Source of the DNA: Candidatus Bathyarchaeia archaeon
GTDB taxonomy: Archaea > Thermoproteota > Bathyarchaeia > Bathyarchaeales > DTEX01
Assembly (NCBI GenBank): GCA_038820405.1
Contig: JAWAXL010000001.1
Coordinates: forward strand, 1,208-65,207
Length of the DNA stretch: 64,000 bases
Direction: 5' to 3'
In this document: piece by piece, positions 1 through 64,000 of the stretch
Position numbering within the stretch: position 1 is the stretch's first letter
How the letters are laid out: each line of letters starts with the position of its first letter
Position numbers and translations under genes: made by a program
The notes under the pieces: model-generated
Seen by the model: the letters and a program-made list of their open reading frames with translations, nothing else
Told to the model about the DNA's origin: nothing
Database searches by the model: none

Positions 1-213
1 ACATGATTCAAGGATACCTAAACCTTGCCCACAATATTTTTCGGGAAAGTGTACTCCGATAAAGCCTAGCTGGGCAGCCTTCTTATGTAGATCTTCAGGC
101 CACTTATACTCTTGATCACACTTTCTTCCATATTCTGGTTTAAACTCTTTCTCAGCAAATTCACGCGCAGCCTTCTGAATTGCTTTCTGACTCTCAGTAA
201 ACTCAAAATACAA
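1..213 (-). CDS. acyl-CoA dehydrogenase, N-terminal 71 codons (rest of gene lies left of window)
   Basis: Minus-strand ORF open to the window edge and absent from the supplied track. TTG start at 213..211 follows GGAGGTG. Translation LYFEFTESQKAIQKAAREFAEKEFKPEYGRKCDQEYKWPEDLHKKAAQLGFIGVHFPEKYCGQGLGILESC looks like the conserved ACAD N-terminal helical domain. Confidence 0.6.
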   Translation of the reverse strand, partial: MYFEFTESQKAIQKAAREFAEKEFKPEYGRKCDQEYKWPEDLHKKAAQLGFIGVHFPEKYCGQGLGILESC

Positions 214-588
214 AGGGTAACACCTCCTTCAGATCTTCAAACAATACTTATTAGTTTCAAACTATTTATAATTTTAAAATTTTATATTTTGATCTTACGT
301 TTTAATGGAGCATAAGTTAAATATATTATATTGTGAAAAGAGACCGAGAAAAATATGCTTTAATGACTATCCCAGCTTAAATGGCTCAATTAAACAGGCG
401 GAATAAGGAAAAATAGAAAATTCTGGTGAATAAATAAGGCATTAGTTAAGCTGATGCTTTGGTATTAGAATAGAGGACGCTTACGAAGTAGGGAGGAAAG
501 ATGAATATCGCCACATGACCTAGATTACAAACACTAACAAGGACCAAAAACATAAGTCTTAAAGAAAAATCTTTATAGTTATTAGTTT

Positions 589-604
589 TATACTAATTAG
601 TATA
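589..604. promoter_or_regulatory. perfect 16-bp palindrome TATACTAATTAGTATA upstream of DUF35-thiolase pair
   Basis: Self-complementary by direct reading. It sits immediately 5' of a GGGGG SD-like run and the TTG613/GTG619 starts. It could be a TATA-like element and/or a dimeric regulator site. Confidence 0.35.
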
Positions 605-612
605 GGGGGTTA

Positions 613-1035
613 TTGAAAGTGAAAACTCAAGTACCCGTTGTTGAAGGTTTGTTTACTTGGCCATCAGATGACCCGAGGCTAATCGGGTCTAGATGCCCCG
701 TCTGCGGCTCATATCAATTTCCTAAATCAAAAGTTTGTAACAATCCAGACTGCGACCATTCCCAGCCAACTGAAGAAGTACTGCTTAGTAAAGAGGGAAC
801 CTTATATTCATTCACAATTCACTATTATGATCTGAGGGAGCCCTTACAGTATCATAAAGCTCCCTATGCTATAGGTGCGGTAGAGATTCCGGAGGGATTA
901 ATTATTATAGGGAGATTGACTGAGACTGATCCGGCGAAGCTTAAGATTGGAATGAAAATGAGATTTAAAGTAGATAAGCTCTATGAGGATGGAGATAAAG
1001 TTTATTTGACCTACTTTTTTGAGCCTGTTCCCTGA
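613..1035 (+). CDS. DUF35 family OB-fold/Zn-ribbon protein (thiolase partner, BbsA-like)
   Basis: 140-aa ORF with Zn ribbon CPVCGSYQFP..CNNPDC followed by an OB-like C-terminus. A 9-nt gap separates it from the thiolase-like gene. GTG619 is an alternative start with better SD spacing. Confidence 0.75.
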   Translation: MKVKTQVPVVEGLFTWPSDDPRLIGSRCPVCGSYQFPKSKVCNNPDCDHSQPTEEVLLSKEGTLYSFTIHYYDLREPLQYHKAPYAIGAVEIPEGLIIIGRLTETDPAKLKIGMKMRFKVDKLYEDGDKVYLTYFFEPVP

Positions 1036-1044
1036 GGTGGTAGT

Positions 1045-2268
1045 ATGACCCAAACAGCAATAATATCCGGGGCTCTATCTCCGTGGGACAGAGCCGGGAA
1101 TCCTAGACCAATGGCAGAAGATTTAGCTATAATTGCCATAGAAGCACTTAGAAAAGCTGGGATGAGACCCGCAGATATAGATGCAATTGTCTGCACCACT
1201 AGCGCTATACCATTTGACTCTCCATCCTATATCACTTTAAGCGCTCAGCTCATGGCTCAAAGACTAGCAGAAAAAATGGGATCTCATGGAGCTCAATGTT
1301 TCAACGTTAGCGGCGCATGCGCATCCGGTGCAATGGCCTTCACTATTGGCAATTATCTAATAAAATCCGGAAGTGCCAAAAATGTGCTAGTTGCAGGAAT
1401 CGATAACTCTCCACCAGGATTCTTCTTCCAATGCCCCTCTGTACTAGATACAGATTTGGCCTCATGCTACCCTCATAAAGTGATCGGAGCTACAAACCCG
1501 ACTTATTGGGCAATGTGGGCCCACAGACGCGCATATGAAATGGGAAAGTCCATAGAAGAAATTAAACACTTAATGGCACTTGTAAAACATTATCATAGCT
1601 TATATGGAGTTCTGAATCCATATGCAAGATTTAGAAGAGTATTTACTGTGGAAGAAGTGCTAGCTTCCCCAATTGTTTGTGATCCCCTTCACCTTTATAT
1701 GATCGGTGCTGTTAGTTCGGGGGCTGGAGCAATAATACTCACAGACTTAGAAAGTGCAAAGAAATACACAAATAAGCCCGTCGTGGTTGCAGCTTCGGCG
1801 GTAGGGGGACCAGTATATGGAGATTCAAAACTGCGATTGATATTTTTCGCATTCACTAAAAAACATCCTCCATTCACCGAGATGAAGATAACTGTACAAC
1901 GAGCATATAAAGAAGCTGGCATCACTCAGGAAGACGTTGAGATCATGGAGGTGCATGACACAAGTGTCTTTAATACGCTGTTATGGATTGACGTTACTAT
2001 GGATTGGGAAAGAGAAGAGACGGACAAACTAGTTAAAGATGGGCAAATCAAACATGACGGCAAACTCCCAGTTAACCTAAGTGGTGGAACAGCATCCTTT
2101 GGCGAATCAGTACAGAACCAAATATTAGTAGAGCTTTATGAAATATTCTTACAACTTAGAGGTGAAGCGGGAGAAAGACAAGCTAAAAAGAACCTTAAGA
2201 TAGGACTAGCTACCGCCTATGGATTGTTAGGATCCTATGGTGCTGTAGTGCTGGAAAAAGCATGGTAA
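1045..2268 (+). CDS. thiolase-fold protein, SCP-x / lipid-transfer-protein type acyl-CoA thiolase
   Basis: 407 aa. Nucleophile context NVSGACASGAMAF, and C-terminal VHDTSV and SGGTASFGES motifs typical of thiolase-like enzymes that pair with DUF35. Confidence 0.8.
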   Translation: MTQTAIISGALSPWDRAGNPRPMAEDLAIIAIEALRKAGMRPADIDAIVCTTSAIPFDSPSYITLSAQLMAQRLAEKMGSHGAQCFNVSGACASGAMAFTIGNYLIKSGSAKNVLVAGIDNSPPGFFFQCPSVLDTDLASCYPHKVIGATNPTYWAMWAHRRAYEMGKSIEEIKHLMALVKHYHSLYGVLNPYARFRRVFTVEEVLASPIVCDPLHLYMIGAVSSGAGAIILTDLESAKKYTNKPVVVAASAVGGPVYGDSKLRLIFFAFTKKHPPFTEMKITVQRAYKEAGITQEDVEIMEVHDTSVFNTLLWIDVTMDWEREETDKLVKDGQIKHDGKLPVNLSGGTASFGESVQNQILVELYEIFLQLRGEAGERQAKKNLKIGLATAYGLLGSYGAVVLEKAW

Positions 2269-2278
2269 AAATTAAACC

Positions 2279-2289
2279 TTTTATTTTTT
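2279..2289 (+). terminator. oligo-T tract after thiolase gene
   Basis: TTTTATTTTTT begins about 11 nt after the stop codon. Archaeal terminators are oligo-T runs. Confidence 0.35.
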
Positions 2290-2743
2290 AATTCTAATCA
2301 AAATTAGATAGGAATTTGTAGAGCAGCATCTTAGAAATAATTTGCCTTTCAAACAATTTTTCATAAACATTTATTAATTTTATAAAATGCTGATCCATAA
2401 ACATAAGGTCTACTGGCAAGTATATCCTGCGTATTAGCCACATTTGAAGTCTGTTTATAAATATTAATGTAAAATTTACATGTGATCTATTCAATTATCA
2501 TCAAACCTTTCATTCCCTTCATAATATTTGCTGTCTACTCCTCATGCGGAAGTGAATTTGACACCCTTACTGAATCTGCTGTTTACAGCAAGAGTTAACC
2601 CTTGTTGCTTAAATCTTTAAACTCTAATAAAGTTTCTTTATATGAGAAAATTGAAACATAATGAGTGTACGTTACATTAAGCTGATAAAGCATAGAATTT
2701 TTGCTAAGGAAATGTATTTTCTCCATAAGTTATATAAGTCAAA

Positions 2744-2771
2744 TCCTCCTAATATTATAATATTAGGAGGA
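2744..2771. promoter_or_regulatory. perfect 28-bp palindrome TCCTCCTAATATTATAATATTAGGAGGA overlapping the SD of the flavoprotein operon
   Basis: Verified base by base as self-complementary. It lies between a TATA-like GTTATATAAG (2729-2738) and ATG 2786. Its 3' arm is the only GGAGG ribosome-binding sequence for that ATG. Confidence 0.6.
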
Positions 2772-2785
2772 AAGGAGTAAGTTTT

Positions 2786-4171
2786 ATGAGTCTGAATTTG
2801 CCTGAAAAATGGGATTATGAGGCGGACATAGTAGTAATTGGTGCAGGAACTGCGGGATTACCTGCAGCGATAGAGGCAAGAAAACGTAACAACGAGGTCA
2901 TTATTCTAGAAAAAGCAAAAGAAGGCGAATGGAGGAGCAGCCTATCAGTAATAGTGGGACTGATAAACTTTGCAGGAACTAAATATCAAAAGGAAAAGGG
3001 AATTGTGGATTCGCCAGCCAAATATGCTGAAGATGGAGTTAAATATTGTGGAGGCGATCCTGCTTTTTGGAAGGTCTTCACAGACAACCATCTAGATACT
3101 TTAGAGTTTATTGAAAGAGAATTAGGATTAAAGCCAAGAGGCATCGGAGCCTGTCCAGGACATAGCGCGCCCAGAGGACACTACTTTCATGGACCTGAAG
3201 TTCTCAGAAGACTTGAAGAAAAAGCTAAAGAAGTAGGTATCAATATAATGTGGGGCACTCCTGCGAAGAGACTGTATAGAGACCCTGTCACTGGGAGAGT
3301 TATTGGGGTAATAGCTGAGAAAGAAGGAAAGCTTTTGAATATACGAGCACGAAAAGCAGTAATCATTTGTACAGGAGGATTCGGGCGAAACGATGAATTG
3401 ATTAAGGAGTATGGACCGGATTATCTTCTTAAGGCATTGAGGCTCATGCCACCAACTCATACGGGTGACGGACTCATAATGGCTATGAGCATAGGAGCAG
3501 CAACAAGAGATATAAAACATGCGCCTAAACCCTCATTACCAACATGTATACACAAGCATATCGATACCTTCGTATACTATTTTGGGGGCATATTGGTAAA
3601 TAAAGATGGAAAAAGATTTATCTCAGAAGATCTATGGTATGGCTTTCTCTCAGAGGCAGGTATTAATCAGCCCGGTGGTGTTTACTTCATAATATATGAC
3701 GATGCAATTAGGGAGAAAGTGAGAAAGGAATATCCTATGTTTCTTAGGCACTATGAGTATAAAGCAAACACTATTGAAGAATTAGCTAAGATGATGGAGA
3801 TAGATCCTAAGGGCCTTAAAGCCACTATTGAGAAATATAACAAAGACATAGAGACTGTAGGGTATGACACTGTCTTCAATAGGAGAACGCTTGATGGTGT
3901 TGTCGGGCCCTTAGTAAAAATAGAGAAACCACCATTCTATGGTATGAAGGCTACAGTCTCTATGACGTCTTTCAAGGGAGGTATAAGAATTAACACTAAA
4001 GGTCAAGTCTTAGATTGGAACAATAATCCCATACCAGGACTTTATGCTGCTGGCGAGTGCACAGGAGGCTTCTTCAGTGCCGGAAAGTATCTTGGAGGAA
4101 CCATGACTAGCATGTCAATGACAATGGGTCGCGTAGCTGCTATCTTTGCGTCCCAAGAGTCATGCAGGTGA
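2786..4171 (+). CDS. FAD-dependent oxidoreductase (FAD_binding_2; fumarate reductase / 3-ketosteroid dehydrogenase-like flavoprotein)
   Basis: 461 aa. N-terminal dinucleotide fold DIVVIGAGTAGLPAAIEA and C-terminal GLYAAGECTGG motif typical of soluble fumarate-reductase-like flavoproteins. Confidence 0.8.
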   Translation: MSLNLPEKWDYEADIVVIGAGTAGLPAAIEARKRNNEVIILEKAKEGEWRSSLSVIVGLINFAGTKYQKEKGIVDSPAKYAEDGVKYCGGDPAFWKVFTDNHLDTLEFIERELGLKPRGIGACPGHSAPRGHYFHGPEVLRRLEEKAKEVGINIMWGTPAKRLYRDPVTGRVIGVIAEKEGKLLNIRARKAVIICTGGFGRNDELIKEYGPDYLLKALRLMPPTHTGDGLIMAMSIGAATRDIKHAPKPSLPTCIHKHIDTFVYYFGGILVNKDGKRFISEDLWYGFLSEAGINQPGGVYFIIYDDAIREKVRKEYPMFLRHYEYKANTIEELAKMMEIDPKGLKATIEKYNKDIETVGYDTVFNRRTLDGVVGPLVKIEKPPFYGMKATVSMTSFKGGIRINTKGQVLDWNNNPIPGLYAAGECTGGFFSAGKYLGGTMTSMSMTMGRVAAIFASQESCR

Positions 4172-4175
4172 GAGA

Positions 4176-4406
4176 ATGCCAAAAATTGTAGTCTATAAAA
4201 CATGTACTGGATGCGGAGCATGCATAGAAAAGTGCGGCACAGCAAATCTTATCTTAGATAAGAAGACGAAGTTAATAAAACCTGATAAAGGCATTGTTTC
4301 CACTAGAGAATTTGATGATAGAATTGAATACGATGTTCCTGGTTGTGCGGCATGCAGGTACTGTGAGATATTCTGCCCGGTTGGGGCCATCGCGATAGAG
4401 ATTTAA
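4176..4406 (+). CDS. 2x[4Fe-4S] ferredoxin
   Basis: Two CxxCxxCxxxC(P) motifs (CTGCGACIEKC, CAACRYCEIFCP). ATG 4176 lies 5 nt after the flavoprotein stop. The track ORF starts earlier at 4146, inside the upstream gene. Confidence 0.75.
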   Translation: MPKIVVYKTCTGCGACIEKCGTANLILDKKTKLIKPDKGIVSTREFDDRIEYDVPGCAACRYCEIFCPVGAIAIEI

Positions 4407-4419
4407 GATGTAATTAGAG

Positions 4420-5658
4420 GTGGTGGAGATGGTCTATGGAAGGTCTCTCTCAGACATCGGCATGGCAGTAGACGTTGAGAGACTAAGGAGAGAGAGAATA
4501 GAAAAAGCTAAGAACTCTGCCAAAAAATTTAATCTAGAATGCCTACTTTGTTTCCGCCCAGAAAACATAAGGTATCTGACAATAGGTCCTCATTACGCCT
4601 TTTATCGTTACGTCTTCTTTCCAATAAAAGACCAACCCACTCTCTTCGATGCTGGAATGACTGAATGGGCCTATAGAATAAGCTTTAGATGGCTTAAAAC
4701 TAAACACTCAATACCAATGCCGGAAGGTCTTATATTTAACGAGCAAGCATATAATCGCCAAATTGAAAAATTCGTTCAGCAAATAAAAGCTGAGTTAAAA
4801 GAGTATAGTCTCTCCAAGGAACCAATAGGAATAGACGTGTATCACCCTGCGATAATCCGAGCGATGGAAAAGGAGGGTATAAATCTTTCGACGAATGGAG
4901 CTAAAGTGATGGTTGATGCTAGAAAAACAAAGACTAAAGATGAAATTGAATTGCTAAGAATTGCTCATAGTATTGTTGAGGGATGTTTTGAGGAAGCGAA
5001 AATGGTCATAAAGCCAGGTGTGACGGAAAGACAGGTGTGGGCTGCAATTGTGCGTAAAGCATTTGATTTAGGGGCTGAAGCGGTCTATGGAGGGTTAGTT
5101 TGCTCAGGCCCACATACATGGCCGAATGCGAATGTCATAACTGATAGGATAATAAGGCCGGGAGACATAGTGTTTATTGATATTTATGACTTATCCTATT
5201 TTGGGTATAGGACATGTTACTACCGTACATTTTGTTGCGGTAAGCCTACACAAAAGCAGGAAGAGGCATGGGCTAGGGTTAGAGACTGGTTGTGGGACTC
5301 TATAAAGATCATTAAGCCGGGAATTACTACTAAGGACATAGTTGAAAAGTGGCCTAAGGCTGAGGAATTTGGCTATCCTAGCGAGGAAGCATCTTGTCTT
5401 GCGCAATGGGGGCATGGTATTGGTTTAACTCTCTACGAGCCTCCTATGATCTCAAGAATATGGTCCTTAGACTATCCTGAAAAAATTGAGGAAGGAATGG
5501 TTATAGCTCTGGAAACGATAGGCCCAACTGGCGAAAAAACTCCAGAATATCCATATGGGCAAGGTGTTAGAATCGAGGAAGTTATTGCCATCACAGAATC
5601 TGGGTACGATCTACTAACTAGATGGCCAGTAGATAAAATTACTGCCTGCGAATTCTAA
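4420..5658 (+). CDS. M24-fold metallohydrolase (creatinase / Xaa-Pro dipeptidase-like)
   Basis: 412 aa. Pita-bread-fold ligand pattern is present (FIDIYD, GHGIGLTLYEPP, VIALETI, VRIEEV). ATG 4429 after GAGGTGG is the likelier start. Confidence 0.7.
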   Translation: MVEMVYGRSLSDIGMAVDVERLRRERIEKAKNSAKKFNLECLLCFRPENIRYLTIGPHYAFYRYVFFPIKDQPTLFDAGMTEWAYRISFRWLKTKHSIPMPEGLIFNEQAYNRQIEKFVQQIKAELKEYSLSKEPIGIDVYHPAIIRAMEKEGINLSTNGAKVMVDARKTKTKDEIELLRIAHSIVEGCFEEAKMVIKPGVTERQVWAAIVRKAFDLGAEAVYGGLVCSGPHTWPNANVITDRIIRPGDIVFIDIYDLSYFGYRTCYYRTFCCGKPTQKQEEAWARVRDWLWDSIKIIKPGITTKDIVEKWPKAEEFGYPSEEASCLAQWGHGIGLTLYEPPMISRIWSLDYPEKIEEGMVIALETIGPTGEKTPEYPYGQGVRIEEVIAITESGYDLLTRWPVDKITACEF

Positions 5659-5736
5659 AATGAAGTTTCAGTCTCCAATTTTTGGAGATAAATAAATAGG
5701 ACTCATGGAAATATTAAACATAGTGGAAAAATATAA

Positions 5737-7239
5737 GTGGTGGATATGATAGAAAAGACAGCCCTTATAACCATCTATAGTATTGTGATATTTGCAGCAA
5801 TATGCATTGGGTATGGTATTTATTTAGCGCGTAGACTGCGAGGTTCTTCTGACTTTCTGGCGGCGTCAAAGGCCTTACCGTGGTATGCTGTTGCTATGGG
5901 TGTTGCGCTCTCCCCTCTGGGCTCTGGGCATACTATAGGCATGTGGGAGACGGGTTATCTGGCAGGTTTAATGGCCGTTTGGTTCTCAATATGTTTTGGC
6001 GCCCTCTTTATGCCCTGGTGTTTCTATGGTTTAGGTTCTTGGATACGTAGGACGGGTGCCATCTCGATTCCAGAAACATTTCATTTGTTTTATGGACCGC
6101 TAGGACGTAAGCTGAGCATCTTACCAAACTGGGGATTCTCATTCTGCATAGCGGGTATTGAAATACTATGCATATCCTACGCTATATATGGGATAACAGG
6201 GCTACCACTAATTCCATGGTGCATTGTCATCTCCACCATACTCTCAATAATTTATGTCGAGTTCGCTGGACTCCGCCAATTAGGCTACTTAAACGTAATC
6301 TTCGCACTAATCATGTACATAGGAGCGTACCTAGGTCTTGCATGGCTAGGTGCATACGCGCTGCCATCCCAGCTAGGTATAACATGGGAGGGCATAACCC
6401 AAAGACTCACAGAAATGGGGCAAGCATTTAAACTAAACATGTTTGCCTCACCAGAAATCATATCGACAATAGCTATACCGATGGTGATATTTGCCCTATT
6501 TGGCTGTGGAAGTGTGCAAATGCCAATGCAAGCTGCCTTTGGTGCAAAGGATATAAAAGAAGTTAGAAAAGCATTACCCTCAGCGGCATTCGTAAACTCT
6601 CTCTCAACAATTCCCTGGGCGGCTATAGGGCTTATAACTGTTGTAACTGCGTTTGCAGCAGCTGGCCCCTCAATAGGACCTATCAACCTTATGGTAACCT
6701 TACTACCTGCGGAAATAGTTGCTGCGTTGCTAATATCCCTATTGGTCGCTAATATCTCCACATCGGCAGGACACATTCTAGCAACAACTATTGTTAGCAC
6801 TAACGATATCTATAAAGGATTCATTAATCCAAATGCGGATGAAAAGACGCAGCTAAGACTTTCTAGAATTCTAGTGATCATTTATAGTATTATCGGGGGC
6901 CTCATAGCCTACATGTTAGCGGCCGCCCAAGCCCTAATTATACCAAACTTGATGTGGACCTCTGCTCTGGCACTACCAGGATTCTTCCTAGCGCTTTATG
7001 GCTTTTGGTGGAAGAGGAGCAAAAAAGCTTTCACGCTTTCGTGGCTTATTATATGGATTGTTGTAACCGTATGGACCTTTATACCACGTAGCATACTCCT
7101 CCAATACGTGCCAGCATGGTTGGCGGAGCCACTTAACTTCTCAGCCATATTATCGTTCATAGTAGTCACCGCATTGACTGCAGCACTGCCCGGTGAGAAA
7201 GGATACTTCAAGAGTCAGGGGGTAGTAAAGAATGCTTGA
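5737..7239 (+). CDS. sodium:solute symporter (SSF) family transporter, paralog 1
   Basis: 500 aa and polytopic. After TM1 comes the SSF-typical basic loop RRLRGSSDFLAASKALPW. It is a paralog of 19021..20547 and 22243..23730. Confidence 0.7.
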   Translation: MVDMIEKTALITIYSIVIFAAICIGYGIYLARRLRGSSDFLAASKALPWYAVAMGVALSPLGSGHTIGMWETGYLAGLMAVWFSICFGALFMPWCFYGLGSWIRRTGAISIPETFHLFYGPLGRKLSILPNWGFSFCIAGIEILCISYAIYGITGLPLIPWCIVISTILSIIYVEFAGLRQLGYLNVIFALIMYIGAYLGLAWLGAYALPSQLGITWEGITQRLTEMGQAFKLNMFASPEIISTIAIPMVIFALFGCGSVQMPMQAAFGAKDIKEVRKALPSAAFVNSLSTIPWAAIGLITVVTAFAAAGPSIGPINLMVTLLPAEIVAALLISLLVANISTSAGHILATTIVSTNDIYKGFINPNADEKTQLRLSRILVIIYSIIGGLIAYMLAAAQALIIPNLMWTSALALPGFFLALYGFWWKRSKKAFTLSWLIIWIVVTVWTFIPRSILLQYVPAWLAEPLNFSAILSFIVVTALTAALPGEKGYFKSQGVVKNA

Positions 7240-7366
7240 TGCAATCTTATTCACGGCCGGATTCACCGCACTTATAACGCTGGTCGCAATCCTGATCACT
7301 GTTGGGCTTCATAGAGCATTAAGCAGGGAGAAGAGGGAGGGAGCGTCATGTCTCAAGAGTTCATAG
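7232..7366 (+). CDS. 44-aa single-TM micro-protein overlapping the symporter stop
   Basis: The ATG overlaps the SSF stop codon (AATGCTTGA). Product is MLDAILFTAGFTALITLVAILITVGLHRALSREKREG.., one TM plus a basic tail. It is the positional analog of 20554..20676 and 22120..22242. Not in the ORF track. Confidence 0.4.
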   Translation: MLDAILFTAGFTALITLVAILITVGLHRALSREKREGASCLKSS

Positions 7367-7458
7367 TGTATTGGGGTTATGCCCTAATTCTTGTGATAGG
7401 CTTCATCGCAGTCTATATTATCCTTACCATCTCCGAGAGACGGAAAAAGCGAAGTTGA
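7348..7458 (+). CDS. 36-aa single-TM micro-protein (E-[FW]..W family)
   Basis: MSQEFIVYWGYALILVIGFIAVYIILTISERRKKRS. It overlaps the preceding micro-ORF. It shares the N-terminal E-F/W-x3-W, TM and basic-tail layout with 20673..20795 and 23820..23936. Confidence 0.45.
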   Translation: MSQEFIVYWGYALILVIGFIAVYIILTISERRKKRS

Positions 7459-7682
7459 AAGTTTCCCGGAATAGACTTTGACTCAGCAACACCTGTTAAT
7501 ACTCACAGACATCTTTTTTTATCATATATATCAATTAGTTATCCATTTTTATATCCCGGTTCTTGGAGAAGTGTCAATTAGACAAGCAGTAAGTGTTCAA
7601 TATAGCGTGAAGTGTGTTAGACTACGCAAAAATTAAATAATTTTGCTGACAGTAAAGTTTGCAAAGCTTGAGTTTTAACTTT

Positions 7683-9608
7683 TTAAAGTATTTCTAGTGC
7701 GAGGTTAAAGGCTTCATGTATTGCATCCAAGGACTTTCTAGGCTTTACGCAATCTCCAACCATATAAACTTTTTCCCCAAACTCTTCTTTGAGTTTCTCA
7801 GCTAGAGTTTTGTTTGGTTTTGATCCTACGGCAAGAACTATACTATCAGCCTTAATGAACTCCTCTTTACCATCCCTTTCAACATACAATCCACCCTCCA
7901 CAATTCTCGTGACCTTTGCTTTCGTTAAAACCTTGACGTTATTCCTTCTAAGAAACATTATGTCGATCCATCTCGTTGTGATACCAACATCTTGAGCTAT
8001 TTTTTCAAGCATTTCAATGAGGGTTACCTTCTTCCCCCTCTCAACTAGGAATTCTGAGACCCAAACGCCAACGCCCCCACCACCAACAACAGCCACCTCA
8101 TCGCCCTTAACATTAATCTTTTCATCTAAAACATCCCAAGAAATAAGAACGTTCTCTCTATCTACTCCCTCTATGTTTGGAACAATTGGTTCTGCTCCTG
8201 TTGCAACGATGATTATATCAGGGTTATATTCCCTAGCGATGTCTACATCGGCTTCAGTATTAAGTCTAATGTCGACGCCAAGTTTTCTGAGCTGAGACTC
8301 GAAATAGTCAATTAATAGTTTAAATTCCTCATGTCCCGGAGGTTTAAGGGCAAGGTTTATTTGTCCTCCAAGCCTCCCGGTTTTCTCCAACAAAGTGACT
8401 TTATGACCTTTAACTCTAGCCATTAAAGCCGCTTCCATTCCAGCTGGCCCACCACCAATAACTAGAACATTTTTAGGTTTACTTGTCGGAGTGAACTTAA
8501 CTTCGCCCTCCCTGCCAACCGTGGGATTCACTAAACATGTAACATCTTTATCCATAAATATCCTGTCAAGGCAACCTTGATTGCATGCTATACACGGCCT
8601 GATATCCTCAATTCTACCTTCATATGCTTTTTTAGGAAATTCAGGGTCGGCTATTAGTGGTCTACATATGCGGATAAAATCAGCCTTTCCCTCTCGAAGA
8701 ATCTCTTCTGCAATTTCAGGCGTATTTACTCTTGTGCCAGCGATAACTGGTATACTTAAAATTTTCTTAATCTCATGTGATAAATATATGAACCCTGCCC
8801 GAGGAACATGGTAAGTTATTAAGGGTCTCGGAGATTCGTGCCAGCCCTCAAGTGTATCTATAGCATCCACGCCAGCCCTCTCCAAACATTTAGCAATAAC
8901 CTTTGTTTCTTCGACGGTGTTTCCACCTGGAATAAATTCATCAAGGGTGATCCTGCAAATTACTGGAAAATCCTTTCCAATCTCCTCTTTTATGAGCTCA
9001 ATAATTTCAAGCAGAAACCGCGTCCTATTCTCTATACTCCCACCATAATTATCCGTTCTCTTGTTTGTTAAAGGAGATAGAAATTCACTTATAAGATAGC
9101 CCCCAGCAGCCGAAATTTCTATCAGATCGAACCCGGCGTCCACTGCCCTTCTCGCGGCTTTAGCAAAATCAGCTTCCAGTATCTTAATTTCGTCGACACT
9201 TAATTCCCTTGGAGTCTCGCCTGTTAAACGCGAGGCTATTGGCGATGGAGCAACTGGTTGATCACCTATAATTGATGAGAGAGCATATCTACCAGCATGG
9301 AAAAGTTGTGCACCAACTTTTATGTCACCATAATTTTTGATGCTTCTCACCAATCTCCTCAAACCATCAATATATTTGTCATCATAAATTGCAATCATAC
9401 TATGTGAGATTATCCCAAGAGGGTGGACAGTGCATCCCCCTACAATTATTAGCCCTACCCCACCTTTGGCCCGTTCAACGTAAAAATTTATGAGTCTATC
9501 TGTCACAAAACCATTCTCCGCATAGCCAAGGTGTACTGCTGGCATAACAATTCTATTTCTAAGTTCAAGTTTTCCAATCTTACCTGGCTTAAAGAGGTTA
9601 TAAAACAA
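7683..9608 (-). CDS. enoate reductase / 2,4-dienoyl-CoA reductase family flavoenzyme (OYE TIM barrel + [4Fe-4S] + FAD/NAD(P) domain)
   Basis: 641 aa. OYE-like N-terminus (RIVMPAVHLGY, LFHAGR), Cys cluster CIACNQGCLD..C, and C-terminal GGGPAGMEAA and VVGGGGVG dinucleotide folds. TTG start follows GAGGGAAAGTGA. Confidence 0.85.
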   Translation of the reverse strand: MFYNLFKPGKIGKLELRNRIVMPAVHLGYAENGFVTDRLINFYVERAKGGVGLIIVGGCTVHPLGIISHSMIAIYDDKYIDGLRRLVRSIKNYGDIKVGAQLFHAGRYALSSIIGDQPVAPSPIASRLTGETPRELSVDEIKILEADFAKAARRAVDAGFDLIEISAAGGYLISEFLSPLTNKRTDNYGGSIENRTRFLLEIIELIKEEIGKDFPVICRITLDEFIPGGNTVEETKVIAKCLERAGVDAIDTLEGWHESPRPLITYHVPRAGFIYLSHEIKKILSIPVIAGTRVNTPEIAEEILREGKADFIRICRPLIADPEFPKKAYEGRIEDIRPCIACNQGCLDRIFMDKDVTCLVNPTVGREGEVKFTPTSKPKNVLVIGGGPAGMEAALMARVKGHKVTLLEKTGRLGGQINLALKPPGHEEFKLLIDYFESQLRKLGVDIRLNTEADVDIAREYNPDIIIVATGAEPIVPNIEGVDRENVLISWDVLDEKINVKGDEVAVVGGGGVGVWVSEFLVERGKKVTLIEMLEKIAQDVGITTRWIDIMFLRRNNVKVLTKAKVTRIVEGGLYVERDGKEEFIKADSIVLAVGSKPNKTLAEKLKEEFGEKVYMVGDCVKPRKSLDAIHEAFNLALEIL

Positions 9609-9791
9609 TCACTTTCCCTCGCAATCTAGTTAATTAGTAAAAAAAATCATCTTTAGCAAATTTAAAGTTTATCATCAGAAAATGATGGCAAATTTTATCA
9701 ATATATTTATTGAGTAAGATAGCGATAAAAGAATAGTTTTAGTGAAAATTATAAATAAATCTCTCTACAGTAGATTTTTTGGTGAAATGAA

Positions 9792-10961
9792 ATGAGTGTT
9801 GATGAATTAACTGAAGAACAAAAGTTAATTGTTCAATCCGCCAGGGAAATTATAAAAAAGTTTAATCCAGAGTACTGGAGAGAGAAAGATAGAAAGAAGG
9901 AGTGGCCGCGCGAATTTCATGAAGCTCTTACTGAGGCGGGGTTTTTCGGAATATTAATTCCTGAGAAATACGGAGGAAGCGGTTTTGGCCTTAAAGAATT
10001 AATTCTTGCCGTTGAAGAACTTACAAAAGGTGGAGCTGGTGCAGGAGCCTATGCGCAGCTTCTCTTGCCTGAAGTATTTGGTGGGGTAACTCTTGTTAAA
10101 CATGGTACCGAAGAGCAGAAGGAGAAATATTTGCCAAGGATCGTTAAAGGAGAAGTTGCCTGCTTAGCATTAACCGAGCCCGAGGCAGGGGTCAACACAT
10201 TTAAAATTAATACTATGGCTGTAAGGGATGGCAACGAATATGTGATAAACGGTAGAAAAATATGGATTTCAGGTGTCGACAAATCTAAACTAATGGTGCT
10301 CGTGGCAAGAACCTCTCCTTACGATCCGTCTAAAAAGACTCATGGATTAAGTATTTTTCTTGTAGATTTGCCAAATGATTCCATTGAGATAACCCCGATT
10401 GAAAAGCACGGATGGAACTGGGAAGAAGCATTTAATGTCTATATTAATGATCTTCGCGTTCCCAAAGAAAATTTACTTGGAGGAAAAGAGGGACAGGGTT
10501 GGTGGCAGATAGTAGATACGCTTAACCCTGAAAGAATTATGGTAGCTATTGCAGCATATGGCATAGGTGACCTGGCAATCCGCAAAGCCGTTGAATATGC
10601 AAACCGAAGGGTTGTCTTCGAAGCTCCCATTGGATCATATCAAGGTATTCAATTCCCCTTAGCCAAGGCAAAAGCTAACTTAGAAGCTTCTAAGTTACTT
10701 GTGTATAAGGCGGCAGATCTTTTTGATAAAGGTAAACCATGCTTCACTGAAGCATGTATGGCTGCTCTTACCGCTATTGAAGCTGGTATCGAGGCGGTTT
10801 TCTATTCTATGCAAGCTTTTGGAAGCTATAGCTATGCCCTCGAGTATGATGTTGAGAGGTGGTGGAGAGAGGTACTTCTATTCAGACTTGCGCCAATACC
10901 ATACAATATGCTACTAAATGAGATAGCTAGGTTCATTTTAGGAATGCCAAAGTCTTACTAG
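9792..10961 (+). CDS. acyl-CoA dehydrogenase
   Basis: 389 aa with GFFGILIPEKYGGSG and LTEPEAGVN motifs and the full ACAD three-domain length. The usual YEGT catalytic-Glu site reads APIP. Helix G reads NPER, suggesting an IVD/LCAD-like base position (inference). Confidence 0.88.
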   Translation: MSVDELTEEQKLIVQSAREIIKKFNPEYWREKDRKKEWPREFHEALTEAGFFGILIPEKYGGSGFGLKELILAVEELTKGGAGAGAYAQLLLPEVFGGVTLVKHGTEEQKEKYLPRIVKGEVACLALTEPEAGVNTFKINTMAVRDGNEYVINGRKIWISGVDKSKLMVLVARTSPYDPSKKTHGLSIFLVDLPNDSIEITPIEKHGWNWEEAFNVYINDLRVPKENLLGGKEGQGWWQIVDTLNPERIMVAIAAYGIGDLAIRKAVEYANRRVVFEAPIGSYQGIQFPLAKAKANLEASKLLVYKAADLFDKGKPCFTEACMAALTAIEAGIEAVFYSMQAFGSYSYALEYDVERWWREVLLFRLAPIPYNMLLNEIARFILGMPKSY

Positions 10962-11022
10962 ACTCTTTACTCCCTTATCCTCTCAAATTTTAAATTTAGT
11001 CTTACCTTTTTTAATCCATGGG

Positions 11023-13158
11023 GTGAAAATTATATTGAGCAAAAAGTATGGAGAAAGGGTGAAAGTATATAAAAGTACTTGTCGCATGTGTCACGGAGGA
11101 TGTGGAGTACTCGTTCACGTAAAAGATGGAAAGATTATAAAGATTGAGGGTGATCCAGAGTCTCCACTGAGCAGAGGCACGATGTGTGTTAAATGTCTAG
11201 CCTCCTTAGAGCATGTGTATAACCCGTATCGCATCAAGTACCCAATGAAGAGGATAGGGGAGAGAGGTGAAGGAAAGTGGCAGCGCATCTCATGGGACGA
11301 AGCCCTCAATAGCATAGCAAGCAAGCTTAAGGAAATTAGAGAAAAGTATGGACCTGAATCCATCGCTATTGGTCAAGGTACCGGTAGACACCATTACTTC
11401 TTTGTAGTTAGGTTCGCTAATGCGCTTGGAACCCCAAATTGGTGCGAACCAGGTTTAGCTCAATGCTTCCTGCCTAGAGTTACAGTGAGTTTAATCACCT
11501 ACGGAGACTTCTTTGTTTGTGACTATTATGGAGATATTTCTCCTAAATGCTTGTTAGTATGGGGTCATAACCCATTGGTAACGGGGCCTGATGGAGAGAT
11601 CGCTGTTTTAGTGCGTAGATGTCTTGGTAAGAATCCCAAGTTAATTGTTGTGGATCCTAGACGCACCGAGATGGCTGAAAAGGCAGATCTATGGTTACAG
11701 ATTAGACCAGGTACTGATTGTGCTTTAGCTTTGAGTATGCTGAACGTCATTATCAATGAGAATATTTATGATAAAGAATTCGTTGAGAAATGGACGGTTG
11801 GATTTGATAGATTATGTGAGCATGTTAAACAGTATACTCCTGAATGGGCAGAGAAAGTTACATGGATCCCTGCGGAAAAAATTAGGGAGGCGGCTAGAAT
11901 GTATGCTTTAACGAAGCCTGCATGCATTGAGTGGGGTGTTGCTCTCGAACATACGCCAAACTGCATTCAAACCCTTAGAGCCATCGCACTCCTACCAGCA
12001 GTAACTGGCAATATTGATATTCCCGGCGGGAATATTTTTGGGATGCATATTGTACGGCCTTTCCCTTTCCTTTATGATAAATTGCCAGCCGAAATGTGGG
12101 AAAAAAGATTAGGATCTGATAAATTTAAGCTTCTTTGCGGCCGGGAGGCAGTTCTCCCCTCGGCTCATGCCTCTACACTATTTAAGGCAATGCGTACAGG
12201 CAACCCCTATCCCATTAAAGCTTTTCTTGTTTTTGGTAATAATGCACTTGTAACATACGCCAATTCTAAAGAGGTGTATGAAGCATTAATGAACTTAGAG
12301 CTTTTAGTGGTTACGGACATCTATATGACACCGACAGCTGAAATTGCTGATTTTGTACTTCCCGCAGCCACGTGGCTTGAGGTTGACGAGATAGTGGCAT
12401 TTCCATACCTTGCAGAGAACGTCGTTCTCGTACAACAGAAAATAGTGGGAGTGGAAGAAGCCAAGCCAGATGAGTGGATACTAATTGAGCTGGCTAGAAG
12501 GTTAAATTTGCCACATGGCACTGAATCACTAGAGGAAGTTCTTAATTATCAATTAGAGCCTTTAGGCATTACTTTCGAGGAGCTTAAGAAGAGAGGTTAT
12601 GTGTCAGTCCCCATAAAATACAGGAAATATGAGGAGAAAGGATTTAACACCCCATCTGGTAAAGTTGAACTTTATTCAAGCATTCTAGAAAAGCTAGGGT
12701 ATGACCCCCTACCACATTACAAGGAGCCCCCAGAAAGTCCGGTTAGTACGCCAGAGCTTGCGAGAGAATACCCATTAATATTAATAACAGGAGGGAGGAC
12801 GCCATGCTTCTTCCACTCAGAGGGTCGTCAGATTCCGTCATTACGCAAACTTCATCCGGACCCCATTGTAGAGATTCACCCAGAAACGGCTAAAGAATTA
12901 GGTATTAAAGATGATGATTGGGTACTCATAGAGACACCAAGGGGAAGAATTAAACAGCGGGCTAAGCTCACAGACGGGATTCACCCAAAGGTGGTGCATG
13001 TTGAACATGGATGGTGGTTTCCGGAAAAACCAGCCCCAGACCATGGAGTTTGGGAGTCAAACGCAAATTTGCTAACAAATAATGGTCCACCCTACGATCC
13101 AGCTATGGGAACATATCAGCTGAGGGCATTATTATGCAGAATATCTAAACTTGGTTAA
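11023..13158 (+). CDS. molybdopterin (bis-MGD) oxidoreductase, DMSO-reductase superfamily, cytoplasmic
   Basis: 711 aa. N-terminal [4Fe-4S] motif CRMCHGGCG..x27..C, no twin-arginine signal, and a C-terminal molydopterin-dinucleotide-binding beta-barrel region (IHPETAKELGIKDDDWVLIETPRG). Confidence 0.85.
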   Translation: MKIILSKKYGERVKVYKSTCRMCHGGCGVLVHVKDGKIIKIEGDPESPLSRGTMCVKCLASLEHVYNPYRIKYPMKRIGERGEGKWQRISWDEALNSIASKLKEIREKYGPESIAIGQGTGRHHYFFVVRFANALGTPNWCEPGLAQCFLPRVTVSLITYGDFFVCDYYGDISPKCLLVWGHNPLVTGPDGEIAVLVRRCLGKNPKLIVVDPRRTEMAEKADLWLQIRPGTDCALALSMLNVIINENIYDKEFVEKWTVGFDRLCEHVKQYTPEWAEKVTWIPAEKIREAARMYALTKPACIEWGVALEHTPNCIQTLRAIALLPAVTGNIDIPGGNIFGMHIVRPFPFLYDKLPAEMWEKRLGSDKFKLLCGREAVLPSAHASTLFKAMRTGNPYPIKAFLVFGNNALVTYANSKEVYEALMNLELLVVTDIYMTPTAEIADFVLPAATWLEVDEIVAFPYLAENVVLVQQKIVGVEEAKPDEWILIELARRLNLPHGTESLEEVLNYQLEPLGITFEELKKRGYVSVPIKYRKYEEKGFNTPSGKVELYSSILEKLGYDPLPHYKEPPESPVSTPELAREYPLILITGGRTPCFFHSEGRQIPSLRKLHPDPIVEIHPETAKELGIKDDDWVLIETPRGRIKQRAKLTDGIHPKVVHVEHGWWFPEKPAPDHGVWESNANLLTNNGPPYDPAMGTYQLRALLCRISKLG

Positions 13159-13191
13159 AAACCGTAAAGGAGAAAGATCTCTGGCCCCTAA

Positions 13192-13210
13192 TTTTTTATT
13201 TTTTCATTTT
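13192..13210 (+). terminator. oligo-T terminator after molybdoenzyme gene
   Basis: TTTTTTATTTTTTCATTTT begins about 35 nt after the stop codon. Confidence 0.45.
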
Positions 13211-13469
13211 TAAAGCCAAGAATTTGCCAGTCTTACCTTATTAATCTTGGCAGCCCCCTAATTTAACTCTTAGAAAGTTTCATTCTCCAAAATTTATAGG
13301 AGATGCTCTTTTTCCTGGCTTATTTTCTTGGCTTAAAATGCCATTAGTGAGCAATAGAATTAATCATTTAAAGAGAATTGAAAGCCAAAAAAGACGAAAA
13401 ATGTTAATAACGACTTTGCGAAAGTCATATATACGGTAAAGTCTTCTACTAGATTTTTGGTGAAAGAAA

Positions 13470-14885
13470 ATGACTTGGCTTCCATTACCAAAAGCATGGG
13501 ATGAAGAGTTTGATATAATAGTTGTGGGTGCTGGTACTGCTGGCTTGCCTGCCGCTGCCATGGCTGCAAAGCAGAAAGTTAATGTCGTTGTGCTTGAACA
13601 AATGCCGTGTTGTGCTGGCAGTCCCAGCTATATAGGAGGATACTTAAACGCATGTGGGACGGAATACCAAAAGAAACTGGGAATCAATGACTCTAAGGAG
13701 TTAATGTATAAAGACTATATAGAAACTTGTAAGGGAGACCCTACATTATTAAAAATCTTCGTAGAAGATGCTCCTACAACAGTTGAAATTATTAAACAGT
13801 ATGGTGTAGAGCCCAGAGCTGTCCAAAGAATACCGGGAGCCTCCGTTCCTCGCGCACACATGTATGAGGGGGTTCAGATTTTAAGGGCTTTGGAGAGACT
13901 TGCAAAAGACTATAAAGTTGAAATTCGTTTCAAACATAAGTTTCTAGATCTTTACAGGGATCCTGAAAGTAAGAGAGTAGTGGGAGTTAAAGTAAGGCGA
14001 GGCCGTGGGGAGTATCTAAACTTCAGGGCTAAGAAAGCAGTTATTCTCGCATCTGGGGGATGGATCTCAAACCCCATGATGATGTGGGATCTTGGCAGTT
14101 ATGCCCATGCTAAAGAAGCTGTTGCACTAGCACGCGGGCACACAGGGGAGGGTGTGATGGCGGCTTTGCGCATTGGCGCCCACTTGAAGTGGGTAGGATG
14201 TGCTGTTAGGGGTTCAACAGGAATAGATGCTAACACGCTGCACCCACACGCCCTGACTTGGGGCCCCCTCACGTGGGCTGGCGGCATAATGGTGAATATT
14301 GAGGGAAGAAGATTCGTGGATGAGAGTGGCATCTTATTCCCAACATTAGGAGATGCTGTTTTCAGTCAACCGGGTCACATGGCCTTTTGTATCTATGATG
14401 CAAAACTTAGACCATCAATAGTTAAAGCGTTGCATGAAGCGGGTATTGAGATAGCATGGTATAAGGAGTATCAGGCGGATAGCCTAGATAAATTGGCTAG
14501 AGAAATTGGTGTACCAACAGACATATTTGTGAAGGAAGTTCAGGAGTATAATGAGGACGTCAAGAAATATGGATATGATAGGAGGTTTGGAAGAAACTTT
14601 ATTCCAGTTCTACAGTCGAAGCCTATTCCAATAGAGACGCCACCATTCTATGCTGTAAAGGGCATGTCAGCCCACACTTCATTAAAGAGCAGTCTGGAGC
14701 TTGATAGCGAGATGAGAATTGTAGACTTAAGAGGTGAGCCAATTCCAGGGCTATACGGAGCTGGAGAAGTTGCCTGTGGCGGGTTGTTCAGAGATGGCTG
14801 GTATCCTTGTGGCACAATGATGAATATGGGTCAAGTCTTCGGACGACGAGCAGGTACTATTGCAGCAACTAAGGAGCCGAGGTGA
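13470..14885 (+). CDS. FAD-dependent oxidoreductase (FAD_binding_2), paralog of 2786..4171
   Basis: 471 aa with DIIVVGAGTAGLPAAAMA and GLYGAGEVACGG motifs. It has the same architecture, and the same downstream ferredoxin, as the first pair. Confidence 0.8.
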   Translation: MTWLPLPKAWDEEFDIIVVGAGTAGLPAAAMAAKQKVNVVVLEQMPCCAGSPSYIGGYLNACGTEYQKKLGINDSKELMYKDYIETCKGDPTLLKIFVEDAPTTVEIIKQYGVEPRAVQRIPGASVPRAHMYEGVQILRALERLAKDYKVEIRFKHKFLDLYRDPESKRVVGVKVRRGRGEYLNFRAKKAVILASGGWISNPMMMWDLGSYAHAKEAVALARGHTGEGVMAALRIGAHLKWVGCAVRGSTGIDANTLHPHALTWGPLTWAGGIMVNIEGRRFVDESGILFPTLGDAVFSQPGHMAFCIYDAKLRPSIVKALHEAGIEIAWYKEYQADSLDKLAREIGVPTDIFVKEVQEYNEDVKKYGYDRRFGRNFIPVLQSKPIPIETPPFYAVKGMSAHTSLKSSLELDSEMRIVDLRGEPIPGLYGAGEVACGGLFRDGWYPCGTMMNMGQVFGRRAGTIAATKEPR

Positions 14886-14890
14886 TAAGA

Positions 14891-15079
14891 ATGCCCTATT
14901 TTATAGATAGAAATATTTGCATTGGATGCGGCGCATGCACTACAGTTTGTCCAACTGAGGCTATAGATTGGGTAGAAGTCGGACCGAATGATGTAAGGTG
15001 CGAGATTATACAACGGTTCTGTAACGAATGTGGTGTATGCGCCGAGTGGTGCGTGCGTAAAGCTATTAAAAAGGTATAA
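14891..15079 (+). CDS. 2x[4Fe-4S] ferredoxin, paralog of 4176..4406
   Basis: Motifs CIGCGACTTVCP and CNECGVCAEWC. ATG 14891 lies 6 nt after the flavoprotein stop. Confidence 0.75.
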   Translation: MPYFIDRNICIGCGACTTVCPTEAIDWVEVGPNDVRCEIIQRFCNECGVCAEWCVRKAIKKV

Positions 15080-15112
15080 AAACCATTTTCTCCTTTTTTA
15101 TTCTTTTTCTTT

Positions 15113-16342
15113 TTAATTATTTTCCTTTTGATATTTTCGTGTTGGTAAAAGTAGAAGTACTGACAGAAATGATGCTATCAGCGCAGTTAAAAACGATAAT
15201 TTAAATGTCTTGGTTATATCAGCCATCCACCCAGCTAATGGAGGCGAGATCATGCATCCTATGCCAAAGAAAACTATTAGTAAGCCTTGTACCGCTCCAA
15301 TATATTCTTCAGAGAAAATATCAGAGGCATATGCAGCATAAAGCGTTCCCAGGGCACCAAAACCTATCCCATAAATAATTGCTGATAAGGATACTGTAAT
15401 AAAGGCCAAGTTTAGGAAGTTGCTGGCCAAAATTATTCCAAGTAAGCCTAATATAGGAAATGACCCATCAATAATCATTGCTTTTATTCTTCCAATGATT
15501 TCAGAGAAGAATGACAAAATGATTACGCCGGGTACTGCTCCGATAGTGATCATGCTTACGACGGCGGCAGCATTTTCATAGGGTAGTAGGAGTTCCAGAA
15601 AACAATATGTGCTGAGAAAAGCAAGTAAAATTGCTACATAAAAACCGACAAACATGTATGATAAACCTAACATCCATAGTTTTATATCCTTAGCCATATT
15701 TAAGAGTGAAAATTTGTATTGGTTCCATCCTCTTACTATCTTTTTCTGCTCGTAACCCTCAGGATAGCTTTTCAATAGAAACCAGGTTAGGGGGACAAGT
15801 ATTAGACTGGCAAGGCCAAGAGTCTGCCATCCAAGCCTCCAGCTTCCAATTCTAACTAGCAGTGGCATAATGATGCCACTTAGGGCAAAGGTAGAGTGTG
15901 CCCCGGCAGCGGTTACTGCTACTGAAAATGCTCGCTTTTTACTAAACCATCTCTGAATCACTACGACTATGGGAACCCAAGCTGCCGCACAACCAATGCC
16001 AGTCAACATATATGATATTGTTGCTTCAAGTAATGTATTTGATAGGCTTAGGAGGAGGATACCGATGCCCGCTATCAATAAAAAGATGGAGATTATTTTT
16101 CTAGCATTATATCTATCTATGAGTACACCAAGTATCAGCGAGAAGATTGTATAGCCAAGGAAGTGGGATGTATATATTATGCCAGCCTCAAGCTTCGAAA
16201 TATTAAGTGAGAGTAGCATCTCAGGGAGCAAAATGCCATAACTATATCTAATTGCAAAGCTTACAAGAACAATAAAGAACCCTAAGACAAGAATGATTAT
16301 GCTCCTTTCAATTCGAGGAAAATTCATGAAGGGTCCCTCCAT
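15113..16342 (-). CDS. MFS transporter
   Basis: 409 aa with about 12 hydrophobic segments. MFS motif-A-like GVLIDRYNARKI lies between TM2 and TM3. Confidence 0.8.
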   Translation of the reverse strand: MEGPFMNFPRIERSIIILVLGFFIVLVSFAIRYSYGILLPEMLLSLNISKLEAGIIYTSHFLGYTIFSLILGVLIDRYNARKIISIFLLIAGIGILLLSLSNTLLEATISYMLTGIGCAAAWVPIVVVIQRWFSKKRAFSVAVTAAGAHSTFALSGIIMPLLVRIGSWRLGWQTLGLASLILVPLTWFLLKSYPEGYEQKKIVRGWNQYKFSLLNMAKDIKLWMLGLSYMFVGFYVAILLAFLSTYCFLELLLPYENAAAVVSMITIGAVPGVIILSFFSEIIGRIKAMIIDGSFPILGLLGIILASNFLNLAFITVSLSAIIYGIGFGALGTLYAAYASDIFSEEYIGAVQGLLIVFFGIGCMISPPLAGWMADITKTFKLSFLTALIASFLSVLLLLPTRKYQKENN

Positions 16343-16545
16343 TTATATAGATTTAATTAACAATTTAATTTCAGTTATATATGTTCATATCTGCAATAGG
16401 TGTATGCTCTGATTCTTTTAGTATTCTTAGTAAAAATACTTATAAATTTAAAGGTTGCAGGGACTTTTATTTACCAAATTTCTAAAAAGAAAAAGATATA
16501 AAATATCTGAACGGATCTACATTTTAATGTTGCTCAGATTATCTT

Positions 16546-17445
16546 ATGAGGGAGCTATCTATGATAATTGACTCTTGGGTATTAGGTTGCTGGACACCTG
16601 AGCTACGAAAAGCATATCTAGAGCACCCCCTAACGCGAAGGTTTATGAAGGTTTTTAGGCTAGAGGGAGAGGATCGAGTGCCATCTAAAACAGTTGAGCA
16701 AATGGTAGAGGAAATGGAGAACACTGGCATTGATAAAGCCGTATTAGTTGGGGACTCGCCATTTAAACCCGCAGTAAGCTATGGTCCATCGATTCCGCCT
16801 TCATTTGGAACCTATGAACAATGGAGTAAATTTGCAGATAAGTATCCGGATAAATTTGTTGTATGTGCTACACCCTCTAGACCTGGATACTGGGATGTTA
16901 GACAAACTGTGAGGGAGGTTGAGAGAGCAGTAAAAGATTTTCACGCTCAGGCAATAAATATTCCGTCTCCTGCTTGGAATTTACCATTTAATTCAAAATT
17001 ACTCTATCCTGTTTATTCTAAGTGTGTTGAACTAGGCATCTCGATATGGATTTGGGTAGGCATCCCTGGACCCTACTATCCAGTAAAAGTGGCACAAGTT
17101 ATTTTCTTGGATGAGATCGCGTTGGCCTTTCCAGAGTTGAAGATAGTTGCGCACCACATAGGAGACCCTTGGATCCAAATGGTAACCCATCTAGCAGGAA
17201 AATATGAGAACCTGTATATATGTACATGTGCCTGGTCACCTAGATGGTATCCAAGTGAACTAGTTAACTTTATGAAAACATCATGGTTTGGCACTAGGGG
17301 GAGTGAAAAAGTTCTTTTTGGAACGGCTTATCCGGTTTTACCATGGAAAAGAGCTGTTGAGGAAGCCTTAGCTTTACCTTTGGAGGACGAGGATAAAAGA
17401 AAGTTTTTGGGGGAAAATGCTTTAAAGTTATTTCATTGGGGATAA
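16546..17445 (+). CDS. amidohydrolase_2 (TIM-barrel metal-dependent hydrolase/decarboxylase) family, active-site motifs degenerate
   Basis: Family-like layout, but the expected HxH reads IIDSWVL, the mid-barrel His reads IWIWVG, and the final GxDxP reads FGTAYP. The likely start is ATG 16561, after GAGGGAG. Confidence 0.6.
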   Translation: MRELSMIIDSWVLGCWTPELRKAYLEHPLTRRFMKVFRLEGEDRVPSKTVEQMVEEMENTGIDKAVLVGDSPFKPAVSYGPSIPPSFGTYEQWSKFADKYPDKFVVCATPSRPGYWDVRQTVREVERAVKDFHAQAINIPSPAWNLPFNSKLLYPVYSKCVELGISIWIWVGIPGPYYPVKVAQVIFLDEIALAFPELKIVAHHIGDPWIQMVTHLAGKYENLYICTCAWSPRWYPSELVNFMKTSWFGTRGSEKVLFGTAYPVLPWKRAVEEALALPLEDEDKRKFLGENALKLFHWG

Positions 17446-18029
17446 TAAAACTCTTACAATTTTTTATCCACCCTTATCCTTAAATTTTATAAAATGAACT
17501 CGACTTACTCATTAAGTTCCTCATATAACTGAGAAATATTCAGTTACGTGAAGTGATTTAAGTGTCACATGTATTGCAGGGAAAATTTAAAGGTCTAGTA
17601 AATTTTGTTTGGAGAGGAGATTTTATTGTTAGTTAGGTTTTGGACAAAAATCTGAGATAGATAAAAAGTATTGATGCAAAGGCGGTCTTTAACGATGTGA
17701 CAGATAAATTACAAAGAAAGGAAAGAATATAGGCATTTAAACCATATTGTTTTTATAAATTATCAATTTAAACTGAACTTCTAGAAGAATACGAGCGCAC
17801 CTCGGCCCCTTAATATATAAGTCATCTTTTTAGCAAACACTAGAATATCGAATTTAATTCGTTTCAATTTGATGGAATTGCCAGCGAGCTTCTCTATTTT
17901 ATCCTTTTTTGAATCTAAATGAAAATTTAACTCAAATATCGTTGAAAATCAACTGGATCTCAATAAAGTGTCGCAAGTTTTATATAGGGATAAAAATAAA
18001 AGAAAAATGAATTGGGGTGAAATTGAAGG

Positions 18030-19013
18030 ATGGCAAAAGATGAGTTCTTTAAGATAGACGTGGAGGCTCACTTAGTAGGCGATATGGAGCCAATCTCATA
18101 CTTTCCAGGAGTTCAAATGTGGTGGCGCGCTGTTCACGGCATTACGCGGCCACTCTTCTTCCCATTAGAAACACCTTCTGAACTACTGAAAGTGAAACAT
18201 AAGCCTGAGGAGTTAATTGAAATCATGGACAAATATGAGGTTGATATGGCTTTTGTGCTTCCCGAGTCAATGATGGATACGACGGGCTACGCTACGCGCT
18301 GGGTAACAAATGGTTATGTAGCTGCTGCCTGCGCAAAATATCCAGAAAGATTCATTTTCTGCCCAAACGTAGGGCCAATTAAAAAGAGAGGAGTGAAGAA
18401 CGCTGTCTGGGAACTTGAATATTTAGTGAAAGAGAGGAATGCGAAGGTAGTCAAGCTTTATTCGCCAGAGGACATCTATCTGAACGACCCTGAAATTTAT
18501 CCATTCTATGAAAAATGTGTTGAACTAAAGATTCCAGTCTGCATTCATACAGGATTTTGCTGGGTCCCTCCAGGCAGAGCTAAATATTGCCATCCAGAAC
18601 AACTAGACGATGTGGCAACCGACTTTCCCGACCTAATAATAATTGCTTATCATGCAGGGTGGCCTTATCCAGATGTCTTAAATATGGTTGCGGCGACTCA
18701 CCCAAACGTATATATAGGGTTAAACTTAATAGTGCCTTGGGCTTTGGCTACACCCAGACGCTTTGCAATGATATTGGGTGAGGCTCTCCGCTGGGTTGGG
18801 CCTGACAGAATTGTGTGGGGGACTGACTTTGCTGGGTTGGAAGCGCAAGTCCTATATGCTGTTGAGGGACTTAAAAAATTCCAGATACCGAAGGATATGC
18901 AGGAAGAGTATGGTTACCCAGCTTTGACGGACGAGGATAAAAAGAAGATTTTCGGATTAAATCTGGCGAAAATACTCGGTATAAAGCCAGAGAGGAAGAT
19001 GGGAAAGAGGTGA
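18030..19013 (+). CDS. amidohydrolase_2 family metal-dependent hydrolase/decarboxylase
   Basis: 327 aa. Candidate ligand motifs are intact: KIDVEAHLV, VCIHTGF, AYHAGWP, WGTDFAG. A 7-nt gap separates it from the downstream symporter. Confidence 0.7.
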   Translation: MAKDEFFKIDVEAHLVGDMEPISYFPGVQMWWRAVHGITRPLFFPLETPSELLKVKHKPEELIEIMDKYEVDMAFVLPESMMDTTGYATRWVTNGYVAAACAKYPERFIFCPNVGPIKKRGVKNAVWELEYLVKERNAKVVKLYSPEDIYLNDPEIYPFYEKCVELKIPVCIHTGFCWVPPGRAKYCHPEQLDDVATDFPDLIIIAYHAGWPYPDVLNMVAATHPNVYIGLNLIVPWALATPRRFAMILGEALRWVGPDRIVWGTDFAGLEAQVLYAVEGLKKFQIPKDMQEEYGYPALTDEDKKKIFGLNLAKILGIKPERKMGKR

Positions 19014-19020
19014 AAAGAGA

Positions 19021-20547
19021 ATGATAATATGGGAGACCCTCATAGTTTTTCTAATATACTTTATTGTTAGCATGGTGGCTGTGGGGATATATACTCAGAG
19101 AAAATTCATTAAAAAGGGAATCGACTTTACAATAGCCAGCCGCACGTTGCCATGGTGGTTGATCGCCTCAGGCATCCTGCTAATACCATTCGGCATAGGC
19201 AACTCACTCTTAATAGCTGAGTCTTCATGGATATATGGTTCTTCCATACTTTGGTGGATGGTTGTGGGTTCAGCATTAACATGTGTAGTAGCTCTTATAG
19301 GTCCTGGAAGATGGTTCAGGCGAGTAGAAGCTGAAAGTTACCCGGATGCTCTTGCAAAGATATTTAAAGATGAACGCATGCGTATCATCGGAATTATGAC
19401 GAGCTACATGTGGGTTTTCGGCATCGCAACCTTAGAACTATTTGGATGCGCTGCCGCACTCTATGGACTTACTGGGCTCGATCTAACCTACTGTGTTCTC
19501 ATAGGCTTCCTCCTCTACTTCTTATACATCATATTTGGCGGAATGTTCCAGTATACTTATCTAAATATCTTGAACGTGATAGTCATCTATATTTGCATCG
19601 GCCTAACCTTCTTCGGCTTAAGTATGTGGATAGCGCCTATAGGCGGATGGGAGGGTGCGACCACACTCATCGCTGAGAAGATGGGTACATGGGCAACTAC
19701 CATGCTTCCACTTGAGAGACTAGGCGAAATGTTCTTAGCACTTTGGATCCCAATATTAGTCGCACATACAGCAGCAGTAGCATTTACAGGTCCTGTACCA
19801 CTAGTGACTCATGGAATGAAAAGTGAAAGGGAAGCTATTAAAGGATGGCCTATGGCGTTGCTTCTTAACGGGTATTGGGGCTGGCTATGGGTAATGCTTG
19901 GAATGCTAGCATTAGTTGTTCCTGCATCACTCTATGGGCCAATGGCTCCTGCCATTGAGGCGCTCAGGGCAGCTCCAGGAGTAACTGGAGCGGTGCCAGC
20001 TGCAATTATAACGGCGATTAGTACTGGAACAATTTCCTCTACAGCTGTCCTTATAGCGTTGATGGCGGCAACAATATCCACTGGCTCCGCCTGTGCCTTA
20101 TATATAGCCTCAAGCACCACAACTGACATTGTTAAGAGATATCTTAATCCAAATATTAGTGAGAGAAAGTTCATATGGCTCGTAAGGATTGTTGCTATAG
20201 GCATAATGGCCGCTGCCATTTGGGGAGCTCTGTTGCGTGGGTACCTACTTGGAGGATTCCTATGGATCTTCAGTTCAGCGATGCCAGTACTTATATATGT
20301 GCCATTAGCCTTCTTCTGGAGAAGAAACACTAATGCGGCTATAGCAACAACAATCATTAACTTCATTATTCTGTACATTTGGTTGATATTCTACCCAGCG
20401 TTGAGTCCTATGATGCCTTCTTGGATGCAGGCGCTTGGTTTCACCTATCCATCATTCATAGTCTCACTTATACTATACCCTGTACTAGCCTTGGCTCTCC
20501 CAGGAGGCAAGCCCGGATATCTAAAGGAGGAGAAACAGGAGGTGTAA
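19021..20547 (+). CDS. sodium:solute symporter (SSF) family transporter, paralog 2
   Basis: 508 aa and polytopic. About half its residues are identical by eye to 22243..23730 (for example ASRTLPWWL vs ASRTMPWWL, GNSLLIAESSWIYGS vs GNSLALSESSWIWGS). Confidence 0.75.
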   Translation: MIIWETLIVFLIYFIVSMVAVGIYTQRKFIKKGIDFTIASRTLPWWLIASGILLIPFGIGNSLLIAESSWIYGSSILWWMVVGSALTCVVALIGPGRWFRRVEAESYPDALAKIFKDERMRIIGIMTSYMWVFGIATLELFGCAAALYGLTGLDLTYCVLIGFLLYFLYIIFGGMFQYTYLNILNVIVIYICIGLTFFGLSMWIAPIGGWEGATTLIAEKMGTWATTMLPLERLGEMFLALWIPILVAHTAAVAFTGPVPLVTHGMKSEREAIKGWPMALLLNGYWGWLWVMLGMLALVVPASLYGPMAPAIEALRAAPGVTGAVPAAIITAISTGTISSTAVLIALMAATISTGSACALYIASSTTTDIVKRYLNPNISERKFIWLVRIVAIGIMAAAIWGALLRGYLLGGFLWIFSSAMPVLIYVPLAFFWRRNTNAAIATTIINFIILYIWLIFYPALSPMMPSWMQALGFTYPSFIVSLILYPVLALALPGGKPGYLKEEKQEV

Positions 20548-20553
20548 AATGAA

Positions 20554-20676
20554 ATGCCTGAGCTAATACTTCCATTACAACTATTCATTGAGCTAATGAT
20601 CCTTCTATGGGCAGTGAACATATGGTTTTATGTTGGATACAAGGTATGGAACAGATGGAGGGGAAAGAAGAAATGA
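20554..20676 (+). CDS. 40-aa single-TM micro-protein (VN[IM]WFY[IV]GY family)
   Basis: MPELILPLQLFIELMILLWAVNIWFYVGYKVWNRWRGKKK, starting 7 nt after the SSF stop. It is a clear homolog of 22120..22242. Not in the ORF track. Confidence 0.55.
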   Translation: MPELILPLQLFIELMILLWAVNIWFYVGYKVWNRWRGKKK

Positions 20677-20795
20677 TAGCGTGGGAATGGCTAATTGGAT
20701 GGGAAGGCTACCTGACATACGTATTCATAATCTCAACGATAATAGCCATCATAGCATATAAAAAGGGAAAAACTAGGCAATCTGGCGAGAAATAG
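20673..20795 (+). CDS. 40-aa single-TM micro-protein (MIAxEWLxxWEG family)
   Basis: MIAWEWLIGWEGYLTYVFIISTIIAIIAYKKGKTRQSGEK. ATGA overlap with the preceding micro-ORF. It is a homolog of 23820..23936. The track lists a longer 20607 start in the same frame. Confidence 0.55.
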   Translation: MIAWEWLIGWEGYLTYVFIISTIIAIIAYKKGKTRQSGEK

Positions 20796-21172
20796 GCCAT
20801 TAGTGAAATTCCAATTCACATATATCACATAAAAACCTCTTAAATTACCTCTCTTTTTTTAAAAATAAAAGAGTCAATTCTACTAATTTTGTTGATGGAT
20901 TTTTTAGGTCTCCATCCATTCATTTTATATCTACTTGACTTTTAGGGAAAGGTGCTGCGGGAGAAAGTGTACCTAACCTAATGGAGCCATGCAGACAAAT
21001 TAAACTACCTTTAAAGTGGAACTAATCTCATTTTAGCCCTTAAGAGGGTGCTGGGCGCCGTTCATCCGCATTTAGGCAAATTTGGCAAACCCCTATTTAA
21101 GATTTTACAGTAAATACTTAAAGCGGATTGTATTAAAATTACTTTTAACTAACTTCGCCAAAGGAAACTGTA

Positions 21173-22042
21173 ATGATTGGTGTAATCTTAGCTCTGATTA
21201 CAGCGTTCATCTATGGCTTATCTGTTGTTCTTATTCGAGAAAGAATTAGTGAATCAAATTATTTATCGGTTGCAGTAGTTCTCTCATTAATTGGCAACAT
21301 TATTCTTTGGCCCCTCACACTAACACTCATAAATCTAAGAAACGTTAATATTCAAAGCATTCCATTCTTCATCATAGCAGGGATATTTTCCCCTGGGATC
21401 GGTAGAATATTCTATTATAAAGGCATGGAAAAACTCGGTGTCTCTATAAATGCATCCATTTATGCGACTTACCCGCTGTTTAGTTCAATATTAGCAACAC
21501 TGTTGCTTGGAGAAATTGTAACGCCGAATGTCTGGCTTGGAATAATAGCAATAATGCTTGGGGTTATATTCATTGAGAGAAGCATCGCTAGACCCCCCAA
21601 TATTAAGACTAAACCTATTTCTAGGAAAGGCTTAATCTTCCCATTTCTTGCATCTATAATAATGGCTCTATCTTATCTCTCCAGAAAATATGGATTAAAT
21701 ATTTGTAGTGAACCCCTATTAGGTGTTACAATAGGGTATTCTTCAGCCCTACTTTCACAACTTCTAGTCTCAAGATTGCTTAGAATGCCGTTACTTCCAT
21801 CCTTTAAAGATATACACCTATTCTGGAGACCTGGCGTTCTCCTAATCTTAGGATGGACATCAGCTACCTATGCGTTAAATTATGAGAAAGTTTCTGTTAT
21901 AACTACCATTATACAAGTAGAGCCATTGTTCATCCTCTTTCTAACTTTTTTGAAGCTTAGAGAATTGGAGAGAATATCAACAAAGGTTGTCATAGGTACA
22001 ATTTTAATAGTTATAGGAGTCTCACTTGTCACGCTGAAATAA
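21173..22042 (+). CDS. EamA/DMT family permease
   Basis: 289 aa with 10 hydrophobic segments in two repeated halves, typical of drug/metabolite transporters. Confidence 0.8.
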   Translation: MIGVILALITAFIYGLSVVLIRERISESNYLSVAVVLSLIGNIILWPLTLTLINLRNVNIQSIPFFIIAGIFSPGIGRIFYYKGMEKLGVSINASIYATYPLFSSILATLLLGEIVTPNVWLGIIAIMLGVIFIERSIARPPNIKTKPISRKGLIFPFLASIIMALSYLSRKYGLNICSEPLLGVTIGYSSALLSQLLVSRLLRMPLLPSFKDIHLFWRPGVLLILGWTSATYALNYEKVSVITTIIQVEPLFILFLTFLKLRELERISTKVVIGTILIVIGVSLVTLK

Positions 22043-22119
22043 TCTTCTTTAAAGAAGAGACTTAAATTTCTGCACGCATAAAAAGGTTAAGGTGATATGG
22101 AAAAGTTAAGAGAATTGCT

Positions 22120-22242
22120 TTATTCGCTTTCCTTTTTAGGAGACTTCTTCCTTCTCTTATTTATTAAGTATCCAATGTAGAACCACATGTTTACTATTAT
22201 GAGTAGAGCAAGGAGTTCGAGTCCTATCCAGAGATGCCACAT
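22120..22242 (-). CDS. 40-aa single-TM micro-protein (VN[IM]WFY[IV]GY family)
   Basis: MWHLWIGLELLALLIIVNMWFYIGYLINKRRKKSPKKESE. Its ATG directly abuts the TAA stop of the symporter 22243..23730. Not in the ORF track. Confidence 0.55.
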   Translation of the reverse strand: MWHLWIGLELLALLIIVNMWFYIGYLINKRRKKSPKKESE

Positions 22243-23730
22243 TTACCTACCCCTCCTAGATATGAGGGTTAGTATTGGATATAGTATAACAGAAACTATG
22301 GATTGAGGATAGACGATTCCAAGCGGTGGGTGGAGCCAAACGGGCAGGGTAGCCATTATGGCTGGACCGAATAGCACCCACAATATAGATACAATCCATG
22401 CGATTATCACTGTGGTCGCCGCTGCCGTAGAGTTTCTCCTCCACCCGAGACCATACAGGGTTACGAGAAACACTGGTATCGAGAAGCTAAATATGTATAT
22501 GAAGCCCCCCATTAGAAATGGACGAATAACCGCTCCCAGCATACTAATTGCTAGTATGCAAAGTGTCAGTGCTCTTAATAGTCTTAGGAGTCCTTTATCA
22601 CTAATATTTGGTTTGATGAAGGGTTTAACTATGTCAACCGAGATCCATGTTGATCCAGTAATAGCGAGTATGCCGCCAGTGGATATTGTTGCCGCCATCA
22701 GCGCAATGAAAAATCCGGTGACAGCAGGAACGCCTGCAGAGACAAGACTAAACAGTGTGGCAGGTACAGCCCCTGCCGTACCTGCAGCTCTTAGCATAGA
22801 AATAAGTCCAGATAGTGGACCATAAAGGAAAAGAGGTACGCTGATGGCAATTAAACCGACCACGGTCCAACTATACCCCCAAAATCCGTTGAGAAGCAAT
22901 GCGGGCAACCAACCTTTCACAACTTCTTTTTCACTTCTAGCTCCTAGAACAGGCTGAGTACAAATAGGGACGACTGCACATGTATGCGCAAGTAATATAG
23001 GAATTACCAGACAAGCGAATAAGGGCGCAAGCATTTCAGGTGGGGCAATATGCAGACTCCAGGGCCCCATTGTTTCTTCAATATAACTAGAGACTCCCGC
23101 AATTCCACCCACCGGCCCAAGCCAAGAGTTAATTTGCCACATCCCTACGGCTAATCCAGCATATACAACAAATATGTTTATGAAATTCAGTATTGAATAT
23201 TGTAACATGCCACCAAGTATCACGTAAAGTGCGTACAAGCAAAATGCAATTATGACACAATATTCGATTGGAAGACCTAGTAGAGCGTAGAAAATACTGC
23301 TACAGGCGAACATTTCTAGGCTTGCTATAGCTATGGTAGTTACTGTGACCGCGGCTGATGAAAGAATCCTAAATCTGTCATCAAAAACCTTGCCTGCTGC
23401 TTCATGAGGTGTTTCAGCACCTAATCTTCTAGCCCATCTTCCATACCCAACGAATGCGGCTACTAATGTTAAGCCTGAACCTACTATCATCCACCATAAT
23501 ACGCCAGATCCCCATATCCATGATGACTCGGAGAGAGCTAGTGAGTTACCTACACCGAAAGGCAGGAGTATAGCTCCGAACATCACAAGCCACCACGGCA
23601 TTGTGCGCGATGCTACGGTGTAATCGATGCTTTTCCTAATATACTTCCTATTAACATAGATGCCTATTGCGGTCAATGAAATGAAGAAGTAAAGTAGTGT
23701 TGCTATCAGTGGAATAATAATTTCTTGCAT
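22243..23730 (-). CDS. sodium:solute symporter (SSF) family transporter, paralog 3
   Basis: 495 aa, a close paralog of 19021..20547 in inverted orientation. Confidence 0.75.
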   Translation of the reverse strand: MQEIIIPLIATLLYFFISLTAIGIYVNRKYIRKSIDYTVASRTMPWWLVMFGAILLPFGVGNSLALSESSWIWGSGVLWWMIVGSGLTLVAAFVGYGRWARRLGAETPHEAAGKVFDDRFRILSSAAVTVTTIAIASLEMFACSSIFYALLGLPIEYCVIIAFCLYALYVILGGMLQYSILNFINIFVVYAGLAVGMWQINSWLGPVGGIAGVSSYIEETMGPWSLHIAPPEMLAPLFACLVIPILLAHTCAVVPICTQPVLGARSEKEVVKGWLPALLLNGFWGYSWTVVGLIAISVPLFLYGPLSGLISMLRAAGTAGAVPATLFSLVSAGVPAVTGFFIALMAATISTGGILAITGSTWISVDIVKPFIKPNISDKGLLRLLRALTLCILAISMLGAVIRPFLMGGFIYIFSFSIPVFLVTLYGLGWRRNSTAAATTVIIAWIVSILWVLFGPAIMATLPVWLHPPLGIVYPQSIVSVILYPILTLISRRGR

Positions 23731-23819
23731 GTTGTGTATGTTTACTTGAAGATATATTTAACTTTTACGCTATAGTTAAAGCAAATTTTAAATATTGATA
23801 AGAAAAATATTTATTATTC

Positions 23820-23936
23820 ATGATAGCAACAGAATGGCTACTTGCTTGGGAAGGCATGTACACTTACATACTAATAATCATTGTGGCGGTAGGTCTTCTT
23901 TTTCTTAGAAAAAGAAAGCAACAAAAGCAGTTATAG
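23820..23936 (+). CDS. 38-aa single-TM micro-protein (MIAxEWLxxWEG family)
   Basis: MIATEWLLAWEGMYTYILIIIVAVGLLFLRKRKQQKQL. It is divergent from symporter paralog 3 and a homolog of 20673..20795. Not in the ORF track. Confidence 0.5.
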   Translation: MIATEWLLAWEGMYTYILIIIVAVGLLFLRKRKQQKQL

Positions 23937-24322
23937 GAAGAGGTTCTAAACTTTAGCTCTGAAAGCACTTGGGCATAGAAGGGTAAAAACACGTTAATTT
24001 ACACATACCTCAATGAATTTTGAGAATGATAAATGTTATTTGGTCTACATATTTTATATCCTCGTCAGTAATAAAAAAATCTACTAATTTCATTCCTACA
24101 ACCTCTGATAATTATTTTCCATTTCATCAATCAATTTTTTCATCTATTCTAAGACGCTTAACATTAAAACATTTTTAATTGAATAAAAAGGCTTGAAACT
24201 AATGCAAAAGAGACGAAAACTGAATTTGCTAAGTAGTTTGAGACAAAACGTGTCGCTAAGAAACAGTAGGCTTGCTATCAATATTATCTTCTAGGATGAA
24301 AAGGGAATTGAACTCGGAGAAC

Positions 24323-24418
24323 TGGTGCCGCGGGCCGGACTTGAACCGGCGACAGCCCGGTTTCAGGGATCATCCTTTTCTCTTCAGCCGGGTGCTCTCC
24401 CAACTGAGCTACCGCGGC
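24323..24418 (-). tRNA. tRNA-Phe(GAA) with 20-nt canonical-position intron, CCA encoded
   Basis: Hand-folded as GCCGCGG TA GCTC AGTTGGGA GAGC A CCCGG CTGAAG[AGAAAAGGATGATCCCTGAA]A CCGGG CTGTC GCCGG TTCAAGT CCGGC CCGCGGC A CCA. All stems are Watson-Crick. Confidence 0.9.
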
Positions 24419-24529
24419 CTATTCAAAAATAAGTATTTGGATAAGCCTTTTATAAAATTTTTGGATTTACTCTCAGAAAAATATTTTTGAGTATCTATCT
24501 TTTTGTATAGAAGCTGCTGAGGAGGGGCC

Positions 24530-25888
24530 TTGAGCGGGGTACTTACGGATAAACTTGGGTGGATTCTTGATTCCTCTTTGAGAATGCTTGAGAAGTATCC
24601 TTTATGTGATAATTGTTTGGGTAGACAGTTCGCTCTCCTTGGCTTTGGCATTGATAATTCTGAGAGGGGCAAATCAATAAAGATGTTACTTACAATGACT
24701 GCTCATGAAATGGTCCTCTCCACGGAGGAGGCTGCGAGTGAAATAGGAGTAAAGACTCTAAAAATCTTAGCGACGCGCGGCTCTTTTAGTGTAGCACGCA
24801 ACATACTCAACAAAATGAGGAGGAGAGTGGGTGAGGAGGAGAGATGCTTCTTATGTGAGGATTACCTTAAAAGTCTTAAACCTATAATTGATCGAGCTAT
24901 CGAGGAAGTTAAAGAGTATGAGTTCAATAATTTTCTCGTCGGCATTAAACTTCCAGTTGAAGTTGAAGAGCGTGAAGATGAATTTAAGGCTGAATTCGGC
25001 GTCCAGTATGGCGAGAGTCTTAAGAATGAGATGAGCAGAATTATTGGTAAAGAGATCTCGCAAAGACTTGGCAAGTCAGTTGATTACATGAAGCCTCAGA
25101 TCGTCATCCTCATAAACCCCTTTACAGAGGATATTGACTTACAAGTTAACTCACTTTTTATAGTTGGCAGATATAAGAAGCTTATTCGTGGCATACCACA
25201 GTCAAAGTGGATTTGTGTCAAGTGTGGTGGGAAGGGTTGCGCTAGGTGCAATTGGACTGGAAAAATGTATCCTGAGTCTGTTGAGGAGCTCATTGCTAAG
25301 CCCATACTTGAGGCGACACTTGGGGAAGGGACTGCCTTCCATGCGGCTGGGCGCGAGGATAGGGATGCCCTCATGCTTGGAGATGGTAGACCTTTTGTAA
25401 TAGAGATTAGGAGGCCTAAGAAGAGAAATATAGACTTAAAGAATCTAGAGAATACAATTAATGAGTATGCTAGGGGCAAAGTTGAGGTGCTAGACCTCAG
25501 GTTTGGAGATAAAGATGATGTAAGGAAACTTAAAAATATGGAGAGTGCCCAGAAAATTTATAGAGTTATTGTTAAATTCGATAAGGAGATAACTGATGAA
25601 GAAATAGCGAAATTAGAGAGAGAGCTAAACGGAGTAACAGTTTACCAACGTACTCCACATAGAGTACTGCACCGCCGGGCAGACCGCTTGAGAGAGAAAT
25701 ATATATATGAAGTGAAGATAAAGAGGTTATCAGCAGATAGTGTTGAAATGATAGTGAGATGCCAAGGAGGCTTATATGTGAAGGAACTGGTGACTGGGGA
25801 TGATGGAAGAACGGAGCCTAATGTCTCAAGCATAGTTAATGCTAAGGCAGAGCCTCTGGAATTAGATGTTCTGAGAGTTATATTTTAG
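24530..25888 (+). CDS. pus10: tRNA pseudouridine(54/55) synthase Pus10
   Basis: 452 aa. N-terminal Zn ribbon (CDNCLGRQF .. CFLCE), a second Cys cluster CVKCGGKGCARC, and a C-terminal pseudouridine synthase core (RTPHRVLHRRADRLR). Confidence 0.85.
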   Translation: MSGVLTDKLGWILDSSLRMLEKYPLCDNCLGRQFALLGFGIDNSERGKSIKMLLTMTAHEMVLSTEEAASEIGVKTLKILATRGSFSVARNILNKMRRRVGEEERCFLCEDYLKSLKPIIDRAIEEVKEYEFNNFLVGIKLPVEVEEREDEFKAEFGVQYGESLKNEMSRIIGKEISQRLGKSVDYMKPQIVILINPFTEDIDLQVNSLFIVGRYKKLIRGIPQSKWICVKCGGKGCARCNWTGKMYPESVEELIAKPILEATLGEGTAFHAAGREDRDALMLGDGRPFVIEIRRPKKRNIDLKNLENTINEYARGKVEVLDLRFGDKDDVRKLKNMESAQKIYRVIVKFDKEITDEEIAKLERELNGVTVYQRTPHRVLHRRADRLREKYIYEVKIKRLSADSVEMIVRCQGGLYVKELVTGDDGRTEPNVSSIVNAKAEPLELDVLRVIF

Positions 25889-25896
25889 GGGGAGTT

Positions 25897-26190
25897 ATGA
25901 TGCCCATATCACATGGATATCGTAGGAAAACCCGCGCCCTCATGAGTAAGAGTCCCAGAGATAAGGGTAAGAGTCCACTGAGTAGGTTATTATATGAATA
26001 TAGACCCGGAGACAAGATAGTTATTGACATAGACCCGAGTGTACATAAGGGCATGCCCCACCGTAGGTACCAAGGCAGAGTTGGCGTAATAATTGGTAAA
26101 AGGGGAAAGTCATATGAAATAGAGGTGAGTCAGGGAGACGTTACTAAAGTGATAATCGCGAGGCCTGAGCATTTAAAGCCACTCACATGA
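25897..26190 (+). CDS. rpl21e: 50S ribosomal protein L21e
   Basis: SHGYRRKTR..., GDKIVIDIDPSVHKGMPHRRYQGRVGVI is the L21e signature region. Confidence 0.9.
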   Translation: MMPISHGYRRKTRALMSKSPRDKGKSPLSRLLYEYRPGDKIVIDIDPSVHKGMPHRRYQGRVGVIIGKRGKSYEIEVSQGDVTKVIIARPEHLKPLT

Positions 26191-26212
26191 TGGGCAAACG
26201 TATGGTGAAACA

Positions 26213-26545
26213 ATGCCTAGAAGAATAATTAAGATGAGACCATTAACAATCCCAGAGGTTAAAGCAATCCTTGAATCTCTAGGTGAAGAGAATATGGATC
26301 AATTTCAGCGTAGAACTCTTGACTATGTAACAAAGATGTCATACTTGGATTCAGAGGGCGCAAAGAGACTCTTTGATGAATTAAAGATGGAGGGGATATT
26401 AGAGGACGAAGAAATTGTTCAAGTAGTGAACATTATGCCTAAAAGTATTGAAGAGCTAAGAACAATTCTGGCTGGGGGGCGAAGAATAATTGAAAGCCAA
26501 ACACTGGAAAAAATTTTAAGTATTTTAGATAAATATAGAAGATAG
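26213..26545 (+). CDS. rpo4: DNA-directed RNA polymerase subunit Rpo4/F
   Basis: 110 aa with Rpb4/RpoF-like helical sequence. It occupies the conserved archaeal position between L21e and DUF655/KsgA. Confidence 0.75.
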   Translation: MPRRIIKMRPLTIPEVKAILESLGEENMDQFQRRTLDYVTKMSYLDSEGAKRLFDELKMEGILEDEEIVQVVNIMPKSIEELRTILAGGRRIIESQTLEKILSILDKYRR

Positions 26546-26678
26546 ATAATTGTTGCAGAATAAAGGTTAGGGGTTTCTGAGGTTCGATTCGGTGGGGAAA
26601 GTGAGGAGTATAAAATTTGTCTCCCTTAGCAAAGCTTCTTAGGTCTAGGATTACATGTATGATAACTAAGTTATAGTT

Positions 26679-27296
26679 TTGCAGGAGAGGAAAACTCGTA
26701 TGGAGCGCAGGGAAAAGGGAGCACAACAAATTTATGAGGAGTACGCCTACATATTAGATTTTCTTCTATATGGAAGACCAAATTTAAGGTTAAAGCATAG
26801 GGGAGGAGCTATTGTCCAACTGATTGGTGAAAAATATTTTACTTTGCTTGAGGCGGTAGCAAAAGAGGGAATCGTATTAAAGCCTTCTGAAAGAGTTTAT
26901 ATTGGAAAGGACTACAGAAGAGAAATATTATATATAATTGGTAAGATCACCTATGAGGAGCTAACCGCAAACGCAAAATTGGAACTCGAGAACATAGTGG
27001 AAAAAATTATCTTAAGAAGAGAGGAATATTTTGTCGATTTTTTTAATTCTGCGAGACCAATAACTCCTAGAATGCACGCCCTTGAGCTTATTCCTGGTAT
27101 AGGAAAGAAGTATATGTGGAAGATTGTAGATGAGAGGGAGAAGAAGCCATTTGAGAGTTTTCAGGACTTGCAGAGACGTGTGAATATACCTAATCCAGCA
27201 AAACTCATAGCCAAGAGGGTTTTAGAGGAGCTCTCAACAGATAGTAAATATAAGCTTTTCACAAGACCTCAGAGCATAAGGATAAGTGAAACATAG
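26679..27296 (+). CDS. DUF655 family putative RNA-binding protein
   Basis: EEYAYILDFL.. N-terminus and C-terminal HhH-like LELIPGIGKK. It is the conserved neighbour of ksgA in archaea. ATG 26700 is the likelier start. Confidence 0.7.
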   Translation: MQERKTRMERREKGAQQIYEEYAYILDFLLYGRPNLRLKHRGGAIVQLIGEKYFTLLEAVAKEGIVLKPSERVYIGKDYRREILYIIGKITYEELTANAKLELENIVEKIILRREEYFVDFFNSARPITPRMHALELIPGIGKKYMWKIVDEREKKPFESFQDLQRRVNIPNPAKLIAKRVLEELSTDSKYKLFTRPQSIRISET

Positions 27297-28135
27297 TGGA
27301 TATTCTTAAAGAAGTGAAAGAAATATTAATGACATATAAAATACGGCCGAGAAGAAAACTCGGCCAAAATTTCTTAGTTAATGAGAAAATTCTTGACAAA
27401 CTGATTTCTTATGCTTCTGTCAATGAGGGCGATACTGTTTTGGAGGTTGGGGCTGGGCTTGGTTTCCTTACAGAACGCCTTGCAAAGATATCTAGGCAGG
27501 TAATAGCCGTAGAAATTGACCCAATTCTAGTTAGGACTCTTATACATCGCTTAAGTGGCTATAAGAATGTTATTGTATTAAGGGGTGATATATTGGAAAT
27601 GGAGAGGTTGCCTCCCTTTAATAAGGTTGTCTCCATCCCACCATACTCGATCTCATCACCATTAATCTTCTGGCTCTTGGGGAGAAGCTTTGATTGCGCC
27701 GTATTAACATTCCAAGAGGAGTTTGGAAAGCGTTTAGTAGCAAAGCCCGGCACAAGAGATTATGGGAGACTCACCGTTTCCGTCTATTATTATGCTGAGG
27801 TTGAGTTATTAGACTTCATCCCAAGAGAGAGTTTTTGGCCCATACCTAAGGTGAACTCAGTAATTATGCGTTTAAGACCCAGAAAACCACCCTTCTCCAT
27901 TAAAGATGAGAAAGCCTTCTTCAACTTCATTCGCGTAGTTTTCACACAAAAAAACAAGAAGCTCAAAAATGCTATTATAACATTTCTTAATAATGTTGGT
28001 ATACTAAAATACGCTTATCCTAATCTAATTGACTCCATACCCTTTCATAATAGGAGGGTCAAAGAGATGAGTCCGGAGGAACTCGCATTAGTATTCAATG
28101 ATTTAATTAGAGTACTGTATAAGATGAACTCTTAG
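27296..28135 (+). CDS. rsmA: 16S rRNA (adenine1518/1519-N6)-dimethyltransferase KsgA/Dim1
   Basis: LGQNFLVNEKILDKL and the SAM motif VLEVGAGLGFLT. The GTG start overlaps the DUF655 stop by 1 nt. Confidence 0.9.
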   Translation: MDILKEVKEILMTYKIRPRRKLGQNFLVNEKILDKLISYASVNEGDTVLEVGAGLGFLTERLAKISRQVIAVEIDPILVRTLIHRLSGYKNVIVLRGDILEMERLPPFNKVVSIPPYSISSPLIFWLLGRSFDCAVLTFQEEFGKRLVAKPGTRDYGRLTVSVYYYAEVELLDFIPRESFWPIPKVNSVIMRLRPRKPPFSIKDEKAFFNFIRVVFTQKNKKLKNAIITFLNNVGILKYAYPNLIDSIPFHNRRVKEMSPEELALVFNDLIRVLYKMNS

Positions 28136-28253
28136 TCTTAAGGCTCAAGACACATCAAATGTATAAGCATCCCATCAATAAAGTTTTATAAAAGATCATC
28201 TTTTTTGACATGAAACAAAAATTTATTCCAGCGGTAGGTGAATAATTGAGAAG

Positions 28254-29075
28254 ATGAAGTTGGATCCTCTTCAATTTACTGGTCCTTATATGGGGTTCAA
28301 ACTGGATTTTCATGAAAATTGGATTACTGCTTGTAAACCCGGTAAGCTTTATTGCACAGAGACTTCTTTTCGCCTCAATATCTTTACTGCCCGTCTTAGT
28401 ATGGGAGAGGAGAAATCTTCCTAGATATAAATGCACATGGTTTAAACTTATTCTGCTAAGTTTAATAGGTGCTGCGAGTACGGCTTCAACCCACATGGGC
28501 TTATTACATGAGACTGTGGGCCTAAGTTCATTATTAACATATACGCAACCCCTTCTTTGTCTTTTGTCTAGCCGCAATATTCCTTAAGGAGAAAATTAAT
28601 GTTATTAGGATATTGGGCGTGATCCTCAGCTTTCTAGGCACAGTTATATTATATATTGATAAGATTCTCATCTTCCTAATTTTAGGAGCTTTTATTTGGG
28701 CAGTCACGGTAGTTTATTACAAGATATTTCTAAGGGATATGAAACCAGTGATTGCAAACATTATTCAGTTTTTAGTAGGATCCGCTTTTCTTTTTTCCTA
28801 TAGCATTTGTATTAGATGGGATGATCTTTAGCAGCGATGGGCTCTATATATTCTCAGTTCTTTATGCATCCCTACTTGGCTCTGCCCTAGCCTTCACAAT
28901 ATGGTTTTCACTTATCAGGGAGGAGGAAATGATTGTTATTTCAACTTCAAGTCTCGTTGTTCCAGTTATAGCGGCTCTTCTAAGCTGGCTCTTCATGGGA
29001 GAACGAATTGGATACAATCTTCTTACAAGCATGGTTCTTATATTGTCTGGGCTTTATCTAGTGAATGTTGGATAA
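28254..29075 (+). pseudogene. EamA/DMT permease disrupted by three frameshifts
   Basis: An EamA-like sequence is readable only by switching frame three times. MK|WILFNLLVLIWGSNWIFMKIG.. switches near 28259. ..LLTYTQP|FFVFCLAAIFLKEKINVIRILG.. switches in a C4 run near 28549-28552. ..QFLVGSAFL|FFFPIAFVLDGMIFSS.. switches in a T6 run at 28791-28796. Confidence 0.65.
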
Positions 29076-29152
29076 AGTGAGCTGTACTAAGCTGGCCCTT
29101 GCGTAATATATTAAATATAGCTCCTAAACTATTTTTTTATGGGGCATTTAAG

Positions 29153-31276
29153 ATGCCAATTTCTTTTATCCGTAAAAGGGATGGCCGTATAGTTGAGTTT
29201 GATCCAACGAAGATCACTAATGCAATACATAAGGCTATTGTGGCTGTTAAGGGTGAGGATGGCGAATTGGCCGCTAAACTCTCAGCACAAGTCATCGCTA
29301 TATTAGAGGAGAGATTCAAGGATAGGATGCCAAGCGTTGAAGATGTACAAGATATTGTTGAGCGGGTTTTGATAAGGAATGGTTATGTTACAGTCGCCAA
29401 GGCATATATACTCTACAGGCACCATAGGACTGAACTTAGGGAGAAAAAGAAGCTCTTGGGTGTAACGGACGATCTAAAGCTATCGCTGAATTCAATAACG
29501 GTTCTGGAACGGAGGTACCTCCTAAAGGATGAAACTGGAAGGGTTATCGAGACACCATCACAAATGTTCCGTAGGGTTGCCAGAGCAATAGCTAAGGTTG
29601 ATCTCCTACACGATAAGGGTGCAGATATAGAGAGAGTTGAAGAGGAATTCTATAGGATTATGGCTAACTTAGAGTTCCTACCGAACTCACCGACACTAAT
29701 GAACGCTGGCACAGAGATAGGTCAGCTCTCAGCCTGCTTCGTCCTACCAATTGGAGATTCCATAGAAGAGATATTTGATGCGCTAAAGTACATGGCGTTG
29801 ATACATAAATCTGGTGGTGGAACGGGCTTCTCGTTCTCAAGGCTTAGACCAAAGGGGGATGTTGTTAAGTCCACTATGGGCGTTGCTAGTGGGCCTGTCT
29901 CATTTATGAAAATCTTTGATGCTGCAACTGAGGTTATTAAGCAGGGTGGTAGGCGCCGTGGTGCCAATATGGGTATACTTAGGGTCGATCACCCAGACAT
30001 AATTGAGTTTATCACGGCTAAGGAGAGGGAGGGCGAGCTAGCGAATTTTAACATATCCGTCGCCGTTACAGATGAGTTCATGGAGGCGGTTGAGAATGAT
30101 AGATATTATAGCCTAATTAATCCAAGGAGTGGAGCGATAGTTAGGCGATTAAGGGCTAGAGACGTTTTCGATCTTATGGCTACGGCGGCGTGGAAGACTG
30201 GTGACCCGGGACTGATATTTATAGATGAGATTAATCGGAGGAACCCAACGCCTCATGTCGGCATAATTGAGAGTACAAACCCATGTGGTGAAGTTCCACT
30301 ATTACCCTACGAGAGCTGCAATTTAGGCTCAATAAATTTGTCTAAAATGGTTAGGAACGGAGAAACTGATTGGGAGAAGCTTAGGCGGACTGTTAGAACG
30401 GCAATTCACTTCCTAGATAACGTTATAGATGCCAATAAATATCCTATACCGCAGGTTGAGACTGCCACGAAAGCTAATAGGAAGATAGGTTTAGGTGTTA
30501 TGGGCTGGACTGAGATGTTGATAAAGCTTGAAACACCCTATGACTCTGAGGAGGCTATCATGATGGCTGAGAAAGTCATGAGCTTCATATCAGAGGAGGC
30601 TAGGAAGATGTCTGTAGAGCTAGGGGAGATAAGAGGCTCATTCCCAAACTTTCCTGGGAGCATATGGGAGAAGATGGGCTATAAGGCCATGAGGAATGCA
30701 ACCGTGACGTCGATAGCCCCAACTGGAACAATAAGTATTATCGCTGGAACATCTAGTGGAATAGAGCCTTTATTTGCCATAGCCTTCGTAAGGAATGTCA
30801 TGGGGACGCATCTTTTTGAGGTTAACCCAGTCTTCGAGCAGAAAGCCAAAGAAAGAGGATTCTATAGCACAGACTTGATCTCAAAGGTTGCTAGGACTGG
30901 TTCAGTTCAGGGGTTAGATGAGGTCCCATCTGACGTGAAGAGATTGTTTAAGACCGCCCTTGAAATATCACCTGAATGGCATGTGCGGATGCAGGCAGCA
31001 TTCCAGAAGTATGTGGATAATGCCGTTGCGAAGACCGTTAATCTGCCCCCAGATGCAACTGTAGAGGATGTGAGGAGAATATTTATGATGGCTTGGAAGC
31101 TTAAATGTAAAGGTATAACGGTCTACAGGTATGGGAGTAAAGCCCAGCAGGTTCTCATAATTGGTGGTCTTACAACGCCAAGCACTCTTAAAACGACGCC
31201 ACATATCCCACCACCATACACTCAAGCACCAGAAGAATATGCTGGTGAGTGCCCAACTGGAGTATGCCTATACTAG
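29153..31276 (+). CDS. nrdJ: adenosylcobalamin-dependent ribonucleoside-triphosphate/diphosphate reductase (class II RNR) with N-terminal ATP-cone
   Basis: ATP-cone [23 protein letters not shown] core motifs [25 protein letters not shown] (thiyl Cys), GIEPLFA, and a C-terminal Cys pair. The track start 29099 is in frame upstream. Confidence 0.9.
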
Positions 31277-31517
31277 CAGAAAAATCATTTATTAAGCTCG
31301 ATGAGTCATATTATTGATGAAGTTATAGTCGCTTCATCCAAGATATACTTTGATGCTAGTCGCCAAAAGGAGATTGAGATTTAATTGCCCATTTATCGAA
31401 GAAGATTAAAATTAGGAATAGAATAAAGGTTTGAGATGCTGAAAGGTGAGTCAATCAATAATATAGAGCCGAGCCAATATTAAGAGTGGTTAACAGAGAT
31501 CTAGAACCATGTAAAAG

Positions 31518-32117
31518 ATGGAGGGGGAGGTAATTTTGAAGTATAAGGTTGGTAAGGGAGATGCGTTAATAATAATTGACGTTCAGGTAGACTTCTGTCC
31601 AGGAGGAGCATTACCAGTCCCAGACGGCGACAAAGTAGTTCCAGTCCTTAACGAGTACATTAGGAAATTTGAGGCTGCCAGCGCACTTATTGTCGCCACT
31701 AGGGATTGGCACCCGCCAAACCACATATCTTTTAGGGATCAAGGAGGACCCTGGCCACCCCACTGTATCCAGGGGACCAGGGGTGCTGAGTTTCATCCAG
31801 ATATAAGGCTTCCAAAAGGAACAATTATAATTTCTAAGGCTACTGATCCATTCAAGGAGGCGTACTCTGGGTTTGAGGGAACGGACTTAGCTACTAAGTT
31901 GAGGGGGGCTGGTATTAAGAGGGTCTTTGTAGGGGGTTTAGCCACGGAATACTGTGTCAAAAGTACTGTTTTGGACGCCATAAAATGTGGCTTCGAGACA
32001 TTCCTCTTGAAGGATGCCGTAAGGGGGATAGATGCAAATTCAGGGGATATAGAAAAGGCTATAAAAGAGATGCTTGAGGAGGGCGCTAAAGATATAACTC
32101 TAGTGGAAATAGAATAA
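31518..32117 (+). CDS. pncA: nicotinamidase/pyrazinamidase (isochorismatase family)
   Basis: Catalytic and metal motifs IIDVQVDF, DWHPPNHISF, SKATD and ATEYCV. Confidence 0.8.
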   Translation: MEGEVILKYKVGKGDALIIIDVQVDFCPGGALPVPDGDKVVPVLNEYIRKFEAASALIVATRDWHPPNHISFRDQGGPWPPHCIQGTRGAEFHPDIRLPKGTIIISKATDPFKEAYSGFEGTDLATKLRGAGIKRVFVGGLATEYCVKSTVLDAIKCGFETFLLKDAVRGIDANSGDIEKAIKEMLEEGAKDITLVEIE

Positions 32118-32461
32118 GATTCAAGAATTCATCTCTCTTGTTAATTGTGGAGATAAATAGATTTGTGAAATCCTGAAAAATAATCATGGTGTAGATGTCT
32201 CTCACATCTTTCTTTTAGAAATCAAAAGCGAAATCTCTAACCCTTACTCAATTTTTATGCAATATTTTAAACATTTTATCATATTAACGGAACCTATCCT
32301 CTCCCCGCTTCATATAACAGCTGAAAATCGTCTCTGAAAAATAAATAGCCAAAAAATTTCTCTTAGCATCTAAAGAGTTGGGAATTTGGTGAATAATTGT
32401 GAGAAAAGCGTTGGCTTATTGAGTTGCTTATGAAGATAGAGGAGAATTGTCTAGAAAGGGT

Positions 32462-32700
32462 TTAAGATCCAGAGGATTCGTTTGTAAGCTGCGTTATTCC
32501 GTGCTTCCTAGAGATCTCAAATGCGTTGACCAGATACTTCACCACGGATTTATGACTGATAAAGGTTTCTCTTCTACTAGATCTAAGAATTTTTATGCCA
32601 GATCTAGTGTTATCACGCCTTCTGGGATAATCTTTCTTCCCCCATTCATCCTCACGAATAAAATATTTGATCAAAGTTGAGGAGTCAATAACCCTCTTCT
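32462..32700 (-). pseudogene. PIN-domain (VapC-like) toxin remnant
   Basis: The minus-strand frame reads ..RVIDSSTLIKYFIREDEWGK...AFEISRKHGIT.., PIN-like at the N-terminus and mid-region. It has no usable start codon (TGA immediately upstream) and a non-PIN C-terminus. A tiny upstream MIKIGYSFKGCEAE* could be an antitoxin stub. Confidence 0.3.
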
Positions 32701-32994
32701 CTCATAGATTTCTCGGAGGAGCCTGCTTTACTCAGCTTCGCATCCTTTAAAAGAATATCCAATTTTAATCATCACCTTCCATGCTAACTCCCTTTAATAT
32801 TTTCTGATTAGCCCGCCTACATCCAAGCTACATTATTCTAAACAGCTTCTTGATTACTTCTCTAATCCTAGTACTGATCACAATACTCGTAAACGCAACT
32901 ACAATTATAACCGTTAATAAATCATAAACATTCCCGTTTACATAAAATAAAGAAAAAAAAGCTCTTGGAAGGAAAAAGATACCGGTTAAAATTT

Positions 32995-33072
32995 TGGTGG
33001 ACCGGGCGGGATTTGAACCCGCGACCTCCTGATTGCAAATCAGGCGTTCATACCAGGCTGAACTACCGGCCC
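32995..33072 (-). tRNA. tRNA-Ala(UGC), CCA encoded
   Basis: Hand-folded as GGGCCGG TA GTTC AGCCTGGTAT GAAC G CCTGA TTTGCAA TCAGG AGGTC GCGGG TTCAAAT CCCGC CCGGTCC A CCA. The G3:U70 alanine identity pair is present. Confidence 0.92.
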
Positions 33073-33262
33073 AACACTAAATATCCTCTGGGATACCTAA
33101 TCATTAAATTTGCTATATATTCCTTTCCTTCTCTAATAACTAATATTATTAGGCTTCAATCAGATATTGTTTACAATAGGTTGTGAGGTTAATCTTCTTT
33201 AGAAAATTTAAATATTGTTGTATATCTATTAATTCTATCTGAAGTCTTAATAAAGCGAGGAG

Positions 33263-33550
33263 ATGTTGAGGATGCATAAAGACCAGGTTATTGGTTCTAT
33301 AATCTTGATCGTCTCAGTTATAATTATAATAGTTTATATCTGGCTAGTCTTCTTCCCTCCATTGGCTGGGGTGGATTTATTCCTCCTTAAGCTCACTGGC
33401 GCCGTCGCTATCGCTGGAATATTCGCCATACTTGGCTGGATAGGGTATACATTTGCAACAACGCCACCTCCAAAGCCCATAGAAGAGATAGAAAAGGAAA
33501 TAGAGGGTGAGATTAAGAAGGCAGAGGGCCAGAAAGAAGAGCAAAAATAA
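33263..33550 (+). CDS. small 2-TM membrane protein with acidic/lysine-rich C-terminal tail
   Basis: 95 aa with two hydrophobic helices followed by PPPKPIEEIEKEIEGEIKKAEGQKEEQK. GAGGAG SD-like sequence lies upstream. No family recognised. Confidence 0.45.
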   Translation: MLRMHKDQVIGSIILIVSVIIIIVYIWLVFFPPLAGVDLFLLKLTGAVAIAGIFAILGWIGYTFATTPPPKPIEEIEKEIEGEIKKAEGQKEEQK

Positions 33551-33684
33551 TTTTCTCTATTTTTACTTAAACTATCTTTACCTTCCACTAATTATTTCAG
33601 GAGCAAGTGCACCAAAACTGGATTAAAAGTTTTGAGTTGAGATCTACAATTCTCAGTAACTTAAATGTAAAGGTTTTGCTAGTC

Positions 33685-33924
33685 CTACTCTATTGGAATT
33701 GGCTCCCATTCACCGCCCTTCCTTGGAAGTCTTATTCTAAGGTGTCCTTCCCTATACTCAACCTTAACATCTTCCTTCTTTAGATATCGTGGGATTCTCA
33801 GCGTCAAAATAATTTCATCAGCAGTTCTTTCTATATCGATTCAGTGGGGGAGCAGCCACTCAAGATCACCTATGCCAAAGCCAAAGGGACCTATACGAAT
33901 GAAATGACATGGCAATTTCCTCAC
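33685..33924 (-). pseudogene. Hsp20/alpha-crystallin-like remnant with in-frame TGA
   Basis: A GTG-started frame reads ..GFGIGDLEWLLPH*IDIERTADEIILTLRIPRYLKKEDVKVEYREGHLRIRLPRKG... This is ACD-like (P-x-x-D-I-x-E-T..lP...KEDv.V), but it carries a TGA at 33843..33841 and is far shorter than a full ACD. Confidence 0.3.
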
Positions 33925-34089
33925 CCCTAGATTATGCTCCCCACAAAATAAATTATTATTAAGGCACAATAAAAACTAATCTCTCACCCTACTTTTTTTT
34001 AATACTACACACAAAACACTTAAAAAGGTTAAAAGAGAAATGAAAAATGGGAAACTAGATGGTAGGAGAAAAAAATATAACAAGGGAAT

Positions 34090-35325
34090 TTAGGATTTTG
34101 CAAACCTCTTTGCAGCCTCTTCCAGAGCTACTACGCCTGGCAGTTTCCTGCCCATTAGGAATTCTATTAACGCTCCACCAGCCGTACTTATATAACTCAT
34201 TTTATCAGCTAGCCCTAAACTCTGAACTGCAGCTATGCTATGTCCACCACCGATTAGGGTGAAAGCTCTTGAGGAGGCCATAGCCTCGAAGAGCTCCTTA
34301 GTTCCTTTCCTAAACTCTTCCTTCTCAAACACTCCTGGTGGGCCGCTGAAGACAATCGACTTAGCCTTCATTATTAGGTCCTTATACCTTTCAATAGTCT
34401 TAGTTCCAATGTCATATATTGGATAATTTGTCGGAAGATCCTTTAAGGTTATTTCTCTTCTTTTACCCTCAATCTCAATAGCTAAATCTATGGGAGTCTC
34501 GATTCTGCCGGGATATTTATTTATTAATTCCTTTATTCCTGGAATGAGATCTAGCAACTTATTCTTCTCAAGCATCTCCATATTTGGCTTCCCAAGGTCA
34601 TAACCCTTAGCTACGAGGAATAAGTGGCCAGTTATTCCAGCTGTTAGAACATAATCGGCAATATTATTATCCAGTACATACTTTGATATTCTGAGCGAAT
34701 CGTCAGCCTTAGCCCCGCCAAGTATATAGAGACATGGCTTCTCCGGGTTCTCCATAACTTTGGCAAGAGCCTTCAGCTCTCTCTCCATAATCCTCCCAGC
34801 GGCGCTTGGAAGGACAACAGTAAAGCCAACTATTGAGGCGTGGCCCCTATGGGCTGCGGCAAAAGCATCGTTAACGAAGAGGTTTGCTAGTGGCGCAAGG
34901 TTCTTGACCATCTCGGACTTAGCGTGCTCCTCAGGAGGCGCATCCTTAGCCTCTTTTGGGAAGTTTCTAACGTTGTCTAGAACGAGTATCTCACCACTCT
35001 TGAGATCCCTTATAGCCCTCTGGGCTTTCTCTTCGAAGACATCATTCACATATTTGACTGGTTTACCCAGAATCTTACTCAGTATCTCAGCATGCTGTTG
35101 GAGTGGTATGAAGTCTGGATCACCCGGCCTTCCCTGATGGGCTAATATAACGACCTTAGCGCCCCTCTCCGATAGCTCCTTTATGGTGGTCTCACCATGA
35201 GCCCTAATCCTTGTATCATCAATTATCTTCTTTGTCTGCGGATCAACTGGTGAATTGAAATCAACCCTAACAAGAACAACCTTATCCTTAACATCAAAAT
35301 CATCTAAAGTTAAAAATTTTGGCAT
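34090..35325 (-). CDS. pgk: phosphoglycerate kinase
   Basis: 411 aa with VLVRVDFNSPV, ILAHQGRPG, NDAFAAAHR and ISTAGGALIEFL motifs. Confidence 0.92.
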   Translation of the reverse strand: MPKFLTLDDFDVKDKVVLVRVDFNSPVDPQTKKIIDDTRIRAHGETTIKELSERGAKVVILAHQGRPGDPDFIPLQQHAEILSKILGKPVKYVNDVFEEKAQRAIRDLKSGEILVLDNVRNFPKEAKDAPPEEHAKSEMVKNLAPLANLFVNDAFAAAHRGHASIVGFTVVLPSAAGRIMERELKALAKVMENPEKPCLYILGGAKADDSLRISKYVLDNNIADYVLTAGITGHLFLVAKGYDLGKPNMEMLEKNKLLDLIPGIKELINKYPGRIETPIDLAIEIEGKRREITLKDLPTNYPIYDIGTKTIERYKDLIMKAKSIVFSGPPGVFEKEEFRKGTKELFEAMASSRAFTLIGGGHSIAAVQSLGLADKMSYISTAGGALIEFLMGRKLPGVVALEEAAKRFAKS

Positions 35326-35394
35326 ATCTCCCCCTCCAATCCTAGATTTTATGTTAAGGAAAAATTAAAAGGATATTTATGTTTTGTTCGTTGA

Positions 35395-36456
<1,062 letters not shown>

Positions 36457-36516
36457 TTATTAATTTTTCTTAACATTGACGTTAAATGTTATGCTTAAAT
36501 TCCATGGTACTTGATC

Positions 36517-36906
36517 TCAAATATTTTTCACTTCCATACCTAAGCTTTCTAGGAGCTTGGCTATGAAGCGCCTATGACAATGTCTGATATTTCTCTCCCT
36601 GCACATGAATGCAACCACCCCTCTTTTGGCGATCTCAATTAGTGTATTAAGGCCATCTTTAAACTTCTGGGTCTCCATATATTTCTCATAGCCTTCCCTA
36701 ATAAAGCCGCCTAGACTCTCACCAAGAAAAATATACTTTATTCCATTTTCCTTCAAGGTTTTCTCTAAGTTTTCTCTGCTAAATTCTACATTGCTGCTTT
36801 TTGGAAAACGCCTCACGTCAACTACTACAGTAATATTGTTCTTCTTTAGAAGATTGATGAATTCGGTGATTGTTCTACCCCAATAACCTATACTATAGAT
36901 GACCAT
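36517..36906 (-). CDS. DUF488 family protein
   Basis: 129 aa. IYSIGYWGRTITEFINLLKKNNITVVVDVRRFPKS.. and C-terminal CRERNIRHCHRRFI are typical of DUF488. Confidence 0.65.
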   Translation of the reverse strand: MVIYSIGYWGRTITEFINLLKKNNITVVVDVRRFPKSSNVEFSRENLEKTLKENGIKYIFLGESLGGFIREGYEKYMETQKFKDGLNTLIEIAKRGVVAFMCRERNIRHCHRRFIAKLLESLGMEVKNI

Positions 36907-37016
36907 ATGAGCGCCTCGTTAAACATATTATCATAGAAGAATAAATAGAAAGGATTAAAGCGGAGTCTCATTTAATTCTTGATGTGCTGTAATAGTGGAT
37001 CTAGGGGGAATGTTAT

Positions 37017-37910
37017 TTGAGGGTTGTTGGTGGACCATCTTCCCTAGATTTAGCCAGAAGGATAAGTGAGCTCCTAAATGCCCCGCTAGTCGACGTTAGA
37101 ATGAAACGTTTCCCTGACGGAGAATTCTACTTTAAGTTTGAGGAGAACATTGCTGGAGAGCACATCATAGTTGTACAGAGTCTGGAGTCCCCGCAGGATA
37201 TACATTCCATGGAGTTATTTCTAATACTGCATACCATGAGGGATCTCGGTGCGGAGACAATCAGGGTCTTCATCCCATATCTCGCATACAGCCGTCAGGA
37301 TAGACGGTACCTTGAGGGCGAGTGCTTAAGCTCAGCTGTAATAGCTGAGACAATTGAGAATTTAGGTGCTGACGCCCTATATACTATTGACGTACATAAT
37401 GAAAGGGTTCTAAAAATGTATAAGATTCCAGTGTATAATTTAACTGCCTCCGGCGAGCTGGTAAGATATTTTACCGGAAAGGGACTGAGGGATCCAGTTA
37501 TTATAGCCCCTGATGATGAGGATATGGCTAAGAGGAGGGCTCAATATGCCGCTAGGATACTTAATGCCGATTGGGATGCCCTAAAGAAGAAAAGAGACCG
37601 CTATACGGGGGAAATAGTAACTTTCTCAAAGGAATTAAATGCCCGTGGCAGAGACATTATTATAATAGATGATATAGTGAGCACAGGTAAGACTGCGGCA
37701 AACGCCGCAAAGATACTTAAGGAGCAGGGTGCAAGAAGAATATTTCTTGGGGCATCACATCTCCTACTCATGGGGGATGCTGAGAAAATTATTATGGAGA
37801 GTGGAGTTGAAGAAATAGCTGGGACAGATAGTATTATAAATAAATATGCAAAGGTTTCTGTAGCCCCTATATTTGTAAGAGCCTTAAGTGGAGAAATAGA
37901 GCAATTATAG
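37017..37910 (+). CDS. prs: ribose-phosphate pyrophosphokinase
   Basis: FPDGE, YLAYSRQDRR, and the PRPP-binding loop IIIIDDIVSTGKT. Confidence 0.88.
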   Translation: MRVVGGPSSLDLARRISELLNAPLVDVRMKRFPDGEFYFKFEENIAGEHIIVVQSLESPQDIHSMELFLILHTMRDLGAETIRVFIPYLAYSRQDRRYLEGECLSSAVIAETIENLGADALYTIDVHNERVLKMYKIPVYNLTASGELVRYFTGKGLRDPVIIAPDDEDMAKRRAQYAARILNADWDALKKKRDRYTGEIVTFSKELNARGRDIIIIDDIVSTGKTAANAAKILKEQGARRIFLGASHLLLMGDAEKIIMESGVEEIAGTDSIINKYAKVSVAPIFVRALSGEIEQL

Positions 37911-37918
37911 CATTCGAC

Positions 37919-40900
37919 TTACTTGAGAAAGTCTGAGAGATTATACTGTCTAGCACCCTTCCCACTTTCAAACAGTGAATTTATCTCCTCCTTAATTAGA
38001 GATAGACGTTGGGCATAATACTCAAAAATACCATATTTTCTAACTAGGCGCCAAGCATCCTCCAAATATTTCTCAATAGTTCCCCTATGAACAGTTAGAG
38101 TCAGTTCGCCACCACATTCAGTGCAAACACCTTTAAGCGGCACGCGCCTAAATCGCCTATTGCACCTCTTACACCTAAAGCTTTGTGTTGCAAATGCCCT
38201 TAGATTTCCGGATATATCTCGAAGGAAGTGTGTGTTCAAAACAATCTCAGCTACAATGCGTGCATCAACGGCCTTAATCTTCTCTGCCAAGCCCAGCTGT
38301 GCATTTAGTTTATCAGTCATGCGCTTTAAAGTCTTATATACGCTTTCTCGGTTACAATTTTCAATGCTTGATGTTGGGACTGTAAACATTAGGCCTTTAA
38401 GGCGTAGCTCGGAATTAAGTCTATGCTTTACAGTATCAATAAGGTTCGATATGTCCCTAGCCTGAACTCTTTCAAAAGTTTTCCTATAGAACTCAAGGGG
38501 ATATCTACCTGCAACATCAAATTCATGTGCCTGTCTCTGAACCTCCTCTGGAACAACAGCGCGGATGATGAAGAGTGGTGTGTCCATTATCCCGCCTATC
38601 TGGTCTGGAATATACTCCTTAGAAAAGTTTAAGAGGGTATCTAAAGCCAGCACAATGCTATCCTCATCTCCATCACAGTCCCTACGTTTGGCTGAATGCC
38701 AGAAAGGATGTGCAAAACATACATTTAACCTGGTGAAGCCTATTATCCTGCCTAAAACCCCAGCGCATGTGTGCGGGGCTATCCCTATAATTATCTTGCC
38801 AATCAAATCTTGGGGTCTACTAACTCTATAATATGGTGGGAGCTCATATACTTTCTGAAGCAGTTCATCTATGAAGTTGGCAACGGCCACAAGATACTCA
38901 GCGCACTTCCATGGTATTATGACGTCCTGAACCTTAAGCTCACAGATCTGCTCTGGATCATTTAATGGATTACCTAAATAGTCATGAGTGTACCCTAGCT
39001 CCCGAAGTTTCTTAACCGAAATGCCTATTTCGGAGGGCTTAAAATGTGTTAGAGGTGCATTAGTCGTATCGAACCTTATTGTGCCATCTTTATAAACATA
39101 GAGGTTATACTTGGCTCTTAGAATACCTTTCTCAATTGGCTCTGGAATACGGAGTTTATTAGTTAGACCCTTAACTCCCTTAACCTCCTCAGGTCTAAAA
39201 CCAACTTTTTGGCAGGCTTCCTCAATTAAATCCTTAATGGATATTACCTGTGGGCAGAAGCTCCTTGTCTCAACATTGCATACAGGGCAAACATTTAGTG
39301 AGAGCTCTCTGCCACATTTTGGACAAATGAGTCTGAGATTTGTTTCCAAGCCGCATTCCGTACAGAGTCTTCTGAACGTTAGTTTTCGGCATTTTGAGCA
39401 AATTCTGCTGACTAGATCAACCCTAATGGTTCCCTTTTCATAAGCCTTCATTAGGTCTCTTCTGGCTCCACCGCTTAAACCAACTGGAAATAGAACGTGG
39501 ACTGGTGGCTTCATTTCACGCTCCTTAGCCTTTTCAGGCCGGCCAACCCTAGCGCCTATAAATGTTGGCGCCTTATCCTTAATGACGATTCCACTCAACG
39601 CCATTAGATTATCCAGGACTGACAAATCTTCAGAAATTATATGGTTCGAATTATATACCCCAAGAGAGAAGGCAAATGCGTGAGCATCGATCCCCTCAAT
39701 AACTATTTTATTATCATTAATTTTATGGGGAATGCATATCTCCTCAAGGGCTCCCTTCACGTTGAGATTAAGCGCTCCAGATACCTTGATTATAATATCC
39801 TCCTCATAAATTATGTCAGATGAGAGCAACCACTCTCTGATCATTTTAAGCTGTTTAACGTCAATATTAGACCAGAAGAAAGTGTATAAGGGGTGTAGTG
39901 GAATATTGAGCGCCTTACTCAATATTATAGCCTCCCGAACGCCCGGCTTATTATTAAATGGGTCTTCCATGAGAGCCCTTAGGAAAGAAGGGGAAAGACC
40001 AATCTTCGAGGCAGCCTCCTCAATGTTCCCATTGAACTCTTTCTTAATAGCTTCTCTAAGCTCCTCGGACCAAAACTCCTCAGTGTAGCTGGCTGGCAGA
40101 AGCTCCCTATTATTGTAAAGGAAGTCCCCAAAACTTATTAAAATATCTCCAAGAAAGAGGATCTTTTCAATATTTCTCTTCACAACCTCAATATTTTCAT
40201 AAGAAACTTTAACTACTGATCCGTCCCTCAGCTTAACGATCGGTGGTTCAATGTAATCCACTGGCATAACAATACCCGCTTTCCCAGGAGCTTCGATCTT
40301 AAGCTGCGTTCCACCAGCAAGAAAGTTCTGGAGGACTACCATTGTAAGCGGGTGAACCCCAAGCGCTGAGAGACCAGTATTTCTCGACCTACCATAGCGA
40401 AGTCTAAATCCACCCCTAGCCGAGGGGAAGCATAGTATAGGTCTTCCGGCGGGAACCTCCTCTATAAATCCAACTGAGGAAGCATTTGCCGCACCAGCCT
40501 TAATCTCCTTAAGCCAATCCCAGCCTTCAATCCCAAGATCCCTAACTACTGCTAGAACTTTAGCGGCTCTCCCAATAATCCCATCATTTACAACTCTAAG
40601 CGCTCCCCCTCTAACGCGGTTCGTCTCTATGCGTGGCAGATTCCTATATAACGTGACTTCAATCGGATCTGATGGAATTCCAGTAATCTCAACTGGAGTG
40701 TTCCTTAAAGCGAATCTAATCTGCTCATCAGAGACACTATATTGAAAGTTTCCAACCTCACGTTCATAGAGGCGAAGCTCCTCAATAAAACGCTCTATCT
40801 CCTCTTCAGTCGGCTTATACCTATCTAGGCGTAACAACTTACGGACAAAATCCGCGATTACTGGCGTGAGAGCTGCCTCTGTCCCCCCGGCTGATCGTAT

Positions 40901-41374
40901 TGGTCCGGCAAAATATACAGCCAGATATTTTGATCTATCAGCGTTCGTTTTTATCTTAATCTTAGCAATGCCCTCCGTATAAACAGCTACGGTTACGCCC
41001 TCAGTTAATATTGCGAGGGCCGCCCTAATTGCTAAATCTGCAGCCATCTCTATGTCCAAGTTGCCGAACTTTCCAAGAACGATCTCTTCAGCTATCTTAA
41101 AGGCAGCCCTCTCCTTCAATAATTCGGCTTTGGTTAACTTTTTTATTCTCCTCGCCAAGCCAGGCAATCCAATAAGGCTCTCGACTAGGCTGGCTAGGTC
41201 ACTTATTATATCTATTTCTGGATATGGTTTCGGATCAATCCCTTTAGCCCTAGCTTTTCTAGCAACATCATAGAGTTCTTCTAACGATCGAAACATCTCC
41301 ATAAAATACTTTTGGTATTCTCGGGCTACATTATTTGGAACTTCCATTAGATAATCCTCTGCTTTACTCGGCAT
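37919..41374 (-). CDS. dp2: DNA polymerase II (PolD) large subunit DP2
   Basis: 1151 aa. N-terminal YF..M...L..LY..A..ARAKGIDP pattern, multiple Zn-finger Cys clusters (CSKCRK..CTECG, CPKCG..CPVC, CKRCNRRF..CTECGG) and DGDEDS. Length is consistent with no intein. ATG 41347 is an alternative start. Confidence 0.95.
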   Translation of the reverse strand: MPSKAEDYLMEVPNNVAREYQKYFMEMFRSLEELYDVARKARAKGIDPKPYPEIDIISDLASLVESLIGLPGLARRIKKLTKAELLKERAAFKIAEEIVLGKFGNLDIEMAADLAIRAALAILTEGVTVAVYTEGIAKIKIKTNADRSKYLAVYFAGPIRSAGGTEAALTPVIADFVRKLLRLDRYKPTEEEIERFIEELRLYEREVGNFQYSVSDEQIRFALRNTPVEITGIPSDPIEVTLYRNLPRIETNRVRGGALRVVNDGIIGRAAKVLAVVRDLGIEGWDWLKEIKAGAANASSVGFIEEVPAGRPILCFPSARGGFRLRYGRSRNTGLSALGVHPLTMVVLQNFLAGGTQLKIEAPGKAGIVMPVDYIEPPIVKLRDGSVVKVSYENIEVVKRNIEKILFLGDILISFGDFLYNNRELLPASYTEEFWSEELREAIKKEFNGNIEEAASKIGLSPSFLRALMEDPFNNKPGVREAIILSKALNIPLHPLYTFFWSNIDVKQLKMIREWLLSSDIIYEEDIIIKVSGALNLNVKGALEEICIPHKINDNKIVIEGIDAHAFAFSLGVYNSNHIISEDLSVLDNLMALSGIVIKDKAPTFIGARVGRPEKAKEREMKPPVHVLFPVGLSGGARRDLMKAYEKGTIRVDLVSRICSKCRKLTFRRLCTECGLETNLRLICPKCGRELSLNVCPVCNVETRSFCPQVISIKDLIEEACQKVGFRPEEVKGVKGLTNKLRIPEPIEKGILRAKYNLYVYKDGTIRFDTTNAPLTHFKPSEIGISVKKLRELGYTHDYLGNPLNDPEQICELKVQDVIIPWKCAEYLVAVANFIDELLQKVYELPPYYRVSRPQDLIGKIIIGIAPHTCAGVLGRIIGFTRLNVCFAHPFWHSAKRRDCDGDEDSIVLALDTLLNFSKEYIPDQIGGIMDTPLFIIRAVVPEEVQRQAHEFDVAGRYPLEFYRKTFERVQARDISNLIDTVKHRLNSELRLKGLMFTVPTSSIENCNRESVYKTLKRMTDKLNAQLGLAEKIKAVDARIVAEIVLNTHFLRDISGNLRAFATQSFRCKRCNRRFRRVPLKGVCTECGGELTLTVHRGTIEKYLEDAWRLVRKYGIFEYYAQRLSLIKEEINSLFESGKGARQYNLSDFLK

Positions 41375-41675
41375 GAATCCTACAGAGAATAATTGTATTC
41401 CATTTTTCTATGGGATGACCCATAATCCTCTCATAAGTCCTCTTAGCGATCTCTTTTCTTTTCTCGACACATACTTTACATACATTATGTCTCATATCTG
41501 AGGGACCATCACATTGACCACAGTTTAGGAGTAAAGACTCGCCAAGCCCCCTAAGTGTAGTCCAAGCGTACTCACGCTCATCATACTCAGGCTCAAAGTC
41601 CGGCCAAATATCATATATATCTTCTTTACCTAGAACCTTCTTCAATGCCTCAAAATATCGCTCAAAGGAGGTCAA
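41364..41675 (-). CDS. small CxxC..CxxC Zn-ribbon protein, function unknown
   Basis: 103 aa containing NCGQCDG..x9..CKVC. A 4-nt overlap with the upstream GGGPS stop, and it overlaps or abuts the DP2 start. No family recognised. Confidence 0.5.
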   Translation of the reverse strand: MTSFERYFEALKKVLGKEDIYDIWPDFEPEYDEREYAWTTLRGLGESLLLNCGQCDGPSDMRHNVCKVCVEKRKEIAKRTYERIMGHPIEKWNTIILCRIHAE

Positions 41676-42460
41676 GGGCTGTCCACTCCTTTAAATTTAG
41701 TCTTCACCCCCTCTTTTATACCCATGATTACCTCATTAAGTTTGTTTCTAATATTCTCCATCTCCTCATCCTCAATTATTGTCCCGGTTACCACTATATC
41801 AGCGCCAGATTTCACAGCCTCTTTGGCCTGAAGACCATTTCTTATGCCTCCACCAACAATTAGCTTTATGGATATTGCATCCTTAACCATCCTAATCATA
41901 TGTGCAGGTACTGGGTGGCTAGCCCCTGATCCAGCCTCAAGATAAACAAATCTCATACCAAAGAATTCAGCGGCAAGTGCATGAGCAACGGCTAACCCAG
42001 GCTTATTATATGGAATTGGACAAGCTTTACCGATAACTCCTGTTGAGCCGCCCTCTCCAATAATTATATATCCAAGAGGAATTGTCTCTAAACCCAGTTT
42101 CTTGATTACAGGTGCGGCGAGAACTTGAGCTCCTGATATAAAGTATGGATCAGCTGAATTGAGAAGTGACATGAACCATATTGCATCAGCGTGCTCACTG
42201 ATAGCGGTTATGTTATTTGGAAATAATATGACTGGAACGCTCACATTCTCTTTAACATACTTAACAATCTTGTTAAACATCTCCTGGGATATTATTGTTG
42301 TTCCGCCAATCATTATTGCTGATGAACCTAGAGACTCGCTCTCACAAGATATTAAGGCTGCAGTTTCCGGAGTGACCTTCTCTGGATCGATAAGTGTTAT
42401 GTGGATTGCTCCCTCATTATTAATCCTATCCATCAAGTACCTCTCTACTTTACCAACCAT
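41672..42460 (-). CDS. geranylgeranylglyceryl phosphate synthase (PcrB/GGGPS family)
   Basis: 262 aa TIM-barrel with LIDPEK.., YLEAGSGA and LIVGGGIRNG..A..SGADIVVTG motifs. Confidence 0.88.
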   Translation of the reverse strand: MVGKVERYLMDRINNEGAIHITLIDPEKVTPETAALISCESESLGSSAIMIGGTTIISQEMFNKIVKYVKENVSVPVILFPNNITAISEHADAIWFMSLLNSADPYFISGAQVLAAPVIKKLGLETIPLGYIIIGEGGSTGVIGKACPIPYNKPGLAVAHALAAEFFGMRFVYLEAGSGASHPVPAHMIRMVKDAISIKLIVGGGIRNGLQAKEAVKSGADIVVTGTIIEDEEMENIRNKLNEVIMGIKEGVKTKFKGVDSP

Positions 42461-42479
42461 TATTCCATCCTCCTAACGA

Positions 42480-42722
42480 TTAAGTCCCATAAAATTCATC
42501 TATAAGTTGGCAGTACACGTCCACTTCTTTGAAATAAGGTTTTACCACCATTTCCTTGACGTAGCCACAATTCAGGTTACCGCAACGAACTGTCGCCTTC
42601 CTTTCATTATCCTCCTCAGTGATCTCAATCCTAATAGACTGTTGATTACATTTAGGACATAAGAAGACCTTGGGTATTCTCTTCTTTAGTACTTTTACTA
42701 CCTTTCTACGCTTCCTCCCCAT
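42480..42722 (-). CDS. elf1: transcription elongation factor Elf1 homolog (Zn ribbon)
   Basis: 80 aa. Basic N-terminus MGRKRRK.., then FLCPKCN..x17..CGNLNCG. This is the pattern of archaeal Elf1. Confidence 0.7.
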   Translation of the reverse strand: MGRKRRKVVKVLKKRIPKVFLCPKCNQQSIRIEITEEDNERKATVRCGNLNCGYVKEMVVKPYFKEVDVYCQLIDEFYGT

Positions 42723-42851
42723 TCCAGCATCACACCACTAGACAATTACATAGATAGCTACTTTTAGTTCTTAAAAATTTGGGGATGCTATGAAAAACTA
42801 AATATCTTTCTTTTCGTATACAAAGGTGTATCCAAAAGAGGGGAGAATATC

Positions 42852-43346
42852 TTGACAGAGCCCTCACTAAAAGAAGAAATACAAGTATGGTTAACAAGTC
42901 TCAATAAAGACCCAATTTTCAAAACGCTACTAAAAAACAGCAATTTAACTAAAATACAAGCAGAAACATTCTTAATAGACATTTTAGCAGAAAAAATAAC
43001 CAATAAAAAATTAGTTTATGAGGAGAAAGCAAAACTGAGGTCAATAAAATCTGGAGTGAGCCGCGGATCATTTAATAGAACACTAGCTCAGGCAAGAAGA
43101 AATATAATTAGATCCATTTACACAATAATATTGCTAGGTTACCTAGGAATACTAGATGACCCTCGCCTAGAACCCTATATCACAATAGCTAATAAAATCA
43201 AGGCCTATGCTGAAAAGTATAGGGAAATTTGGGAGATTAAAAGAATAGAGGAAGATCAAATAAAGGTGCTACAATCGCTTCAAAATGAGATAGAAAAAAG
43301 ATTGTTGTGCCTATCAAGGCCAAGTGTGCTCTCGGGAAAAATGTGA
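42852..43346 (+). CDS. putative HTH DNA-binding protein (Tfx/sigma-r4-like segment)
   Basis: 164 aa, with TTG start after AGGGGAG. LTKIQAETF.. and GVSRGSFNRTLAQARRNIIRSIYT resemble Tfx-type HTH. The helical C-terminus is not recognised. Confidence 0.4.
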   Translation: MTEPSLKEEIQVWLTSLNKDPIFKTLLKNSNLTKIQAETFLIDILAEKITNKKLVYEEKAKLRSIKSGVSRGSFNRTLAQARRNIIRSIYTIILLGYLGILDDPRLEPYITIANKIKAYAEKYREIWEIKRIEEDQIKVLQSLQNEIEKRLLCLSRPSVLSGKM

Positions 43347-43373
43347 CATCACTGTTACATCACGTGACATCAC
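43343..43373 (+). repeat. three tandem 10-11 bp GTGA-CA-TCAC sites
   Basis: GTGACATCAC t GTTACATCAC GTGACATCAC. The first copy overlaps the stop codon of 42852..43346. Each unit is an inverted half-site pair GTGA/TCAC. Confidence 0.7.
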
Positions 43374-43477
43374 GTTTAAACGATAGATCCATTGATGAGG
43401 GAACAATAATCCAAAACGTAAGGCATTTAAGCCTTAATTAACTGAAATATTGCTGTGATCACAAGTATGATTTGAAT

Positions 43478-43507
43478 GTGATGTGTGATGTGACAAGGTG
43501 ATATCAT
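43478..43507 (-). repeat. inverted set of GTGA-N2-TCAC-like sites over the SD/start of 43506..44171
   Basis: GTGATGT GTGATGTGAC aag GTGATATCAT, overlapping AAGGTGA and ATG 43506. A compressed GTGATCAC lies at 43455-43462. These are reverse-complement relatives of the 43343-43373 units. Confidence 0.6.
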
Positions 43508-44171
43508 GGATATTATATTGATGTTTATTTATGCGATTCTTTTCTCCATAACCTCAGCCTTTTTTCTCATCTATTTTAAGCGACTTAAAAGTATCAATCT
43601 TGAATATACGAGACTTAAAAGGGCATTTGAGGATATAATCTTCAGCTTTAATAAGGATCTCCAAAAGATAGAGGGGCAAATTCAGGAAATTTCAGGAAGA
43701 ATTAGTGCGGAGGGAGCAAGAGATGAAATGAGATCCTTATTTGACTATCTTAAAAGTAAATTGGATGAATTAATCGGATTTAAGGAAAGGGTCTCCGCCG
43801 AGATCGATAAACTATTGGCTAAATATAATGAGATTGAGAATAAAGTTGGGAATTTGAAAGTAATTGGAAATGAAAGAAAATTAAGATTCTATGATGATAG
43901 ATCGGAAGAATACCTCTTACCTAAATTAAAGGAGAATAAACCTCTTGCCCCCTTAACGGCTACTGAGTTAAGGGTTTTAGAGATCCTAGCAAGTGAAGGA
44001 GAGAAAACTGTTCCTGAAATAAAGGATAGAATTGGTCTCACAAGAGAGCATACAGCGCGGCTATTGAAGAGCTTATATGAAAGGGGATACGTGGAAAGGG
44101 TCTCTAATAGGATACCCTACGTATACCGTTTAGCTAGGGAAATGGATGAAATTATCAAGAAAAAGGAATAA
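43506..44171 (+). CDS. membrane-anchored coiled-coil protein with C-terminal winged-helix (MarR/TrmB-like) domain
   Basis: 221 aa. N-terminal TM IILMFIYAILFSITSAFFLIYF, a heptad-like middle, and C-terminal LTATELRVLEILASEGEKTVPEIKDRIGLTREHTARLLKSLYERGYVERV. Confidence 0.55.
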   Translation: MDIILMFIYAILFSITSAFFLIYFKRLKSINLEYTRLKRAFEDIIFSFNKDLQKIEGQIQEISGRISAEGARDEMRSLFDYLKSKLDELIGFKERVSAEIDKLLAKYNEIENKVGNLKVIGNERKLRFYDDRSEEYLLPKLKENKPLAPLTATELRVLEILASEGEKTVPEIKDRIGLTREHTARLLKSLYERGYVERVSNRIPYVYRLAREMDEIIKKKE

Positions 44172-44176
44172 CTCTT

Positions 44177-44587
44177 TTACAGAGACTTTATAATCTCTTT
44201 TAATTCCTGTGATGCTAACCTGAAGAAAACCTTACCTCCATTTTTAGTTTTAAGTAGCATGCCTCTCTTAGCAAGCCTAGAAAGGTATGTTGAGATAGCA
44301 CTTAAGCTGATTGGTTCATTAGTTTCCCTCTCATATACTTCTTGAACATCCTTTGCTGAGAACCATGTTACAGAAAAGCTTCTCTTGACAATAAGGAGAA
44401 TTTTATCCATCTTTGAAAGATCCCAAGAGTATTCGCTTGTTGGCTCTACAACAGGCATCCCACCGAGTAATTCAACAATATCGAATATTTTCTGAACCTT
44501 CTCCCTAGTAACCCTACCCTCAAAACCTATAACGTACTTGTTTCCAGACTCATCGTAAACCTCTACTTTCACCTTTCTAACAGGCAA
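44177..44587 (-). CDS. small protein with C-terminal winged-helix-like domain, adjacent to oriC
   Basis: 136 aa, TTG start after GGTGAAGG. The C-terminus ISLSAISTYLSRLAKRGMLLKTKNGGKVFFRLA is wHTH-like. The N-terminal domain is unrecognised. Confidence 0.45.
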   Translation of the reverse strand: MPVRKVKVEVYDESGNKYVIGFEGRVTREKVQKIFDIVELLGGMPVVEPTSEYSWDLSKMDKILLIVKRSFSVTWFSAKDVQEVYERETNEPISLSAISTYLSRLAKRGMLLKTKNGGKVFFRLASQELKEIIKSL

Positions 44588-44785
44588 CTAAACCTTCACC
44601 GCAATCTCCAGCAATTAAGAATTACACTTCACAAGTTATAAATTATTCGGTTAAATGCTATTCATAAAAAAAGAAAAAATAAAGTTATTTTCAGAATATA
44701 ACAAAAAATTTCAAAGATCTTAGTTAACAAAGTTAACATCAAAAGCGTTGATCCAAATGAAGAAAATAAAGAATTCCTTTTTCTT

Positions 44786-44812
44786 TTCCAGTGGAAACGG
44801 AGGGGTGAGTTC
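44786..44812 (+). repeat. ORB1 origin recognition box
   Basis: TTCCAGTGGAAACGGAGGGGTGAGTTC, a dyad plus GGGGT string resembling the archaeal ORB consensus. Confidence 0.8.
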
Positions 44813-44954
44813 TTAACAAAAAATTAAGTATAAAAAAATGTCTTAATTAAAAAATATGGAAGAAAACAGTTGTTTACATCTCCGGGTTAACAGATGTTCA
44901 CATAACAATTAACACGATTCTTCAGGATATCTTTGCGCTCTTAAGAATATCATC

Positions 44955-44984
44955 AGAGAGACCCCACCATTTCCATTGGAAAAT
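44955..44984 (-). repeat. ORB2 origin recognition box (inverted)
   Basis: The reverse complement reads ATTTTCCAATGGAAATGGTGGGGTCTCTCT, near-identical to ORB3. Confidence 0.8.
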
Positions 44985-45039
44985 AACTCTGCAGTTCCCC
45001 TCAATATGCTTGGAGGTAAAAATACATTTTTTGGCTTAT

Positions 45040-45180
45040 GTTAACTTTACTTATAAATTAAAATTTTTGAATTTGTTATACAAATTTTTGTATAAATGAT
45101 GTTAAATATTATTTTTTCTTCCAATAAATGGGAGACTGTTTTTCCAACATATAATGAAATATATCATAATCTTTAAAACT
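45040..45180. other. AT-rich duplex unwinding element with mini-ORB-like half sites
   Basis: TTATAAATTAAAATTTTTGAATTTGTTATACAAATTTTTGTATAAATGATGTTAAATATTATTTTTT, followed by TTCCAATAAATGGGAG (45119-45134) and TTTTCCAACAT (45140-45150). It lies between the inverted ORB2 and ORB3. Confidence 0.65.
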
Positions 45181-45181
45181 G

Positions 45182-45214
45182 TTTTCCAATGGAAATATAG
45201 GGGTGGGTCTCTCT
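45182..45214 (+). repeat. ORB3 origin recognition box
   Basis: TTTTCCAATGGAAATATAGGGGTGGGTCTCTCT. Confidence 0.8.
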
Positions 45215-45324
45215 TTCTTTAGGACTTTTTACTCTTTAATCTATTTTTTTATACGGGAGCCCTTAATTTTTAGCAAAACACTCCTTATTTTTGCTGACCG
45301 CTGAAGAGGGGTTAGCGAAAGAGT

Positions 45325-46560
45325 ATGAAGAAGACTGACATTCTAGATAATGTATTTGCTCATTTTCTTAAGGGCTCCAGAATATTTAGGAATAGAGAAG
45401 TTTTAAGACATGATTATGTTCCGGATTATCTTCCGCATAGAGAGGAAGAGATTCTTCGTTTGGGTGAGATTACCGCTCACACACTTAGGGGCTCGCCATG
45501 CTCTAACGTTTTTATTTATGGCAAAACTGGTACTGGAAAGACTGCTGTTACTAAATTCGTTTTAAATAAGATTGCCCAGAAGGCAAAGGAGATTAGATCT
45601 CCAGTTAGAGTATGCTTTGTAAACTGCCGTTTGGCTGGAACAGAATATAGAATCTTAGCATCTCTCTGTTCAAGCATTAATGAGAAGGTTCCCTTTACTG
45701 GGTTAGCTGTTGGGGAGCTTTTTGAGAGGTTCAGAAAAAGCCTTGAAAGTCAAGGAATAATTCTTCTTTCCGCATTGGATGAAATTGATGCGCTGGTTAA
45801 GATGCGCGGCGATACATTGTTATATGAGCTCACAAGAATAAATGAGAATTTGAGCAGAAGTAAGGTTTCAATTATAGGTATATCGAATGACCTAAAATTT
45901 AAGGAGTTTCTTGATCCAAGAGTTCTGAGTACACTAAGCGAGGAAGAGATGGTCTTTAAACCGTATACCGCTGAGGAGATTCAGGATATTTTAATGGAAA
46001 GGGCTAGGATGGCCTTTCATGATAATGTATTAGACGAGGGCGCCTTAAAGTTATGTGCAGCACTGGCTGCTGCCGAGCATGGTGATGCTAGAAGGGCTCT
46101 TGATCTCCTGAGAGTTGCTGGCGAGATAGCAGAGCGAAGAGGTGATAAAGAAATTTTAGAGGAACATATTCGTGAGGCTCAGAAGAGGATAGAGCATGAC
46201 AGGGTCTATGAGAGTATAAGGAGTTTGCCAACACACTCAAAAATAGTTCTTCTGAGCACCTATCTGCTCAGCAAATTTGATCCAGACCGATCAATGACTG
46301 GAGAAATTTATAATCTCTACTCAGAGATTTGTGATCAGCTTGGTATAGGAGCATTAACTCAGAGGAGGGTAAGTGAGCTAATAAATGAATTGGATGTTAT
46401 GGGGCTTTTAAACTCACGCATCGTGAGTCTTGGGAGGTATGGCCGAACAAAGAAGATAAGTCTAAGTATCCCGCGAAAAATCATCACGGAAGTTTTTTCT
46501 GAAGATGAAATATTGAAGAGCATGATGAATTATAAGCCTAGATTCCTGACCTCTAACTAG
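45325..46560 (+). CDS. cdc6: Orc1/Cdc6 replication initiator
   Basis: 411 aa. VPDYLPHREEE, Walker A YGKTGTGKT, Walker B LLSALDEID, sensor regions, and a C-terminal winged helix (RRVSELINELDVMGLL). Confidence 0.95.
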   Translation: MKKTDILDNVFAHFLKGSRIFRNREVLRHDYVPDYLPHREEEILRLGEITAHTLRGSPCSNVFIYGKTGTGKTAVTKFVLNKIAQKAKEIRSPVRVCFVNCRLAGTEYRILASLCSSINEKVPFTGLAVGELFERFRKSLESQGIILLSALDEIDALVKMRGDTLLYELTRINENLSRSKVSIIGISNDLKFKEFLDPRVLSTLSEEEMVFKPYTAEEIQDILMERARMAFHDNVLDEGALKLCAALAAAEHGDARRALDLLRVAGEIAERRGDKEILEEHIREAQKRIEHDRVYESIRSLPTHSKIVLLSTYLLSKFDPDRSMTGEIYNLYSEICDQLGIGALTQRRVSELINELDVMGLLNSRIVSLGRYGRTKKISLSIPRKIITEVFSEDEILKSMMNYKPRFLTSN

Positions 46561-46572
46561 CGTCTACTTTTA

Positions 46573-48099
46573 CTAAAGGGAAGTAAAGTTTATTGGGGTA
46601 ACCTCTAGAGTATTTAAGTTAATTATTGGTATTATGCCCGGGTTTGGTATATGTCCCATCTCCTTTTGATATTCTGTTTGTTCCTGAAATGCTCCCGAAT
46701 TGACTACGAGCACACCTCTGTAAATGCTATATTTCATTAAGTGTACGTGCCCTGCATGAAATATGTCTGGAACATGCTCTATGACTAAATGATCAATCTT
46801 TTCAGGGGCTATCATGGTTCTCATACCATAGGTTGGTGCTAAATGCCTACACTGTAAGAGAATCTTCATAGCTTCATCTGGCGATTGGAAGCTAATGTTC
46901 GGGATGGATGCTATAACATCATCTAGACTTCTTCCATGTGTTAGAAGAAAAGTTACATTATGTAGGCTTATAACTGATGGATCACCTAGCATATGAACGT
47001 TCCCCATCTTATAGAGGGGCTCGGCATAATCCTTAGGAATAGCTGGCTGAGGCAGGGCTCTCCTAGTTGCATCATGATTCCCGGGTATAATTATTATCTC
47101 AATATACTCGGGCACCTCCCTGAACAGATCTGCTGCAACATCATATTGTTTGTAAATATCTTTTATTTCAAGCTCCTCGTGTTGCTGTGGATATATTCCG
47201 ACACCATCAACGATATCTCCAGCCATAACTAAATACTTGACCCATCCAGCTATCTCCCTAAGGCGGTTATTACCAATCTCCCCCCTCAACCACGATAAAA
47301 ATTTCTTAAATACCTCTTTCATGAACATCTTGCTTCCAACATGTAGATCAGATAGTAGCGCCGCGTGAATTGGTATAAGGGCTCTCTTTGGTTTTCTCAT
47401 CGGCACTTCTGGCAATATTATATCCTTTACTATGAGGAAATTATCTTTCCCCTTTACAGCAATTATACAGAGAACTTGATCCAAAAGAATTTTTTGAGCT
47501 TTCGTATACACCTCACAGCTATCGGCTGGAACAAAAACTATTGCTTGATCCTCTAAATCTTCAACTTTGAAGAAGATTCCACGTTTTGTCTCACGTTTAT
47601 CCATAATTATGCAGATAATCTTTACATTGGAGTTTTCAGGGGCTTTCAAGGCATCTGCTATGGTGCCAGCATCCTTTATGTCTATTCGACTCTTCAATAT
47701 CTTGCTTATCTTTTTAAACCGGCTCCTAAAATATTCTACACAGTCATTGAGGGATCCCGTTGCACCGATCCTATTAGTCGGGTCACTTATAATCTTTATC
47801 TCGGGCTCAACTTCTTTTGCCCGGGGACTAAAAAATAATTTGCTAGTGATCCCATTAGTGGTTCCGGAAACCTCTAATAGACCATTTTTCTTAATCTTTT
47901 CCTCTATGATCTTTCGGGTTATAAACAGCGGTTTATTTGGGGATTTCTCCATTTCCTTAAGCATATGTTTAAGAAGAAAATCTAGGTTCTCTTGATTTGA
48001 TATAGCCTTTAAAAACTCAAATGCCTCCTTATCAACTTGATAACCAGCCTCGACGATTAAAGATATTGCCCTTTTAAGGTTTTCCTCACTCTCTGGCAT
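46573..48099 (-). CDS. dp1: DNA polymerase II (PolD) small subunit DP1
   Basis: 508 aa. OB region plus calcineurin-like phosphodiesterase motifs LSDLHVGS, AGDIVDG, PGNHD, GHVH. Confidence 0.93.
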   Translation of the reverse strand: MPESEENLKRAISLIVEAGYQVDKEAFEFLKAISNQENLDFLLKHMLKEMEKSPNKPLFITRKIIEEKIKKNGLLEVSGTTNGITSKLFFSPRAKEVEPEIKIISDPTNRIGATGSLNDCVEYFRSRFKKISKILKSRIDIKDAGTIADALKAPENSNVKIICIIMDKRETKRGIFFKVEDLEDQAIVFVPADSCEVYTKAQKILLDQVLCIIAVKGKDNFLIVKDIILPEVPMRKPKRALIPIHAALLSDLHVGSKMFMKEVFKKFLSWLRGEIGNNRLREIAGWVKYLVMAGDIVDGVGIYPQQHEELEIKDIYKQYDVAADLFREVPEYIEIIIIPGNHDATRRALPQPAIPKDYAEPLYKMGNVHMLGDPSVISLHNVTFLLTHGRSLDDVIASIPNISFQSPDEAMKILLQCRHLAPTYGMRTMIAPEKIDHLVIEHVPDIFHAGHVHLMKYSIYRGVLVVNSGAFQEQTEYQKEMGHIPNPGIIPIINLNTLEVTPINFTSL

Positions 48100-48260
48100 T
48101 ATCCCTCAACATTCTGAATTGAGTCTTCCTAAACAAATATTAGTTTATATTATGCTAAAATATTGAGATTTCATGACTGTTACAGGTGGTATTTAAATTT
48201 ATATTATACTATCTCCATAACATTATTTGTTAAGTTTTATCTGTTTAGAAGCGATGTAAA

Positions 48261-49244
48261 ATGTTAGAAGTTCGAAAAGTGCAAATGACAAAGAGTGGAA
48301 CTTTCTTTATCACTTTGCCTAAAGATTGGGCTATTCGCAATCGCATACATCGAGGCTCGGTTGTCGCAAGCTTGGTAACCCCCGATGATAAAATAATAAT
48401 TGATCCAAGGTATGCATCTGAACCTACGCCTCGAGCAACGGTGGTTAAAATTGGGCCAAATCTTAGTCGTGACGTTGTTGGTAGTTATCTCCTTGGATAC
48501 GATATCATTAAGATTGAGACAAAGGAGAGGATCACGCCTGAGCAAAGAGAAGCAATTAAACAGATACTGAGTCAGCTCATAGGCTTAGAGATAATTGAGG
48601 AAGATCAAAACAAAGTTGTTGTGCAATGTCTCTTGGAACCCTTAGCACTCTCTCCGGAGAAGATTTTACGTCGGGAGCACTTAATTGCGTTGAGCATGTG
48701 CAAGGACTCTGTTACAGCGCTACTTGAGAAAGATGTTTATCTAGCTAAGAATGTTATCGCTAGAGATAATGAGGTTGATAGACTCTATTTCTTACTAATC
48801 AGGATTTTAAGGACAATTATACAGAATCCGAGTCTCGGTGAGAAGTTCAATATTCGCCCAATAGACTGTTTGGACTATAGGTTAGTGGCTAGCTTCGTCG
48901 AGCTAGTGGCCGATCAGTCGTCACAAATAGCTAAGTATGTTGACAAGTTTGCAAACTTAAAATTATCTAATGAATTATTTAGAGTTTTAAGCGACCTTCA
49001 TAAAGTCATCCTTGAAACATATGACGATGCGGTTATATCTTTCCTCTCCCGTAATGTCCATATGGCAGTTTCCGTAAAAGAAAAGGAACCTAATATTAGA
49101 GAATTAATTAGTAGGGTTGAGTCACTAACAGTCACGTTATTTTTTGAGAGAGTGCAGGATCTAATTGTAGTTTTATCTCTAATTAATCGCATATATGATT
49201 ATAGCGCTGATATATCTGACCTAACGATCCCAAAGGAACTTTAG
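48261..49244 (+). CDS. PhoU-domain regulator with N-terminal AbrB/SpoVT-type domain
   Basis: N-terminal VRKVQMTKSGTFFITLPKDWA (swapped-hairpin type) followed by two PhoU-like helical repeats (NEVDRLYFLLIRIL..). Confidence 0.75.
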   Translation: MLEVRKVQMTKSGTFFITLPKDWAIRNRIHRGSVVASLVTPDDKIIIDPRYASEPTPRATVVKIGPNLSRDVVGSYLLGYDIIKIETKERITPEQREAIKQILSQLIGLEIIEEDQNKVVVQCLLEPLALSPEKILRREHLIALSMCKDSVTALLEKDVYLAKNVIARDNEVDRLYFLLIRILRTIIQNPSLGEKFNIRPIDCLDYRLVASFVELVADQSSQIAKYVDKFANLKLSNELFRVLSDLHKVILETYDDAVISFLSRNVHMAVSVKEKEPNIRELISRVESLTVTLFFERVQDLIVVLSLINRIYDYSADISDLTIPKEL

Positions 49245-49280
49245 CCGTAGGCGCACTCGCTATAGAGGTGCTGGCAAGAC

Positions 49281-49577
49281 CTAGAATATCTCTTTTTCTC
49301 CAATTTTTCTAAGAACTTTCCCTCTAACTTTTATTGCTGGAACTTCCTCATTCTCGGGGCCTTTCTCAATAGTTATCCTCTTTAGGGTCTCGCCGCAAAT
49401 GCCTTGTGGAAGTAGGCGTCTGGTTATACACATTGCGTAATTGCAGTTTATAGGGTTGCATGGTTCCTCAGTTAATCGGCACCATGGATTTTTCCCACGG
49501 AATACTAGAAAGCCCTTTCCGCACTTAAATTTACCACATTTAGAAGAGCACTTTCTTACCCCAAACAATACAGACAC
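49281..49577 (-). CDS. small cysteine-rich protein, function unknown
   Basis: 98 aa with 10 Cys in the first 60 residues (CSSKCGKFKCGKG..WCRLTEEPCNPINCNYAMC..ICG) and a lysine-rich tail. No family assigned confidently. Confidence 0.4.
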   Translation of the reverse strand: MSVLFGVRKCSSKCGKFKCGKGFLVFRGKNPWCRLTEEPCNPINCNYAMCITRRLLPQGICGETLKRITIEKGPENEEVPAIKVRGKVLRKIGEKEIF

Positions 49578-49719
49578 AACCCGAGAGGGGGAAAGCTTTC
49601 AATAGCATCATACGTTTCCTTCAATTTTTTTGGTTAAATATAATTGGTTAATAAACTTTTCTAAACGTTATGTCGAAGGGTATTAAGATAAACATGGTAA
49701 TGTGAAAAATGTTGACTTA

Positions 49720-50643
49720 TTAAAGACACTCTTTAACGATTAATTTAGCGAGTCTTACTTTATCTTCTAAGGTTCTCATTATAGTGTCAGTTAAGATAAC
49801 TCTTATTCCAAGACTCTCTATCTTTTCCTTTTCTCCCTTGTCTGCATAGTCTAAAACAAAGGTGTTTAAAAAATCCCTATATAAATATGCTGCCGAGTAT
49901 GCTGAGACTTCTAGCCCAAGCCCCCTCATAAGTTTGTCTGCAGGACCCTTTATTGGCGCTCCCGCCACTATTGGGCTTATCGCCACTTTAGAAGCCCTGC
50001 TGATTCTCAGGGCCTCCCTTAAACCCTTAATGGATAATATTGTGCCTATACTTACGATTGGATTACTTGGACAGATAATTATTAGTTTGCCGCCGAGTAT
50101 GGCTTCAATAACACCTTCAGCTGGTTTAGCGCTCTCAGCGCCTAGATACTTTACCCCAAGAACCTTATCCCTAGCACCCCTTTTAACAAGATATTCCTGG
50201 AAGTGCATTAATCCAGCATCAGTTTCGATCCAGGTCTCAAATCTATCGTCAGTCATCGGTATTATATTAGCCCTTACACCTAGGCTCTTACAGATTTCCT
50301 TTGTTGCTTGAGAAAGTTTTAGCCCCTTTTTTAGGAGGAGGGTTCTATGGATATGTGTTGCAAGGTCTCTGTCGCCTAAATTGAACCATATCTCGTAACC
50401 ATATCTCCGCAACATCTCTAGGCAATGGAAAGTATCGTTTTTTATACCCCAACCCTTCTCCTCATCAACTATGCCAGCTAGGGTGTAGGTTATTATGTCT
50501 AGGTCTGGTGAAATGTGCAGTCCATAGAGCTCTATGTCATCTCCTGTATTAACGATCACTGTTAACTTTTCCTCAGGGATCACCCTAACAAGCCCTGAGA
50601 GAAATTTTGCTGCGCCCACACCGCCAGCCAAAGCTGTTATCAT
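49720..50643 (-). CDS. cofD: 2-phospho-L-lactate (or EPPG) transferase CofD, F420 biosynthesis
   Basis: MITALAGGVGAAKFL..VIVNTGDD..HISPDLD is the CofD N-terminal signature. ATG 50643 follows GGGGAG and overlaps the upstream gene's TGA (ATGA). The track start 50658 is a TTG. Confidence 0.88.
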   Translation of the reverse strand: MITALAGGVGAAKFLSGLVRVIPEEKLTVIVNTGDDIELYGLHISPDLDIITYTLAGIVDEEKGWGIKNDTFHCLEMLRRYGYEIWFNLGDRDLATHIHRTLLLKKGLKLSQATKEICKSLGVRANIIPMTDDRFETWIETDAGLMHFQEYLVKRGARDKVLGVKYLGAESAKPAEGVIEAILGGKLIIICPSNPIVSIGTILSIKGLREALRISRASKVAISPIVAGAPIKGPADKLMRGLGLEVSAYSAAYLYRDFLNTFVLDYADKGEKEKIESLGIRVILTDTIMRTLEDKVRLAKLIVKECL

Positions 50644-51326
50644 AGACTGACTCCCCAATAATCTTTAAAGGCTATTTCTTTAAGTGGTTTTCTGGATGGC
50701 GGCTCGGGGTTCTCGGCTGGATAACCGACTGTTATTAGGGCTTGTGGCTCAATATCACGGGGCATCTTTAAAGTTTTCCTGACGGTTTCTTGACAGAATA
50801 GTGGTGCGCAGAACCAGCATGCGCCTAGCCCCTCGGCGTGAGCGACTAAAAGAATGTTCTGTATTGCGGCGGCTAGGCTCTGCGTCGCCATTAAATGCTC
50901 AAATCTCTGCCTCCTCCTATCAGGATACCTATGCATCTCCCTCATGGTTATCGCTGCCACTATCAGGATCGGTGCCTCTGAAAAGCGCCTAATGGAGTCC
51001 TCAGTCAGTCTTTTTGTCTCCTCTTGGGGGTGACCATCCCTCTCAAGATCTCTCAGCCAATCTGAGGCCATTGCCTCGGCAAGTTTTTTCTTAACGCTTG
51101 GATCAAATATTACTATGAAGCGCCATGGCTGGGCATTGTGGGCGGATGGAGCCCACCTCGCGGCATCAATTATTCTAAGGATGGCATCTTTCGGGATACC
51201 CCTTGGTAAATAGGATCTGATACTCCTTCTGCCCTCAATAATATCTCTCAAGAATGATGGCATGTTTTCACCATTTAATATGGGAATTGAGTGCTGAGAT
51301 AAATTTGTAATAAATTGATTACTCAT
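50640..51326 (-). CDS. nitroreductase-family flavoprotein (FbiB C-terminal-domain-like?)
   Basis: RRSIRSYLPRGIPKDAILRIIDAARWAPSAHNAQPWRFIVI is the classic nitroreductase fold N-terminus. Translationally coupled to cofD. ATG 51263 is a possible alternative start. Confidence 0.8.
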   Translation of the reverse strand: MSNQFITNLSQHSIPILNGENMPSFLRDIIEGRRSIRSYLPRGIPKDAILRIIDAARWAPSAHNAQPWRFIVIFDPSVKKKLAEAMASDWLRDLERDGHPQEETKRLTEDSIRRFSEAPILIVAAITMREMHRYPDRRRQRFEHLMATQSLAAAIQNILLVAHAEGLGACWFCAPLFCQETVRKTLKMPRDIEPQALITVGYPAENPEPPSRKPLKEIAFKDYWGVSL

Positions 51327-51383
51327 TTTTAAGTAGTTACTCTTAAATATCTAATTAGAAAATTAGAGGAAGGGTGATTAAAT

Positions 51384-51971
51384 ATGAGGACAAAGATGGT
51401 AGCATTTGTATTGATGATGGGTGCGCTTGGAAACGTGCTCTTCGCTATCACGTATTATGTGGGGCAGATAGCTCCAGGGGTTGCCATAGACTTCTCTTTA
51501 CTACCAGCTTATATAGCAGGTCTCTATGGGGGACCATTAATAGGCTTTATATCAGGCTTGCTAGTAGGTATTCTCCCCGGAATAATGTTTGGTCCGATGG
51601 GTATGTGCGGCTGGCTTGGTCTCATCGGCTTACCCATCGGAAAGAGTTTAACAGGCTTGACAGCTGGAATCCTATCAAGGGGCTTACATCTAAGAGAAAA
51701 CAAGAAGTCCTCTCTCCTCGCAATTCCAGCTGCACTTTTGGCCTACGTTCCAGAGGGAGTATTTACATATGCTTTCTTCAAATGGCTACTGCCTCTCTTG
51801 ATTGGAAGTGGAGGAGAAGTGATTTTCATTTATTATATATTACCGAAGGCTCTCGCGGAGATCGTTGTGATTAGCTTCTTCGTGGCTGCGTTACTTGGGA
51901 ATAAGGGCTTCAACGAGTTCTTAGGGGCTTTTATGGGCTCAGAGGATCTGAGAATCTCCCAAAGAGAATAA
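51384..51971 (+). CDS. polytopic membrane protein, ECF-transporter S-component-like
   Basis: 195 aa with 5-6 TM and a Gly-rich helix pattern reminiscent of ECF substrate-capture subunits. The assignment is weak. Confidence 0.4.
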   Translation: MRTKMVAFVLMMGALGNVLFAITYYVGQIAPGVAIDFSLLPAYIAGLYGGPLIGFISGLLVGILPGIMFGPMGMCGWLGLIGLPIGKSLTGLTAGILSRGLHLRENKKSSLLAIPAALLAYVPEGVFTYAFFKWLLPLLIGSGGEVIFIYYILPKALAEIVVISFFVAALLGNKGFNEFLGAFMGSEDLRISQRE

Positions 51972-52877
51972 CTTCCTAATTTTTTGTAACCACTCTGTTA
52001 TCTGCTTATCTAGTGGTTTTGTCTTCCGCCGCCGCATCCTAGGTTTAAGTGGGTATCCACCCACCGCTTTATAGGCTGCCTCCGCAAGCTTGTCAGCTTC
52101 CCCCTCCTTGAATTCGCGCCACATTGGATCATGCCTAAAATCTTGGGGATCAATCCACTTTGGGGTGAATTTATTGAGATCCTCCGGCTTCATGCAGATG
52201 CATACTATATTTAATTCTCTATGGAGGCTTAGTGGGCATGTGAAGATCCTTGCTGGGTCCATCTTGTTCTCCACTTTTATTTCGCCCTTTATGCAGAGTT
52301 CGATGAGGTTTTGGGTTAGCTTTGTGTTCACATATTCGACTATTGCGTATGCTATGTCTAGTGGGCTGTATTTTTCGAGTAGGTTTTCTGAGATGCTCCT
52401 CTCATTTATGTGTATGTGGCAGCCGTTTCCAGACCACTTGACATATATGGACTCCTTGATCCCCCAACCTCTTAAAAATCCTAGAATTTTTCCAGCAATT
52501 TGGATGGTGTCCCTCCATCTTAGGAGGCTGCTGTCGATGTCCCATGTGGGTGTGCAATAAATTATGTTCTCTTGGTTGTAGGGATCTAGCTGATCCTCGA
52601 TCCTCTTATAGATGTTGGCGGTGGCGTAAATGGATCTCATCGTCATACGACCACTTAACACCTTTAGATCCTCGGCATCCGCCATTTTTATCGGCTTGCC
52701 AGAAATATATCTCCTTAGAACTAGTTTTCCTGTGGGGCTTAGGCAGTGTACTGCAGCCCACCTTCCCCTACAGAAATCAATTATCTCCTTCTGGACGTCG
52801 CTGCGTGAGTAGTGCTCATGTATAATGCTCGTGAAATTTGTCTTGGCCATAGAATCCACTACCAGCTTATCCTTCAC
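51939..52877 (-). CDS. archaeo-eukaryotic primase (AEP) superfamily protein, PriS-like
   Basis: AEP catalytic motifs in order: motif I TPTWDIDSS (DxD), motif II KWSGNGCHIHI (sGxGxH), motif III KMDPARIFTCPLSLH. 312 aa with no Zn-knuckle insert. Confidence 0.55.
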   Translation of the reverse strand: MKDKLVVDSMAKTNFTSIIHEHYSRSDVQKEIIDFCRGRWAAVHCLSPTGKLVLRRYISGKPIKMADAEDLKVLSGRMTMRSIYATANIYKRIEDQLDPYNQENIIYCTPTWDIDSSLLRWRDTIQIAGKILGFLRGWGIKESIYVKWSGNGCHIHINERSISENLLEKYSPLDIAYAIVEYVNTKLTQNLIELCIKGEIKVENKMDPARIFTCPLSLHRELNIVCICMKPEDLNKFTPKWIDPQDFRHDPMWREFKEGEADKLAEAAYKAVGGYPLKPRMRRRKTKPLDKQITEWLQKIRKLFSLGDSQIL

Positions 52878-52945
52878 CTATCTGAGAGAACTTTGCATTT
52901 TCTAATATCTACGGCAATATTCCAGTAGTATGTGGTTCCATTAAA

Positions 52946-53701
52946 TTATAGGTGCTTTTTGAACCACTCTATTGCTAGGCCCACTGCCCTATTTAGGTGC
53001 TCAGGATTTGTGAGGGCGTGGTCTGCGCCATCTATTATCTCGATTCTCTTTGGCTCGCGTGCAGCCTCATAGAGCCTCAGCGCATGATCCAACGGAACTA
53101 TTTGGTCTGAGTTCCCATGTATGATTAGGATGGGGGGTGCCTTCTTCACAGTCTCAAGCAGGTTGTATTTCCACAGATCACTATAGAATTTTTCTCTCAA
53201 TCTTTTTCCTGAAGGGAGTATATAATATATTTCCCCGCCACATATGAGTTTAGTCTCACCTAGGCTTGGGATCATGTAGGGCGTCGAGATCGTGACGAGG
53301 GCTCTCACCCCCTCCTCTTGGGCTGCTATGGCAACCATCCCGCCGAAACTCGAGCCTATAACGCCGATCCTCTGGGCATCGATTTTTCCGCTATTTCTTA
53401 GGAGTTGGAGGGCGGCTCTATAATCCTCAATCCTGCCTGTTAGGGTTGTGTCCTCAAACTGACCATCGCTCCTCTCGGATCCCCCGCCGCACCCCCTGAA
53501 GTTGAATCTTAGGCATGCGTAGCCCTCGCTGAGGAGCCTCGAGACTATAGTTAACCACTTGCTGGAATCTTTATGACCCTCTAATCCATGTAGGGTGACT
53601 ATGCATGGCGCCCTAATATATGGTAAATGTAGGTTCCCGAGAATTTTCTGGCCGTCCACATAAAATTCGATAGGGTGGTGATCCATGAAGGAATCCCCCA
53701 T
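52946..53701 (-). CDS. alpha/beta hydrolase (dienelactone hydrolase / S9-like)
   Basis: Nucleophile elbow GSSFGG, HGLEGH oxyanion region, and C-terminal HGNSD..GADH. Confidence 0.8.
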   Translation of the reverse strand: MGDSFMDHHPIEFYVDGQKILGNLHLPYIRAPCIVTLHGLEGHKDSSKWLTIVSRLLSEGYACLRFNFRGCGGGSERSDGQFEDTTLTGRIEDYRAALQLLRNSGKIDAQRIGVIGSSFGGMVAIAAQEEGVRALVTISTPYMIPSLGETKLICGGEIYYILPSGKRLREKFYSDLWKYNLLETVKKAPPILIIHGNSDQIVPLDHALRLYEAAREPKRIEIIDGADHALTNPEHLNRAVGLAIEWFKKHL

Positions 53702-54176
53702 TGATAATATTGTTTAGGTGGGTCTTAGATATGGTTAAGGTTTTCGTAAGTGTCGGCATTAACCTCCCAGCATATTTTGTGGCCCCCCTCAACCTGCCAA
53801 GCCAATCCCTAGCCCTAGAAACCATCGATATCAGCCTTAAACAATTATTTTGCCTAAACAGGATTTAAGATTGCCACACCACATCTTCAGAGTTCAGATT
53901 ATGTTTTCATTCACAATATCTTATTTTTGGCTAGTTCCTCAAGTTTACCGTTACATTTAAATATAACTACTATAGATCATTAATGTGTATTTGAAATATA
54001 TACTGGAAATGTATTAAAATTGAGGCATAAAACTGAATTGTTTAGGACATTTGTGGCAACACTTCTGGCTTTAGCACTCATAATATCATTGTCAGCTGGC
54101 TTAATCGGATCTGCTGGGCTAAATGGAAACCTCAAATCAACCGAAAAAATATGAAAGGGAGGTAAAGAGTGTGAAT

Positions 54177-55865
54177 ATGAAGTATGGTAGGATGTTTGTA
54201 TTGCTGTTGGCTGTAATATTAATGCTCTCAACGCTACTTATAGCGGTTCCAGTAGCAAGAGGTGAAGGAGATACTGTAGCCCAAGCTGCAGCGGAGGCTA
54301 AGGAAGTAGCTGAGTGTGATGGGGAAGACCCAATACACATATACTATCAGGGAAACAAGATTTCAAATCCGCCAGAACCAATTGTTTGGACGGGGCCATG
54401 CACAGCAGAATCATTTACATTTACCGTTGTGGTTCAGTGGGATAGTTTGCCTGATCCGAAGAAAGTTAATTGGTGCTCTGTTCAGATGGTTGAGAAATCA
54501 AGCTTTGGAATAACTTTTGTTCCATCCAGCACTACATTATATAACCCATCGCCCAACAGCATAACAGTGGAGGTGACGGTCCCCGTTGCAGGCCTGCTCC
54601 CAGGAACCTATGAAGCAAATATATACACAGACGTTACTGATCAAGGCCCTGAGAAAACGCCTAAGGTTGCTGGAACAAACGGATACTTCCAGTTCGTGAA
54701 AGAATCATGTGTTCCTCCAGCAAAATACTATTTGGTTGTTCAAACAGACCCTTCTGGCATTGTGGAGATTCCAGGTTCAGGCACCTATGAGAATTGTACT
54801 TATGTTGAGTTGACAGCGCCCGAGTTTGTTCCAAGCGAGGAAGGCGAAAATGGGTTCCGCTACAGGTTTGATTATTGGGATGTTGACGGCAAGGTTGTTG
54901 AGGGCAACCCAATAACAGTACACATGGACGCCAACCACGTGGCAACAGCCCACTACACCCCCGAATATTACCTAACCGTTATCTCGCCATATGGCACAGT
55001 GGGCGGTGCAGGCTGGTATTCAAATGGATCAACAGCGTATGCAACGCTTGATACGGGCATGGTTGATCATGGAAATGGAACAAGAAGGGTCTTCACGCAT
55101 TGGAGCGAAGATGCGTCTGGAACAAACTACGCCCAAAGCAACCCAATAACAATGAATGAATCAAAGACAGCAATAGCAAACTGGAAGACACAGTATAGGC
55201 TCTTTGTCAGCATATCGCCAGATAATCTGGGGATAGGTAATATAACAATAAGCCCAACTGGCGATGATCCGGCAGGGACGGAAACTGGACAAGCTACTAG
55301 TATTGACAGTTGCACATGGGTTAATTTGACGGCTCCAAATAAAATCTATGTTTCAGCATATCAATATTATCCGTTTTCACAATGGACTATTGACTCAGAG
55401 ACAAACAGCTCATTGAGCATAATGGTTCACATGGACTCCCCCAAGAATATTACAGCTGAATACGGACTATTAGCAGCCGAGACATATACCATAACCTTTA
55501 AAGTTAATGGCGTCGGCAAAGACTATACTGGCATAATTCTAACAGTACAAACTAAAATTAATGGAGAAATACATAACTATGCTTATACTTTAGCTAATAT
55601 CAGCTCAGCAGTATTTGATCTACCAGTCGGCGCAAACGTAACCTTCACCTGGTATTCTCCGCTCCCAGTGGTCTCTGGAACGACTGGGAGAATCACAAAA
55701 CAATATGTTTGGTATAAAACGACTGGACTATCACAAGGGCGGAGCGGCACGATAACTGTTACATCGTCTGGCGAGATAATTGGATACTATATGAAGATGA
55801 AGCCGCCGCCTCCGCCAGCTGGCGTCGGGGGATGCAAAACATTAACCAACCGATCCAGAAGATAG
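54177..55865 (+). CDS. secreted repeat protein with divergent InlB-B-repeat-like beta domains
   Basis: Signal/anchor MKYGRMFVLLLAVILMLSTLLIAVPVARGEG. Repeated ~80-aa units have the pattern Y.L.V...P.G.V.G.G.Y..G..v.L.A....G..F..W......S..I.M.....A.Y. Proline run near the C-terminus. In-frame GTG 54171 or ATG 54123 are alternative starts. Confidence 0.6.
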   Translation: MKYGRMFVLLLAVILMLSTLLIAVPVARGEGDTVAQAAAEAKEVAECDGEDPIHIYYQGNKISNPPEPIVWTGPCTAESFTFTVVVQWDSLPDPKKVNWCSVQMVEKSSFGITFVPSSTTLYNPSPNSITVEVTVPVAGLLPGTYEANIYTDVTDQGPEKTPKVAGTNGYFQFVKESCVPPAKYYLVVQTDPSGIVEIPGSGTYENCTYVELTAPEFVPSEEGENGFRYRFDYWDVDGKVVEGNPITVHMDANHVATAHYTPEYYLTVISPYGTVGGAGWYSNGSTAYATLDTGMVDHGNGTRRVFTHWSEDASGTNYAQSNPITMNESKTAIANWKTQYRLFVSISPDNLGIGNITISPTGDDPAGTETGQATSIDSCTWVNLTAPNKIYVSAYQYYPFSQWTIDSETNSSLSIMVHMDSPKNITAEYGLLAAETYTITFKVNGVGKDYTGIILTVQTKINGEIHNYAYTLANISSAVFDLPVGANVTFTWYSPLPVVSGTTGRITKQYVWYKTTGLSQGRSGTITVTSSGEIIGYYMKMKPPPPPAGVGGCKTLTNRSRR

Positions 55866-56091
55866 AAAGAGGAAAAATAAACCACTAATCCACCCTATTT
55901 TTCTCTTAAGCTCCATTCTAGCCGAAGCTGAAGGTAAACTACAAACAATTAAATCTTTTATATTTCTGACTCCAAAATTATCTCGTGGTCTCCCTTGGCT
56001 AGGGTTGGAAGCGCTAGGCTACTAACATATAAGCATATTGGGAGAGTATATAGCCTAGAAATCCTCAGGAAAATTTTAGAGGAGTCAGAAG

Positions 56092-56532
56092 TTGCCCATA
56101 AGGGTAAGGGCGAAGATTAAGAGCCTAAAGGGATTGAGGGTCGGAAGCAGCATCGAAACCAGCACACTCCTAAATACCGGGTATACTGGAGCCTCACCTG
56201 AGATAATCGTGCCAATTAGATTAGCTGAGAAGCTAGGCTTATGGCCGCCGCCAAACGGAGCAATAGAATCCACATATGATACCGCTGGAGGCCCAGCAAG
56301 GTTCTATATCATTAGAGAGGCGGCAATACTACAGGTAATCGGAGAGGACTCAGTCTTAAAAGAACTCGTGGTAGACATAGTTATCTCACCAATGGAGAGG
56401 GAAGTACTACTAAGTGACTACGTGATAGGCGAGCTGGAAATAATCATACTAAACGCATACAAAGGCACATGGAAATTCCAAACTGACCCACAAGAAAAGA
56501 TAAGATGCAGCGAAAAACCAGAACTCTGGTAA
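56092..56532 (+). CDS. retropepsin-like (clan AA) fold protein with Asn in place of catalytic Asp
   Basis: 146 aa, TTG start after GAGGAG. ETSTLLNTGYTGASPEIIVPIRLAEKLGL parallels the hhhDTGa...lp...a..LGL motif of small archaeal/bacterial clan AA proteases, but reads NTG. Confidence 0.35.
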   Translation: MPIRVRAKIKSLKGLRVGSSIETSTLLNTGYTGASPEIIVPIRLAEKLGLWPPPNGAIESTYDTAGGPARFYIIREAAILQVIGEDSVLKELVVDIVISPMEREVLLSDYVIGELEIIILNAYKGTWKFQTDPQEKIRCSEKPELW

Positions 56533-56566
56533 AAAAAGGAAAAGAGCAGATTTGGATAAGACTTCT

Positions 56567-57682
56567 TTAGCCTAACACTCTACGCTGGAGGATCAGCCTA
56601 AATCTTCGAAAAGCCCTGTGCGCAGCGAAACCAAAAAGCACACATGAGACCACTAATATAGGCCACAGATTAGCCAGCGTTAAGCCATCCGAATCGAGTG
56701 CATAAGCCGAGTCAACAATGAATCCACCAACAGGCCTAGGCGGAAGAACCCAAATATACGCTGTAACACTAATTTTCTCATCAGGTTTTAGAGTTGTTGG
56801 CCCCCAGTAATATGCTACGGCACTATCAAGATTAGTGTCAGCAATCTGCCGGCTTGGGTTGATAGTGTAACACCAGCTGTTATTGTAAAGCCCTGACGGA
56901 CCCCACGCTCCAAAAATGAAATTGTCTGGTCGGCTTGGGCTGAGCATTGAAGGCTCTGTGATCGAGCCGCAGACTATTAGTGTTGGATCCGCTGGGTTGT
57001 CCGTTGCCTCCCAATACTTAAAATTTGGCTGAGACCATATATGCTCAGAGTTAAGCCAACCTGATGTTGGATTAACAGCCCTAAGCCATGAGCCATCATT
57101 CCACGCAACCTTAAGATCCCAGAGATAGCGAATACCAACATTATAGAAATACGTGTTATTAGTATTCCTGACGGTCATCGTTATCCTAACATAAGTATCC
57201 ATCCAATTTGAGCCCAAAACCTCAATATCCTGAGTTACATTAAGCCCCTCAGGTGTACTCCACCGAATAACCATCCTTGTCTGGGTTAATTCAATTTGTG
57301 GGCTAACGTTATCTAGAATGCATAGGGAGAAGCCCGTGCAAGAATTTATATTGACTGTATCGCTCTCAGTTATATAATCCTTCTTAACCCCTATAGTTTC
57401 ATTGAGTATGTGAACAGTGTTATATGATGTCCAGGCATCGCCATCAACACCAAACTGTAGAACATCCTGATCTGGAACTGGATGATATGGCCCAGTACAA
57501 ATAGTATATGTTCCAACGCCATCATAACCAGTTTCATTCTCAATGTAGACTGTTAGTATACCATTACTTATGGAGACCTCAGACCCACCTCCATCACCAG
57601 CATAAACCAGAGCTGGGACAAGTGAAAAGACAGCTAATAGAAGGAATATTGATAGAAGAGCCTTAAAATCAATTTGCCCCAT
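56567..57682 (-). CDS. surface protein with N-terminal signal peptide and C-terminal TM anchor, many N-glycosylation sequons
   Basis: Signal LLSIFLLLAVFSLVPALVYAGDGGG. C-terminal LWPILVVSCVLFGFAAHRAFRRFR. At least 8 N-x-S/T sequons. No family recognised. Confidence 0.55.
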   Translation of the reverse strand: MGQIDFKALLSIFLLLAVFSLVPALVYAGDGGGSEVSISNGILTVYIENETGYDGVGTYTICTGPYHPVPDQDVLQFGVDGDAWTSYNTVHILNETIGVKKDYITESDTVNINSCTGFSLCILDNVSPQIELTQTRMVIRWSTPEGLNVTQDIEVLGSNWMDTYVRITMTVRNTNNTYFYNVGIRYLWDLKVAWNDGSWLRAVNPTSGWLNSEHIWSQPNFKYWEATDNPADPTLIVCGSITEPSMLSPSRPDNFIFGAWGPSGLYNNSWCYTINPSRQIADTNLDSAVAYYWGPTTLKPDEKISVTAYIWVLPPRPVGGFIVDSAYALDSDGLTLANLWPILVVSCVLFGFAAHRAFRRFRLILQRRVLG

Positions 57683-57775
57683 ATAAACAACACCTATCTA
57701 GCTCAAACAGACTAATATTCTATTATCTAAGGGCATTAAGACTTTTCATAAGCTACTCGCCTTAGGCACCCCTCT

Positions 57776-58585
57776 TTACGGATTCTCCCCCTCCCTCCTC
57801 TCAGCGGCCCTCTGGATCCTCTCCATGACATGCTTTGGCAGGGCTATATCCTCCCTCCGCATCTCCACCGGTCCGAGTATGGTCAGCCCCCTGCCCGGGA
57901 GAATCATTATCTCATGTAATTGTAGGCTGTGGTTTGTCTGCCTCATCTTCTCAATTAAGATATAGCGCCTTAGGACACCATCCCTAACAAACCTCCTAAA
58001 CCTTATTATTCCATCGGCTATGTGCTCGACGCCCCAGCCGAATGCCTCAGATGTTGTTATAGCGTACTGCGATGTCGCCATAATAGTGAAGTCCCACTTT
58101 GAGAGAACCTTCTTCACGAAGTATGAGTATCTCCTAGCCATAGCGGGCTTATCTAGCCAGAACGCTGATAAAGAATCTATTACTAGGCGTGCCCTACCAT
58201 AGCCTAAAGCCTTCTTAGCCTCGATAACCTTATTCACGAGCTCCTCAACATCTAGGCTCTGGAGAGACCACTCATCCTGACGCCCCATCAAAGCATCAAT
58301 TATCACAATCCTCTTTTGAGAGATTCCTGTTGAAAAGTCGAAGCCGAACTGGGCTGCCTGTGTAATGATTGACTCCCTACTCTCCTCCGTAGTAACATAT
58401 ATGCACTTATCCCCCTCATTAACGCCCTGGGCAACAAAATGTATACATAATATTGTTTTTCCGGTTCCAGGTTCACCAGTAATGGCTACCATAAAACCCT
58501 TAGGTATACCGCCCTCAAGCATAGCATCTAAGTCTGGAACGCCAGTTGACAAACGCTCAATATGCATTAATTCTCCAGCCCTCAA
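57776..58585 (-). CDS. single-domain KaiC/RecA-superfamily ATPase
   Basis: STGVPDLDAMLEGGIP, Walker A GEPGTGKT, Walker B RLVIDSLSAF. 269 aa. Confidence 0.85.
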   Translation of the reverse strand: MRAGELMHIERLSTGVPDLDAMLEGGIPKGFMVAITGEPGTGKTILCIHFVAQGVNEGDKCIYVTTEESRESIITQAAQFGFDFSTGISQKRIVIIDALMGRQDEWSLQSLDVEELVNKVIEAKKALGYGRARLVIDSLSAFWLDKPAMARRYSYFVKKVLSKWDFTIMATSQYAITTSEAFGWGVEHIADGIIRFRRFVRDGVLRRYILIEKMRQTNHSLQLHEIMILPGRGLTILGPVEMRREDIALPKHVMERIQRAAERREGENP

Positions 58586-58606
58586 AAATAGTCTATATAA
58601 ACAAAA

Positions 58607-59230
58607 TTAATAATTGTAGTGCTGAAATAATCCGGGCTTTATATTCAAATATACTAGTGGCCCCCTCTCCCTAGATAATCTTATGATTCTTGAGCTAACT
58701 GCATTATAGATGCTTAGCGGGTCTAAGGCTACGACGCTATCTTTATCGGTTCTTTGTAGGCGTCTTGCTATCTCCTCAATTACAAGGTTATCGGCTATGA
58801 ACTCCGTCATGCAGATCTCGACGTGCTCCACGAGCTTCTTAATAACCATGCTCCTCAACTCATCCCTCCACTCCATCTCCTGCAGAATCCTCCTAGCCCT
58901 CTTAACCCTCTCAACATGATCCCTCGGCTCCTCAAACTTCGTTAAAAGTATTCTGACGCGCTCCTTCCACTTCCTAAGCCACATACTAGCCCAAAAGCTC
59001 AACGAGGTTTTGAAGTTATTCGGGTTCTCCCTAAGTATATCCTCAACCTTCCTATAAATCTCTCTGGAGTCATCGATACCCATCTTAACCCTCAGCCATG
59101 TCTCTAAATCTTTCGAGGAATAGGCAACCATCTGATAGTCCGTGGTATATGGTTTAAACTGAGGAATGAAGGACTCAAACTCCTTAGCCAGAAGCGAGAA
59201 TAATCTGCTCCGAATGTTCACAGCACTCAT
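58607..59230 (-). CDS. helical hypothetical protein co-transcribed with KaiC-like ATPase
   Basis: 207-aa ORF, 21 nt upstream of the KaiC-like gene on the same strand. No motif recognised. Confidence 0.45.
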   Translation of the reverse strand: MSAVNIRSRLFSLLAKEFESFIPQFKPYTTDYQMVAYSSKDLETWLRVKMGIDDSREIYRKVEDILRENPNNFKTSLSFWASMWLRKWKERVRILLTKFEEPRDHVERVKRARRILQEMEWRDELRSMVIKKLVEHVEICMTEFIADNLVIEEIARRLQRTDKDSVVALDPLSIYNAVSSRIIRLSRERGPLVYLNIKPGLFQHYNY

Positions 59231-59311
59231 TCAGGTACACTCACACATTATTCTTTATACTCCAAAACATAGATTTAAAAGTTGCTCGAAGCAGTCTCGT
59301 AGAGTCCCTGT

Positions 59312-60226
59312 TTAACGGAGGTTACTGGGTAAATCGGTTAGTCTTGGAAATCCGTCCCTAGCTCCCATCTTTGTTAAGCATCTTGAGGCTACAAAGTTTC
59401 CTAGGATACCACAATCTCTTAGGCTTTTCCCCCTAAGAAGCCCATAAATAAATCCGGCGCAGAAAGCATCCCCTGCCCCAGTCGTATCAACAACCTCGGT
59501 CTTAAATGGCTCGATTAAATGGCTCTCTGATCCATCTGTAACATAGCAGCCTCTCTCCCCTAGCTTCACGGCAATAATTTTTACGCCCTCTCTTAAGATA
59601 ACTTTAACACCCCTCTCATAATTTTCCTCACCTGTTAAGAGTCGTAGCTCCTCCTCATTCGGTAGAAACACATAACTCCTCCTAATTATTGGCTTGAGGG
59701 CATCCAGTCCCCTCCGAGCATGTATTATTCCAGGATCAAATGTCACCTTAACACCCTTGGGAAGAACCTCTAGAAGCCTCCTCTGCGCCTCAAAGGGGGA
59801 TGAGCCGGCGAATGAAGTTAAATGTAGAATTCTAACACCTCTAACATAATCAACATTAATCTCATTAAACTCTAATGTATTGTTTACCCCTGGATCTAAA
59901 TATAATGCTCTATTACCCGTTTGATCAACGAAGCCTATAACTGCCCCGCTCTTACCCATCTTAGAGATTATTATCCCACTGACATCCACACCCTCATCTA
60001 TAAAGGATTTAATTAGGAGTCTCCCCTCCCTATCGTCCGCAACCTTACCAATATAGCCAACCCTAACGCCAAGCCTCGCCAAACCCACAGCAGTATTGGC
60101 AGCCGACCCGCCCGGCGACTCCCTGAAATCAAGTATTATGCTCTCCTCATCGGCTCCAGCCAACTTATCAACCCTATAGAGCTTATCCATGTTCAGGGCT
60201 CCAAAACAGACAACTTCTAGGCTCAT
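59312..60226 (-). CDS. PfkB-family sugar/nucleoside kinase
   Basis: N-terminal [15 protein letters not shown] and C-terminal [18 protein letters not shown] signatures. The ATG overlaps the Ftr-like stop (4 nt). Confidence 0.85.
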
Positions 60227-61155
60227 GAAAGTGTCTCCCTTAAATATATTTTATATTTGCCAAGCCTACCACCGTAATTTCCAGCGGAGATTCTCACAAC
60301 GCCCTTGACTGAGGAGGCGGCTTCTATCCCAGCCCTCATAGCCTCCTTAACTGAGTCTAATGTAAGTCCATTTATCACTATTTCTGGGATGTACCGTACG
60401 CCCTCAGGAACTTTTGATTCAAGACCGAGCTTACTCTTTAGTGAGGGGCAGTAGGGATGGTTTGTTGTCGGGCCTATATGTGGGAATCTTGTCTCCGGCT
60501 TCGAGCCTGCTGAGCATATATCAAATGGAGTAATAACTCCATGAACTTGGCTTATAGCCCTTAAAGCTTTTTTCCCAGCCTTAAGCACAGCTCTCTTCGT
60601 TCGGCACATATACCAGAAATTCCCGCCCATAACACCCCGCCCATAGCCTAAATAACGCTCAATCTTAAAGTCCGGAACCATTATTGGAACTATTATTATT
60701 TCTCGGCCATATAGGTTCTCAGTCCACTCGTATCCGTCACCACAGTGCCCAATAAATTCCATTGTATCAACCTTACCTATTGGGTTTGGGCATGAATTGA
60801 AGACTGCTGTGAAGGGCTTAACAAGAATATCTTGCCTAACCCTATAAGAGAACTCCCTGTAGAATCTTCTCACAACATCATCAAGAGGCTTTCTCTCATC
60901 TATTCCACTCCAGAACTGTAGTATGACGCCGGGCCGCCCATCAGGGGTCTCTGCTCTAGGAACCCACCGCTCTATACCACCCTCTATACGGCCTATCACC
61001 GTAGAGGGTGTGGCGGTAGCATCCTCAGCAGCTTTCCTGAGAGTCCACATGTCATCAGCAGTGACGAGTATCCTAAAATATAGGCCATCAAAAGCCTCGG
61101 CATAAATATCCTCAATTAGAACGCTCAAACCTGTCACCGAAAAATAAAGCATCAA
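60223..61155 (-). CDS. formylmethanofuran:tetrahydromethanopterin formyltransferase (Ftr) family protein
   Basis: [52 protein letters not shown] and [17 protein letters not shown] align along the whole length with canonical Ftr, as I recall it from Methanopyrus. Confidence 0.85.
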
Positions 61156-61362
61156 TAAAAATTATATAATGAATGGCTAACGCTCTGCTCTACTGGATAT
61201 TATTTCTTTTTCTCCTCTTCTTCCTTCTTTTCCTTACCCTTCTTCCGCTTTGATATGCAGCAGCTTGGCAAAACCATCACCTAAAATATCTTCAGAGCTG
61301 AAGGTGTTATTTTAATATTTTCTGTCTAAAAACTTTGATGTTTAAGTACTGATGGCAGCATA

Positions 61363-62439
61363 TTAGCCTAGAGATCCTATAGTCTCCCCTCTAACCGTCT
61401 TCCTAAAGGCTGTACTCTCATGTATTAGGCGCTCCATGTTTTCTGGGGTTATTCTCTCAACCCATGGGGCCTTATCGGGGTAGAGCTTTTTAAGGCGCTC
61501 CAATAGACTGGGGTCACAATATCCCTCTAGGGAGGATATATCCCATTCCTCAGATAAGCTGAGCACATGCTCCTTACCATACCTCCTAAACTGCTCAGCT
61601 AATACAGCTAAAATAATAGCATCATGCGACATGATTGCTACCTCAGCCTCTCTAATGGCATATTGGTTTCCATTAAATGAGATTGTTAATCCACCGCCAC
61701 CCCTAACCAGCCTAAATGGTTCCACATCAGTTATGCTATCGCCAACATAGATGACTGATGATAGCCTACCATGTAATAACGAGACTATCTCCTCAACAGC
61801 CCTAGCCTTCTCATATCCACCAATAGGATTCACTTCTATAAGCGCTCTACCTATCTTCATATTTATTATTTCTTCCCAGAAAATTTTATCAAGACGCCTA
61901 ATAATCTCCTGCGTTTTTACTGGAAGATCCTCAAACGACTTTGCCCTTGTAGGGATCTCTATCATCGACATATTAACTATCTCTTCCTTTAGAGCTTTTA
62001 TTCTCTCCACCTCATCCTTAGGCACCTCAAACCTATCTATATTTATTCTCGTGCAATAGACATTCTTCCTCGGGAAATCTATGGCCTTGCAGAGGGTGTC
62101 TATATAAGGCTCATAGCTTGTGCTTATAATAAAGGCTGGCATAATTGAACGAATGTAACGTAGCGTCTCAGCGGCTCCCGGTATCAATAGTAGCGTCTCT
62201 GAGGAGAAGTATCTTATGAGATCATTTGTCGCACCATAGGCCCTCAGAAACGGAATTATTAGCTTAAGTGTATCTCCAGCCTTATATCCAGGTCTCTTAA
62301 TAATATCTGCTAGAACATCATCATACCTACTTATTATGGTAAAGAGCCTATTGCCATCGGGTATAAACCAGCTCGTGAGTTCGAATGCATTATCATTTTT
62401 TGAGACTGGTCCCTCACAGTCAGTTATGTATATTGCCAT
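61363..62439 (-). CDS. HAD-superfamily phosphatase-like protein (EhaR-like)
   Basis: N-terminal IYITDCEGPVSKNDNAFE (HAD motif I variant D-x-E) and late YVGDSITD (motif IV). From memory it resembles proteins annotated as energy-converting hydrogenase A subunit R. Confidence 0.55.
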   Translation of the reverse strand: MAIYITDCEGPVSKNDNAFELTSWFIPDGNRLFTIISRYDDVLADIIKRPGYKAGDTLKLIIPFLRAYGATNDLIRYFSSETLLLIPGAAETLRYIRSIMPAFIISTSYEPYIDTLCKAIDFPRKNVYCTRINIDRFEVPKDEVERIKALKEEIVNMSMIEIPTRAKSFEDLPVKTQEIIRRLDKIFWEEIINMKIGRALIEVNPIGGYEKARAVEEIVSLLHGRLSSVIYVGDSITDVEPFRLVRGGGGLTISFNGNQYAIREAEVAIMSHDAIILAVLAEQFRRYGKEHVLSLSEEWDISSLEGYCDPSLLERLKKLYPDKAPWVERITPENMERLIHESTAFRKTVRGETIGSLG

Positions 62440-63860
62440 TGAATTCCCTTCCTCAAAGCCTCCATGTGCTTTATGCTGCGCCCAATGTGCTCTTTTGAGG
62501 CTATGTCATTTCTATACCATAGTGCTCCACCCTTAATAGCCCTTATGCCCTCCATCGCTATCTCTCGAGCACTTTGTATGTCATCGGCTATTCCCAGTAC
62601 TGCAACAGCCCTAGAAGACAACGCGTAGCTCTTACCATCCTCACGGAGCTCCATGGAGCCAGGATAAATCCTGATATTATCACCATACTTCTCTGAGAGC
62701 TTCTCAGCATTCTCTAGGATAACTGGTGTTCCTATTTCGTCCCTCTTAACCAAGTGTGGGGAGAATTTTATGTATTCGCCGTATGTTGGTGGAACCTTAT
62801 AGACAACCACCGCAGCCCTACTCTCGACATTTATATGGGTCAGCGTCCCCTCAATCATTCTAAAGCAGATGTCAACAAAGTCATCCTTCAAGAGGGCTAA
62901 TATAGGTATTATCTCCGGATCTCCAGGCCTACTATTATTCTCCAGTATCATTGGTCCCCTACCAGTATGTATGAAGGCCTCATAGAAAGGCATTCCACGC
63001 AGATTTGGATTTGATCCATCGCCCTTAAGTCTCTCAAAGATCCTCTCAATAATTTTCTTCTCCTTCTCCCAGTCCTCAGTCCTCATGAAGGGTAAGATAT
63101 ACCACCTATCCTTATATGTCCCCATCCCACCAGTATTCGGCCCCCTGTCCCCTTCAAAGGCCCTCTTATAATCCCTTGTCTCAGGAAGGGGGACAATGTG
63201 CTTTCCATCGCAGAATGCTTGGAAGCTCGACTCCTCACCCTCAATCTTCTCCTCAACTACAACTGGACCTACCTTAAAGTTCGCTAGGAAGTGTTCTAGG
63301 AGTTCCTCGCGAGTGTTAAAGTGGTCTCCCCAGACGCCAACGCCCTTACCAGCAGCCGGGGCATCTGGCTTAACAGCCACCTTATTGTCGAGTTCGTCAA
63401 GCCACTTATATAGGTTCCTCTTAACATCCTCTATACTGCTATAATCCTTAGGGTCAAACACTTTAAACTTCGGGTTAACCTCGGGGGCAACCTCTTGGAA
63501 GAGGATCCTCTGTAGAACCTTGCTCCTCTCAAGAGCATATTCCCTTGTAGGACATATCATTGGTATGCCAAGCCTGCCCTCAATTAAGTCCCTTATTCCC
63601 TCAATTATTGGTTTTTCAGGACCAACTATACCGAAGTCTATCTCATCCTTACGTTTTTCTGCAAATTTATATATGGCATTAACGTTAAGATCGGGTATTA
63701 CAACATGATCCTCAGCTCTACGGACATTAAAGGGGTTCCTCTGTCTATCAGCAATATATAAATCAACCTTATATTTACCGCTTCTTGCAAAGGCGTCAAC
63801 CATGGCAGCCTCCCTAGAACCATAAGAAATAACAAGAATTCCAACCCGCTCCATAAACAC
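62424..63860 (-). CDS. purD: phosphoribosylamine-glycine ligase (PurD) family ATP-grasp enzyme
   Basis: VISYGSREAAM, AAGKGV, EEKIEGEESSFQAF, GPNTGGMGTY, ENNSRPGDPE. At 478 aa it is somewhat longer than typical PurD. A 16-nt overlap with the downstream HAD gene. Confidence 0.8.
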   Translation of the reverse strand: MFMERVGILVISYGSREAAMVDAFARSGKYKVDLYIADRQRNPFNVRRAEDHVVIPDLNVNAIYKFAEKRKDEIDFGIVGPEKPIIEGIRDLIEGRLGIPMICPTREYALERSKVLQRILFQEVAPEVNPKFKVFDPKDYSSIEDVKRNLYKWLDELDNKVAVKPDAPAAGKGVGVWGDHFNTREELLEHFLANFKVGPVVVEEKIEGEESSFQAFCDGKHIVPLPETRDYKRAFEGDRGPNTGGMGTYKDRWYILPFMRTEDWEKEKKIIERIFERLKGDGSNPNLRGMPFYEAFIHTGRGPMILENNSRPGDPEIIPILALLKDDFVDICFRMIEGTLTHINVESRAAVVVYKVPPTYGEYIKFSPHLVKRDEIGTPVILENAEKLSEKYGDNIRIYPGSMELREDGKSYALSSRAVAVLGIADDIQSAREIAMEGIRAIKGGALWYRNDIASKEHIGRSIKHMEALRKGIQWQYT

Positions 63861-63961
63861 TCGCCAAAATAAGCTAAGTATCGTCCCCCTATTAGAAAAT
63901 TCCTAAGTTGAGTAATTTTTTTAACGTAGTTAATTATAAAAAGAGTGCTAGGAGAAAAGTT

Positions 63962-64000
63962 ATGAATAATCCACCTGCGATAATTGGTATTGGTAGGACC
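63962..64000 (+). CDS. start of an unidentified gene running off the right edge
   Basis: ATG 63962 lies 7 nt after AGGAG. MNNPPAIIGIGRT.. Only 13 codons are visible. Confidence 0.25.
   Translation, partial: MNNPPAIIGIGRT

Follow-up and report, generated by a model that had tools for sequence, protein, structure and literature searches.

The window, a 64,000-nucleotide stretch of an NCBI Bathyarchaeia MAG contig and hence of archaeal origin, carries a block of catabolic and transport genes at 1-24.3 kb and core genes at 24-64 kb, together with a probable replication origin about 21 kb from the block. On the left, the block is bounded by the contig end, where its left end is lost, and on the right by an intron-containing tRNA-Phe(GAA) gene (24323-24418, - strand; Rfam, 58.7 bits) with encoded CCA, whose 3' end points at the block. 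Default ARAGORN missed this tRNA because of its 20-nt intron, and it was recovered with ARAGORN -i. The initial annotation had the block end next to tRNA-Phe; the tRNA is real but lies about 390 nt past the end given there (23936). Its location upstream of Pus10 is conserved in loci L001-L004 and L007, and beyond the tRNA L007 holds a different gene.

Family assignments were made by Pfam scan, curated NCBIfam cut-offs, PDB matches and BLASTP between paralogues; every gene class listed in the initial annotation was found in its place by Pfam, and the gene content bears out a catabolic, transport-rich block. The genes fall into at least five transcription units. In the first, a 72-codon N-terminal fragment of an acyl-CoA dehydrogenase (ACAD; 1-216, -), cut by the window start and similar to ACAD2 of the third unit (45% identity over 66 aa, E=1e-17, BLASTP), is divergent from a DUF35/ChsH2-type OB-fold and zinc-ribbon protein (613-1035, +; PF01796, PF12172) and, at a spacing of 10 nt, an SCPx-type thiolase (1045-2268, +; Thiolase_C_1; NCBI locus tag QXH24_00020). 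The second starts with FAD1, a soluble flavocytochrome-c/urocanate-reductase-like flavoprotein (2786-4171, +; PF00890, 187 bits), whose end is overlapped by the small 2x[4Fe-4S] ferredoxin Fd1 (4146-4406, +; Fer4 families), and continues with an M24-fold metallohydrolase or lyase whose N-terminal domain is DddP/creatinase-like (4420-5658, +; PF00557) and the sodium:solute symporter SSF1 (5737-7239, +; PF00474, matched at superfamily level only). In the third, an FMN/[4Fe-4S]/FAD reductase of the FadH/2-naphthoyl-CoA-reductase (NCR) type (OYE; 7683-9608, -; PF00724 and PF07992) is divergent from ACAD2, an acyl-CoA dehydrogenase or reductase with three ACAD domains (9792-10961, +), a bis-MGD Mo/W enzyme that is cytoplasmic and belongs to the acetylene-hydratase clade (the 'CRMCHGGCG' family; 11023-13158, +; Pfam, PDB 2e7z) and a second flavocytochrome-c-like flavoprotein, FAD2 (13470-14885, +; PF00890), whose stop codon is overlapped by another small 2x[4Fe-4S] ferredoxin, Fd2 (14882-15079, +; Fer4 families); a monocarboxylate/oxalate-formate-type MFS transporter (15113-16342, -; PF07690) is convergent with them. 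The fourth consists of AH2a, an Amidohydro_2 TIM-barrel metal hydrolase (16546-17445, +; PF04909, 107 bits), then a second Amidohydro_2 protein, AH2b (18030-19013, +; PF04909, 126 bits), SSF2 starting 8 nt after it (19021-20547, +; PF00474) and two small single-TM ORFs of about 40 aa each (20554-20795, +). The fifth comprises an EamA/DMT transporter (21173-22042, +; two copies of PF00892) and SSF3 (22243-23730, -; PF00474; NCBI locus tag QXH24_00115) with the same kind of small peptides, namely a 40-aa single-TM ORF directly after it (22120-22242, -) and a divergent 38-aa single-TM ORF with an EWLLAWEG motif (23820-23936, +), both called as genes on a Logan contig and sharing the motifs N[IM]WFY[VI]GY and EWLxxWEGxxTY with the pair behind SSF2. 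Paralogues are thus present, as first described, but the "heavy paralogy" consists of ancient copies of low identity (SSF2/SSF3 46%, FAD1/FAD2 36%, SSF1/SSF2 28%, AH2a/AH2b 26%). Among ORFs of at least 30 aa in the gaps of the block, no integrase, transposase or regulator was found, in agreement with the earlier statement that no regulator gene is present.

None of the block proteins reached a curated equivalog cut-off (NCBIfam), so all statements on substrates are made by analogy. The OYE protein, previously called a clostridial-type enoate/2,4-dienoyl-CoA reductase, stays below the cut-offs of BaiCD (569 vs 825) and mycofactocin OYE (550 vs 793), and its best solved relatives are NCR (456 bits) and FadH (414 bits; PDB). 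ACAD2 best matches AcrC (254 bits vs a cut-off of 640), the MFS protein an L-lactate MFS transporter (100 vs 320) and the SCPx thiolase the PRK06059 lipid-transfer protein (262 vs 424). For the thiolase-DUF35 pair, we rejected the archaeal mevalonate thiolase/HMG-CoA synthase/DUF35 complex, given the lack of an HMG-CoA synthase gene and a score of 157 vs 600 for NF053570. FAD1 has urocanate reductase as its best PDB match (186 bits), FAD2 matches TcuA (184 bits) and flavo_cyto_c (216 bits) below their respective cut-offs, and both fall short of TIGR01813, so that the label "fumarate-reductase-like" does not reach a cut-off; both also match vinyl-phenol reductase weakly (NCBIfam). The LigI/LigW/ACMSD label of the amidohydrolases likewise fell below cut-off, and AH2a best matches the uncharacterised BB4693 in PDB, with LigJ and LigW weak. 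The M24 protein matches DddP over its full length but weakly (97 bits vs 600 in NCBIfam, 72 bits in PDB) and keeps four of five metal ligands, the second Asp being Cys. Homologues of M24 elsewhere also adjoin 2-oxoacid dehydrogenase complexes, a neighbourhood that fits no enoate logic and counts against the reading favoured below. The best solved relative of the Mo/W enzyme is acetylene hydratase (447 bits), and of 87 close homologues with a complete N-terminus, 85 carry its CRMCHGGCG motif unchanged. It has no TAT leader, as the earlier term "signal-less" implied, and no FeS or membrane subunit is encoded beside it, so it is cytoplasmic and single-subunit.

Homologues of several of these genes are found together in bacteria. 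The bacterial operons L122 and L083 hold OYE, ACAD, Mo and AH2b homologues with CoA ligase and enoyl-CoA hydratase (ECH), and L122 also has the SCPx thiolase and DUF35. In other genomes AH2b repeatedly occurs beside the Mo enzyme, with 57-61% identity where the two adjoin on L083, L086 and L122, and Mo homologues span bacterial phyla at 64-77% identity. Because the core families (NCR/FadH-type OYE, ACAD, DUF35 plus SCPx thiolase, Mo/W enzyme and Amidohydro_2) recur in bacterial operons with CoA ligase and ECH, the best available reading, supported by analogy, is that the block serves a CoA-dependent route whose substrate is a cyclic, aromatic or unsaturated acid. The acetylene-hydratase clade includes catechol dehydroxylases and homologues of anaerobic aromatic degraders and Archaea (PMC7028382), and anaerobic naphthalene degradation involves OYE-type aryl-CoA reductases and the amidohydrolase ThnN (PMC12016498). 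The suggested resemblance to aromatic or alicyclic carboxylate pathways thus stands as far as it is carried by the shared families and by the closest solved relatives of the OYE and Mo enzymes, which act on aromatic or unsaturated substrates; a phenylpropanoid or lignin-derived substrate would be a guess. In the route we propose, the symporters would import organic carboxylates; the M24 and Amidohydro_2 hydrolases and the Mo/W enzyme would strip substituents or add water; the two ferredoxin-coupled flavoproteins and the FMN/FAD/[4Fe-4S] reductase would reduce C=C bonds; and ACAD with thiolase-DUF35 would shorten CoA-ester intermediates. Whereas gene content, family membership, operon layout, the missing synteny and the joint occurrence of these families elsewhere are observations, the substrate class, the reductive direction, ferredoxin as electron donor and cooperation among the cassettes are inferred. 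No CoA ligase/transferase, ECH, 3-hydroxyacyl-CoA dehydrogenase, ETF or regulator is encoded in 1-24.3 kb, and with the activation, hydratase, dehydrogenase and ETF genes absent, no complete route can be drawn.

These data bear on the view, close to that of the initial annotation, that the block is a horizontally acquired accessory island beside tRNA-Phe encoding one coherent anaerobic pathway for phenylpropanoid/lignin-derived aromatic acids. The single operons L122 and L083, the sharing of Mo and AH2b with bacteria (57-77% identity), the dehydroxylation of catechols by clade relatives of the Mo enzyme, the matches to vinyl-phenol reductase, the orientation of the tRNA and a codon shift described below would suit it. 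However, one coherent pathway is at odds with the transcription units, with the missing activation, hydratase and dehydrogenase steps, with the absence of benzoyl-CoA reductase, UbiD/UbiX and BamA-type ring hydrolase from the Pfam/NCBIfam scans, and with the independent assortment of the cassettes elsewhere (84 Mo loci and M24 contexts examined). A discrete acquired island is further opposed by an OYE orthologue (78%) surrounded by housekeeping genes in another archaeon, by available sequence that shows neither an integrase nor an att repeat nor any mobility gene, and by a core-like GC content with a codon boundary that lies off the tRNA. Taken together, we consider this view rather unlikely.

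The block is not syntenic in other Bathyarchaeia: island genes were absent upstream of Pus10 in all 64 species whose contigs extend 3 kb or more on that side (0/64), although these loci are only 55-62% identical in Pus10. Their divergence is such that loss of synteny is expected, and the block may alternatively be read as ordinary, vertically inherited metabolic genes, rearranged fast in deeply diverged Bathyarchaeia and codon-shifted by low expression relative to origin-proximal housekeeping genes. The broad occurrence of OYE homologues in Archaea (about 50% identity), the core-like GC and the absence of mobility genes agree with vertical inheritance. Nevertheless, no NCBI relative of the Mo enzyme, M24 or OYE was found at 70% identity or more, even though eight species share Pus10 at 68-80%; the Mo enzyme resembles bacterial proteins (64-69%) more closely than it does any named protein from Bathyarchaeia; and the nearest relatives of all three lie on unbinned metagenome contigs. 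One of these, L173, carries OYE (77%), Mo (76.5%, frameshifted), AH2b (88%) and SSF2 (75%) in rearranged order, accompanied by a CoA transferase and an ECH, and also bears two transposase fragments. Purely vertical descent therefore strikes us as unlikely. The case for a flexible block is indirect, since in the closest species the contigs stop at the tRNA, which hides whether the block is there, and the MAGs are incomplete.

Compositional evidence is divided. GC is 0.41 in both block and core (0.43-0.46 in related species) and their tetranucleotide profiles correlate at 0.93, but synonymous codon usage differs, with an RSCU distance of 0.64 vs 0.30+/-0.06 in permutations (p<0.0005), and 17 of 17 island genes are classified as island-like. 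This shift, for which expression level or regional bias may be responsible, reaches the universally conserved core genes Rpo4-DUF655-KsgA, which also favours vertical inheritance, and its boundary is fuzzy and not at the tRNA. An assembly chimera, with the 24-kb block of a co-occurring genome joined to the Pus10 side through shared tRNA-Phe sequence, would account for a codon difference across the join, for the fact that an independently made Logan assembly (run SRR21619490; L175, window 19389-24344) breaks off 22 nt into the tRNA, and for the similar position, within about 210 nt of it, at which five of the eight nearest MAG contigs end. We nonetheless judge it very improbable, since GC and tetranucleotides agree on both sides, the codon shift starts elsewhere, and the 41 nt shared exactly with L007, the only stretch measured, are of a length that large-k assemblers can resolve.

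The term "accessory island" therefore holds for its patchy distribution, codon shift and rearranged L173 variant but not for GC or for integrase and att sites. The block is a patchwork of separately assorting cassettes with organic-acid transporters, reductases and hydrolases, and we lean towards reading 1-24.3 kb as a rearrangement-prone, lineage-specific catabolic neighbourhood of a hot-spring Bathyarchaeon chromosome rather than a self-mobile element.

Like tRNA-flanked genomic islands, the block borders a tRNA 3' end, is codon-shifted and is patchily distributed; unlike them, it has no integrase, att duplication (both in the available sequence) or GC shift. OYE has the three modules of the type III aryl-CoA reductase NCR (PDB 6qkg) and E. 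coli 2,4-dienoyl-CoA reductase FadH, that is, an FMN TIM barrel, a Cys motif for a [4Fe-4S] cluster and an FAD/NAD(P) domain, but its closest relatives (L173 and L174, 76-78% identity) are archaeal, not clostridial. The adjacent DUF35 and SCPx-type thiolase genes are arranged as in BbsAB benzoylsuccinyl-CoA thiolase and steroid side-chain thiolase-DUF35 pairs; the BbsAB label once given to them does not reach cut-off, as BbsA, the best NCBIfam match of the DUF35 protein, scores 48 vs 250 bits and BbsB 102 vs 750. The flavoproteins share the full-length FAD_binding_2 fold and catalytic Arg (G-K/R-R-F; GKRF in FAD1) with urocanate reductase UrdA and Shewanella fumarate reductase Fcc3, but they lack the fumarate-binding His and Glu/Arg relay and a haem or FMN-binding entry domain, each being paired instead with its small ferredoxin. 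Finally, the Mo/W enzyme matches acetylene hydratase of Syntrophotalea (Pelobacter) acetylenica (2e7z) over its full length and, in the residue numbering of that enzyme, retains the [4Fe-4S] motif at the N-terminus, the metal-binding Cys (equivalent to Cys141) and the counterpart of Lys48. Because catalytic Asp13 is replaced by His and the hydrophobic substrate ring is altered (Ile14 to Gly, Ile142 to Phe, Ile113 in a deletion), the enzyme is not strictly an acetylene hydratase, although it falls in that clade.

The description that best fits the first ~24.3 kb of the window is that of a catabolic neighborhood, flexible and specific to its lineage, composed of cassettes with mixed ancestry. 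Its probable role would be to import cyclic or unsaturated carboxylic acids, trim them, reduce their C=C bonds, and shorten them by a beta-oxidation-like route. As a genomic feature, a catabolic cluster in a variable region is unsurprising. All gene classes named in the initial annotation were found in the block by ORF listing with Pfam and NCBIfam scans, and all ORFs of at least 100 aa are assignable by Pfam to metabolic or transport families. A truncated ACAD (1-216, minus strand) is followed on the plus strand by DUF35 (613-1035), with an SCPx-type thiolase directly after it (1045-2268), and by a tight four-gene unit of a FAD_binding_2 flavoprotein (FAD1, 2786-4171), a small 2x[4Fe-4S] ferredoxin (Fd1, 4146-4406), an M24 hydrolase (4420-5658), and a symporter (SSF1, 5737-7239). 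A 641-aa FMN/[4Fe-4S]/FAD reductase (OYE, 7683-9608, minus strand) is divergent from a plus-strand run of ACAD2 (9792-10961), the molybdopterin enzyme (Mo enzyme, 11023-13158), a second flavoprotein (FAD2, 13470-14885), and a second ferredoxin (Fd2, 14882-15079), with which an MFS gene (15113-16342, minus strand) is convergent. Two Amidohydro_2 genes come next, AH2a (16546-17445, plus strand) and AH2b (18030-19013, plus strand), the latter in one operon with SSF2 (19021-20547, plus strand), and the block closes with EamA (21173-22042, plus strand) and SSF3 (22243-23730, minus strand).

The block was also said to lack a regulator, and none is present among gap ORFs of at least 30 aa. The heavy paralogy claimed for it is real in that paralogs exist, but they are old, with 26-46% identity, and no island protein attains a curated equivalog cutoff in the NCBIfam scans. 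Single-TM ORFs of ~40 aa lie beside both SSF2 and SSF3 (20554-20795, 22120-22242, and 23820-23936). They are of two kinds, with the motifs N[IM]WFY[VI]GY and EWLxxWEGxxTY, and gene calls on the Logan contig, an independent assembly of source run SRR21619490 that equals window positions 19389-24344, include the two next to SSF3. These small proteins are possibly accessory subunits of the two divergent symporters.

The right-hand border proposed earlier is confirmed by tRNA-Phe at 24323-24418 on the minus strand (Rfam and ARAGORN -i), which default ARAGORN missed because of its 20-nt intron; its 3' end points toward the block, as in a tRNA-integrated island. To the right of the tRNA, 80 species-level loci of Bathyarchaeia retain the Pus10-L21e-Rpo4-DUF655-KsgA block, and no homolog of any island protein was found upstream of Pus10 in 64 Bathyarchaeia loci with at least 3 kb there (50 have at least 8 kb), all of them from more distant species. 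The synteny comparison proposed initially is thereby answered in part: the block is absent from this site in these 64 species, but the contigs of the closest species end at the tRNA. Locus L007 keeps tRNA-Phe and carries a class-II-aldolase-like gene beyond it. Moreover, among 5.8 billion proteins searched, the Mo enzyme, M24, and OYE have no NCBI-sourced relative with at least 70% identity, in contrast to core proteins, which are 65-89% identical in the nearest MAGs. Most of the closest species, whose Pus10 is 68-80% identical, are represented by MAGs from hot springs. On the left, the thiolase has the NCBI locus tag QXH24_00020, which makes it approximately the fourth gene on the contig, provided that tags step by 5, so that the block would reach the left end of the contig and its far border would lie beyond the sequence.

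Of the eight closest MAG contigs, five (among L001-L006) end within ~210 nt of tRNA-Phe, a pattern that could be taken as evidence of a hypervariable island. We downgraded it to ambiguous, because the Logan contig of the source run breaks there too, 22 nt inside the tRNA. This ending shows that de Bruijn graphs of these communities branch at the tRNA, since a short-k assembler breaks in this way where co-occurring relatives share the tRNA sequence. The same breaks leave a small risk that the window is an assembly chimera joined at tRNA-Phe, against which stands the GC content, equal on both sides (0.41) and 0.43-0.46 in relatives. In the composition comparison proposed initially, equal GC does not set the island apart, whereas synonymous codon usage does: the RSCU distance between island and core is 0.64, compared to 0.30+/-0.06 in permutations (p<0.0005), and 17/17 island genes are classified as island-like, with GAA, AAA, CAA, and AGA in place of the GAG, AAG, CAG, and AGG preferred by the core. 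However, the difference extends into conserved core genes as far as ~28 kb. Rpo4-DUF655-KsgA (26213-28135), syntenic in nearly all 80 Bathyarchaeia loci, favor codons ending in A, as the island genes do. Thus, the codon boundary is not at the tRNA, and the signature points to a regional bias, not to foreign DNA.

No integrase, recombinase, transposase, or other mobility gene was found among ORFs of at least 100 aa or gap ORFs of at least 30 aa, no att-like repeat or partial tRNA-Phe copy occurs within 1-24.3 kb (the far end being beyond the contig edge), and the viral contigs scanned for the Mo enzyme and AH2b gave no match. The accessory island of the initial annotation is supported in part: synteny, distribution, and codon usage are favorable to it, GC, mobility genes, and the place of the codon boundary are not, and the status of a mobile island is not borne out.

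The rest of the window is archaeal housekeeping sequence, including Pus10, L21e, Rpo4, DUF655, KsgA, RNR, PGK, GAPDH, PRPP synthase, both PolD subunits, GGGP synthase, Cdc6, CofD, Ftr, and GARS. Two ORB-like elements in inverted orientation, ACCCCACCATTTCCATTGGAAAA and TTTTCCAATGGAAATATAGGGGT, with ~200 nt between them, lie at 44961-45204, where GC is lower than anywhere else in the window (0.35), between GGGP synthase and Cdc6/PolD and upstream of cdc6 (45325); this segment, ~21 kb from the island, is probably a replication origin. The most atypical tetranucleotide profile of the window is found at 52000-58000, where GC is 0.44-0.45 and the correlation with either reference profile is r=0.76-0.78. 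This segment deviates more than the island does and contains several ORFs without a Pfam match (51939-52877, 54123-55865, 56092-56532, and 56567-57682).

The mosaic make-up of the block becomes apparent when its genes are followed into other genomes. The 24-kb gene order recurs at 0/84 Mo-enzyme loci, and the only island families that co-occur around these loci are AH2b (4), ACAD (7), and OYE (5). A JGI contig with GC 0.46 (L173) carries homologs of OYE (77%), the Mo enzyme (76.5%, frameshifted), AH2b (88%), and SSF2 (75%) in a different order, together with a CoA transferase, ECH, and fragments of IS240 and DUF4096 transposases, which favors an accessory island. In its segment 6755-9434, the Mo-enzyme frameshift is near the 5' end of the gene, the IS240-family fragment comes after that gene, and the DUF4096 fragment follows the SSF gene. 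In another archaeon (L174, contig GC 0.34), an OYE ortholog with 78% identity lies amid SecE, Spt5, L11, eIF6, Hjc, and tRNA synthetase genes, which speaks against such an island. Homologs of M24 (55-61%) adjoin another reductase of the type of 2-naphthoyl-CoA reductase (NCR) and FadH plus an MFS gene (L168-L171), and other M24 homologs adjoin TRAP transporters and 2-oxoacid dehydrogenase complexes, differing neighbors that mark the M24 cassette as separable. An amine dehydrogenase was considered for the OYE beside the M24 homologs and rejected, since that protein is also closest to NCR/FadH.

Two high-GC bacterial contigs show the core families of the island as a functional set that includes steps the island lacks. 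In L122, one co-directional operon encodes OYE, acyltransferase, SCPx thiolase, DUF35, ECH, ACAD, CoA ligase, and a URO-D-like protein and continues with a Mo enzyme (49%), an ORF without assignment, AH2b (57%), FAD_binding_4, and CCG; L083 carries OYE, ECH, ACAD, CoA ligase, URO-D, two Mo genes, and AH2b (61%). In both, a URO-D-like gene (~370-380 aa) precedes each Mo-enzyme homolog, a pairing absent from the window; one of the two URO-D-like ORFs of L083 has no Pfam match and is grouped by sequence clustering only. The block itself is not borne out as a single complete pathway. Type III OYE aryl-CoA reductases, an amidohydrolase (ThnN/BamU), and thiolases also occur together in anaerobic naphthalene degradation (PMC12016498), a parallel that offers a lead, not a test.

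Several family labels required revision at the level of individual enzymes. Among solved structures, OYE scores highest with 2-naphthoyl-CoA reductase (456 bits), followed by FadH (414 bits), sharing with both the FMN barrel, the Cys motif for a [4Fe-4S] cluster, and the FAD/NAD(P) domain, and it falls below the curated equivalog cutoffs of BaiCD (569 bits), mycofactocin OYE (550 bits), and bilirubin reductase (506 bits). The fumarate reductase label does not fit FAD1, in which the catalytic Arg alone is conserved relative to 1qo8 and the substrate His and the Glu/Arg proton relay are missing; this flavoprotein is closest to urocanate reductase. The likeness of the DUF35-thiolase pair to BbsAB extends to gene adjacency but not to scores (BbsA, 48 versus 250 bits; BbsB, 102 versus 750 bits), and the lack of an HMG-CoA synthase gene led us to discard the archaeal mevalonate thiolase/HMG-CoA synthase/DUF35 complex. 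AH2a and AH2b belong to Amidohydro_2 (PF04909; 107 and 126 bits versus a gathering cutoff of 26.4), whereas the narrower LigI/LigW/ACMSD label fails, with no NCBIfam match and at most 32 bits for LigJ, LigY, and LigW. The best PDB match in this family is the uncharacterized BB4693, and no close characterized relative of either protein was found in PDB or NCBIfam. M24 aligns with DddP over its full length but weakly (97 bits versus a cutoff of 600). The second metal-binding Asp of prolidase and DddP is a Cys in M24, and the remaining four ligands are intact. A DMSP-lyase reading of the FAD1-Fd1-M24-SSF1 unit (DddP to acrylate to acrylate reductase) was rejected on this score, the altered ligand, and the terrestrial hot-spring setting, and it serves us solely as a parallel for an M24 gene beside that of an ene-reductase.

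Homologs of the Mo enzyme with 64-77% identity come from MAGs of Desulfobacterota, Chloroflexi, Actinomycetota, and Acidobacteria and from one archaeal contig, and identity at this level between Bathyarchaeia and these bacteria may point to an exchange between domains. PsrB-like subunits accompany more distant homologs (44-55%), and the island enzyme is without one. The clade to which acetylene hydratase belongs also contains catechol dehydroxylases (Dadh/Cldh), as a sister clade of acetylene hydratase, plus homologs in anaerobic aromatic degraders and Archaea (PMC7028382). The motif CRMCHGGCG is invariant in 85/87 close homologs with a complete N terminus. At 11023-11086, the Logan gene call starts the protein at Met22 (690 aa), dropping the first Cys of the [4Fe-4S] motif; since all full-length homologs retain that Cys, translation more probably begins at the GTG at 11023.

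Bathyarchaeia count among the most abundant archaea of sediments and hot springs and are credited with degradation of aromatic and lignin-derived carbon, for which, to our knowledge, the enzymes are largely unassigned. The cluster supplies testable candidates, namely, a cytoplasmic Mo/W enzyme of the acetylene hydratase/dehydroxylase clade, two ferredoxin-coupled enoate-reductase-like flavoproteins, and an NCR/FadH-type reductase, and it shows that such gene sets are built of cassettes shared with anaerobic bacteria. A speculative reading, which we hold to be rather unlikely, is that the CRMCHGGCG Mo/W enzyme and the recurrent AH2b form a two-enzyme module for a new O2-independent step on cyclic or (hydroxy)aromatic acids, for example, dehydroxylation, hydration, or ring opening, the product of which would enter the OYE-type reductase and a beta-oxidation-like route. 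If true, the module would give Bathyarchaeia a bacterial-style anaerobic aromatic pathway.

The newest piece of the block is this His-variant acetylene-hydratase-like enzyme with an Amidohydro_2 partner, found in both domains. Acetylene hydratase is its best solved relative (447 bits, full length), and the two share the bis-MGD fold, the N-terminal [4Fe-4S] cluster, the Cys ligand to W/Mo, and a Lys. In contrast to acetylene hydratase, and in its residue numbering, the place of the catalytic Asp13, beside the second cluster Cys, is taken by His24 of CRMCHGGCG, and in the hydrophobic substrate ring, which includes Ile14, Ile113, and Ile142 among other residues, these three correspond to Gly, a deletion, and Phe.

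Follow-up and report, generated by a model that had tools for sequence, protein, structure and literature searches.

Paired single-pass micro-proteins encoded beside archaeal SSF symporters are candidate accessory subunits

Each of the three SSF symporter genes in a 64,000-nt stretch of a Candidatus Bathyarchaeia MAG (contig JAWAXL010000001.1; hereafter the window) is paired with two strongly conserved genes for predicted single-pass membrane micro-proteins of 32–45 aa. We propose that these peptides act as co-expressed, transporter-dedicated accessory micro-subunits, in the manner of MAP17 with SGLT2 and of the DUF4212 and DUF485 proteins, and we give this reading, which draws on sequence comparison and analogy, a probability of about 0.6; co-expression, physical binding, topology and an effect on transport are what we infer. 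The peptide families are previously undescribed; a small partner for an SSF transporter is a known theme that takes a new form here.

The three transporter genes are the only ones in the window to match Pfam SSF (PF00474). They are diverged paralogs, T1 and T3 being 28% and 46% identical to T2, respectively, and give weak matches to TIGR03648. An AlphaFold2 model of T2 (pLDDT 87) retrieved with Foldseek, as its top matches, hSGLT2-MAP17, hSGLT1-MAP17, NIS, vSGLT and SiaT, with TM-scores of approximately 0.75. The original prediction assigned two small ORFs to each symporter and described all six as unannotated. All six were found exactly where they had been placed (Table 1), but the description applies only to locus-1b and the locus-3 type-2 ORF, which lie outside the public protein collection; the other four are hypothetical proteins in the NCBI record. 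The predicted junctions were also confirmed: the type-2 start overlaps the type-1 stop at locus 2 (ATGA, 20673–20676), the locus-3 type-1 ATG lies directly 3' of the T3 stop (TAAATG, 22245–22240), and locus-1a shares its first 8 nt, ATG included, with the end of T1. At locus 3 the type-2 gene does lie upstream of T3 on the opposite strand.

Table 1. Transporter genes, small ORFs and flanking elements in the window.
Feature	Coordinates	Strand	Size	Details
SSF symporter paralog T1	5737–7239	+	500 aa	QXH24_00040; Pfam SSF E=7e-16
Locus-1a micro-protein	7232–7366	+	44 aa	QXH24_00045; single hydrophobic helix, basic C-tail
Locus-1b micro-protein	7348–7458	+	36 aa	E-[EF]-[LI]-[LI]-VYWGYAL; outside public protein collection
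Oligo-T run T7	7514–7520	+		56 nt after locus-1b stop
SSF symporter paralog T2	19021–20547	+	508 aa	QXH24_00090; Pfam SSF match
Type-1 micro-protein, locus 2	20554–20676	+	40 aa	QXH24_00095; LFIE-x8-NIWFYVGY
Type-2 micro-protein, locus 2	20673–20795	+	40 aa	QXH24_00100; MIAWEWLIGWEGY...
Oligo-T run T7	20854–20860	+		59 nt after type-2 stop
Oligo-T run T5	22080–22084	-		36 nt after locus-3 type-1 stop
Type-1 micro-protein, locus 3	22120–22242	-	40 aa	QXH24_00110
SSF symporter paralog T3	22243–23730	-	495 aa	QXH24_00115; Pfam SSF match
Divergent intergenic region	23731–23819	none	89 bp	common to T3 and locus-3 type-2 gene
Type-2 micro-protein, locus 3	23820–23936	+	38 aa	divergent from T3; outside public protein collection

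The peptides of loci 2 and 3 fall into two families, type 1 with the motif LF[IV]E-x8-N[IVM]W[FW][YW] and type 2 with WEWLxxWEG. To gauge chance similarity, each peptide was searched singly with phmmer against the window and 85 loci, cut in six frames into approximately 22,000 stop-to-stop segments, and each brought back its own family only. The two window type-1 peptides matched each other at E=1e-4 and the two type-2 peptides at E=1e-6, and matches across genomes reached E=1e-9 to 1e-11. Against the other members of their families, the locus-3 peptides gave E=1e-4 to 1e-5 (type 1) and 1e-6 to 7e-9 (type 2). Family alignment also places the start of the locus-2 type-2 ORF at 20673, not at the ATGs further upstream. 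When the two window type-1 peptides were used as a profile against 1.84e9 representative proteins, only six matches were obtained, all of 37–45 aa; the three new ones that were placed on DNA all adjoin an SSF gene and a type-2 ORF, and none of the matches in this search was a type-1-like segment inside a long protein. No peptide resembling either type was present among the segments of 80 distant SSF loci.

Conservation beside orthologous transporters was examined in relatives from other metagenomes and from one Ca. Nezhaarchaeales MAG (L099). Both small ORFs are present at every related transporter found. The type-1/type-2 pair occurs at seven distinct loci, namely window loci 2 and 3, L081 (counted once with the equivalent L082–84 and L089), L085, L094, L098 and L099; the SSF clade that carries such peptides is very rare (about nine distinct loci). 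Four gene orders were seen around the SSF gene, opposite strands included: the transporter followed by type 1 and then type 2; type 2 divergent upstream of the transporter, with type 1 following it; type 2 preceding the transporter, and type 1 converging on it from the other strand; and type 1, type 2 and then the transporter. Linkage to the SSF gene is therefore kept while order is not. The other neighbours vary by locus (peptidase M24 or S15, amidohydrolases, AMP-ligases, molybdopterin oxidoreductase, ABC transporter), leaving the SSF gene as the sole constant one. The small genes are exclusively linked to this SSF clade. Peptide identities do not track transporter identities in Mantel tests of low power on six trios (r=-0.23, 587 of 720 permutations as high; r=0.31, 76 of 720), giving no support for co-evolution.

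Selection was assessed with L085 and L099, the sole ortholog pair with unsaturated divergence. The transporter has a dN/dS of 0.03 (dS 0.66), with 162 synonymous and 19 nonsynonymous codon changes and 27, 5 and 159 differences at codon positions 1, 2 and 3. Type 1 has a dN/dS of 0.05 (9 and 3 changes; 2, 1 and 11 differences by position) and type 2 one of 0.03 (11 and 2 changes; 4, 1 and 10 differences), and the synonymous excess is significant for both (binomial p=4e-4 and 1e-5, respectively). Intergenic DNA beside these genes is 52–55% identical (approximately 53%), with indels. Together with the conservation at every related transporter, these data show that purifying selection acts on types 1 and 2 no less strongly than on the transporter and that the small ORFs are real genes, as originally proposed.

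The locus-1 pair requires separate treatment. Window locus 1, L086, L087 and L088 carry this pair, the L086–L088 transporters being T1 orthologs with 65% identity. Locus-1b is conserved there (phmmer E=3e-7 to 1e-6), and its differences from the orthologs total 48, 13 and 54 over the three codon positions. The ORF of locus-1a is kept directly after the transporter in all three relatives, and its window copy matches theirs at E=1e-3 to 0.06; its architecture is typical (mean hydropathy 2.5, N-flank -1, C-flank +3), and its dN against orthologs is 0.64, compared with 0.27 for its transporter. By these sequence measures locus-1a is the weakest of the four peptide families. The L086–L088 set says little on selection, because transporter dN/dS among these close orthologs is approximately 0.8 and the L087 transporter is frameshifted. 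Locus-1b had been predicted to be a type-2 member, an assignment we do not retain: hhalign relates type 2 to the locus-1b family with a probability of 44% only, which leaves homology unproven. The more cautious claim for locus-1a, that of a positional analogue of type 1, stands, with homology again unproven (hhalign 8.5%). On sequence comparison, the locus-1 ORFs are positional analogues of types 1 and 2 that form conserved families of their own.

Sequence signals around the genes are consistent with the predicted translational coupling or co-transcription. Adjacent genes overlap at start and stop codons or are separated by gaps of 3–6 nt, and SD-like GGAGG/GGGTGA motifs lie 5–10 nt before nearly every start, including GGAGGTG 8 nt upstream of type 1 and GGAGGGG upstream of type 2 at locus 2, AGGAGGGG upstream of type 1 at locus 3, and GGGAGGGAG 5 nt upstream of the locus-1b ATG; the locus-3 type-2 ORF lacks such a motif. 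Oligo-T runs occur only after the last small ORF, and no run of at least five T's is found within 5737–7458. The two T7 runs are likely terminators of a T1-1a-1b operon and a T2-type1-type2 operon, respectively. The divergent intergenic region at locus 3 contains, as read from the sequence, A/T-rich TATA-like boxes facing both directions; one of these elements, TTTAAATA at 23786–23793, lies approximately 27–34 nt upstream of the 23820 ATG, a spacing consistent with an archaeal transcript that has a short leader or none, if the element acts as a promoter. The peptides would be co-expressed with the transporter in one of two ways: translationally coupled within one operon, or through an intergenic region, divergent or convergent, that they share with it.

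All 21 peptides contain one hydrophobic stretch of 19 residues (mean hydropathy 1.7–2.6), flanked by a net charge of 0 to -2 on the N-terminal side and +2 to +6 on the C-terminal side. The N-terminus is predicted to be outside and the basic C-tail cytoplasmic because of the positive-inside rule. Type 1 has an invariant intramembrane Glu-x8-Asn followed by the aromatic NIWF[YW][IV]GY, which would form a belt at the inner interface; the invariant Trp/Glu-rich WEWLxxWEG of type 2 would lie at the outer interface. These invariant residues are candidate contact or functional residues. We suggest that the peptides are small accessory subunits lying against the SSF protein, probably in a 1:1:1 heterotrimer, and that its assembly, stability or activity would depend on them. 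The prediction of accessory subunits is supported by comparative genomics, in the form of linkage through four gene orders to the one constant neighbour, and by precedents.

A potential concern with this interpretation is that linkage of genes, taken alone, does not separate structural subunits from regulators or biogenesis factors. The peptides could bind the transporter as conditional regulators, acting by inhibition, protection from proteolysis or a change of specificity, like MgtS, MgtR, AcrZ and SgrT. Small single-pass proteins often work so (review PMC12648545), and at window locus 3, L085, L098 and L099 one of the two peptides is encoded on the other strand or behind a promoter region of its own, so independent regulation would be possible. 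At most loci, however, the small genes directly adjoin the transporter gene or run into it, and coupling signals are present, which suggests stoichiometric co-synthesis, and both peptides are retained at every locus under selection equal in strength to the transporter's; we consider conditional regulation unlikely, though deserving of real weight. There is a slim chance that the peptides are unrelated to the transporter and merely hitch-hike beside it, as type I toxin- or holin-like proteins, remnants of sorting signals or parts of some other complex encoded nearby. PGF-CTERM, PEP-CTERM, LPXTG and TsaT toxin models do give weak sub-threshold or borderline matches (PEP-CTERM at 16.7 bits, where the cutoff is 16, and with no PEP motif), but these extend over no more than the generic helix and the basic tail, and no passenger domain precedes them. 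Moreover, no neighbour other than the SSF gene is common to all loci, members retrieved by sequence alone all adjoin one, and paired occurrence with dN/dS of 0.03–0.05 is unlike remnants.

At window loci 2 and 3, type 1 directly follows the transporter stop without a change of frame, and the SGLTs, which are the nearest solved folds, carry one extra C-terminal helix compared with an SSF protein of approximately 500 aa. Both observations would suit small ORFs that are detached terminal helices of a longer 14–15 TM SSF ancestor, or read-through or frameshift products. We regard this origin as very improbable: type 1 lies upstream of the transporter in L094 and is encoded on the other strand in L085, L098 and L099, type 1 in L081 and locus-1a in the window are out of frame, and each ORF has a separate start codon, nearly always with an SD-like motif. 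Neither the long proteins of the profile search nor the distant SSF loci contain a corresponding segment, and the basic C-tail predicts an N-out/C-in helix, whereas fusion after a cytoplasmic C-terminus would require the reverse orientation. That the ORFs arose by chance, or reflect non-coding elements, DNA or RNA, conserved beside the transporter, is barely credible. The ORFs are short, conservation of locus-1a is weak and in L086 and L087 a second, overlapping frame is open as well, but L085–L099 substitutions pile up at codon position 3 with a strong synonymous excess, protein-level similarity is significant despite diverged flanking DNA, the region has no Rfam match, and the ORFs are open at every locus.

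Accessory subunits of this kind have several parallels, all without detectable sequence relationship: the peptides matched no Pfam or NCBIfam family, including DUF4212, DUF485, DUF997 and DUF3311, and DUF4212 gave no match even at E<=10 with the peptides alone or concatenated. The one DUF3311 match (E=0.016; 15.7 bits, where the cutoff is 30) was not reproduced in three other family members. In the pairing of DUF4212 (TIGR03647) with VC_2705-type SSF proteins (TIGR03648), a gene for a small hydrophobic protein likewise adjoins the SSF gene, but that protein is a single one of approximately 80–95 aa with two TM helices, compared with two one-helix peptides here. Genuine DUF4212 neighbours were observed at two distant archaeal SSF loci (L058 and L069). 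YjcH/DUF485 with the ActP- and MctC-type carboxylate permeases, YhdT/DUF997 with PanF and DUF3311 with MctP are also small membrane proteins of SSF operons, co-regulated or co-fit with the transporter; they differ in being single two-TM proteins that are mostly bacterial. Fitness data identify DUF485 and DUF4212 proteins as required components of bacterial SSF transporters (bioRxiv 10.1101/072470), and DUF3311 is co-regulated with MctP (PMC9100948). The gene context of the archaeal loci is catabolic (AMP-ligases, acyl-CoA dehydrogenases, peptidases), which would fit transport of an organic acid or amino acid.

Bacterial single-pass peptides of 29–49 aa stabilise or tune large membrane complexes, often from the same operon (PMC12648545). 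KdpF, AcrZ, MgtS and CydX are such micro-protein subunits or modulators, although they have other partner families, no homology to the present peptides and no conserved pairing. MAP17 (PDZK1IP1), a single-helix protein, binds to SGLT2 at TM13 and promotes both its stability and its expression at the surface (PMC10803289). It differs from the archaeal peptides in being eukaryotic, unrelated in sequence, genomically unlinked and a single partner. The archaeal transporters (approximately 500 aa) are shorter than SGLTs and probably have no TM13-equivalent helix, as judged from length and the helices of the T2 model rather than from residue-level alignment. In both human SGLT2 and SGLT1, MAP17 places a single TM helix at the periphery of an SSF fold, and the T2 model finds its best structural matches in these SGLT-MAP17 complexes.

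The three large genes T1, T2 and T3 are members of the sodium:solute symporter family (SSF; PF00474/TIGR00813), and the window, part of a Candidatus Bathyarchaeia MAG, contains exactly these three SSF genes. Their PF00474 scores are 58.5, 33.4 and 37.4 bits, compared with a Pfam gathering cutoff of 22.8, and an AlphaFold2 model of T2 (pLDDT 87, pTM 0.86) has the typical SSF/LeuT fold. Structural matches to the T2 model were SGLT1/2, NIS, vSGLT, SiaT and CHT1, with TM-scores of 0.70-0.77, the best solved matches being NIS, vSGLT, SiaT and the complexes of hSGLT2 and hSGLT1 with their single-helix partner MAP17. T2 and T3 are 46% identical, T1 and T2 28%. Search scores are at least 735 bits within the clade formed by these transporters and 139 bits for the next-best database relative. 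Word-indexed searches of 5.8 billion proteins recovered a handful of clade relatives and missed known paralogs. The clade is divergent and isolated, and looks rare (about nine distinct loci known).

The original prediction placed a pair of small ORFs at each symporter gene, and we found all six, with junctions as described (Table). That they are unannotated is true of the locus-1b and the locus-3 type-2 ORFs, which are absent from a 15-billion-protein collection; the other four are hypothetical proteins in the public record (QXH24_00045, 00095, 00100 and 00110). Nearly every small-ORF start is preceded at 5-10 nt by a GGAGG-like motif. The divergent locus-3 type-2 gene is without such a motif; some 30 nt before it is a TTTAAATA box, which would be compatible with a leaderless transcript. 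In another assembly (Logan; protein P0074, window 20607-20795) the locus-2 type-2 gene is called from an upstream ATG, which adds nine residues (MEQMEGKEE...) at the N-terminus; the start listed in the Table is favoured because of the family alignment and an SD-like motif. In each window operon an oligo-T run follows the final small ORF at 36-59 nt, and the stretch from the transporter stop to the small ORFs is free of such runs. A C-terminal motif, ALPG-x-K-(P)-GY[LF]K, recurs directly before small ORFs in T1, T2 and the T1-type transporters of loci L086-88, with the looser form K-x0-2-PG-x0-2-[ILM]LK in the other clade transporters; the motif could mark a cytoplasmic tail that is conserved, or could arise where the transporter gene overlaps the ribosome-binding region of the gene that follows.

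Table. Symporter genes, adjoining small ORFs and neighbouring features in the window
Feature	Position	Strand	Remarks
Catabolic gene island	4420-19013		around the symporters
T1, SSF symporter	5737-7239	+	PF00474
T1 C-terminus, with motif	7195-7239		directly before small ORFs
Locus-1a ORF	7232-7366	+	ATG overlaps T1 end
Locus-1b ORF	7348-7458	+	19-nt overlap with 7232-7366
Ferredoxin-like ORF	14882-15079		small; within the island
T2, SSF symporter	19021-20547	+	PF00474; NCBI protein QXH24_00090
T2 C-terminus, with motif	20500-20547		directly before small ORFs
Locus-2 type 1	start 20554	+	6 nt past T2 stop
Locus-2 type 2	start 20673	+	overlaps preceding stop (ATGA)
EamA/DMT-family transporter	21173-22042	+	between symporter loci 2 and 3
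Locus-3 type 1	ATG at 22242	-	directly after T3 stop (TAAATG)
T3, SSF symporter	22243-23730	-	PF00474
Locus-3 type 2	23820-23936	opposite to T3	89 bp upstream of T3
tRNA	24326-24418	-	93 nt; Rfam, 58.7 bits
Archaeal Pus10 pseudouridine synthase	24530-25888	+	after locus 3
Second tRNA	32998-33072	-	

All 21 peptides, from the window and from related loci, contain a single hydrophobic segment (mean Kyte-Doolittle 1.7-2.6 over 19 residues), with a net charge of 0 to -2 in the N-terminal flank and +2 to +6 in the C-terminal flank. By the positive-inside rule, these flank charges predict a single-pass, N-out/C-in topology. We defined type 1 as peptides of 37-45 aa with LF[IV]E-x8-N[IVM]W[FW][YW][IV][GA] and then a basic tail, encoded beside an SSF gene of the clade. 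Both window copies conform, and in the seven distinct sequences, all adjoining SSF genes, Glu-x8-Asn is invariant within the helix. Type 2 was defined as peptides of 35-45 aa with an N-terminal [WF]x WL xx WEG, a TM helix and a basic tail, again beside an SSF gene of the clade; both window copies conform here as well, and W-L-x2-W-E-G is invariant at the N-terminal interface in six aligned sequences plus the copy at locus L099. Single sequences were searched with phmmer against approximately 22,000 stop-to-stop segments, taken in six frames from the window, the related loci and 80 distant SSF loci. Every query retrieved only its own family, with E-values of 1e-4 for the window type-1 pair, 1e-6 for the window type-2 pair and down to 4e-11 for cross-genome pairs. 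The locus-1b family (VYWGYAL) resembles type 2 (hhalign 44%). In hhalign locus-1b gave this 44% against type 2 and locus-1a gave 8.5% against type 1; type 1 against type 2 gave 33%, which works as a control provided that the two families share no ancestry. The locus-1 ORFs, originally grouped with types 1 and 2, are positional analogues whose homology to those families is unproven.

The small ORFs are also found beside related transporters in other assemblies. At L081 (46% identity to T2; the same locus in L082-84 and L089), type 1 (MELLLPLRLFIELLVLSWVVNVWWWVAAK...) and then type 2 (MMISWEWLLSWEGYMFY...) follow the transporter. At L085 (39% to T2), type 2 lies immediately upstream of the transporter, and type 1 downstream on the opposite strand. 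At L086, L087 and L088 (about 65% to T1), both locus-1 ORFs come directly after the transporter (MIDYVLIVIGQNLAITL...RLWARRRK and MPEELLVYWGYALLVL...RRRKER). As a reverse test, we scored 1.84 billion representative proteins with a profile built from both type-1 peptides of the window (E≤1e-3). Six matches were obtained, all of 37-45 aa: the two window peptides, one from L081 and three new proteins. The first of these (P0078; L094-L097) occurs in the order type 1, type 2 (MEINWVWLTRWEGFYLY...), SSF; the next (P0079; L098) converges on an SSF gene with a type-2 ORF (MEVVRFDWLLGWEGLALY...) before it; and the last (P0077; L099, on a 776-kb contig of a Candidatus Nezhaarchaeales MAG) is arranged as in L085. 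Together with the window, the type-1/type-2 loci therefore present the SSF/type-1/type-2 trio in four gene orders. The trio is present in at least two archaeal phyla (NCBI taxonomy), and the remaining neighbour genes vary between loci. Conservation beside related transporters, proposed as a check with the original prediction, was thus observed at every related locus described here, including that of Ca. Nezhaarchaeales. Type-1/type-2-like peptides were not found at distant SSF loci, nor do small TM ORFs of a similar kind accompany the outgroup SSFs P0009 and P0010. When genome contigs were scanned with the transporter alignment, the relatives obtained were all about 21-26% identical (up to 46% in short partial matches), came mostly from Bacillota and had no type-1/type-2-like ORFs; alignment scans with type 2 gave nothing in viral contigs and just one further copy of the L081 locus in metagenome contigs.

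We examined coding and selection in L085 and L099, orthologs at a useful distance. The transporter has a dN of 0.020, a dS of 0.66 and a dN/dS of 0.03, with 162 synonymous and 19 non-synonymous codon changes and with 27, 5 and 159 differences at codon positions 1, 2 and 3. The corresponding values are 0.031, 0.57 and 0.05 for type 1 (9 and 3 changes; 2, 1 and 11 differences), and 0.024, 0.91 and 0.03 for type 2 (11 and 2 changes; 4, 1 and 10 differences). The synonymous excess is significant for both (p=4e-4 for type 1 and p=1e-5 for type 2), and two intergenic stretches beside type 1 are just 52-55% identical, with indels. The dN/dS check suggested in advance thus indicates purifying selection on both peptides, at ratios close to that of the transporter. 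In most cross-paralog comparisons dS is saturated, and differences still increase from position 2 to position 1 to position 3. For the locus-1 pair, the sole distant comparison is that of the window with L086-88. Here locus-1b gave E-values of about 1e-6, with 48, 13 and 54 differences by codon position, and locus-1a gave 1e-3 to 0.06, with a dN of 0.64 compared to 0.27 for its transporter; this comparison supports 1b well and gives weaker support for 1a, the least secure family. Among L086, L087 and L088 themselves, the transporter dN/dS is about 0.8 with substitutions even over codon positions, values that say little on selection because the divergence is tiny, the transporter itself shows this ratio and L087 is frameshifted. 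In L087 (4001-5465) the T1-type transporter is split over three frames and both small ORFs are intact; this breakage and the substitution pattern suggest errors of sequencing or assembly, or else copies in decay. A mirror-tree (Mantel) test of peptide against transporter identities gave no significant signal.

The gene island around the symporters encodes an M24 peptidase, an OYE/2,4-dienoyl-CoA-reductase-like flavoprotein, an acyl-CoA dehydrogenase, a molybdopterin oxidoreductase, a FAD_binding_2 protein, the ferredoxin-like ORF, an MFS transporter and two Amidohydro_2 enzymes. M24 or S15 peptidases and AMP-ligases recur at related loci. This gene context hints at an amino acid, peptide or organic acid as the symporter substrate. 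Of the two tRNAs downstream, the first was called by Rfam and ARAGORN finds no tRNA in 24200-24500; it is probably an intron-containing archaeal tRNA overlooked by the bacterial-mode scan.

The most economical reading of these data is that the peptides are dedicated accessory micro-subunits, which would be co-synthesised with the symporter and bound to it within the membrane. The SSF linkage kept through four gene orders supports this part of the original prediction; binding itself, like stoichiometry, substrate and effect on transport, is what we infer. Chance ORFs or an RNA element are excluded for types 1 and 2 by their codon statistics together with an empty Rfam scan of the region. The idea that the peptides are detached or read-through terminal helices of the transporter is contradicted by small ORFs that lie upstream or on the opposite strand and have start signals of their own; no fused form occurs among 1.84e9 proteins, and the predicted peptide topology does not fit. 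The peptides may have a regulatory rather than a structural role. A more far-reaching idea is a three-chain symporter in which both peptides are obligate and functionally active, the invariant intramembrane Glu and Asn of type 1 taking part in cation (Na+/H+) coupling or gating and the Trp/Glu-rich outer motif of type 2 contributing to the extracellular vestibule. We regard this as improbable; if true, an archaeal SSF clade would have outsourced part of the transport mechanism to separately encoded 40-residue helices.

None of the peptides matched a Pfam or NCBIfam family above threshold, and there was no hit at all to MAP17-type families in Pfam or to the SSF-partner families DUF485 (YjcH) and DUF997 (YhdT). 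Members of these last two are two-TM small proteins encoded upstream of ActP- or PanF-type SSF genes, whereas the peptides here are single-TM. Neither the single peptides nor concatenated pairs matched DUF4212/TIGR03647 at E≤1 to E≤10, a family of about 80 aa with two TM helices in contrast to the one hydrophobic segment found here. As a positive control, two-TM ORFs of 91-95 aa adjoining distant archaeal SSF genes (L058 2495-2770, Calditenuaceae MAG; L069 2586-2873, uncultured archaeon) proved to be genuine DUF4212 subunits (E=9e-12 and 6e-14), demonstrating that the approach picks up known partner families where present. DUF3311 gave 15.7 bits (E=0.016; cutoff 30 bits) with the L086 1a+1b concatenate only; it disappeared when the L086 peptide was scanned by itself, and the window, L087 and L088 counterparts did not show it. 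We also considered a two-TM subunit split into a pair; concatenated peptides gave only irreproducible sub-threshold noise against Pfam. C-terminal sorting signals (PGF-CTERM, PEP-CTERM, LPXTG, Loki-CTERM) were rejected: borderline matches span only a generic helix and basic tail, that to PEP_CTERM covers profile positions 6-24 without the PEP motif, and the small ORFs, at 36-44 aa in total, have no passenger domain, whereas such tripartite signals end a secreted passenger protein and carry a signature motif.

These results illustrate that ORFs of 32-45 aa which annotation pipelines overlook or call incompletely can be validated by synteny and dN/dS. For transporter biochemists the trio offers a compact three-gene unit for expression, purification and imaging, with the warning that heterologous expression of such symporters without the peptides may fail. 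Small SSF subunits as such have been established or proposed before: in bacteria through genetics and gene context (DUF485, DUF4212, DUF997, DUF3311), and in humans with SGLT2-MAP17. Fitness screens found DUF485 and DUF4212 to be required for bacterial SSF transporters (bioRxiv 10.1101/072470), the mctC operon includes a small membrane protein (PMC8892533), and DUF3311 is co-regulated with MctP (PMC9100948); no structure of a bacterial SSF small subunit is mentioned in the literature cited here. In the human complex, single-helix MAP17 binds TM13 of SGLT2 (PMC10803289), and KdpF, AcrZ and MgtS provide wider micro-protein precedents (PMC12648545). New here are at least two micro-protein families that had not been described, encoded by uncultured archaea (Ca. 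Bathyarchaeota and Ca. Nezhaarchaeota), with selection as strong as on the transporter and with invariant polar intramembrane residues. Compared to the known partner families, to which no sequence relationship is detectable here, their format is unusual: each transporter is accompanied by two separate one-helix peptides rather than by one two-helix protein.

Follow-up and report, generated by a model that had tools for sequence, protein, structure and literature searches.

Conserved GTGAT arrays as putative autoregulatory binding sites at the promoter of a membrane-anchored wHTH gene in Bathyarchaeia

The intergenic region between two genes of a Bathyarchaeia genome, one coding a conserved 164-aa protein (p164) and the other a 221-aa wHTH protein, was found to carry opposed arrays of the pentamer GTGAT. 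Arrays of the same motif were present at the same place in all relatives examined. The region is part of a 64-kb stretch of DNA, called the window below. We consider that the arrays are probably DNA binding sites of one protein, most likely the membrane-anchored MarR-type wHTH protein encoded directly downstream, which would use them to control its own promoter.

Eleven GTGAY/RTCAC pentamers fall within 170 bp at 43343-43507, compared with a window mean of 0.39 and with 3 in the runner-up stretch. The maximum in 200 Markov shuffles was 6, and the Poisson probability of the cluster was ~5e-13. Five of the six ACATCAC heptamers in the 64-kb window are also located in this region. The original prediction had placed opposed arrays here and expected the motif to be enriched over composition, and both points were confirmed.

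The left array (43343-43373, forward strand; site A type) consists of GTGACATCAC (43343-43352), a single t, GTTACATCAC (43354-43363) and a second GTGACATCAC (43364-43373), and extends from 83 to 53 bp ahead of the predicted TATA box, counted from the first T of the box. As had been described, its first copy covers the stop codon of the p164 gene: the TGA at 43344-43346, which ends the open reading frame 42852-43346, is part of the GTGAC in this unit. The downstream array starts with GTGATCAC (43455-43462, forward strand), the compressed unit of the earlier description. This unit sits at the predicted transcription start and follows the first T of the TATA box at a distance of 29 bp. All aligned close relatives share the TTGTGAT at this position. 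The next unit is a degenerate ATGAT at 43467-43471 (forward strand), 12 bp after the first downstream unit and 11 bp before the following one, and it aligns with an invariant TGTGAT of the relatives. The right array (43478-43507, forward strand) contains GTGAT at 43478, GTGAT at 43485, GTGAC at 43490 and GTGAT at 43498, then ATCAT overlapping the ATG at 43506; its letters read GTGATGT (43478-43484), GTGATGTGAC (43485-43494), aag and GTGATATCAT (43498-43507). It overlaps both the Shine-Dalgarno-like GGTGAT (43497-43502), inside which the GTGAT at 43498 is found, and the ATG of the wHTH gene, just as predicted. Reading the units as GTGA-N2-TCAC was appropriate for the left units and GTGATCAC, and roughly for GTGATATCAT, but the right side is built mostly of direct GTGAT/GTGAC repeats. 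The gap between the two clusters, previously put at about 105 bp, is ~81 bp, because the right cluster starts at 43455, with ATGAT at 43467, and this spacing is not conserved across lineages.

Conservation was evaluated with 69 non-redundant relatives selected by protein, the wHTH proteins of which were 32-100% identical; loci from the genome scan were excluded from these statistics because they had been picked by the motif. The median was 11 pentamers per orthologous intergenic region (69 protein-selected regions), and the anticipated conservation in relatives thus held, while the spacers between units drift. The units were conserved in five close relatives, as were the BRE/TATA block and the Shine-Dalgarno/ATG, but not the spacers. 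The right array is kept in the close relatives of the window locus. In distant relatives the array stops well 5' of a GGAGG Shine-Dalgarno, so that the overlap of array and ribosome site is lineage-specific. Anti-Shine-Dalgarno mimicry, in which AUCAC would resemble the 16S 3' end and GUGAU is included in the Shine-Dalgarno, was rejected, since it applies to close relatives only and distant lineages have GGAGG far from the arrays.

The most enriched 5-mer in 68 non-redundant protein-selected regions was GTGAT/ATCAC itself, with 556 observed and 40 expected occurrences (14-fold), and the logo of the unit was (T/c)GTGAT. Convergent units were dominated by an offset of 5 bp (n=117), forming GTGAYRTCAC. 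Among direct repeats the commonest offset was 7 bp (n=141), where the unit reads nATCACA, and a further class was found at 10-11 bp (n=78). Blocks are formed by 2-3 units, with other offsets interspersed. These arrangements are combined in a 19-bp composite, Y-GTGAYRTCAC-A-n-RTCAC-R, which occurred 113 times against ~0.002 expected. At the position orthologous to the left array, 63 of the 69 protein-selected loci had GTGAYRTCAC and 52 had the complete 19-bp composite; the window copy deviates from the composite in that its middle unit is a degenerate palindrome. The stop TGA of p164 was inside GTGAY in 65 of 69 loci. Besides this copy at the p164 stop, the composite is present in most lineages also in inverted orientation upstream of BRE/TATA, and mid-distance lineages have an extra ATCAC array in the Elf1-p164 intergenic region. 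In distant lineages, a putative "second operator" located 400-650 bp 5' of p164 was rejected as a promoter element, because it lies within an opposite-strand aminotransferase CDS. This site matches the 19-bp composite exactly and persists where the aminotransferase gene has decayed, and it was therefore retained as a third site. Fixed offsets between units are typical of protein-DNA recognition. The proposed short palindrome, bound by a wHTH dimer at every unit, did not survive as a general grammar, which is instead a pentamer repeated at 5, 7 and 10-11 bp. Classical MarR dimers need more than a 5-bp offset between half-sites.

Between the arrays, a core promoter of the wHTH gene is predicted at 43416-43433 (forward strand), where a BRE-like ACGTAAGGCA is followed by the TATA box TTTAAGCC (TTTAAG at 43426-43431); transcription would start near 43455. 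The block AAAaCATAAGnnATTTAAG, which spans BRE and TATA, was conserved in the alignment of close relatives, and RTAA-n-TTTAAR was recurrent across the family. Automatic TATA calls misplaced the promoter in some loci, and for this reason the promoter statistic was taken from a position-constrained test against shuffles: a TATA-like hexamer with GTGAY starting 21-31 nt downstream was present in 42 of 69 loci, compared with 1.0 in shuffles. No oligo-T terminator was found between the p164 and wHTH genes in the window sequence. The arrays bracket a conserved BRE/TATA and behave as conserved cis-elements of operator type, in line with the earlier description of them as operator-like. A spacing suited to looping was not supported, as the distance from upstream site to TATA ranged from <60 to >300 bp across lineages, some of the TATA calls behind these distances being unreliable, and no fixed geometry was indicated.

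Three neighboring proteins had been proposed as DNA-binding, and the proposal held for one of them. The wHTH protein (43506-44171, forward strand) matched MarR_2 (3.5e-9), TrmB (7e-9) and MarR (1.4e-8) in Pfam, and the best Foldseek matches of its model were of the MarR family; no solved TrmB chain was found by sequence at E up to 1. Residues 3-21 form an N-terminal transmembrane helix (Kyte-Doolittle 2.47). In the AF2 model, a long helix runs to residue 125 (~100 residues), followed by a disordered linker (126-151) and a C-terminal winged helix (152-220), and Pfam and the model showed no effector or sensor domain. In the recognition helix LTREHTARL, R180, E181, H182, T183, R185, L186 and K188 were invariant and A184 nearly so among 49 family members. 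A recognition helix that is invariant except for one nearly invariant residue, alongside an invariant motif, supports this protein as the most likely binder.

For p164 (42852-43346, forward strand), directly upstream of the wHTH gene, the proposed DNA-binding character was unsupported. The gene adjoins the wHTH gene in 141 of 142 loci, and its more than 770 homologues are without exception named hypothetical. No Pfam or NCBIfam family was found for it; searches against the PDB gave no match by sequence (best E 0.31) and none by Foldseek below E 0.6. Its AF2 model is all-alpha (pLDDT 82), with the invariant basic stretch GVSRGSFNRTLAQAR sitting in a continuous helix of 28 residues. We rejected p164 as a DNA-binding protein on the basis of this all-helical model without a PDB fold match and the lack of a recognizable domain. 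The conserved small protein p136 (44177-44587, reverse strand), located between the wHTH gene and oriC, gave only sub-threshold hints of a C-terminal wHTH (Pfam/NCBIfam matches to PaaX, BlaI, Fur and ArsR), and the best E of its profile against the PDB was 0.02, for a BlaI-like regulator. We regard p136 as another candidate for the binder. Among the neighboring proteins, neither a family nor a fold of the ribbon-helix-helix type was found. Since wHTH, p164 and p136 are all present in every genome, co-occurrence cannot single out the binder.

Several features agree with autoregulation by the wHTH protein. As is the case for autoregulatory MarR/TrmB operators, a wHTH regulator gene directly adjoins the sites according to Pfam, AF2 and Foldseek, and the sites overlap the predicted core promoter and start of that gene. 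A dyad with half-sites about one helical turn apart was not the arrangement observed (5 bp convergent, 7 and 10-11 bp direct). The recognized unit would be the pentamer (T)GTGAT, set at the 5-bp convergent and the 7- and 10-11-bp direct offsets. Blocking of polymerase recruitment or escape is the way in which archaeal repressors act from sites 3' of TATA. The second array begins at the predicted start and would extend through the 5' leader; a protein on this downstream array (about +1 to +50) might block recruitment or escape of RNA polymerase, resulting in negative autoregulation. The upstream composite sites may add cooperative occupancy, or may stop read-through from p164. The motif with its grammar and conservation, its location (exclusive among the archaeal matches listed), the promoter-like block and the domains of the protein were observed directly, whereas we infer the identity of the binder, the transcription start and the sign of the regulation. 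Several observations speak against the autoregulatory reading. At least 11 units, distributed among three to four blocks that extend over as much as 1.5 kb, are more than simple autoregulation would require. The upstream composite is fixed to the p164 stop codon, not to TATA, a position that would not be expected of a pure promoter operator. The half-sites of a usual MarR dimer are ~10 bp apart, and the 5-bp convergent and 7-bp direct offsets do not fit such a footprint.

The genomic distribution of the element was surveyed by scanning 596 Gb with a strict 19-mer query, which provides a sample, not a census; weaker single sites may occur elsewhere in the genomes. Among the matches listed there were 101 archaeal stretches, all in the p164/wHTH gene neighborhood, and 19 bacterial chance matches. 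Confinement of the archaeal matches listed to one locus fits a dedicated local regulator. In 72 of 77 loci, 1.0-4.1 kb separated this neighborhood from Orc1/oriC, and its linkage to Orc1 persisted in the rearranged genome CP070828.1. In the window, oriC (44784-45204) is AT-rich DNA with three ORB boxes (TTTTCCAnTGGAAA...GGGGT) at 44784-44806 (+), 44961-44983 (-) and 45182-45204 (+), and Orc1/Cdc6 is encoded at 45325-46560. We regard the origin as context outside the motif system. The origin and Orc1 lie ~1.1-1.3 kb downstream of the arrays; an earlier estimate of about 1.1 kb is right for the origin-bearing intergenic region, which begins at 44588, but the first ORB box, at 44784, is ~1.28 kb away. 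A relation of the arrays to ORB was rejected, as the boxes (TTTTCCAnTGGAAA..GGGGT) are unlike GTGAT, and no GTGAT cluster was found inside the origin. The link between arrays and origin is one of conserved synteny only.

This neighborhood raises another explanation, which we regard as unlikely: the main task of the same protein-DNA pair might be to attach the origin region of the chromosome to the membrane, in a centromere-like manner, and so to assist segregation or organization. Promoter control would then be a by-product, comparable to plasmid centromeres that also act as operators. The arrays and the membrane-anchored coiled-coil wHTH protein would constitute a chromosomal origin-anchoring system of Bathyarchaeia, a doubtful proposal at present, in which the protein coats a unique multi-block GTGAT site 1-4 kb from oriC like a centromere without a ParA-type motor. 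A partner role is conceivable for p164, since the site incorporates its stop codon. The tether might be provided by the N-terminal membrane helix together with the long coiled coil. Such a role would be compatible with the restriction of the composite to one chromosomal neighborhood per genome (among the matches listed), its closeness to Orc1/oriC in most loci and its kept linkage to Orc1 in the rearranged genome, the several blocks of units over up to ~1.5 kb, and a wHTH protein with a transmembrane helix and a helix of ~100 residues. Moreover, the core and its 7-bp phasing recall the WATCACW heptads, likewise overlapping promoters, of the pSM19035 centromere (PMC9499535), and the wHTH fold matches the archaeal centromere-binding AspA, although at the generic wHTH level only. 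However, no ParA/SegA-type ATPase was found in the flanks examined or in the 64-kb window, where no deviant Walker A motif was present, and the heptads do not form long contiguous runs. The synteny with oriC may be inherited gene order, and membrane-anchored transcription factors with ordinary regulatory roles exist (PMC6396743). The placement of an array exactly on the predicted start site indicates transcription control.

Alternatively, the protein on these DNA operators may be p164, p136 or a regulator from another locus, and the wHTH gene no more than a target; we think that this is rather improbable. The synteny of p164 and of p136 is as strict as that of the wHTH gene, and the invariant basic stretch of p164, the composite site locked to its stop codon, the ATCAC array between Elf1 and p164 in mid-distance lineages and the weak wHTH hints in p136 would all be compatible with a different binder. 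Against this, p164 has no recognizable DNA-binding domain or fold and no PDB matches, its basic stretch lies within a continuous helix, the GTGAT motif was not found upstream of p136 (after 44588), and an element exclusive to one locus, among the matches listed, speaks against a distant global regulator. A role in RNA is less probable still. In a transcript reading through from p164 into the wHTH gene, the left arm, rich in AUCAC, might pair with the GUGAU-rich right arm in a long hairpin, which would hide the Shine-Dalgarno and AUG of the wHTH gene and thereby control translation or processing. The fold of 43335-43520 was indeed stable (-55 kcal/mol, z = -5.3), with the left and right arms paired and GGUGAU included; the inverted repeat exceeds the units in the window (43367-43385 versus 43466-43484), and a T-run terminator was not found between the genes. 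What is conserved, however, is the sequence of the unit and not the pairing: no within-locus co-variation was found between the two inverted composite copies, whose variable positions were no more alike within than between loci, and the spacers and the registers of the arms vary among relatives. Distant lineages have a copy upstream of TATA and another antisense in a different gene, and their GGAGG is distant from the array. Phasing at 10-11 bp is a property of helical DNA, and Rfam gave no match at E up to 1 for 42700-45400. The high RNA stability in the window is a by-product of the inverted motif only. Lastly, the two opposed ~40-bp arms around a ~80-bp core superficially resemble the terminal inverted repeats of a small MITE-like mobile element, or might be a low-complexity repeat that arose by chance. 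This reading is effectively refuted by the syntenic position shared across the whole archaeal class, the single cluster in the 64-kb window with no second copy found, the cluster probability of ~5e-13, and the lack of dispersed copies among the genome-scan matches listed.

Bathyarchaeia are abundant sediment archaea. They were represented here by metagenome-derived genomes only. To our knowledge, no transcription factor or cis-element has been characterized in this class, and a literature search found none. A sharply defined, class-wide motif grammar together with an obvious candidate binder makes a first regulator-operator pair of the class testable. If the wHTH protein is only an autoregulated repressor, the case is ordinary and well documented. 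A single site per genome (among the matches listed) beside the origin, with a membrane-anchored coiled-coil protein as candidate binder, also makes the locus a candidate for origin-membrane attachment, a question that is open for most archaea.

Among known systems, R1 parC has two repeat arrays flanking a promoter. The likeness extends to AspA of pNOB8 and ParR of R1 in that a small wHTH protein (AspA) or a repeat-binding protein coats repeats upstream of its own operon. AspA appeared at ranks 22 and 37 among the Foldseek matches of the wHTH model, a generic wHTH match, and MarR proteins scored better. AspA, unlike the binder of multi-unit arrays proposed for Bathyarchaeia, starts from a single palindrome and spreads, and both systems are plasmid-borne with a ParB/ParA or ParM partner gene that is not present here. 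Omega, the ParB of pSM19035, binds a 7-bp unit with the same ATCAC core, 5'-WATCACW-3', in direct and inverted orientation, and its parS arrays overlap promoters including that of its own gene; one type of site is operator and centromere both (PMC9499535). Omega is a ribbon-helix-helix protein, whereas none was recognizable here. It uses 7-10 contiguous heptads, of which at least 4 ungapped ones are needed, whereas the blocks in Bathyarchaeia have 2-3 units mixed with 5- and 10-11-bp offsets. It also belongs to a bacterial plasmid and has a ParA partner, in contrast to the archaeal chromosome studied here, where such a partner was not found in the window. The common ATCAC core is probably a coincidence.

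Classical MarR dimers use one or two palindromes of 16-20 bp with half-sites about a helical turn apart. The system described here has in common with them a MarR-fold wHTH, sites over its own core promoter and a predicted negative autoregulation; it differs in the 5-bp dyad offset, in the multi-unit arrays, and in that a membrane helix and a long coiled coil take the place of the usual dimerization helices. Membrane-bound archaeal regulators are known, for example ArnR/ArnR1 of Sulfolobus acidocaldarius, which bind pairs of short repeat boxes close to BRE/TATA (PMC6396743). In ArnR the HTH is N-terminal, HAMP and sensor domains are present, and the two membrane helices are C-terminal; the present protein has the opposite order, with a single membrane helix at the N-terminus and a coiled coil, and it lacks a sensor domain. 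The ArnR boxes (TCGAC-N5-GTCGA) are upstream of the TATA of the target flaB, whereas the present arrays are in the regulator's own promoter. With TrmBL1 (Tgr), which recognizes the TGM, TATCAC-N5-GTGATA, before BRE/TATA or at +1 (PMC4158304), the wHTH system shares the letters of the half-site, the type of winged helix (the TrmB match in Pfam) and the location of the sites, and TrmBL1 autoregulates as well. TrmBL1 is cytosolic, with an N-terminal DNA-binding and a C-terminal sugar-binding domain, while the winged helix here is C-terminal, after the membrane helix and coiled coil. The TGM is a single divergent dyad (ATCAC-N5-GTGAT), in contrast to arrays of ~11 units with 5-bp convergent or 7- and 10-11-bp direct offsets; a divergent pair at offset 10 was not among the 12 commonest divergent spacings in the 68 regions. 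The TGM also marks a regulon, in another phylum, whereas the element in Bathyarchaeia is confined to one locus among the matches listed.

Reading of the 165-bp stretch upstream of the gene for the 221-aa winged-helix (wHTH) protein bore out the array sequences of the original prediction. The left array (43343-43373) is GTGACATCAC-t-GTTACATCAC-GTGACATCAC, the right cluster opens with GTGATCAC at 43455, and the right array (43478-43507), GTGATGT-GTGATGTGAC-aag-GTGATATCAT, covers both the ribosome-binding sequence GGTGAT and the start codon ATG of ORF 43506-44171. The 64-kb window has six ACATCAC heptamers, and five of them fall within this stretch. The unit GTGAY/RTCAC was counted 11 times in 170 bp, against a window mean of 0.39 and 3 in the next-best stretch; shuffled sequence reached at most 6 units (Poisson P ~5e-13), and the cluster was confirmed to be far from chance. 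The layout in two clusters held. GTGA-N2-TCAC dyads, expected on both sides, were found for the left units only, the right side being mostly direct GTGAT repeats, and because the right cluster starts at 43455, the gap between the clusters is ~81 bp, not ~105 bp. The window also carries an inverted repeat, 43367-43385 (ACATCACGTTTAAACGATA) against 43466-43484 (TATGATTTGAATGTGATGT), which is 79% complementary and reaches ~12 nt past the motif units; this extension was not seen in the relatives.

Relatives of the wHTH gene were taken from assemblies and metagenomes, and conservation of the arrays was confirmed in all 69 regions selected by wHTH homology. Each region contained 7-15 units at wHTH identities down to 32% (69/69; median 11 in 269 bp). 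In the 68 non-redundant regions, the most enriched 5-mer was GTGAT/ATCAC (556 observed vs 40 expected, 14-fold), followed by TGTGA (11-fold). Alignment of the five nearest relatives (61-65% identity in wHTH) gave islands of identity amid unalignable spacer: the left array, the block AAAaCATAAGnnATTTAAG, TTGTGAT, TGTGATTT, GTGAT, and GGTGATrTcATGG.

The unit logo was (T/c)GTGAT. Units were paired convergently (GTGAYRTCAC) at a 5-bp offset (n=117), or directly at offsets of 7 bp (n=141) and 10-11 bp (n=78). Reading the units as palindromes for a dimer was not supported, given these direct repeats and offsets, and neither was a looping distance between the clusters, as spacers vary among relatives. 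A 19-bp composite, Y-GTGAYRTCAC-A-n-RTCAC-R, occurred in 113 copies in the related loci, where ~0.002 were expected: 52 on the + strand at the stop of the upstream 164-aa protein (p164), 40 on the - strand farther into the intergenic region, where many lineages have it ahead of the BRE/TATA block, and 16 on the - strand ~1.1 kb before the p164 stop. The left array of the window is a variant of this plan, with three tandem 10-bp dyads instead of the strict composite. In 65 of 69 loci the p164 stop is a TGA inside a GTGAY unit (in the window 43344-43346, in the first unit), and gene end and site are therefore locked in single-base register. A TATA-like hexamer with a further array starting 21-31 nt past its first T was present in 42/69 loci, where shuffles gave 1.0. 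It is at this distance from TATA that archaeal transcription would be expected to begin. In the window, TTTAAG at 43426, the predicted TATA box, has GTGATCAC 29 nt downstream of its first T. The array past TATA continues with GTGAT-n2-GTGAT and then ATCAC units 10-11 bp apart.

ORF calls and family searches gave, for this Bathyarchaeia metagenome-assembled genome, a gene order of archaeal type around the arrays: PolD large subunit (37919-41374), a 103-aa protein (41364-41675), GGGP synthase (GGGPS; 41672-42460), Elf1 (42480-42722), p164 (42852-43346), the wHTH protein (43506-44171), a 136-aa protein (p136; 44177-44587), the origin (about 44784-45204), Orc1/Cdc6 (45325-46560) and PolD small subunit (46573-48099). 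The origin is of the textbook archaeal type, with ORB boxes (TTTTCCAnTGGAAA..GGGGT) at 44784 (+), 44961 (-) and 45182 (+) surrounding very AT-rich DNA, and Orc1/Cdc6 directly downstream; the boxes showed no likeness to GTGAT units. Of the 142 non-redundant loci with sufficient flanking sequence, 141 had p164 immediately before the wHTH gene, and Orc1 was 1.0-4.1 kb downstream of the wHTH locus in 72/77 loci. In a subset of lineages (locus L088, 4696-7228; also L031, L037, L049, L053, L063 and others), two genes, for a 519-aa P-loop ATPase (GMTGSGKT) and a 328-aa protein, lie between the wHTH gene and p136; by sequence inspection they look like a HerA/NurA-type pair. In the closed chromosome CP070828.1, the cluster is split (L108, L185; about 241-248 kb and 272-280 kb): p164, wHTH, p136, Orc1 and PolD small subunit are still joined, Elf1, GGGPS and PolD large subunit lie ~30 kb off, and an assembly gap adjoins the rearrangement breakpoint. 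A complete locus of Bathyarchaeia type, with p164, Elf1, GGGPS or wHTH, p136 and Orc1, was seen in contigs labelled Heimdallarchaeota (L145), uncultured bacterium (L103), Nitrososphaerota (L207) and Thermoproteota (L206), which are probably mis-binned or loosely labelled.

The third composite copy, on the opposite strand ~1.1 kb upstream of the p164 stop (L067 2579-2613; L088 2579-2644; L185 4606-4624; also L031, L032, L036, L042, L043, L064, L081-L083 and L087), often lies inside an aminotransferase coding sequence (amino acids ..DVMSLITEKSRVMIL..). It is kept where that gene is decayed or lost (L088, L082, L081, L083) and at the CP070828.1 breakpoint, and this persistence suggests a DNA element maintained within a coding region. 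In mid-distance lineages, 4-7 ATCAC units lie upstream of p164 in the Elf1-p164 intergenic region (L015 3156-3229; L011 3185-3234; L022 3169-3221; L024 2982-3050; L051 2910-2952; L060 2879-2936), and p164 may be controlled by such units in those lineages as the wHTH gene would be; the window's lineage has a single ATCAC there (42729).

One genome per species (596 Gb) was scanned for YGTGAYRTCACANATCACA, for which we estimated ~139 chance matches. At least 120 stretches matched, and those listed were 101 archaeal and 19 bacterial; the latter were without any genes of the locus and were set aside as chance. The archaeal stretches listed were mostly named Bathyarchaeia, some Hecatellales or Bathycorpusculum, and the few in bins labelled otherwise, one as 'uncultured bacterium', also had the locus. 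The match was at p164/wHTH in 100 of these 101; the remaining one, in CP070828.1 at 276.6 kb, is a copy of the third site that has decayed and lies at the rearrangement breakpoint. No other composite copy was found in the 64-kb window and ~440 kb of flanks. Among the matches listed, the genome-wide search thus ties the strict 19-mer in archaea to the p164/wHTH neighbourhood, and the strict composite, as distinct from weaker single sites, is by its distribution a single-neighbourhood element and does not mark out a dispersed regulon.

The left and right arms of the window could also pair on a read-through RNA, in a fold (-55 kcal/mol, z = -5.3) that hides GGUGAU, and there is no T-run between the p164 and wHTH genes. 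However, it is the sequence of each unit that is kept, not the pairing. Variable positions of inverted composite copies agreed no better within a locus than between loci (0.31 vs 0.33 at position 11, 0.44 vs 0.56 at position 12), and arm registers and spacers differ between relatives. In many lineages one copy precedes TATA while a second lies within another gene in antisense orientation, and in distant lineages the GGAGG Shine-Dalgarno is far from the arrays. Conserved unit sequence without covariation, the 10-11-bp phasing, a property of the DNA helix, and an Rfam search without a match argue against a selected RNA structure, and we take the units to be DNA sites to which a protein binds.

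The wHTH gene, whose predicted promoter carries the arrays, is the only neighbour encoding a clear DNA-binding domain. Its product carries a transmembrane helix at the N-terminus (residues 3-21, Kyte-Doolittle 2.47) and, in the predicted model, one long helix to residue 125 and a disordered linker (126-151); the C-terminal winged helix matched Pfam MarR/TrmB (E about 1e-8) and MarR-family structures. In the recognition helix (LTREHTARL; 49 family members), R180, E181, H182, T183, R185, L186 and K188 are invariant and A184 nearly so, and this near-constant helix would match the invariant DNA motif. p164 had been taken for DNA-binding as well, which was not supported: it belongs to a well-conserved family of more than 770 homologues, with no Pfam family and with a confident all-helical model that has no PDB fold match. 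p164 is the more conserved (48-84% identity vs 35-64% for wHTH in the same loci). p136 is an alternative candidate binder, with winged-helix hints in family and profile searches; these were all sub-threshold, without a clear DNA-binding domain, and no motif was seen in its own upstream region.

Operator-like sites are thus supported by clustering, conservation and promoter position, and we infer that the wHTH protein most likely binds the arrays and controls its own promoter. A protein bound at about +1 to +50 would hinder recruitment or escape of the polymerase, as archaeal repressors usually do from sites at +1 (PMC4158304). Composites farther upstream could make occupancy cooperative or prevent p164 read-through. 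Plain autoregulation poorly suits offsets of 5 and 7 bp, so many units, a composite fixed to the p164 stop and not to TATA, a protein with a membrane anchor and a long coiled coil, and the constant closeness of the arrays to oriC. Because of these features, we keep a centromere-like tether of origin to membrane as an interesting alternative role at the origin, though an unlikely one; the window has no ParA-type ATPase.

The putative control of its own promoter by the wHTH protein was compared with known systems. The TGM of TrmBL1/Tgr (TATCAC-N5-GTGATA, PMC4158304) has the same half-site letters, but its dyad arrangement is absent from the Bathyarchaeia arrays and the TrmBL1/Tgr architecture is unlike that of the wHTH protein. 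Omega of pSM19035 (PMC9499535) shares a WATCACW core, 7-bp phasing, both orientations and promoter overlap, whereas its ribbon-helix-helix protein, long contiguous arrays and ParA partner were not found at this locus. ArnR (PMC6396743) is likewise a membrane-bound archaeal regulator, but differs in domain order and boxes. Classical MarR operators agree in fold and promoter overlap, but not in half-site spacing. The locus is best filed as a putative new regulator-operator pair with an unusual grammar.
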